A stretch of DNA of 63,277 bases, counting the filler, from Reticulomyxa filosa (taxonomy: Eukaryota > Protista > Foraminifera), in assembly GCA_000512085.1 (NCBI GenBank). It is 17 parts of 17 records of this genome, joined end to end, with 100 filler letters (N's around TTAATTAATTAA, not from the genome) between each part and the next. Parts side by side here need not be neighbours in the genome. Positions count along the whole stretch, not along the records: positions 8,127 to 16,478 come from ASPP01005252.1; positions 16,579 to 20,186 come from ASPP01001436.1; positions 20,287 to 22,703 come from ASPP01029115.1; positions 22,804 to 24,340 come from ASPP01007418.1; positions 24,441 to 27,437 come from ASPP01004782.1; positions 27,538 to 33,229 come from ASPP01004789.1; positions 33,330 to 35,164 come from ASPP01011225.1; positions 35,265 to 36,399 come from ASPP01037295.1; 9 more parts are not named here. The stretch is one strand, 5' to 3'. The translations under genes were made by a program, and so were the position numbers. The notes under the pieces are model-generated. The model ran no database searches. It worked only from the letters and a program-made list of their open reading frames with translations, and had not been told where the DNA came from. Below are positions 1 through 63,277 of the stretch, in pieces (the first letter of the stretch is position 1; the number at the start of each line of letters is the position of its first letter).

Positions 1-39
1 TTTTTTTTTTAATTAAACAAATTATTTTTTTAAAAAAAG

Positions 40-1111
40 TGGTTGGAATGCCTTTGGCTTCAGTCAAGACGGAGGCTACTCGCCAGAGAATATTGGCACG
101 ATCATTGAGTTGTATGCCGGACCTGCTCCGTTGGCCGAAGGTGTTCGTGTGGGTGTTCTTTGGGACAAAGATAAAGAATACTGGCAAAACGTAGCTCTGG
201 AACACCAAGAAAAAAAAAGGCAAAGAGAAGCAGAGGAGCTTGCAAACGACAACAAAGAAAAAGTTGAAGAAGAAGAAGAAGAAGAAGAACAGGATGCAAA
301 AGTATCAGAAATGAAAGCAATCGAACTGCACAAACAATACAAGGCGGACCCACATTACACGAACTTTAAGCCAAGCCAGAAGAAGCAAAACGATAGTCAG
401 TCTGAATTTGAGCACTTACTGTGGAGAGAACAAGAATTTGCAGATGTGTTAGCACAACCCTTAAGTCGCTACACCTGGGCATTGGATGGCACTTTCGATG
501 TGACGATTACCAAACCCGTCTCACAAACAGAAGGACAATTCCTGTTGATTTCGGATCGAGTAAAAAAATCTTCGGACTTTAGGTTGTTTTTAAAAAAAAA
601 TAATTTTCTTTCTTATTACAGTTTTGAAAAATAATTTTTTGATTGGGTGACTTTTTTCCTCCTCTCTCGTTTCGCCAATCCTAGACAACCTCCAGGTGGA
701 AATTACTCTGACAAAATTGGAGCTGTACTGCGAATTGAACAATGGGATACTAGTCGTGTTGACCCTCGTCACATTTGTGGCGACAAAGTATTTACGCAAT
801 GGAATTTCTGCCATGGATTTCGATTCAATTGCGACGAAGGCACAGACATAGTGTTCTTCGAACGAGGGCCGTTGTTCAAGATGCAAAATTCATTCATTCG
901 AGTTGGCGACCGTGTTCAGCGTTCGTACAACTGGGATGAAAAAAAATACGGAAAAGAAGATGGTGAAGGCGAGGGGACTGTTGTTTCGCTGCAGTTTATT
1001 CCTGAAATAACTGGCATTTTAGCGAAAGTGAGATGGCAAAAAAATAATCATATCAACTTGTATTCCTGGGGATGTAACTCTGTTTATGATATTGTTAAAG
1101 TGGAATACTAA
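40..1111 (+). CDS. Protein with C-terminal MIB/HERC2 domain (5' partial, probable intron ~583-684)
   Basis: ORFs 110-634 and 647-1111 are in the same frame and are joined by an in-phase GT..AG intron. The C-terminus RVGDRVQRSYNWD..EDGEGEGTV..KVRWQ..NLYSWG..VYDI fits the MIB/HERC2 pattern. Confidence 0.7.
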
Positions 1112-1710
1112 CAAAATTGTATTCGGCTTTTGCTTTTGAGTGTTTAAGGTGTTATTTGCATGCACAAACTCTTTAATGTGTTCCACACATTCAGTTATTG
1201 TATGTTGTTTTTTGCAGCCTTTTTCATCTATTGAATTTGCTTTCCAAAAAATAATCAATTTTTTTCTACGTCGTTATCTACAAAACTAAAAAATCTAACA
1301 TGTTGCATGCTGATGATAACTTCATTTTTTTTCTGCAGTGTGCATACTGTCCACGCATATTTTTTTCCACTTACTTTAAGGACTAAAGAAATATTTTTGA
1401 ATTGGCATGCATACGTGTTATAGAAAAAAAATTATCCATCAACTTCAACATTGTCACAACAAACAAAGGCTGGGATATTAGATCAGTACACCCACGACAT
1501 AACCAAAATATCAACCAATCTAGTGAAATTTTAAGATATTGAGTTTACATTCTCTACTCCAATTTCATCAAATCTTCTAATTAAATCTTTCAATTTTATG
1601 ACATCCAAAAATAGATTTTTTTATTTACATAAGTTGTTCCAACACAAAAAATTTTGTTATTTAATAAAAAACAGAGTGTTTTATCTTTTCAAAAAAAGAG
1701 TTTAATATGT

Positions 1711-2762
1711 TTAAAACAGCATAGTAAAAAATTGCAAAAATGAATGTGCTTGAATCTGGAGATTTTCTGTATAATTGTTCCATGTCCTTCTATTCCACAC
1801 CACTTCAATACTTGTCCACCAATTGGTGCCATAATAAAATTCTGCAATCGCCAAAGCAGAAAATACAATCGAAAATAGCCCCATAACAACTAACACAAAA
1901 AAATATACGATCACAATAAAAGGTCCGATCCTCTTGGCACGTTTCAGTAGAGGCGAGCACACACAATTTAAAATTGAAAAACCGAGACCGACAGCACATC
2001 CAAACACAGCTGCAAAAACAATACTGCCCGGCAAGCAATGAGTGAATAATATTGGTAGATATAAATTCAAAATTAAACAATAAGCCAACCAATACAACCC
2101 ATTCCACATTGTAATACTAGATCCTTCAGTTAGTCTTATCGCAACTGTTTTTATAAATAATTTAAAAAAAATGCAAAAAGTGCAAAGACACATTAAAAAA
2201 CGCCAGATGCAAAAAAGCACGTATAAACATACATGAAAATTTCACTCTACTCCGTTTGTTTTTTTTGAAAATAAAAAAGAAATCTACCAACAAATATTCT
2301 CAGAGTATTGACCATGAGCGTTTTTCCATTACTGCTGCTTAGAAGTATTTTTGCATAGCATTGATAATGGATCCATCCAGACAAATCCTTGTGATTCTTT
2401 AAATAATCTCCAAACGTTGTCATGTCAGTCACCACCACAATAATCATAGACGCAGTTTCGTAAATGGCAAGAAACATTTGTAAACGTCGATAATATCTAT
2501 GGTTTGATATTCGCCGGCTCCATTTTTTTACTATATTATATCGATTCTCGCTCAAAATCAAAGGATCATTTTCATTTACAGATATTTGTTCAACTTTGTT
2601 ATTTTCAAAATCGTCCTTCTCGTTGGAAGGACTGTTTTGCCTACTTGAAGTTGTTATAGAATTTGACATTAACACAAATGCAATAATACATTGCCAAGCA
2701 AGGCCCACCAAAACGATTGGCCATGGTGTATGATAAGCTTTTAACGCTTCTTCACACCCCAT
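1711..2762 (-). CDS. Uncharacterised multi-pass membrane protein, tandem copy A (2 exons, intron ~2145-2287)
   Basis: ORFs 2247-2762 and 1711-2220 have hydrophobic segments and are collinear with copy B (MGCEEALKAY.TPW; AEFYYGTNW; same stop position). Confidence 0.75.
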
Positions 2763-3432
2763 TCAAAATTTTTGTTCTTCTCTCCTTTGAAAACAAGTTT
2801 TTAAATTTTCTGTGTTTGTAAGAACAATTTTGTCATAAAACTTTGTTTTCTAGCAGTTTCAGTTTTTGTCAAAAAAAATAGCCAATAAGTGAAGAAAATG
2901 CTAAGAGATTTAAATAGTTTATGTTGATTCCTTGTTTTAATCTTTTGACAGGCAAAAATATTATGCAAATAAATTATACTTTTTTAAAACATTTTGATTT
3001 CAAAATACCAAAAAATTGTTATATAATGTGTAGATATTGTCGGGACAGATATAAAAATTCGACGTTTTCTTAAGATCAGTCCAATATTATTTGCAAGAGT
3101 GCATTTAGTGCAAATTTTGCATTTTCAAAATGACAATAATTTGTATTGAATAAAAAGAGCTTATGACAGCTGCTAGACCATTCACAACACAAAACTTAAA
3201 ATGTATAGAATATACATGTATCATTTCGAAAAACGGAGTCGATTTGTAGAGCGGTTCCAGGTTATCAGAGAGTTAAAAAATGAGCAAATTCACAAAAAAT
3301 GTGTGTGTATTCAATAAAAAGTATTTTCAAGATATTGCACCGTGTATCGTATTTGTATAAAATTTTTCAGATGCAAATAGAATTTTGTAAATTGAAATGA
3401 AAAAACAACAATGACAACGAGTATGAATATAT

Positions 3433-4473
3433 TTAAAATAACATGGTAATTATCTGCAAAAATGAATGTGCCCGAGTCCATATGTCTTGTTTGTAAGTTT
3501 TCCATTTTCTTCTATTCCACACTATTTCCATACTAGTCAGCCAATTGGTACCATAATATAATTCTGCAGTGGCCAAAGTAAAAAATACAATTGAAAATAA
3601 CGCCATGACAGTTACAATAAAATAGAATAAGGTTTCAAGAACAGGTCTAATCCTTTTAATACATTTCCGTAGAGGCGAGCATAAATAAGCTAAAATGCCA
3701 AAAATGCAACAAAGAGCACATCCAAATACAGCTGCAAAAGCGAAAATGCTTGGAAGCCAATGAGTGGCTAATATTGGTACATATAAAGCTGAAATAAAAC
3801 AAAAAATACACCAATACCGTCCACCCCATTGTGTTATAGAATCTGTGGAATCTTTTACCATGACTATTTTTATATAATAATAATAAAATACAAAAATTGC
3901 ACAATATTATGTGCAAAAAAAGTACGTATAAAAGTTATCTCTTTTATTCTACTCCGTTTTTTTTTTTTGAAAATAAATTAAGATTAAAAAAAAATTATTA
4001 CCAACAATTATCCTCAGAACATTGACTAAAAGTGTTTTTCCATTGCTACTGCTAAACAGGATTTGTGCATAGCATTGATAATGAACCCATCCATCTAAAT
4101 GTTTGTGATTATTTACATAAACTCCAAAAGTTATCAAATCAGTTATCATTACAACAATTACAGAAATAATTTCGTAAATGGTGAGCCCATCTTTTAAACA
4201 TCGGTAATATTCATGATTTGATATTTGTTCGCTCCACTCTTTTATTATACCAAACCGACTTTCTCTCAAATTCGAATGATTTCTCATTCTTATGGATATG
4301 TTAATTTCGTTGTTTCCAAAATAGTCCCTCTCGTCATAGGAGTTGCTTCGAGAAATCGATCTCGCTAGAGTACTTGACAAAAGCACAAATGTAATAAAGC
4401 ATTGCCAAGCAAGACCTAGCAAAACGATTGACCATGGTGTAAGATAAGCTTTTAACGCGTCTTCACACCCCAT
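3433..4473 (-). CDS. Uncharacterised multi-pass membrane protein, tandem copy B (2 exons)
   Basis: ORFs 3949-4473 and 3433-3861 are paralogous to copy A along the whole length. Confidence 0.75.
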
Positions 4474-5446
4474 TTAAACCTTTGCTTCTCTTTGCTTGAA
4501 AAGAAGTTGTCCAATTTTTTTTTAAAAGAGTTTTTAAGTTTAGAAAAACAAATAACGAGTTGATAAGAAATCCATTCAATCTATATGATGAGATTAAGAT
4601 TATGAATGATTTTATTTTCAATAGAGTCAGTTTTTATCAAAATAAAGAGTCAATAGATGAAAAAAAAATTATTAATGATATTCAATTATATAACTACACT
4701 TGAGTTCACTTGTTGATATGATCTTTGTTGATATTGAAATCCAAAAGCGTGTTTATTTTATTTAAATTGAAAATCAAAATTACATTTTTAGTTACATAAA
4801 AAAAAGAGTTATTGTATCTCATAGATACAACTTCTTAATCTGAGACAAATGTAACAATTTTTAATCATCTTGTAGAGCGACTCCAGATACTTTGCACAAC
4901 ACAATCCAACGGATATTTGCACTACTCCAGTTTCTTATTTACAAAAACGAAAACAATGATATACAATCCATTTTATTTAAATTTCCATCTTTAGTTAATT
5001 CATAATATACGTATTTTGTTTTTGGATAAAATTATACGTATAATACAAACTCCAAAAAAAAAAAATATTTTTTTATTGTAATAACTCCTCAATTAACAGG
5101 CGTATTGAGATATCAGTGAGTATTAAAATTAGATCTATATGCAGTCAAATCTAACATGAGATTATTTACTTGGTGCCACTCCAAGAAGCAATATTCTTAC
5201 ACTCAAATTAAAAAAAATTAATAACGTATAATATGTTATTTGTTAATTGTTTTGAGAAACATTGGGTATATATTTTCACTCCAAATTTCGTGGAGTCTTC
5301 TAATTTAAGAAAATTTTATTTTTTAAAAATTTGTTTTTGAATTATCAAAGATTTTCATGAAATATGTTAAGAAATCAGATAACTTTGTTACCAAAATAAA
5401 AAAACAGAGTCATCATATTTTTTTCAAAAAAAAGAATTCAACATGT

Positions 5447-5585
5447 TTAAAACAGCATAGTAAAAAATTGCAAAAATGAATGTGCTTGAGTCCAGAGATC
5501 TTCTGTATAATTGTCCCATGTCCTTCTATTCCACACCACTTCAATACTTGTCCACCAATTGGTGCCAGAATAAAATTCTGCAATT
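5447..5585 (-). CDS. 3' end of a third tandem copy (C) of the same membrane-protein gene, cut by the contig end
   Basis: DNA is nearly identical to 1711-1849 (e.g. ccatgtccttctattccacaccacttcaatacttgtccaccaattggtgcca). Confidence 0.85.
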
Positions 5586-5685
5586 NNNNNNNNNNNNNNN
5601 NNNNNNNNNNNNNNNNNNNNNNNNNNNNNTTAATTAATTAANNNNNNNNNNNNNNNNNNNNNNNNNNNNNNNNNNNNNNNNNNNN
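5586..5685. other. Artificial contig linker (44N + TTAATTAATTAA + 44N); first of 16, others start at 8027, 16479, 20187, 22704, 24341, 27438, 33230, 35165, 36400, 39234, 41571, 51053, 56627, 59788, 62178
   Basis: Identical 100-bp structure each time. The 12-mer puts a stop in all six frames, and genes are truncated at the linkers. Confidence 0.98.
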
Positions 5686-6451
5686 TTTTTTTTTTTTTTT
5701 CATAGGTCACTCCATTCAACAAACAACACGTGACATTACCTCATTCAAACCATTCCTTTCTCAATTACAATCAATCATCTCATCCAACACATATTCTTCT
5801 TCAGGATTTACTTTTTTCACTTTCTTCGTGTTTTTATTTTCGTCTATCGTTTTTTGCTTTTTTCTTAGTTTTTGTCTTAAACACACCAACCAATCCATGC
5901 GCAATTCTGTCTTTTGGTGATCAGTATTTAATTTTTTTTTTAATTTTTACTTGTTGTATAGTAAATATGCTCAGCTTTGTTATTTAAATTGTAATGGGAC
6001 AAATTTTTAATTTTCTTTTCACCTCTTCATTTTTACCCAATGCCCATCAAAATATAAACTGCTATTACTTTGTAACGGAGAAAGGCTAAGCAAATGGTAC
6101 AATATTACAATACTAAGATCGGATAGTAAGTGAACAAATCCTGCAATATTGTTCATGCTTAAAAAATGTATAAAAAAAACATATAAACTTAAATAATCTC
6201 ACAGCAGTTGTACTATAAATTTTAATAAATCGTTTGATGAGCATATTGTATAATTTTTATTTAGTTGCTGGGCACAAGCAGAGTTTTCTGTGCTGCATTG
6301 GACTGAGAACAATAAATAATGAGCAATAAGAAAAAAGCAGTTTCCCAAGCAACAACAAACAATAACAAAAAGAAAGCATTGCGAAAATAAAATTACGATT
6401 GGTTTGGTTTAATGTTGGGATGTTATTTATTTTTTCAGTAAAAAAAAGAAG

Positions 6452-7329
6452 TTAGTCTTGCTCTATAGAAAGATTAGTATTTTCAGAGTATTTGTAATTA
6501 TCGTCTCCTTGTTTGTCCTCTGTGCCATTATCTTCAACTTGTTCATTATCATCACGGTCAGGATAGTTTGGATCATCTTGATCATTTTCCTCTTCTTCTT
6601 CTTCGTCTTCGCTATAATCGCCTAGCAGAGGTTTTGATAGTTGATCTGCCACCAATTCAGTCTAGACAAAGAATATGTTTTCACTTTTTTTTTTAGCGAT
6701 TCAAACAGTAATTTTTTTGAGAATCCCATTTTCCAATACAACAACAAAAAAAATATATGTAGTTTTTTTTTTTTGCTTGCCCCCTTTTTTAAATTACTTT
6801 GATTTTCAAGTGTCCCAATTCCATGTCATTACTTGCAATTAAACAAACAAAGTATTCTCCTTGAGGCGACAAATGAGTTAGTCCTACTCTTCCTAGCTTC
6901 AAAATTATTTGGTTTGTATTTCATGTCGTCATATTGTTTCGGTCAAAATATACATATCACAAAAAAAACAACAAAAAAAAACACTATCTGAACTTTGCAA
7001 TTGAAAAACATAAAGTCCAGTCCAATTGCATTGACAAACTTTTTTCCGACATCTTGTGTACATTTCCACATCGACACTACCAACGGTGGTACTATTCTTT
7101 TAAAATCTTTAGGCAATGGATGCGCACCAGCACAAGCTAACAATGATCCGTCGTGCTTCATTACCATGCTATAACGTACCCCGTCTTTGATCGATTGCGA
7201 CAACATGTCACTGAATTTTCTCCAATCAATCATTGTTTCTGATTCTTGTGGAATTGTATCTCCTTCCATTGTTGTCCCCAGACTGTCTGAATTTGAAGTA
7301 AATTGTTTCCTATCGAAATCATGTGCCAT
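6452..7329 (-). CDS. LAMTOR2: Ragulator subunit LAMTOR2 (roadblock fold) with acidic tail; exons 7329-6994, 6896-6798, 6661-6452
   Basis: Spliced translation LSQSIKDGVRYSMVMKHDGSLLACAG..SMW..LDFMFFNCK|LGRVGLT..CLIA..LGHLKIK|TELVADQLSKPL parallels LAMTOR2/p14. Both introns are GT-AG, phase 0. Confidence 0.8.
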
Positions 7330-7769
7330 GAATTCTAAAAAAAACTTTTTTTTAAGTAAGGGGTCATTTGTTCATTGTCTTCCCTTTTACGTTTTTTTTA
7401 AAGCTTTTGCATTGGGAGAGCGTAAAGGTGTCAGATTACTCCCTACTTCATCTTTCACCTTCACTACTTGTTAAAATTTAAATGCAACAAAAGCAAGTTA
7501 AAGCACATGGATCAAAACATAGGTTATAGCAATATTCCAAATGAAAACAAAATTTTACAACTGTCATAAAAAAAATAAATTCAAATGCTTCAAAAAGATT
7601 TATAAATTTGGGAAATTAGTTTTACATGTTTTGAAAAAACTTTAACTCTTCGGTGTTGTGCAATTTATTCACTTCATTTGTCAAATGTACGTTACGTTCC
7701 CTCGTGAAAAAGGAATTTAGACTGTGAACATTTAAGAATGATGCGTTTTTGTCAGGCATGCAATACAAC

Positions 7770-8026
7770 TCATTTGATCAATTTCAGGTTTGAATTGTGA
7801 AATATTGGCTACTTCATCTGATCGCTCATTTCCAGGAATAAAATATAACTTAACATATAAATTTAGTAACATTGCATTATCCAAGATATTTCAATAAACG
7901 CTGACACTTAGCAACAGAGAAACTGTAAGTCTACGATTTGCAATGTCGAGAACTGCGTTTACAACAAATATGCAAGAAGATAAAATTAAAATTCTTTCAT
8001 TCTTACATTGACAATGACATACAGTA
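7770..8026 (-). mobile_element. Degraded RNase H fragment, probably from a non-LTR retrotransposon
   Basis: Minus-strand fragments ERILILSSCIFVVNAV, CQRLLKYL and IPGNERSDEVA resemble the RNase H motifs I.SD...V..I and GIPGNE.AD.LA. Stops and frameshifts are present. Confidence 0.5.
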
Positions 8027-8543
8027 NNNNNNNNNNNNNNNNNNNNNNNNNNNNNNNNNNNNNNNNNNNNTTAATTAATTAANNNNNNNNNNNNNNNNNN
8101 NNNNNNNNNNNNNNNNNNNNNNNNNNTTTTTTTTTTTTTTTGCAACAACTACATCTCGAATCACAAGCTATTTATTTTTTGTTGTTTTGGTATTCATTAC
8201 GTTTTGTGTTAGAACTGGGATTGTAGATTGTACAGAACAACAATGATCGTATCCAAAAAAAATAATTGTTAACTTACAGCTAGTGAATTGTTATAACGAA
8301 ACCAATTGTTACAAACGTTGTTCAAAACTAAAAGGGACAAATGAATCTACAAAATGGAAAACCTAAAAAGATGTTAAAGGTGAACTGTAGAAATAAAGGA
8401 CAAGCTGGCCTCGTCTCAAACCAGTGTTTTTCAAAAAAACCCCTTTTCCCTCCCCCTCTCCCTCAAAAAAAAAAGTTTTTTGAATTGTCATTTTTTTTTC
8501 CCAAATAAACTTTAAAAAAGAAAGCATTCGAAAAGTATAAAAT

Positions 8544-10025
8544 ATGCTTGCAACATTGAAAGCTGTAGAGCAATCGACAGTGCCAACGACATTGGCAACG
8601 TACGAAGACGATGCACGTGAGGACGAGAAAGACGTGGAGCCAGCATTACCCGAAAGTGAAGAGAAAAGTGAGACGAGCGAAGAGAACGCGAGTGCGAAGC
8701 GAAGTGACAGTTCTGTGACCCCACACGAGATGGACGAGATAAGAGAGCAAGAAGAGGAATTTCAAACGAAAAAAACGGAGCCAGAAGTGCAATCCACGTG
8801 GGGAGCAAATGGAGTGTATTACCCAATGAACAACGCGATATGTGGTTTCTTCGACATACGTATACATAATAACCGCGTGTTTTCCACTCCATTTTGGTAC
8901 GTCCCGCAACAAGATGAGAGCGGAGTCGTTAGTTGGTATACGTTTGCGCGCTACAAGTACGAAAAGCTGCTGGCCAACACGTTGCAAGGGTACATTTGCG
9001 TGGTGCAAGATCAATATGCGAATTGCCGCTGGGCCGTGAAAGCGGTCCATAAACGAAACATTACTTTGCGGCTGTCAAACAACGAAATAAAAGTGCCGGA
9101 AAATTTCCTAAACGAAGTTGCGATTTTGCGAAGAATATCCGCTCAAAAGCAACAAGGGCAAGTAGCACGACCGGAGCTGCAATTTTTTACGGGACTTGTG
9201 GATTACTGGGAAACAAGGGATCAAATTTTTGTCGCAATGGAGTATTGCAATGGACAAGACTTGTTCGATTTTGTGCAGCAAACGTTGCATAAGCGTAATG
9301 AATGGAAACCCAAAGTAGAGTCACTTGAACATCATGAGATGATGATGAAGAGTGACAATGTTTATCCCCGCTTTCGAATTATTCGAAACCTTTTCTTGCA
9401 AATGGTGTCTGCTGTGCAATACTTGCATCAAGTCTTGCACATTTGCCACAGGGACATTTCTTTGGAAAATTTTATTGTCTTCTTTCCATCGAATTGTAAC
9501 AGTAGTAATCGTGATGACGCTAATCGCTTGCACTTGAAGTTGATTGATTTTGGATTGGCCAAAGATTGGAGTCACTCCATTTTGTATGAGAATAGCAGTG
9601 AAAAAGGCAATGGACACGTCCTAAAAGAACAACGTAATGCTTCCTTGAGCGACAGTTCATTTGTGAGCAATAAATGTGTCGGAAAGCTGCACTATCAAAG
9701 TCCGGAGTGCTACAATTGCCATACGTCATCACAGAATACGTATAATTGCAAGTTGAATGATACGTACTGTCTTGGAATATGTTTGGCCATGCTGCTATTT
9801 CGACAGCATCTTTACAAACTCCCGTCGGCAACAGACTCCAAATTTGCCCACTTGATCAAACACGGAGTCATGCATTTTATTCAATCCTCTAAGTGCCAGT
9901 ATTTGGTGAATCAAGAGACTGTAGATCTGCTTGAGCATCTACTTGTGCCCGAAAGTAAGCGCCTTTTCATTCAAGACGTTTATCGTCACCCTTTTTTCCA
10001 TCCTTCCACTTTGTCCTCCTCATAA
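8544..10025 (+). CDS. Ser/Thr protein kinase (CAMK-like, HRDISLEN catalytic loop)
   Basis: 493-aa ORF with AVK, alphaC Glu (NE), MEYCNGQDLF, HRDISLEN, IDFGLA and GKLHYQSPE. Confidence 0.92.
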   Translation: MLATLKAVEQSTVPTTLATYEDDAREDEKDVEPALPESEEKSETSEENASAKRSDSSVTPHEMDEIREQEEEFQTKKTEPEVQSTWGANGVYYPMNNAICGFFDIRIHNNRVFSTPFWYVPQQDESGVVSWYTFARYKYEKLLANTLQGYICVVQDQYANCRWAVKAVHKRNITLRLSNNEIKVPENFLNEVAILRRISAQKQQGQVARPELQFFTGLVDYWETRDQIFVAMEYCNGQDLFDFVQQTLHKRNEWKPKVESLEHHEMMMKSDNVYPRFRIIRNLFLQMVSAVQYLHQVLHICHRDISLENFIVFFPSNCNSSNRDDANRLHLKLIDFGLAKDWSHSILYENSSEKGNGHVLKEQRNASLSDSSFVSNKCVGKLHYQSPECYNCHTSSQNTYNCKLNDTYCLGICLAMLLFRQHLYKLPSATDSKFAHLIKHGVMHFIQSSKCQYLVNQETVDLLEHLLVPESKRLFIQDVYRHPFFHPSTLSSS

Positions 10026-10915
10026 ATCTTTTTTTTTTTTAAATTAAAAAAAGGGGAAACAAAAAAAAAAAAAAAAAAAATGGAGTCGTTCCTCTTTTTT
10101 TTTTCCTGACCTCCAAAAAAGGTAAATTTATTTTTTTTTCCTCTTATAAATGAAGTGAAAGAGAGAACAGGTCAATATTTGTCTTTGGAAATTTCTTCAA
10201 CAACTTTATGGTATAACGTGCTATGTGAGCAAATTTTTTTTTTTCCCCTCTTTGTTTCCCTTCATTGTTTTTCTTTGTGGTTTCCTTTTGTGGGTAATAA
10301 TGGGGAACAAAAAATAGTCGGTTGTTGAATTGTTGCACTGCTGACGAAGATTTGATCTCTTCGTTTGCTTGTTGCTTTTTGTTGTTGTTTTTTCTTGTTA
10401 AAAAAAAAAAACTTAAATACTTCTTCTTTCAGTTGTGTTCACAATTTGAAGAGGAATTCCCAATATGTGTGTGTGCTGGTATTTTTTTTTGTTCATACGT
10501 TTGGTGTTTATACACAAAAAAAAAATTCTTGGCCGAGAGGGATATACTCCGGACAATATATTTTCAATGAATACAATGTTTTGTGTCAATAAGCTATAAT
10601 TCAAACTTTGTCTTCTGCTCTTTTGAAAAAAGTTTAGCGTGTGGTCTTACAAGTTCAAAAGAAAGATTTCACTTGAACACATTTCGTTGCTCATTTTGAT
10701 GGGCCCCTTTTGGGGAAAAAAAAACTTTCTCTGGAAGAGGAAGGTCAGGAGAGGATGACCGAAAGTCCGATATACTTCTTCAAAGCACAAACTTGGAACT
10801 TTGGAATATAATATTTAGTTTTAGTCGAGCGACATAAAAAAAGTGAGATTTCAATATTCATTTAAATAAAACATATTCCAAACAAACCAATTACAAACAA
10901 AAGGTTCCAATTTCC

Positions 10916-11482
10916 TTATTGTCCCCGTTTCCCTTTTTGCAATCGCAAAAAAAAAAAAAAAATTAATTTATCACATTTCTTTTCGGTAGGTTGATCAGGT
11001 TCCTTGTTTTGGTCCCAATTGATAACAAATCGGGTCACTCGGGGTTTGTCTTGCAAGATGAAGCGACTGATCTTGCCCACGTCGATAGATTTTGTTTTAT
11101 CGGTAGACGCGGAATCTTCGATAGAGTCGTTATATTCATTGTTGACATAATACCCAATTCGAATGAATTCTTGTCCATTGTACGAACACGTTAACAAGAT
11201 AACGGTCACGTCCAACAGATCGGCTTGCGGTATTTTCGTCACATCTGGGGCAGGAGCTTCAAACACAAATTGTGATTTACCTACATGAACAGGACCAACA
11301 AAGACCGAATCCAACTCCTGATCTTTGTCTTCGTTGTCTGCAGACCCCACATACACGAGCTTCCATTCCAGATCTCCTTTGATTCCTGGTGCAACGCAAT
11401 CAAAGGTTATCAAAAATTTGAACGGATCCGTAAATTTGCTTGGATTTGATAACACTTTCACGTTTGTGATTTGAATGCTCAT
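10916..11482 (-). CDS. ASF1: Histone chaperone ASF1 (C-terminal tail possibly continues in further exons)
   Basis: NPSKFTDPFKFLITFDC, DLEWKLVYVGSA..DQELDSVFVGP, VTVILLTCSY.GQEFIRIGYYVNNEY and PRVTRF.INWD. Confidence 0.96.
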   Translation of the reverse strand: MSIQITNVKVLSNPSKFTDPFKFLITFDCVAPGIKGDLEWKLVYVGSADNEDKDQELDSVFVGPVHVGKSQFVFEAPAPDVTKIPQADLLDVTVILLTCSYNGQEFIRIGYYVNNEYNDSIEDSASTDKTKSIDVGKISRFILQDKPRVTRFVINWDQNKEPDQPTEKKCDKLIFFFFLRLQKGKRGQ

Positions 11483-11856
11483 TGAAAACGCCCGTGATCA
11501 ATGATGACAAATACTCTAGAACAAGGGGACGACTCAAAAAAAAAAACTTGCTTTTCTGCTGCCCTCATGATGAAGAAAACAAGTAGTACTAAAAAGTGAT
11601 GCTGTTTTAATAATCCAGGACTTATTAACTCATCACAGCAATGTAAAAAAAAATTAGAGTACATAATATTGCTGTGTTTAGCTAATAACATTAATCAAAA
11701 AAAAAGGTCGATGGAAAAAAAATAATCATCGAATGTTTTCATTTGTTTTGCGTGCTGCAAAAGCGCAAGTGACAAAGACAGTGAGAAGGAAGGTTGTAAT
11801 GAGCCCACAAAGAAGAGGAGAAAAAAGGCATGCTAATAGCACACTTGAAAATAATT

Positions 11857-12902
11857 TCAAAAGTTTTTTTTGAGTACAGAATTGATTTTTTGATGTGTTT
11901 TAATTTTTTTTGTGAGTATCACAATCTCTATCTTTTTTGTGATGTTTGCTCCGTGTTTTGCTGTGCGAACGTGTTGAAAGTTTTTTTTCTCGTTCTTTCG
12001 AACCCCTTTTTTTGCACCGTCATTGTTTTTTGAAGGACGTTTTCGTTCGTTTTCCTTTTTACTTTTACTCTTATTCCTATTTCTACTCCTACTCCTATTT
12101 CTACTCCTACTCCTACTCCTACTTCTACTCCTACTCCTACTCTTGCCATTGGTTCTGTGTTTTATTTTATGTTTGCTCCTGCTTCTGCTTTTGCTTTTTC
12201 TTGTTGTTCTGGTTTTGTTCCTTGTTCCGATCTTGTTCATGTCTTTACTTTTGCTTTCTTTGTTCCTGGTCCTGTCTCGGCTCCCACTTCTATTTCGACT
12301 CATATCTTTGTCCCTGGTTTTGATCTGCTTCGTGTCAGGTCTGCCATGGTCCACGTCGTAACGATTGTGCGTTTGACTCATTACGACATCGTCATCACGC
12401 TTCTTGTAGTCTCTTCGGTGCGAGCTATTGCTTCTGTTAGGCTTTTGTTTATCCAATCGACTGCTACTGCTATTGTCGATTCGATCAATATCCATCTGCT
12501 ATGCGAGATGAGTGCCAAAGCAATCCAAATGCAAATAAGTTTGCAAAAAAAAAAAAAAAAAATTCTATCTTTTTTCGACCTGTTTCAAATCACCTCTTCT
12601 TTGTCTTTGCTCGTTTTATATTCAATTGCATTGCTTTTCACAGATGCTGCTGGGGGTGATTTCGCTTTTGGATACACGGACACTCGTTTCTCACTTTCTT
12701 TTTCTTCTTCTTCTTCTTTTTCCAAAGGGGGGAGGTTTCCTTCGGTTGTGCTTTGGTAGGGGTACTCCCATTGTGTATCGCTTGTGAACGCGTTGAAGTA
12801 GTACGGGATGTTGTCATTGTTCACATACATATACCACTCCCCTATTCGCTTTAATGGGGCATTAGGATCGGATAACCAATAGTCTTCCTCCATTGGTAAC
12901 AT
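11857..12902 (-). CDS. WW-domain protein with RS-dipeptide-rich region (at least 2 exons; 3' end uncertain)
   Basis: Exon 1 has GEWYMYVNNDNIPYYFNAFTSDTQWEYP (WW). Exon 2 has an (RS)n tract. Confidence 0.75.
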
Positions 12903-13525
12903 TGTTATATAAATTTACTTTCAATTATCGACGTAGTTAAAATCTTTGCCACTCCCGCTTTTAAAAACAGTTGGCGAGATTTCTTTGATATTTCCACAAA
13001 GGTACTTGTTGTTGCAATCAAAATAACACGTTTTATTAAAGATTAATTTTGTACGACAAATTGTTTTGTTCAAGTTTGTTTTTTAATTAGAATTCTCGAA
13101 TAGACGAGACGCATGTAAAATATAATAATCCTATTACAAATAAACAACTTAAAATAATAATTTTAGAAAAAAAAGATCCAGCGAAAAACAAAACAGAGTA
13201 ACAAAAAGTTCAACTGTCTAGCGTTGTCCTTTTTCATGTTATTTGCTGCATTTTATTTACGTTCTACTTTTCGAAAAAATAATTATTCTTTTGTGTAACT
13301 TAAGATTATTACTGACTAAAGTAGAAAGAATTTAAATGGATGCTATCTGAAAAGTACAATATTTTGTTTGACTGTGACAACTACGCTTAAACAATTGCAA
13401 ACTAAATGTTTCGTGAAAGAATAGAGATGTTTGGAGTGTATATGTCACCAGGGGAAATTATTCAATTTTATCACTTAAAAAGAATCGAAACACATAAAAA
13501 AATTGCCTTATTGTTGAAAAAGATA

Positions 13526-14913
13526 CTATCCCCAAACACGAATTTGGCACTTGCTTGAACCATAACACAGATTAATGTCACAACCACGATCATTAATACT
13601 CTTGCAGCTCTTTTTTAATTGTAAAAATTTAAGACATATAATTCCACTGTCTCCTTCTTCTCCTTTGATCATATACAATTCATTCTTATTTGATCGAATG
13701 TCCCAAAAACGAATTGTATTATCACTTGATCCAGAACATATTACATTTGAACTACCACCAACTTCAATATTGTTTACCATAAATGGTGAATATTCAACGA
13801 CATTTACATACCCTGCATGTCCATTGAATATTTGAGTTTGTTGACCAGATCGGATATCCCACAAGCGAGCACTTTTATCATTTGATCCAGATAATATTGT
13901 ATTTGCACCACCACTGATCACTAACTCATTTGATCCATATTTTACACTTCTAATCCAATCGTCATGACCTCTGAATATAATCAATTGCTTGGTTGTTTCA
14001 ATATCCCATATACGAATAGTATTATCCCATGACCCAGAGCAAATGGTATATCCATTACCACCAATCACACCGATACTATTACTGTTATTATTATTATTGC
14101 TTTGCAATGGTGAAATATCCATACACCAAACACCATCTTCATGCCCTTTGAAAACATACAATGATTTGGATGCCTCAACATCCCATAAACGGATAGTATA
14201 ATCAATTGATCCAGAACACAAATATCTACCACCATTAAATGGTGAAAATTCAATACCGTAAACACCATTTGTATGTCCTCTAAATACTTTTAATTGTTGA
14301 TTATCTTTATTATCCCAAAAACGAATAGTTTTGTCCCATGAAGAAGAACAAATGACATTGTGACGATTATTATGATAATGATAAGGTGAAAATCTCACAC
14401 AATATACATGATCTAAATGTCCATTGAACAATTGAATTTGCTTGCCGGTCTCAACATCCCATACACGAACTGTCTTATCATGTGATCCAGAACAAAGTAA
14501 ATAACTATTATCAAATGTTGAATAGTCAATACTCCACACAGAACTAGTATGCCCATCGAACGTATTAAGTAATTTAGATGAGGAACGAAACATATCAAGC
14601 ATGAAGACAGTTGCTGCCTATGTTAAATGATTATGAACAGCAAAAAAATATTTATCATAAAAACAAAAACAAAAACTAACATATTTGACAACAAGTTTGT
14701 CAAAATCATTGATCCATCCTAATTTGATCTCTAATATTCTAATCCAATATTGAATAATGATTTGGATCTCTTCTTCTTCTGACTAACTCAATTGTATATC
14801 ATATAAAGTAAATATAACGAACACGTGAAACAAACAGTTTTTTCAAACATTAAAATGAAACTTACAAATGCTTGTTGTATTGAAATTTGTTTTTCATCAG
14901 TAAATGTAGTCAT
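13526..14913 (-). CDS. WD40 beta-propeller protein of an amplified family with an N-terminal WIR-GWI-DFDK module; exons 14913-14866, 14782-14681, 14617-13526
   Basis: About 7 GH...WD repeats. The two upstream exons join through canonical phase-0 GT-AG introns, giving MTTFTDEKQISIQQAF|SEEEEIQIIIQYWIRILEIKLGWINDFDKLVVKY|AATVFMLDMFRSSS. Confidence 0.92.
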
Positions 14914-15383
14914 AATTTCAGTACTTTTGAGATTGAGTTAAATGATTTAAGATGAAAAATGTCGAACTTTTTTAAATCAAATCAACTAAGGGATTTTCAA
15001 AAACATTTTGACAATACAAAAAAGAGAGTTAGACAGTGTAAACAGTTCTATAAGTAAACAAAAATTTCAAAATTGCATAGTTCCATATTCTAAAACGTTT
15101 TAACAAAAACTGTTGAATCAAGATTGTTTTTTAATTAATCAATTTTTGCTTGGTTATGTTTAAAAAAATTAAGGATTCAATTTTCTTCATGAAGAAACAA
15201 CATTTAAACATAATGTTTTTTCATTTCATTACCAATGACTCTTGAACAAGGATAGATTATGCAAAAAAAAATAAGCAATCTTTAAATTACAAGTCAAAAA
15301 ATTGACATTATGGTAAAAAAAATCAAAAGGTCAAAAAAATTACGCAACGCTTTGCTTTTGCTTTTCATTCAAATGATAATATT

Positions 15384-15490
15384 AACGTTGAAAACAATAA
15401 ACAAGCTCAATCATTCAACGGACATTTATCTTCCGTAAATTGTGTGAAATTTTCGCCATATCGATATCAAATCATTGTCAAAATGTTATT
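15384..15490 (+). pseudogene. Isolated single-repeat remnant of the same WD40 family
   Basis: NVENNKQAQSFNGHLSSVNCVKFSPYRY matches DVETGKQIQLFNGHLDHVYCVRFSPYHY of the neighbouring gene. No flanking ORF. Confidence 0.7.
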
Positions 15491-16179
15491 ACAGTAGTTT
15501 GCAAAAAAAACAGTACACCCAAAAAAAAAAGATGGTTTTTAGTATTTGACTTGTATATCTTTATTGAAAAGAGCTAAAGTAAAAATAATTTTGTAGATAT
15601 ATAGAACAATCACAGACTATCTTTACTATATGCTGTACTATCTTATCTCTTGCAGTTATTTGAAAGTTGTACATTCAATTTTTTTAGCTGGCTTTTACAG
15701 TATGACTTTTTTTTTATAACAAATTTTTTTATATCAAACTGTAAAGAAAAAACAATCCATTTAACAAACGTTTACACTTGTGTTTAAAAGAAGCTTTTAT
15801 GTTTGATGCAAGTATATACTATCCAGTTCTCTTTGTATGTCATTTACAGTTTCATAATTATCAGTTAACAACCACCTGACCACCCGCCTGCGCATTTTAT
15901 CGCGTAATAAATTGTGAGTGTTTTTTCATCATCACTTTCTTACAACAAAATTTTCTAGAGCTTATAAAAGAATATTCATTTTGAAGCGATTCATATTGTT
16001 ATGGAAACTGTAATTGAGCACTCTTTTATTCAAGATATTTACAATTACCTTATCCAAGCGACACAAAAAGACAAAGGGACTAATCTATTTCGAAGTTTTT
16101 TTATGAAACCGAATAATTGTGGATTCCCCCTTTGCAATAACTGAACATTATACTTTGATAATCCATTTTTTCAAAATAT

Positions 16180-16478
16180 CATGTCCAAGGCAAAAGAAGT
16201 CCAATTGATCTGCTTCGCTTATATCGCATCATCACAAAATCTTGTCACTGTACGGGCGTGGCCTCGGCCGAGTTCATAGTGGCCGCACATTATTTGGGAA
16301 CGGAAGCCAATGACCAACAATTGATGGAGATATTTATGGACATGGAAGCAGACATAGAAGGAAAAGAGCCACGAGAGAAGCTGAAAGAGTTAATGGACAA
16401 AGTGAGTCAAAGATATGGGAAGCAGTCGTCGAGTAACGAGGAACACAAAGGAGACGATGCCGCATTCAAAGATGAAAT
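16180..16478 (+). CDS. Hypothetical protein fragment, weakly EF-hand/calmodulin-like
   Basis: Higher-GC open frame running into the contig end: GVASAEFIVAAHYLG..DQQLMEIFMDMEADIEG. Confidence 0.35.
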
Positions 16479-16578
16479 NNNNNNNNNNNNNNNNNNNNNN
16501 NNNNNNNNNNNNNNNNNNNNNNTTAATTAATTAANNNNNNNNNNNNNNNNNNNNNNNNNNNNNNNNNNNNNNNNNNNN

Positions 16579-16719
16579 GAATTAAACAAATGGAAGATAC
16601 AGATACGATTGGAACAAGACAAAGAAAATCCAGCAGTGTGGTATTTGAATGAAGAAGATGTTCAATTGTTTTTTGAAATTGTACCTCAAGGTGAAGATTG
16701 TTTAAGAGTGAGATATTAA
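16579..16719 (+). CDS. 3' end of a multicopy large-protein gene (…WYLNEEDVQLFFE.VPQGEDCLRV), copy 1
   Basis: ELNKWKIQIRLEQDKENPAVWYLNEEDVQLFFEIVPQGEDCLRVRY* is nearly identical to the end of ORF 19886-20185. Confidence 0.8.
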   Translation, partial: ELNKWKIQIRLEQDKENPAVWYLNEEDVQLFFEIVPQGEDCLRVRY

Positions 16720-17120
16720 ATGAAGATTTAAAAAAAGTAAGAGTTGTCACCGATTTATTTCGTTTAATAAAAACATTAATGCTTTTTTTGGAGTTTTTTT
16801 GAAGAATTGAATGATTCGTTTTCTTTGTGCTAAATCTGCTATTTATGTGACAGTTATCCATATATTGAAGGTAATGACAATAGAAACAATAATTCATATG
16901 GTATGACTTTAAAAAAAATTGGTCATTCAGAAGAAACTTTATGTCCAATTTTTGATGAAAATTGTGTCTTTAAATAATTCACAAATCCTTGTTTTTTGTC
17001 CATATTTTGTATTGTCTTCAATAAATGGCATTCTTTTAATTGTCAATCTTTTTTTGTCGATGAAAAAAAATTTCTGAAGTTTAGTTTATGTAAATGATAT
17101 ATGAATGGAATAAATACAGT

Positions 17121-17465
17121 TTAAATATTTTGTAATGGTCTCCACAGTCGAATTGTTCCATCTTCAGAAGCTGAGACAATTGTGTTAGCAACGTATGCTT
17201 TTTTCATTTGGCGATCCACAAAAGAAAATAAAGTAATTGTATCTGTGCTCTTATTGCTCACAAGTTTTACCACAATGTCCCTGCAATTTAACACTCATTG
17301 GATAATCACAGATTGGCTTATACTGATCTTTGGTCATGTGATATGAATAACATTGTCGATTTGCAAAACCACCACAAATTACGAGTTCGTAATTTCCAAT
17401 CGCCACGCATTCCGCGCGCTGAAATGTTGTTGGCAAACTGGATAATTTTTCAAACGGGGGTGTCA
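17121..17465 (-). pseudogene. Chimeric Kelch-5'/WD40-3' pseudogene
   Basis: PFEKLSSLP..ELVICGG..CYSYH..YKPICDYP..GHC(frameshift)VKLV..ITLFSF (Kelch family) runs into NTIVSASEDGTIRLWR (WD40 repeat end). Confidence 0.7.
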
Positions 17466-17919
17466 AAAAAAATGAACGAATAATTAGCTTGGAAAGTAGA
17501 AAAAAAATTGTGGGAATGCAACATTCTTTGCCAAATTTTTTTTGGTATTCAGCAGAAATGCAAAAAAAGTTTATAAAAGGATTCATTTCTAATCACACGA
17601 ATATTTTTGTTATTTGGAATATATTTCTGCTTGAAATGAGAAAAAAGAAGTTTCAATATATGAAAAAGGAATGAACAAATCCTAAGTATAATTGATAACT
17701 TACTGGAATTTAAATATAAATGTCCAGAAATTTGATTGAAGATTGTATTTACAACGTGCATCGTTTGATAAATATAAAAACAATTTCATCAAATAAATAT
17801 AACGAAATAAGTTTGATGGTTGGTTATAAAAATTACTGTTTATTTAAGTTTGTGTTTTGATTGTTAACCTTTTTTTATATATTTTGAAAATGCTTAATTT
17901 TGCTTCTTCAAAATTTATT

Positions 17920-19208
17920 TCATTTATTGTATTTCATAATAATTTTATCAAAATCATCGATCCATCCAAATTTTATTTGTAAAGTTCGAATCCAATATTG
18001 ATTAATACATTTTATTTCATGTTTTGACTGTTCATTATTTATTATTAATACAAATGCAATTAATTTGTGTTTCATCAAAATAAATAAATCATTACCAACT
18101 GTGAAACATCCCATACACACAATCTAGTTTTCATGTGAGTTGATACTGTTGCTTCTTCATCATTTCTTCCTCCAACGATGTGTATATGATTGTCCTCTTC
18201 ACTCAATATTGCAATACAATATTTTAATCGACTAGGTAAAGCATTTTGAAATGTTATCCACTTGTTTTCTCGAATTGAATATTTGTACACTAATTTTGAA
18301 ACAACAACTTCAGCAAATGTATTACCCCATCCACCAAAGAACAAGATGACATTATTAATATGCACATATGCATATGAATAAAATGATGCAATATCATCAC
18401 AAACAGGTAGTTGATGAAATTGGAAAATATTGTTATTTTCATCATATTCAATTGATAATCCTGTCTTCTCTTTAAACAACAGTATTTGAAAATTTTGTTC
18501 ATTTTTTGGATTTGTTTTCATCATTTCTTGTCCTTGTTCATTTTCTGAATTTGATACAAAGCAATGATATTGAATATAATTACTGGTTGGTAAAGTATCA
18601 TGTTTAATAAATTGAAATGTATTTAAATCAAAAACACTAATATTTTTTGGATAATAAGTGATAAATAACAAATGATTGTTGATTCCATCAATCACTGCAC
18701 GCACTCCTCGATAATCATCATTATATCTTCCAATGATAATTGGGTGATTGTGATTGTTTGTGAAAGGAACCCATTGATTGTAATAGTTGAATTTATTTGC
18801 TTTATTTGATATATTATCCCAAACACTTACATATTTCATTACCAATGTATGTTTGTTTTCTCCATCCCAAGAAGATCCAAAAGATAACAAAGTAATTTGT
18901 TTGGTGTCTTTGTTGTTATGATTGCTATTACCTACCAGTTTTACTACACAGTGTCCCCATAATATAACATGACTTGGATATTCACAGATAAACTTGTATT
19001 CATTTTTGAGTATATGATAAGAATAACAAGCTCTTTGTTGATAACCTCCACAAATGATGAGTTCGTGTTTGTATAGCACACATTGAGAGTCAGAAAGTGG
19101 AGTGGGCAAAATCTTTAAACTTTTAAAGAGGGTAACAAGATGTTGATTTTGTTTAGTTTGTTCAGTTTTTCTTTCAGGAGAGTCTTGTGTTGTAGTTTGG
19201 TTATCCAT
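17920..19208 (-). CDS. Kelch-like beta-propeller protein with a C-terminal WIR-GWI-DFDK module; exons 19208-18096 and 18027-17920
   Basis: Kelch-type GG motifs (ELIICGG, ILFFGGW, IHIVGG; YKYSIRENKW). A phase-0 GT-AG intron is followed by SKHEIKCINQYWIRTLQIKFGWIDDFDKIIMKYNK*. Confidence 0.88.
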
Positions 19209-19885
19209 GTTGTTAATGTTGCTGAAAATTTTTTTTAAAGAGGGGGGATTTTTCATGTTTGGAAAAAGAATAACAAGTGGTTTTTAATCCTAATGGCAAA
19301 CGTAATGATAATTGATTGTCTTATGTTAAAAAAAATGAAATATGTATTATTTCAGAAATTGGTTCAAATAATGCATAAAAATATTTGTAATGAGATAATT
19401 TGAAACAAATAAAATCTTTGTTTTTTTTCAAGAAGCATTGCATACTCATCACCTTTTGGAGGAATATGCAGAAACCATTTAAAAACGTTTAGAATAGATC
19501 AATATCTTGGAAAATAAATATTACAAATACCACACTTATTACCAATATTTGCTTTGAGAAATAATGTTTGTTGTGTTGTATTTCGTAGAATGAATAAACA
19601 AGATGTAGAATTCCTTTTTTAAGCACCATTCCTGCTATTAATTTTAAAATATTTTTTTAAAATGATAATAATCTCATTTTAAAGAAAAATGCCAATATTT
19701 AAGTTGGATAAAATAAATGAAATTCCCTTTTTTAAAATCGAATATTATCAAATAGTTTGTCAAATAAACAAAAACAAATAACCAAAAATTTTGAAATGAA
19801 ATAATTCCAAACATAGCATTGGTTCACTCAATAAAAAAAAAACACAATAAATTCCTTTTTTAATATTCCCACATTCAATGCATTT

Positions 19886-20186
19886 TCACTTCACCCTCAA
19901 ACAATCTTCACCTTGAGGTACTGTTTCAAAAAACAATTGAACGTCTTCTTCATTCAAATACCACACTGCTGGATTTTCTTTGTCTTGCTCCAATCTTATT
20001 TTAATCTTCCATTTGTTTAATTCATCTTCAATACTCTTCTTTTTTGGAGATTCATAATCTTCCTTCCATCCACTTAATCTTTTCTTATCTGAAAATTGAG
20101 ATTTTCCACACAATATTTTTATTGGACCATTTTTGAACCTTGTCTTCAATTCTTGTCTTTGAAATGTCATCAAATAACGCAACATA
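19886..20186 (-). CDS. 3' end of the same multicopy large-protein gene, copy 2
   Basis: Open to the contig end and paralogous to 16579-16719. Confidence 0.8.
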
Positions 20187-20286
20187 NNNNNNNNNNNNNN
20201 NNNNNNNNNNNNNNNNNNNNNNNNNNNNNNTTAATTAATTAANNNNNNNNNNNNNNNNNNNNNNNNNNNNNNNNNNNNNNNNNNNN

Positions 20287-20341
20287 ACAATCACAATCAC
20301 AATCACAATCACAATCTCAATATCAATATCAATCTCAATCA
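20287..20341 (+). repeat. (CAATCA)n-type microsatellite encoding a Gln-Ser repeat at the contig start
   Basis: acaatcacaatcacaatc… visible directly. Confidence 0.85.
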
Positions 20342-22030
20342 CAGAAACTTATGGTATCACCACAATCGACATCGACAACAACAAGTACTTCTTCGACGAA
20401 AGCGACAGAGACGAAAAAAGAAAAAAATCCATTTATATTGACGACGACTGATAATAACACGAATGCGACAGCAAAACAGGAGGGGACAGACACGTCTAGC
20501 AAACGAACGACATCTTCGTCGCCACTGATAGCAACGGATGAGGACTTGAAGAGGGACCCTGCCAACCCGTTCAACATGAACCAGATCTTTGGGGACTTTT
20601 CTCGAGCTGCACAAATGCTGTTGAACAAGTCCGGCCAAGGTAACATGGAAGACTTGAAGAAGACTATTCCTCCATTTGATTGGAGTCTGATCAATCCCTC
20701 TGTCTTTGGCGGCAAGTTCGAGGACATTTCCACTGAAGATCGTTCCTATTTCAGTGGTCAAAAGCGAAAGGAATGGGATGCAGAGCAAACCAATTTAACT
20801 ACATCTGCATCTGCATCTACATCTACATCCATGTCTTCTGATGCAAGTGCAACATCATCTCTTCGTCCAGGCTCGACCGCACCAAAACTAAGCAAACGAG
20901 AACGCGAAGAAATGAACGCGAAAATGGGAACGAGTGCGGAAAATGCAATGAGCTATATCAAACCCACCAACGATGGCACCACGACATCGGGCCCCCATTG
21001 ACTTTTCCGATCTCAAGAATTTCATTGGATTGGACATTGAAGAGATGATCCAGGATGAACAAGTTTGGCAAGGACGGACCAAAGAAGGCACTCTTGTATC
21101 CTGGCACGACAGCTTGCACTCCATCGATTCTGGTCCTGCTTTGTTCATTGCACATGAATTCTTTGACGCTTTGCCCATCTCCCATTTCCAGTATCGTCCT
21201 CTTGGCTGGATCGAAACACTTATCGGCGTCGATGAAGGTGAAGACTCGCCTTTCCATTTCCTCCTCACCAATGCCGAAAACACCACCTTTGCAGGAATGG
21301 CCTTAGATAAGCAATTTGCAATGGCAGGAATTCGACCTGAAGTGGGTCAACAACTTACTTTGTTACGTTAATATATATACATGTATTTATTATTTTTACT
21401 TTACTTTTGAACTTTTATTGATAATCTCAAAAAGATGTCCAGTTGGAAATGAAATTGCATCGGATATGGCCAAGTGGGTGGCCCAGCATGGAGGTGCAGG
21501 ATTCATTATTGATTATGGATCTGAAAATCCTCCTGCATGGACAGTACAAGGTGCAAAGGCACACAAACCCACCAATGTCTTGTCGCAACCCGGTGATGTG
21601 GATATTTCTGCTCATGTCAATTTTGGCCATTTGAGAAGTGCTATGAAAGCTGTTCCCGGAAGTTTTTTATTTTATTTGAGAATGTTTCAATTCGTTTTGT
21701 TTATATACATATGTGTACATAAATATGAAAATAGTCAATGTTTTTGGTCCAGTCACACAAAGCTACTTCTTGCAAGGTTGTGGAATAGTCCATCGTTTTA
21801 AGCATTATCTAGATAACAATATCAAAGACGAAGCAGAAAAAGAAAAATTTATCAAAACTTTTTGTCGAATTATGAATATTGATCAATTGGGATCCCACTT
21901 TCAGGTTTTAGGATTTGCTCATAAAAGCATTGGCACACCTGTTGGCTTCCGAGAACCACTCTCCGTTAAGGACTCTAAAATAGATGAAAAAGGAATACCA
22001 TTATGGGCTAATCAAAAGATTACTTCATAA
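20287..22030 (+). CDS. NDUFAF7: Mitochondrial complex I assembly arginine methyltransferase NDUFAF7/MidA (5' partial; 2 introns; apparent frameshift near 20990)
   Basis: GRTKEGTLVSWHDSL..FIAHEFFDALP..FQ..GWIE; GGAGFIIDYG; PGDVDISAHVNF; GPVTQSYFL; LGSHFQVL. Confidence 0.88.
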
Positions 22031-22498
22031 ACAACAATTCATTCCCTTATCCTTTCCATTTCTTATTCGTTCACTCTTCTTTTCACGAAACATGCAAAAC
22101 AAATTTTTCACTCTTGAATTAATCAATACTATTTTGAATTGTGTATTTTTTTTTTTTTTTGCTTAAAACAAAAAAAAGTATACTTTTGATGTCTAAACAA
22201 CTCCAAAAGATAAGTGTAAAAAAAAAAAAAGGAACTTTGCTGTTGTCACGAAAGCATTTTGCAATAAACCCAAAAAAAAAAAAAAACAAGTCTAATTGTA
22301 ACTCACAAAAGTCATTAGATAATGATAAGTTTTCATCATCAAACAATAAGATTCCATTTACACTTTTGATCTATCCAATTTTTTGAAAGAGATATTATCT
22401 CGTTCTCAAAACCAGCTTTTTTTTTTAACACGTTCAAACTTGCTCTATTCTGAGGATACTCCCACTCATCAAAAAAAGATCTCATCCGCAGGTAATAG

Positions 22499-22703
22499 AT
22501 GAATGAACAAAATTTTAAACTTGCAGAACAATTGATAGGGAAAACGTATGCATCCCAAGGCTATGCAAGTCGAAGGTCAAGAGAAAATCTTGTGAAGTCG
22601 CTGTTGTCAAACGTAAGAAAAAAACCAAAACAATAACAATAATAATTATTATTATTATCATTAAATAGAGGAGAATACCAAAAGAAGGATGGGATGATGA
22701 AAG
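22499..22703 (+). CDS. SEPSECS: O-phosphoseryl-tRNA(Sec) selenium transferase, 5' end; exons 22499-22612 and 22669-contig end
   Basis: MNEQNFKLAEQLIGKTYASQGYASRRSRENLVKSLLSN|RRIPKEGWDDE matches the eukaryotic SepSecS N-terminus (Y..QG..ARR..E.L...LL.....P..GWD). Intron is GTAAG..TAG, phase 0. Confidence 0.85.
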
Positions 22704-22803
22704 NNNNNNNNNNNNNNNNNNNNNNNNNNNNNNNNNNNNNNNNNNNNTTAATTAATTAANNNNNNNNNNNNNNNNNNNNNNNNNNNNNNNNNNNNNNNNN
22801 NNN

Positions 22804-22815
22804 CAAAAACAAAAA

Positions 22816-22847
<32 letters not shown>

Positions 22848-24310
22848 GTTCGGAGGTACTTCTTTTTTTAAAAAAAAAAAAAAAAGTAGTGAGAGAATAA
22901 ATTATTTTTTTTAAATTTAAAAAAAAAGAATGTTTCGAAACTGACTCCAAAATATTGGCATTTGGAGTTTGAGTGATTTGATCCCTGTTTTGATTGGAAA
23001 CGAGAGCAATAAGCTCGGAGGGCTGGCTTTGCAAATGGCGTGTGGAGTGATGCAATGGAAGGAGTTCGATTGTGCCTGCAGCGCTCTCGGTGGATCTGGC
23101 TCTGGACGAAAGCGGTGCCATTTCGGGAAACTCATCGGGCTCCATGTCTTTCGCGGGACTGCGTGTGGTCTTGGAAGCCTCTTGAGGGAGGGAACGGAGG
23201 GTACTTTGATAATCCAAAGACTGCTCCGAATATAGAATCTTGAGAATGGAGAAGGTGACAACAATAAAGCTCGCCAGCAGCGAGGCCAAAATACTGGAGC
23301 TAAACAATGTACGTGTTTTGAGAACGACATAGTATTGCAGAACAAATGCTGGATATGATTGATAGATGACTTCCTATTTAAATTGTAATGACAATAACAA
23401 TAATCATAGTTATGTTATTCAATATTAAAAAAAAAAAAGATATACGTATACGTATACATATACACATATATGTATATTATAACCCAAAGTTTGAGTAAAT
23501 GAAATTCCTTGTCCAATTCTTGCTCTTCTTCTGTCCAATGTTTGAAGGATTTGATAGCATAAAAAGCTCTGCCGACGCCCAAAAAAGTGAGGATTTGGTG
23601 GTAACAACGATTTGTTTGAGTGAAGACAAAGTGACTTTGAGTCTTTCCTGTCTCTGTATTGAACATCGACTTTTTGGCCCATCCCTTCACTCCGCGGATA
23701 TATAGTGCACTCAACGCGTGCGAGGCCACGGTGAACGTCAATTGCATTAGCGCCCACCAGTACTCTCCAGCTTCAAACCAAACTGCTATCAAGTTGATAT
23801 CTTGTATTGTCATTTGTTGTTGTGCCAAAGGTTATATGTATGCCCAAGAAATTTCCAGAAATTTCCAATACACACACACACACACACACACAAAACAAAA
23901 TGACACACCAGTGGTCAGATCCAGAATATTCAGAAGCATCATGCAAATGGTAAAGCCAAATCGACGCAAATGAGGCTTTCCAGATAATAAGAACATGGAC
24001 ATGAAAGGGACAACAATCAAGTACATTTCGCTCCAAAAGATGCCAACGAAGGAGACGGAGCTAAAACGAAAGACGGACACAAAAAACGCGACAAAGATGG
24101 CATATGCAATCACAATGGCACCAAACCAACTTCGAATCACGATGAAAGTCCAATAGAATACAAATGGCACAAGTATCACGGTGATCCATATTGCAAATTG
24201 TAAATGCAATGCGCCATAGCAATAAAGGAGCCCTCCCAAGATTGCCAACGAAAGCAGGCCAAGCCAAAAGGCTCTTATATCACGTCCCAAGCAGCAATCG
24301 CACCAATTGG
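22804..24310 (-). CDS. XK-related (XKR) multi-pass membrane protein, partial, multi-exon
   Basis: LDLTT|DINLIAVWFEAGEYWWALMQLTF..SH; LLKLW|EVIYQSYPAFVLQYYV..SILASLLAS follows the XK pattern D...D, W..L.L.F, E...ES.PQ..LQ. Confidence 0.7.
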
Positions 24311-24440
24311 CTAATAATGATAATAATAATAATAATAATANNNNNNNNNNNNNNNNNNNNNNNNNNNNNNNNNNNNNNNNNNNNTTAATTAATTAANNNN
24401 NNNNNNNNNNNNNNNNNNNNNNNNNNNNNNNNNNNNNNNN

Positions 24441-26711
24441 GTCCTTGTCCTTGTCCTTGTCCTTGTCCTTGTCCTTGTTGCAATTGCATTTGGACGGGCG
24501 CATATGTGGAATGCGTGAAAATTGTGTTTTCTGGCAATGATAGCGAAGGAGCTAAACCGTGCTGTTGCGTTGCAGACGAATGACCCTCATGCGTGACGGC
24601 GGTCAGTGTGTTGCTGTGATATCGCAGCAATTGCAAGTCGTGCTTCTGCTGCGGCGGTTGAGGGATGGCGCCTCGAGGCTGCGTTTGGCTGTTTTCTTGC
24701 GACTTGACGTCCAACGCGACGGGGTTTGACAGATGCCAATATCCAATCGATTCACTGTGATGGCTTTTTGGAGAAGGCACCAGCAGCTTGATCGGAACTG
24801 TCGATCCGGAGCTCATTGGAGCATGAGGTGATCCATTTTCTGCTATTAGACTTCCGCTGGTTGTTAGTACAAACCCACTGCTGTTATTGCTTGCATTGTG
24901 ATTATTATCATTATTATTATTATTATTAGTGTTATTATTAGTATTATTAGTATTATTATTATTAATTGTGCTGTTGTCAGTCACTTTTCGCATTGCTACT
25001 GGATTGCCAAATTCGTCATACAATATCACTGCACCACTGCTTTGAGTCTTTCTCATTCATAAAATTATATACATACGCATACATGTACGTATATATGTAT
25101 GCTTATTTATGTATGTATATATCAGTTTGTTGGAACAAAACTGGTACGGTCATGCTTGGGATCGAATACATGCCACTCCTTTTGAATGTAATATGTAGAT
25201 TCAAACAAAGCATGAGTAAACAAATAAGCAAGTGACATACAATACTGACTTGGTAATTGTTTCTCTGCCAGTCCTTCCCCTCCCCTGTTTTTCGCGTTAA
25301 ACACTGGACTGGTTGTTGTTGTTGTTGTTGTTGTTATTTATTGTCACAGAGTGAAATAAACAGCTTACGTTTGAATAATGGAGTGCTGATGATCCGCAGC
25401 CATACTTCGCCTTATCTGGATGTGTACACAAATCGCGCATAATAGCAACCCACAGCAAGTTCCAAAGAACACACTCAGTACAATAACTTGCATTTGTCAA
25501 TAATGCGATCCAATTAACAAAACACATTTTTCTTTTTTTTAAGGTTTACTTTCCGAAACAAAAAAAAAAAAAAAAAAAATTAATATTGATAATAACAATA
25601 ACAATAGTATAATATAAACCTCTTAACTAGCAATCATCTCAGACGTCAATTCTCCATTTTGGGTCTCACTAAATGCTAGATTTGGGCTGACAATGAACGA
25701 AGACTCTATTACGCTAATTGTTGTCGATATCCCTGTTGCGTTTAATTTGCTTTGAGTGGGATCACTAGGCTGTTTATTTGTTTGTTTGTTTTATTATTAT
25801 TACTATTGTTTGTGAGCCATTCCATATTAAACCTTTTTTTGTTTATTATTTTTAGAATAGAGTTTTGTAACATAGCTAGGATAGCTGATGAGGGGAGTAA
25901 AACAAGGTACAATCCTTGACAATCGCCATTGCAATGGCAAGTACTCGAGTGTGGGCTGCAATTCATTGTCTCATCATTAATTGCATCGCTATACTCTGAT
26001 GTCATCTCACATCGGCTCGTGTTGCCTATGTTACCAAAACAAATAATAATAATAATAATAATAATTTTATTATTATTATTATTTTATTATTATTTTCCTC
26101 TCCTCTCATTTTTTTAAAATGGGGACATGACACAAAAACTATACCGTGGATATATGTGCGTATATTGCATATACATATACATGTATGTATGAACATCGGA
26201 GAAAATAGAAAATACCGTGACAAGTCATGACACCACTTCGACAAGCGTCACTATTGTAACACCCCTTGAAACATGTAATCGCATCAAGTCCTTCTGTTCC
26301 ATTTCCATTGGATTTGCAGTACAGGCTGACTTTGTCACAAGCGCCTTTTCCTTCCGTACATAGTGCACTTACGTTTTTATTACTATATACGCTTACATTA
26401 CTGCATGCATCTGTCCCTACACATTCCAATCTCACACCCGTCGCAGACTCATACGCGGGACATTTTATCGTCAGATTCGTGCATTGATGAATTGCTATTC
26501 ATGTGATAGTCCATTGTGTATGTGTCTATTTGCTGTATTGCAAGTGGGCTATAAATCAATATACAAAGACACTCCGTTAACTCGAGCAACGAACTACAAA
26601 GGTTGAAACTCCGCTACAGGTCAGCTCCCCGCTAATTTCGCCGAAAACAGAACCAAACAAGCTAAATACAACATATAACGTGGAAAAAAAAAATGAGGTG
26701 ATAATAACCAT
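24441..26711 (-). CDS. Probable type I membrane protein: signal peptide, Cys-rich ectodomain, one TM, N/Q-rich cytoplasmic tail (3' partial, multi-exon)
   Basis: Hydrophobic N-terminus at 26711; LECVGTDACSNV..LCTEGKGACDKV..CYNSDACRSG repeats; TM-like VLSVFFGTCCGLLLCAICV (~25430-25490); poly-N and QG repeats. Exon joins not fully resolved. Confidence 0.55.
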
Positions 26712-27119
26712 TTGAAGTGATTATTGGTCGAACGTAGACCACCTTTTTTCTGTATTATCCTTTTACTCTACCCCGACAAAAAGGGAGCTGTCGAGTGATA
26801 AGAAATGATGAATTTTTGGTGGAAGACAAAGAGACTCTTTTGCTTTCAAATTATTGTGGACGAAAGTCTCGTAAAAGTAAAGAAGAACTGTTTTTGTTGT
26901 TAGTTATATACTTTACAACACACATTCTCACAAAAACTGCTCAAAAACTATTTGTCCATTCGTGAGTTTTTAGCTTTTTCCGACCCGAGTCTCGGTTCGA
27001 GTTGGAGTAGAAATGAAATATCACATCACTTTTATATAGCGCTCATTATTCTTATAAGAAATGACACCCCCTTGCTCAATAATATCGAGCAAGATTGTGA
27101 TCCAAAAAAAAAAAAAAAA

Positions 27120-27340
27120 TTAATAGCCGAAGCGCGAGGCCAATCGTTTGGATTGTTCCCAAGCAACAAGAGTTAAGATTGTATGGGGTCCAAGTCTGAA
27201 ATAATGAGGGAACCACCCTTTCATCAATCCTTGAGGCCCTTCCGTTGCGACGATTTTTCTCAAGCAATTGATAGCACTTTTGTACTTCTCCCCGGGATTT
27301 TGGTTGTACATTCGCGTGGCAATCACATCAAAGGGGTTCT
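27120..27340 (-). CDS. Mitochondrial carrier (SLC25) last exon, OAC1/SLC25A34-35-like
   Basis: PFDVIATRMYNQ..CLRKIVATEGPQGLMKG..YFRLGPHTILTL carries the carrier signature. Confidence 0.85.
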
Positions 27341-27537
27341 AACATCAGTGGATTTACCAACAAAGGTCAGTTGTGTTGAAAGGGTTATCTTGCACAAAAA
27401 ATCTCAAAAAAAAAAAAAAAAAAAAAAATTTTTTTTTNNNNNNNNNNNNNNNNNNNNNNNNNNNNNNNNNNNNNNNNNNNNTTAATTAATTAANNNNNNN
27501 NNNNNNNNNNNNNNNNNNNNNNNNNNNNNNNNNNNNN

Positions 27538-30500
27538 CGCCATTGCCAGAGGTACCCAAGTGTCTGCGAACAGCACTCAATACCAACTGTTATTGAGAAT
27601 AACGTATTTAATGCTTGCACAACAACCAAAGACGCAATATTCAATGGAATACTTGTTACATATGACTGGCGAACTGCTTTGGACCTTGTTCACAATCTCT
27701 GAAGCTTTCATCTGAGTCCAAATGTTTCAATTGGATAAAATCTTTTGAGCTGCTGTCTTTTGTCTTGTTACAGCCGCAGGAGAAGAGCCAAACAATGACA
27801 TATCAATTACTTTTCCGTTCATGTCAATGATAACGGCGACTACCTCCATTGCGCTGATAGATAACCTAGCCCATATACGATGTTGGCGTAGTGCACAGCC
27901 CATCACTGGCTCGAATGAATTGGTTGTGCACATTGCATGGATGCTACATGAAAATAGCAGCCATTGACTACTATTGTCGTCGTACCAGTCATATTTTCAC
28001 ACTGTAATGATATCCGACTATTGGGACCTTGGATTGTAAATATCGATGGTTATATTCTTTTGGTTGATTGTGACTTTTTCTGTAATACGTGATCGAGCTG
28101 CTTGTCAACTTTGATATTGTTTGCTTGTCGAGAATAGATTAAGCCAAATCTTTGCGCGCTGCTGTATGATTTTTCATCAAATTGGGATTGAGTCCAGAAG
28201 TATGATCAAACAATATTCATATACTATCGATACAAAATAGTTGGTGTCGACAAAAAAGTGGAGTGGCAATGGTGCAGCAATTGAGTTAAACGCATGCAGC
28301 GAAAATGGTGCATTGCAAGCAGTAAATTCTTGCATTTCGCACTTCTTTTCGACAATCCATTTGGAACGTCTTCAATACACCGAATCGAATCAACGCCAAT
28401 ATTTTACAAGAAGGTGGACCACAACGTGACTCAAATTAAAATAAGAAATTAAATTTTTCGACACGTGGAAGAATGACATCAATCCAAAATTTTTTGTACT
28501 GTAATATTCAAGCCCACTCCACCACACGACATTCGCTTGACTGTTGGTATTCACTCATTGTATCGTTCCGTACTCGCAATTAAATAAATGGCTAAATATA
28601 TTCGCATCTTCCATCCGGGTATGATCCTACTAATAATATTTCCACACATCAACTCTGTGTTGTCACATCATTCGTTGTATCCACAGGTTGAATTCACTAC
28701 CTTTGTTATATTCCAATGCAAATATCAACAAAAAATAATCCACACTAGAGACTGCCACAATTGGTACTGCAAAACGTAATGTGCCGATTCTTGTTAGACA
28801 AAGACTCGCACGTCTATGCATTGACAATAAAGATCATCCTCCTTCTTCACGCTTGAGAAATTGCCACAATCTGTCGTCATGATTCATCTTCGATAATTTT
28901 GCGCCACTTGCGACTGTTAACGGATATGCGCACTGTAATTACTGTTTCACAACTCCGTACCTTGATTTTGCGATGACATTTAGATATCATGCATTTCAAT
29001 TCGCAATGGGTTTATCTTTGCCACTTGTCGTACCGGTTTGATGATGCTCCATTTACCTGGCAGCTCGGGGTCTTTGTTGCTGTACCATTTTGTTCAGTAT
29101 ATAACGCTATTTGTGAGACAGGCCCGTTCTTGTTCTCTACTGTCAATATAATTAATTAATGTAATTGAAAAAACACAACGAACTGGCACACTCCAAAACG
29201 ACTTTTCAACAACCATAATCGCCAGGACACATTGACAGCTCGCAACACGCACTGTGTTCACAACTATAGTACAAAGGCGTGGAAAGATATTGTATAATGT
29301 GTTGTTGAGAATACCGATAGAGTTACCGTTTGATCTCGTGTCGAGGAGGATATGAAGGGTGCAGGCATAGTAAGAACTGTCGCAGTAACAACATTCGATA
29401 ATTCCACGTCGCACTAACGCTCGTACGCTGGACTGATCGAATTAGCGCAATAGCAGTAATAACTGCAAACCAAAAACAAAAAAACAAAAATCTTTTCTGC
29501 CTCTTATGGCTTGGATGTACATGCCTGGACATGATTGAATATGATTGAATATGATGACGCGATAAAGCGCAACGAACGAATAGCGACTGTTATAATATAT
29601 AACATATTTTCCACGATATTTTTGATCATCGCATACACATCGGAAACAAACTGATGATCGAATATACTTGGGTACGAGCACGATGGATAACTCGGTCCAA
29701 AGTCGGCCTCACAACAAAATGGGCATGTAGAAATATTTGGGGCCTATGTCGGTGGATACCACGAATATTGGTTTGATGTTTGAGTATATCCATGTGAAAA
29801 AGACCGTGTAGGTCGTTGCATAGTATATCAATCTGAGTGGTGTGCTGAAGCGCAGATCGAATGGCGCAGATGCAACGAATAGTCGTTATCCACTGTACAT
29901 GTATTCTCAAAACCCAGCCCACATCAAATGATCCTTTGCCTCACTACATTCCATCGCGCTCATTCCTCCCAGCAAAATGATTTTCGCGCAATTTGAAGGC
30001 TTCTATCTGGATATGATTCAACTGGCCGGGACAGTCGAACTGTTCGTCAAAATTTCTTACAGCGCCTCCACATATACCCATTTGATGATAGCAAATCTCT
30101 TGATTGCATCGCACTAAACTTTCACAGGAACATCAAATGCACTTTTTTTGTTTGCGCATATATGTAAAAAATACGTATTTTATTGTTACAAAAAAGAAAT
30201 TGGGGAAACACACTGGAGTAGTATGGGAATGAGAAAAAAGTAGAATGTGATATGATTTTTTTGTACACTGACCTTGTTGATATTCTGCCGCTGTCTTCGC
30301 TTTCAATTCCTATTTTTATTTTAAACAAGTAATTTGAAAAAAAAAAATTAATTTATTTTACTTAACTTTTTATTGTTGAGATCATCAGATCTAATAATTT
30401 TGGAGTCATAGCTCCATATGTAAAAAAAGTTTCTTTTTTTTTTTCTTTTTTTTTTTCTTCTTTTCTTCTTTTTTTCAACCAGTTTTTTTTAATTCTTATT

Positions 30501-31200
30501 TCTTTCTCTTTTTTTCTTTTCCCCTTTTTATTCTTACTTCCCCTCTTTTTTATTCATATCTTTTTTCCCCACTTATTTTCTTTTTTTTTTCCATAATATT
30601 TTTTATCCATCTTCCCCCTTTTTTCCCCCTTCTCCAATTTCTTCTTAAAAAAATCTTTGGATCCTTGTTCATCTGTATAAACACAAAAAAATATTGTAAA
30701 AATTTTTAAGATCAACAAAAAAAAACATACATGTTATGTGGAGTTCAAGCTCACATTCCAAATTTTTTCCTCCTGTGGACAAACTCAAACTTTTTTTGTT
30801 TATGTATGTATGTATTGGACAACAAAAATATATATATAATTTTTTTTCTTTGTGCGGGGGAATTCCTATGTATTACACAAATACACAATCACATTATTTT
30901 GATAAAAGAAAATTATAAATATATAAACACAACATACCGCTTTTTTTTTATCGAAAACCTGGTGGTCTTCGACCCCTTTTTTTTTTGTATGTGGAGTGAA
31001 GGGGCAAATATGTAACGGTTTTGTGTGGACAGGGGATTCCTATACACAAGCAACATTACATTGATATTTTTATTATAAAAAAAAAGATATATCGAAACCT
31101 TTTTTGCTCCTTTTGGAGATAGGGTTGGATTCACCCCATTTTTTCTCGTCGTTGTTGTGTTGTTCTCGCGTCATCGTCCTATGTTATTTTTTATACGTTC
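27538..31200 (-). pseudogene. Decayed copy 1 of an unidentified dispersed gene/element family
   Basis: Coding-like composition without a long ORF, with collinear DNA similarity to 59888-62177. Strand is inferred from GT..AG intron-like segments. May extend to ~32270. Confidence 0.6.
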
Positions 31201-33329
31201 AAAAAAAATCATAAATTGTTTTTTTTACATTTATTTCAAAACAAAAAGTGTGCAAATATATACGTATGTTAAAAAATGTTTGAGGTACCAATTGTCATTG
31301 TCGTCTTGCTCGTGATCGACTTGCCCTTTTTTTTGTTGCGCCGTCGTTGTGATGAGACTGCCATGTATGGCCTTTTTTTTTGCGACAACATCGTTCGTCA
31401 CGTTCAACAATTTAGCAATGCGCCTATATATTGACGCGATTTGAGATAAGTGCATGAATATTGAACATCAACACCGGCCAACAGTATACACACAATCACT
31501 GTAAGGGCCCTTCTATTTTCAAATGCATATAGGGCCCACATAATGCCATTTGGATGCCACTCTGTCTGTTCCACTGGCTTGTGCAATGTCATCATAACAT
31601 TCACTCCCAGCTTATGTTGATCAAACATACCATCAGTGCCATTGACAATATAAATCTTGATTTCCACACCAACGTTGCCAATTATCCCATCGTTTGTGCT
31701 TGCATTGTCTTGCCTCGTATGTCGCCATCGTGGCCTTGACTCGAGCAAAGCATTAACTCTGAGAGTCTCGGCGTGTTGTCTATTGTTTTTTTTTTAAATT
31801 ACAAAATTAAACATAGTGCCATTTTGTGTTGTCAAAGTTTTTTTTACATGACTCCATCTTTTTTTTTTTTAAATTAAAAGAAAGACATAATGAACTTACT
31901 GGATTGCAATGTCGCAATCAAGTGACTCATTTTTTTTTCAAATCTCGTGATTGGGCGCGCATCTTCTGCCCTTATATTCCAAATTTGTGTGATTGTAGTG
32001 TGTATATAATCGGTGCGATGTTTGATTTTATTGGTAATGTGATTGTCGATATAATAATATATTTGATGGTTGTTTGTGTGGCCTTTGCACCCGTTAGATT
32101 TGGCTGTTGTAAAAAGACTTGTTGGACGTTGACTGTCAATTTTTAAATTAATGTGGACATCATTTGTGGAGTGATATTGATAAGGTGTGATCATCCTGCA
32201 ACGCCAGCACAGACTCCTACTTGACCAAAAAAAGAAGAAAAGGGTTTTTACGATTACGCAACTGCACAACTTTCATTAAAAAAAAGAAATTGGTAATTTT
32301 CAATTTCAATTAACATATTTCATCAAAATAAAATACTTTTGATTCAAATATTTGATCAAAACAACTTTGAGATACTTTTCACGTCAAACAGGAAAAAAAA
32401 GTTCTAGACTAAAAAAAGTTTTTGTTGAAAATCTAAATCTAGCAACATTTCAACAAAATCTTTCAAATGAAAACTAGTACCGCGTTATTGTTCCTTGACA
32501 TCTATGACTTTCTAAGTTTTTTAAGCTTTTCTTACGACGCTGTTGCAACGAAAACACAGTGCAAGACCTTCTAAAGTTAATTAAATAGTACCCAACTTTT
32601 TTTCATTTTGAAATAAATAGCACAAAAAAAAAAAACAAACAAAAAGAACAGACTTCAAAATGAAAAAAAAGAAAGTCTAGACATAATACAGTGCAGAAAG
32701 TAGTACTGAGCCCACAGGCAAATAGTTTATTATTACTAATGAGAAGACAATAACATCCCTTTTGTAATCATTGCAAAGAGGAACGGCTGGTGCACTCTTG
32801 GTTGGTGCAGGCAATGCCCACAAAAGCGATAATAATAAAAAAAACGATAGATACACCACTTTTTTTTGTGTTGGCCCTTTTTTGATGTGGGCACTAGCGA
32901 ACTTTTTGTATATTTTATGTTAACGTATAACAAACAAATATTTTTAAAAAAGTGTTTGTAAAAATTAGAAAGAAAACAAAACAATTTTAATATCTTCTTT
33001 CCAAAGGTAATTGAATCAATAAAGCGAAGAATAAACAATCAAATCATTTCCTTGATAATCAAATACAATGAACTGGAGAAAAACGATCTACTCACATTTT
33101 TAATTTTTTCCATACATTTCTTTTTGAGGATATCATTTTAATTATTATTAACAAAACTCTATCTATTCATCTAATTGTAAAATTTCACAAGTGCAATTTT
33201 ATATCTATTTTTTTAATTTAGCTGTTAATNNNNNNNNNNNNNNNNNNNNNNNNNNNNNNNNNNNNNNNNNNNNTTAATTAATTAANNNNNNNNNNNNNNN
33301 NNNNNNNNNNNNNNNNNNNNNNNNNNNNN

Positions 33330-33368
<39 letters not shown>

Positions 33369-33369
<1 letters not shown>

Positions 33370-34657
33370 TGAACGGTCAAGTCCAGCCAACGATAACAAT
33401 TGCACAAGGAGAATGGCTTCGTTTGCAGCTACTGGATGCCGATCCACAAGGATCGTTTATGCCTTTGTTTGAAGATCCTCTTGACAATTGCGAATTTTAT
33501 TACATTGCTGCTGATGGTATTTTCTTTGACAAGACTCGTAACTTGGTTTCGTGTTATACTTATATATATATATATATATATTTACGTATATACATACTTT
33601 TTTTTTTTGACATTGTCTCACATACAGGATAAACAAGATTAAAAACAAACATTTCAACATAAAAAAAAAAAAAACAACATATTTTTATACACATACGCAA
33701 AAGAAACGATCTCCATATTATGGACAACTGTACTTGTCAATGGGAGGACGTGCGGAAGTGATAGTAAAGTGTAACGTGCCGGGTACGTATCGCGTGCGGA
33801 ATACGTTTGCCTATCCAGCGAACCACACTGTGTTTCAGACGCTGCAGTGCAACCCGGTGTATCAAACGAACGTGACACTATTTAACATTGTGGTGAATTC
33901 CACGACAGTGGCGGCGAACAGTGCGTTGGACCCTGAAGCATTGGCGTTTCCACCCAAAGTAGGTTATTTGGCGGATACGATTCAAACGGCAGAAGTAATC
34001 CACAGTGAGCCTCGGTGCACGAATTATGACACGACCGAGTTTCCACATTTCCTGTTGAAAAGGTTCCCCGACCCGAAGAACACGTCAGTGTGTTCCACAG
34101 TGTCCGCCGACATCAATGACTTTGGACAACAAGAATTGACGGCCAAGTTGTTTGGGATCAATGGTCAGTATTTTCGTACAGACCTTCCACTGGCTGTTGT
34201 CGCACCCAATCAAATTTATGAGCTCTCGATTATGTTCTTCTCGCACCCATTCCACCAACACATCAATCCGTTCCAGCTCACCTCGAACATTAGCAACGGC
34301 TTTATTGGCCAGACTGGAGAATGGAGAGATGTCATTAGCAGTGGCTGTCCTCATCATTGTGTCGCAAGTCCAACTGTGCCTTGTTTCAAAGCGCGCACAC
34401 GCACTCAGGATTACACTGGAAAAGTTATCATGCACTGCCATTTTTTGCCTCATGAAGACAGGGGAATGATGGGCTTTTACGAGATTTCGGATGAATTGTG
34501 CACTAATGGCACCTCTTCACCCTTGCCAGACAACCATCAGTCTTGTGATATCACTCAATCTTCCTATCAGTTCTGTCTTCTCTCCTCACAATCGAACAGA
34601 AATGATGCCCTTTCTGCCATGTTTGTTGTACTTTCGATAATGTTGGCATTTTTTTAA
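33369..34657 (+). CDS. Multicopper oxidase (domains 2-3; 5' partial) with a hydrophobic C-terminal tail
   Basis: VNGQ..P; IAADG; GGRAEVIV; HPFHQHINPFQ; WRDVI; MHCHFLPHEDRGMM (T1 ligands H, C, H, M). Confidence 0.92.
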
Positions 34658-35264
34658 CAACTTTGCTTAGTTTGTGTACAAATATTTTTGCTGTTTTTTT
34701 TTTGCTCTTGTTCTTTTATTCGCTTATCTTGTTCAAAATTGAAATTCAAAAAAAAAAATCATTCATCACAAAAACGTAAAATTTTGTAGCTGAAAAAGTA
34801 TTAATCATGCCAGGTAATTTGAGTTGCCAAAAAGTGAAAAGAACCAAATTCAAAGTTTAAATTTTTTCATAAATTGTTACAGATAAGTTTTCATGTCCGT
34901 CTTTTTGAGTGTGTTGGACGGTCGTCACAAAAATGTAATACGAAACCACATTTGCCCTTTAAGCTAGATTTCAATAACGAATGTAAATTAAAAGAAATGA
35001 AACACAAAGAACAAGTAAAAAGTGGATGAAAAAGATGAACGAGGAAGTTTAGGGGAAAAAATTCTCAACTTCCTTAGAAACTTTATTGTCAACTCTTCAC
35101 TTTTGCACTTTTTTGGCGTGCTTTAAAAAAAAGTGCAAATGCTCTTGATAATTGTAAAAATGAANNNNNNNNNNNNNNNNNNNNNNNNNNNNNNNNNNNN
35201 NNNNNNNNTTAATTAATTAANNNNNNNNNNNNNNNNNNNNNNNNNNNNNNNNNNNNNNNNNNNN

Positions 35265-35500
35265 TGATGATGGATATATTGATAATAATAATTTGTGGAC
35301 ATGGAAAGCTAGAAATATATTAGTGGTAAACGATAGAAGCTCTTTATCAATTGACAAAATGCGTACAATATTGAATTGCCATGAAATGGACTCTTTCAAG
35401 ATTTTCCAAAAATATTTATTGGAACAAATATAAATATAAATATGTCATTATATGGACATAATGACGATGGATTTTTTGATCATTTGGTCAGGTTACACAA
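35265..35500 (+). pseudogene. Frameshifted caspase-like (peptidase C14) domain remnant
   Basis: Across three frames: LIIIICGHG / ILVVNDRSSLSIDKMR.ILNC / DFPKIFI / GFLIIWS, in caspase motif order (SHG…PKxFI[D/Q]ACRG…DFL..YS). The ACRG segment is missing. Confidence 0.5.
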
Positions 35501-36069
35501 AAACAAATTGCAGGTCAAATGATTCATTTGAGACTTTTGTTGTTTTTTATTTTAAGTTTCAAATATTTTTGCAAAATTCAATTAACCACTTTGATCATAA
35601 AAATAGTTTTTCCTTGCTTAAGAACATCTATGGAAATTTATATTGTTGTATCTTCTTCTGAAATATTCAAATAAAATGATATAAATAGACTTTCCTTTGG
35701 ATTGAATTTACAAAGTTGATCATAAACAAATTGTTTTGTTGTAAGGAAGACAGATGTGTAAGATCTAATGCTATTTTTAAATGAAATATGAAAATTGAAA
35801 TGAAATTGTTAACATTAAAGGACTAATTATAAATTTACAATTTATTCTGAAAAGCATTTGTGCTTACACAGATTTAATATAAAATTCAAAAATAAGTAAC
35901 ATTGTATTGAAAATTTTTTGCATTGTAAAATTGTTGTTACTGATTATTGTAATGCAAAGATATTTTACAAAATGTAACATTTATTTTTCATTTCAAAATA
36001 TTTCTTATGTATACATTAGTTCAGTTTTTCCTTTTTTAAACAAAAGTTCAAATATATTTTTCATCTTGC

Positions 36070-36399
36070 ATCATGAAAGAGTATCTCAAGAGAAAACTAA
36101 AAAAGTTATAAGAATCAACTCAAACTTATTAATGAAAGTTAAGTCTAAGTTGTCTTTACATTTTTATTATTTCTTTTATTTATCGTTATTACATGTAATT
36201 GAAATAGTCAAAAGAAGAAGAAGAGACCCAAATCATTATCATCATTGGATTCGAACATTAAACATTCAATTAGGGTGGATCAAAGATTTTGATAAACTCG
36301 TTGTCAATTATTTAGTTTATTTGTTCTTTCTTTTTTAAAATATTAATCAAAATATTCAAATGTTTATTTAACACAGGTATTTCCTGTCTTCATGTTTGA
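36070..36399 (+). pseudogene. 5' part of a WD40-family pseudogene carrying the WIR-GWI-DFDK exon (36208-36311)
   Basis: AG|TCA AAA GAA GAA…, a 1-nt frameshift before HWIRTLNIQLGWIKDFDKLVVNY, loss of the donor GT, then acag|gtatttcctgtcttcatgtttga homologous to exon 3 of the gene at 13526-14913. Confidence 0.8.
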
Positions 36400-36746
36400 N
36401 NNNNNNNNNNNNNNNNNNNNNNNNNNNNNNNNNNNNNNNNNNNTTAATTAATTAANNNNNNNNNNNNNNNNNNNNNNNNNNNNNNNNNNNNNNNNNNNNT
36501 AGTAAAGTCACTAAAAAAAGGCTTTCTTTTTTAATGCCCAATTGTCCAATTTTTTTAGCTTTTTTTTGCAAAAGCTTTTTTAGTTGAAGGATATTTTGTA
36601 AGTATAATTTTTCAAAAACTGATCGTTACATGACGCGCAAGAGTGCAATTTTTTTTTTTTGAAGATCAAATAAGATAAAAATTTGTTGTGATTAAAAAAG
36701 TGCTGAATGAAAAAAGGAAGAGATTAAGCAAAAAAAAAAAGTAGTT

Positions 36747-62177: not shown

Positions 62178-63277
62178 NNNNNNNNNNNNNNNNNNNNNNN
62201 NNNNNNNNNNNNNNNNNNNNNTTAATTAATTAANNNNNNNNNNNNNNNNNNNNNNNNNNNNNNNNNNNNNNNNNNNNAAAAAATTTGTTTCGGAAGTATG
62301 CAGTAAATAGAAGTTCCTGTTGAACCATAATTATATTTTTTCTGCAATTGAATCAATTTTTATTTTTTGTTGAAAATTACCAAAAAAACCATTATTATTA
62401 CACTTTGTGTAGCTTCTGATATGAAATGAAAAAAAAATACTATATACATAACTTGAATCCTGATAGATGATCACAATGACAAATTGATAAATATATGTTA
62501 ACTTGTGACCAATAAGATTATGGAACTGGTCACTAGCTTATGCGATAGCATCATAAAGATCATATTGTTATTAGTGACTAGTGATATTCAATCACTATAT
62601 ATAAATCGATGTATGATATAATATATTTTTTTAGCATATATAAAAACTTTTTTGTCATAATTTTTTTTTTGTTAATTTTAATAATTTATTAAATTAATTT
62701 TGTTATTTTTGTTTGATATTTGATATCAAGTTTTTCATAACTCAATCTAGCGAAATGATGTTATTGCTTTTTTAGTTTTTGACTAGTGTATTTTCAGTCT
62801 CGCAAAAAAGGCATTGATTGGCTGTTCTCACATACAAATATTTTTTTTGTTTTTGTTTTTTGGATTTCTTCTAGATTCGATTGGGACGCTATAATGATTG
62901 TTAGATCTGAATTTCAAAGTTCAAAAGAGCTAATGAAATAATTGATTATTGACCTTTTTTTTCTACAGTTCAGCCCAGTCTTTTTGCTTTCTTCGATCTA
63001 TTTAGTTTCATTTTGTTAATGGTTTTTTGTTTTGTTTTGCTATATTTTGTTAAGAAATACTATACACAAGCTTTGTTTTGATAATCTCTTTTCGTTGCCG
63101 ATTAACTTTTTTTCATGCTAACTTTTCGTTATTGTTGCAAAACATGTTCTGCTAATTTTTCAAAATTAACAATAATTGTGGCAATTCTCACATGTATTCC
63201 AATCGCTATTTGCGAGCATGGTATTTGAAATGATGAAAACATAGAAGATGTATAAGGCTTTGTCACTTTAAGAGAAA

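Follow-up and report, generated by a model that had tools for sequence, protein, structure and literature searches.

Why do two amplified families of propeller proteins in the foraminiferan Reticulomyxa filosa, Kelch and WD40, carry the same short module, at the C-terminus of the one and the N-terminus of the other, and what might this module do? The stretch of DNA analysed here (63,277 nt, the window) consists of contigs joined by N-linkers, with three module copies on three different contigs (Table 1). Re-translation of copies 1 and 2 returned exactly the peptides of the original prediction, and tblastn with copy 1 as a query recovered copy 2 (E 2e-11) and copy 3 (E 4e-9) and no fourth copy in the window, the next best match having E 0.63. 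The junction AG/TCA precedes all three, and the exon start varies among them by in-frame codons. In the WD40 gene a first exon of 48 nt, resembling the first exons of paralogue models, is followed by an intron of 83 nt, the module exon of 102 nt and an intron of 63 nt, all in phase 0, as read from the sequence and the paralogue gene models; the phase-0 introns and the symmetric module exon proposed earlier are thus confirmed, as is the frameshift of copy 3. The exon following copy 3 begins near 36377 and is interrupted by the contig end, and 157 of 207 nt, a stretch that continues across the following intron into the exon behind it, are identical to copy 1. The source label of the WD40 gene in the window is 'F-box and wd40 domain protein'; in the present searches no domain match supports the F-box part of this label.

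Table 1. Positions of the module copies and the associated exons in the window.
Feature	Position	Strand	Remarks
Short first exon of the WD40 gene, 16 codons	14866..14913	-	ATG 14913, GT donor 14865, phase 0
Module copy 1, on the N-terminal side of the WD40 propeller; exon of 102 nt, phase 0/0	14681..14782	-	
WD40 propeller exon, family WD40A	13526..14617	-	Pfam WD40, paralogues
Kelch propeller exon, 1113 nt, then a 68-nt phase-0 intron	18096..19208	-	Pfam
Module copy 2, last exon of the Kelch gene, with two residues and a stop codon after the module	17920..18027	-	
Module copy 3, WD40A type, broken	36208..36311	+	1-nt deletion, donor G lost
Relic gene: frameshifted Kelch start and one WD40 blade	17139..17499	-	

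Of 120 Kelch paralogue models of R. filosa 59 contain the 33-residue module, and of 120 WD40 paralogue models 67 do. The models without it look mostly like gene-model errors, and the module is family-wide, with hundreds of carriers among the Kelch and WD40 propellers of this organism. The consensus of 235 full-length copies includes W12 (97%), R14 (93%), G21 (97%), W22 (98%), F26 (92%) and Y33 (95%); the key residues are kept in all four architecture classes, and the hydrophobic positions are spaced by 3–4 residues along a wide face. Constraint on the Kelch-terminal position is supported by 47 Kelch-linked copies, in which the two Trp columns are off consensus in 1 of 94 cases against a column mean of 9.2 in 47, while peptides read through from the introns share 38%. 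In an alignment of 28 Kelch proteins, four of the nine invariant columns lie in the module, which is also conserved ahead of two WD40 families that are just about 30–35% identical to each other. Its identity (65–69%) compares with 62% for the whole proteins, its column conservation resembles that of the propeller, and the dN/dS comparison of copies 1 and 2 is method-dependent (0.23/1.15 by NG86, 0.21/0.17 by LWL85). The copies were picked by similarity, so intact ones are favoured. Among Kelch-module models without WD40, the tail is 2 or 4 residues long in 39 of 76.

The partner-domain tabulation proposed earlier gave, among the best 150 profile matches, almost no partners besides these propellers, which fits a single shared partner. 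Among the 149 scanned matches the only effectors bearing the module were a zf-TRAF model and a NACHT model with a weak match (E 0.005), both of which may be chimeric. Of the pattern matches in metagenomes none was confirmed as a locus, with either the module (0/153) or the Kelch alignment (0/139) as a query, and the same holds for a viral scan with the module (0/18). The paralogue counts, obtained for a segment with no Pfam or PDB match, uphold the idea that two amplified propeller families share a conserved module with no name.

The propellers vary in a restricted manner. In the WD40 alignment, 24 top-face columns, selected after the initial variability result had been seen, have a mean pairwise identity of 0.15, compared to 0.72 in the other 307 columns and 0.71 in 24 loop columns past the WD dipeptide. 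Identity falls below 0.2 in 20 of the 24 and in 8 of the 307, and aromatic residues make up 28% of the top-face columns against 11%. WDxR occurs twice in 66 of 70 WD40A members and is missing from 16 of 20 WD40B members; the WD40A exon of the window has two WDxR motifs itself, besides its hypervariable positions on the top face. Judged by these alignments, the WD40 propellers combine a fixed scaffold with a top face that is hypervariable at 24 columns, which is new here and supports the variable receptor repertoire predicted earlier. In the Kelch propeller 24 of 325 columns are below 0.2 identity. The fungal HNWD receptors HET-D and HET-E similarly have a WD40 scaffold with few hypervariable surface positions per blade and N-terminal heads swapped between paralogues (PMC12222747, PMC4986451; partial texts), and the variable columns of R. 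filosa are spaced, relative to one another, like the HNWD diversifying sites (PMC12222747, partial text). Unlike HNWD proteins, those of R. filosa lack NACHT (none was found in the window genes), their blades are 29–53% identical within one protein (six WD40 proteins) while the internal repeat identity of HNWD is high, and their variation is seen between paralogues.

Truncation of a Kelch-module-WD40 fusion is the most likely origin of the C-terminal module copy. Eleven such fusion models were found, and in the trees (the Kelch tree being a quick one) the Kelch-terminal modules group with short fusions. The ancestral setting would have been module-WD40 or Kelch-coil-module-WD40, and loss of the WD40 part would have left Kelch-module-stop genes with the module still under selection. 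The fusion intermediates account for the Kelch position and may also explain the WD40 position, which WD40A and WD40B have in common, so that an exon hop would be unneeded. In the module tree the modules of Kelch and of WD40 genes fall into two clades separated by one label change (98/95), and 0 of 103 modules were misassigned between Kelch and WD40A; frequent exchange between these genes was therefore rejected. The symmetric phases of the module introns (0/0 in the WD40 gene, upstream phase 0 in the Kelch gene) lend weak support to exon shuffling, because phase 0 is the commonest intron phase class. Of the mobile exon module that had been proposed, the common possession by Kelch and WD40 genes stands, while mobility through exon shuffling is not supported in the form suggested. 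The relic gene of the window, with its Kelch part at E 1e-17 and a WD40 blade scoring 14.1 bits against a maximum of 6.0 in shuffles (0 of 300 reach it), is likely to represent a collapsed Kelch...WD40 fusion.

Searches for a known identity of the module with Pfam (34 and 32 members; E up to 10, most matches above about 0.1 being removed by filters) and against PDB sequences gave no F-box, SOCS, VHL or LisH match. The F-box motif starts with LP, a start present in 0 of 235 copies, and the F-box or LisH identities considered earlier were not borne out. Neither was that of a canonical BC, Cul2 or Cul5 box. The BC-box consensus is (S,T,P)LxxxC/S/Axxx-phi (PMC4878042, partial text), and those of the Cul2-box and Cul5-box are phi-P-xx-phi-xxx-phi and LP-phi-P (PMC4878042, PMC13342108; partial texts); the strict BC-box was found in 0 of 235 copies (9 if any aliphatic is allowed at position 2), the Cul2-box in 1, its spacing minus Pro being present yet unspecific, and the Cul5-box in 0. 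Comparison with three insect DCAF6-like and three other DCAF-like proteins gave no score; sequence similarity among DDB1-binding motifs is very low (PMC13061254, partial text). AlphaFold2 predicts one continuous helix, with no helix-loop-helix, for the module alone; in context it predicts a single helix (residues 7–39, pLDDT 59–71), not confidently packed in the monomer, directly before a seven-bladed WD40 propeller whose first strand spans 42–49. Fold searches, which covered residues 37–333, returned generic WD40 propellers, and the ESM Atlas gave no usable match in a feature search, nor any named family in a structure search. Short local PDB profile matches to rBAT, P2X3 and YPEL5 were judged to be chance, and DUF3839 (E 1.8e-5, residues 56–136 of P0259, overlapping one module) was rejected because it appeared in 1 of 149 proteins only and never with isolated modules.

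We tentatively propose, at somewhat less than even confidence, that the module is a box peculiar to this lineage, through which variable substrate receptors dock on one shared ubiquitin-ligase adaptor. The propeller top face would bind diverse targets and the module would recruit a cullin-type ligase, most plausibly by contact with a helical cleft of the DDB1 type or with a diverged adaptor of the Elongin-C/SKP1 fold. The VHL/SOCS-box receptors of CRL2/CRL5 (KLHDC2/3/10) have a similar-length helical box at either end of the recognition domain; the Kelch members share the Kelch plus C-terminal box architecture, the box position being C-terminal in KLHDC proteins, and the hydrophobic i, i+4, i+8 spacing recurs in both halves. 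In contrast to those boxes, the module lacks the [STP]L start, has Ile/Val/Leu where C/S/A is needed, has no Pro in the cullin-box part and shows the invariant W, R and G-W in their place. One gene of the window has a DCAF8-like annotation, so the CUL4-DDB1 pathway probably exists in R. filosa; this gene and the two WDxR motifs of WD40A recall DCAF receptors, as does the position of a helical segment directly before the first WD40 strand, where DCAF proteins have their helix-loop-helix/H-box (PMC13061254, partial text). The module differs, however, in showing no similarity to the tested DCAF6-like N-termini, in the absence of a predicted helix-loop-helix and in its additional C-terminal occurrence on Kelch proteins, and the lack of WDxR in most WD40B members also speaks against a DCAF-type reading.

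The module might instead be a LisH-like dimerisation motif pairing a Kelch with a WD40 propeller or two propellers of one kind, in which case split genes would re-form the ancestral two-propeller unit and gain combinatorial specificity. The module is retained on either half of the fusion architecture, its hydrophobic spacing leaves a wide face, the monomer model packs it without confidence, and LisH motifs dimerise the Kelch protein muskelin and the WD40 protein Wdr26, subunits of the E3-ligase-tied CTLH complex (PMC9932110, partial text). We consider this rather unlikely: no LisH match (Pfam, PDB sequences) and no CTLH match was obtained, and the invariant W, R and G-W across divergent subfamilies would fit a fixed external partner at least equally well. 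The muskelin and Wdr26 genes are single-copy and conserved, as against hundreds of variable paralogues here. Docking on a scaffold outside the ubiquitin system, or on a signalling effector, for innate immunity or self/non-self recognition, in the manner of NLR-type adaptor domains, would agree with the HNWD-like spacing (PMC12222747, partial text) and with the other heads and tails borne by the same propellers, but is distinctly unlikely, since a homotypic adaptor is expected on effectors too and the zf-TRAF and NACHT models named above are the only candidates among the scanned matches. That the module is a mere passenger, a linker or capping helix that spread with the recent amplification of the genes and lacks its own partner, we regard as less likely still; module and whole-protein identities are similar, the sampling favours intact copies and one of the three window copies is broken, yet the strong site heterogeneity, the near-invariant Trp, the invariant Kelch columns and the retention before two divergent WD40 families all argue against it.

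Returning to the ligase box, constant-box receptor expansions are known from plants and nematodes, where F-box receptors join a constant adaptor box to a rapidly diversifying recognition domain under birth-and-death turnover; the present module, with no F-box match, differs in the box. Such expansions are also known in fungi (PMC12222747, PMC4986451; partial texts), and our searches turned up no such system for Rhizaria. A new adaptor box, if true, would lengthen the short list of cullin recruitment motifs, and the hypervariable faces offer a direct handle on the possible detection of parasites or non-self by a large network-forming amoeba; the repertoire possibly serves defence. The fullest reading, which we think doubtful, would be a rhizarian intracellular immune or self/non-self system of germline-encoded constant/variable receptors, comprising two unrelated hypervariable propeller folds, an undescribed cullin-recruitment box, a foraminiferan-specific adaptor and recombination-swapped heads (module, TRAF finger/coil, possibly caspase-like).

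Alternative heads occur in 8 of 120 WD40A models, which lack the module and bear a coil or a zf-TRAF/coil segment instead; these module-less models are dispersed over the propeller tree. Some Kelch proteins have coil tails, and one is named caspase-p20 by UniRef, a name with no confirmation in Pfam or PDB. The head of P0180 matches zf-TRAF (Pfam, E 2e-6), and its RING-like part is seen by eye only, Pfam making no RING call. In some WD40A paralogues, as far as their gene models go, a TRAF-zinc-finger/coil head replaces the module, which is new here, and these proteins would do the same job within one chain. TRAF7-type proteins are built of RING, zinc finger, coil and WD40; the P0180-like paralogues (zf-TRAF, coil, WD40) resemble them, but their propeller belongs to the hypervariable pool that also supplies the genes with a module.

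The three copies of the module were located where the original prediction had placed them, with AG|TCA immediately before each, and no fourth copy scored anywhere in the window, which consists of short contigs linked by N's. The introns around the module, read from the sequence, are of phase 0 throughout, as had been claimed, and the frameshift ascribed to the third copy, which is of the WD40 type, was found to be a 1-nt deletion, the donor base being lost as well. P0003 and P0123 are the exact database matches of the window's Kelch and WD40 genes; because both of these public models retain intron sequence, the splicing of the window genes was deduced from paralogue models with clean junctions.

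Positions of the module copies and of other features in the window
Feature	Position	Strand	Remark
Module copy 1	14681..14782	-	Before WD40
Module copy 2	17920..18027	-	After Kelch
Module copy 3	36208..36311	+	
Relic gene	17139-17499	-	Broken Kelch start joined to a single WD40 blade; ~400 bp beyond the Kelch-module gene, on its downstream side
Short WD40-like fragment	15384-15476	+	Stop-bounded, on the strand opposite to the WD40 gene and upstream of it; weakly supported by tblastn (E about 0.1)
Gene annotated DDB1- and CUL4-associated factor 8-like, partial	51153-53536	+	N-terminus cut by contig start
Protein kinase	8541-10022	+	Contig of copy 1, ordinary neighbour
ASF1 histone chaperone	10919-11497	-	Contig of copy 1, ordinary neighbour
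Two tandem paralogous membrane-protein genes	1714-4473	-	Similar two-ORF layout
TPR-repeat gene fragment	41671-41979	-	TPR_12, E 1.6e-14

A two-sequence profile was run against 120 listed Kelch and 120 listed WD40 relatives, the window's own genes included. Of the Kelch relatives 59 carry the module, in every case behind the propeller; of the WD40 relatives 67 do, in every case in front of it. The 61 Kelch relatives without the module comprise 43 intron read-throughs (37 by a stricter earlier pattern), 5 coil tails and 13 others; the 53 such WD40 relatives comprise 30 models starting at an internal Met, 6 with the wrong frame in the exon, 3 rule-called coil heads and 14 others, in 5 of which a coil or TRAF head was recognised on visual inspection. 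A 34-sequence profile run against 1.84 billion representatives gave 204 matches at E up to 0.001, and all 18 proteins looked up among the best 150 of these came from R. filosa. For 149 of the same best 150, Pfam (at most five families listed per protein) returned WD40, Kelch or nothing, save for single matches to zf-TRAF, DUF3839 and, weakly, NACHT and OB. In 274 of 388 fetched proteins, 275 copies were classified: module-WD40A (125), Kelch-module-stop (54), module only in the gene model (33), module-WD40B (30), Kelch-module with a longer tail (22) and Kelch-module-WD40B (11). Three copies per 63 kb, in a window picked for having them, would scale to thousands in the assembly of 101.9 Mb (PMC13746701).

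The WD40B propellers are about 30–35% identical to the window's WD40 family (WD40A), and in the Kelch-module-WD40B fusion models a charged coil precedes the module in six (coil fusions) and is absent in five (short fusions). In a quick, midpoint-rooted Kelch tree of 35 rows, with two short rows removed, the long-branched coil fusions lie outside a star of Kelch-stop, short-fusion and coil-tailed Kelch models (support 93). In a tree of the module itself, built from 80 rows and 33 columns, a single branch (96) among more diverse WD40B-linked modules takes in 20 of the 21 modules from Kelch-stop genes and 3 of the 4 from short fusions. The WD40 tree unites all five short fusions (92) and scatters the coil fusions; P0188, P0160 and P0349, doubtful WD40B assignments, are omitted from the trees. 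On the simplest reading, the ancestral module would have preceded WD40 within Kelch-module-WD40 genes and become C-terminal after WD40 loss, a history that has a midpoint root only, trees with most forks open and fusions known from gene models alone. The Kelch star may reflect one or several truncations. The relic gene, in which the start of a Kelch propeller runs into one WD40 blade, has the look of a Kelch...WD40 fusion that has collapsed, and so fits such fusions. The fusions can account for the Kelch position without the mobile exon of the original prediction; a single shuffling event may lie behind the sharing of the module between WD40A and WD40B.

In eight WD40A models (P0180, P0221, P0191, P0138, P0143, P0172, P0222 and P0242) a coil or zf-TRAF/coil head replaces the module; in P0180 a RING-like arrangement of Cys and His was also noted on visual inspection. 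These head types require eight label changes on a 29-row FastTree tree, at least three of them forced by supported branches, and hence heads or propellers are being exchanged. A TRAF-type head is joined to module-WD40A in P0325, from a 949-bp contig. Six Kelch models (P0032, P0029, P0067, P0073, P0090 and P0107) carry a coil tail in place of the module; P0032 extends into a region that UniRef names caspase p20, a name that neither Pfam nor PDB confirmed.

Across all 120 WD40A proteins, 24 columns, picked after the conservation plot was viewed, have a mean pairwise identity of 0.15 versus 0.72 for the 307 others and a W/Y/F content of 28% versus 11%; 24 loop columns after the WD dipeptide gave 0.71. 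The 24 variable columns are set by their place in the repeat: a pair following GH-x, another behind the Val that comes next, and one within SGS-x-D. By the general geometry of WD40 propellers, they would lie on the top face and map to HNWD numbering. Among the Kelch columns, 24 of 325 fall below 0.2 identity. The diversifying sites that PMC12222747 lists for fungal HNWD repeats include positions 11, 12, 14, 30 and 32, which are spaced like the variable WD40A columns.

Constraint on the module has observations on both sides. W12, R14, G21, W22, F26 and Y33 are 92–98% conserved in every class (235 full-length of 275 copies), a figure to be read knowing that similarity-based choice favours intact copies, which weakens the case for constraint. 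In 47 Kelch-linked copies, found via the propeller, departures from consensus number 1 in 94 at the two Trp columns against 9.2 in 47 per column. Among 30 peptides read through from the intron, 38% is shared over residues 3–12 and 58% over residues 3–7. On the other side, conservation is only slightly higher in the module than in whole proteins (69% vs 62%, and 65% vs 63%), and the outcome of the one available codon comparison depends on method. That the module is a passenger helix appears improbable; the near-invariant Trp counts against this reading and the small margin over whole proteins for it. AlphaFold2 models it as a single helix, confident alone and weak next to a well-modelled seven-bladed propeller; a kink at the conserved central G-W is plausible.

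Our tentative preference, held at somewhat below even confidence, is that the module is a docking box by which two unrelated hypervariable propeller families would share one putative ubiquitin-ligase adaptor, because it is constant and constrained, occurs on hardly anything but these propellers and can change places with a TRAF-finger head. We infer every functional step of this proposal, and the original interpretation as a whole is partly supported. A dimerisation element is an unlikely but serious alternative for the same helix, and docking of the propellers on a non-ligase signalling scaffold is rather less probable still. Within the docking-box proposal, the DDB1-binding class may be a candidate, since its motifs have very low sequence similarity to one another (PMC13061254). 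The module did not fit the published BC-, Cul2- and Cul5-box consensus patterns (PMC4878042, PMC13342108). P0392 is a close paralogue of the DCAF8-like gene of the window, and the module did not score against the N-termini of that gene's few homologues.

The claim that this is no named domain held: neither Pfam nor PDB gave a sequence match and the ESM Atlas gave no family. Full-text literature searches, most of them naming Reticulomyxa, listed no title or abstract start with a description of the module or of these Kelch and WD40 families; PMC12475580 supplied a species list. Both expansions, of WD40 and of Kelch, may already be described in the R. filosa genome paper or in its supplements, so that within the literature searched we claim novelty only for the module, for the history of its fusions and for the variable propeller faces. 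The TPR-repeat fragment of the window possibly comes from another amplified sensor family.
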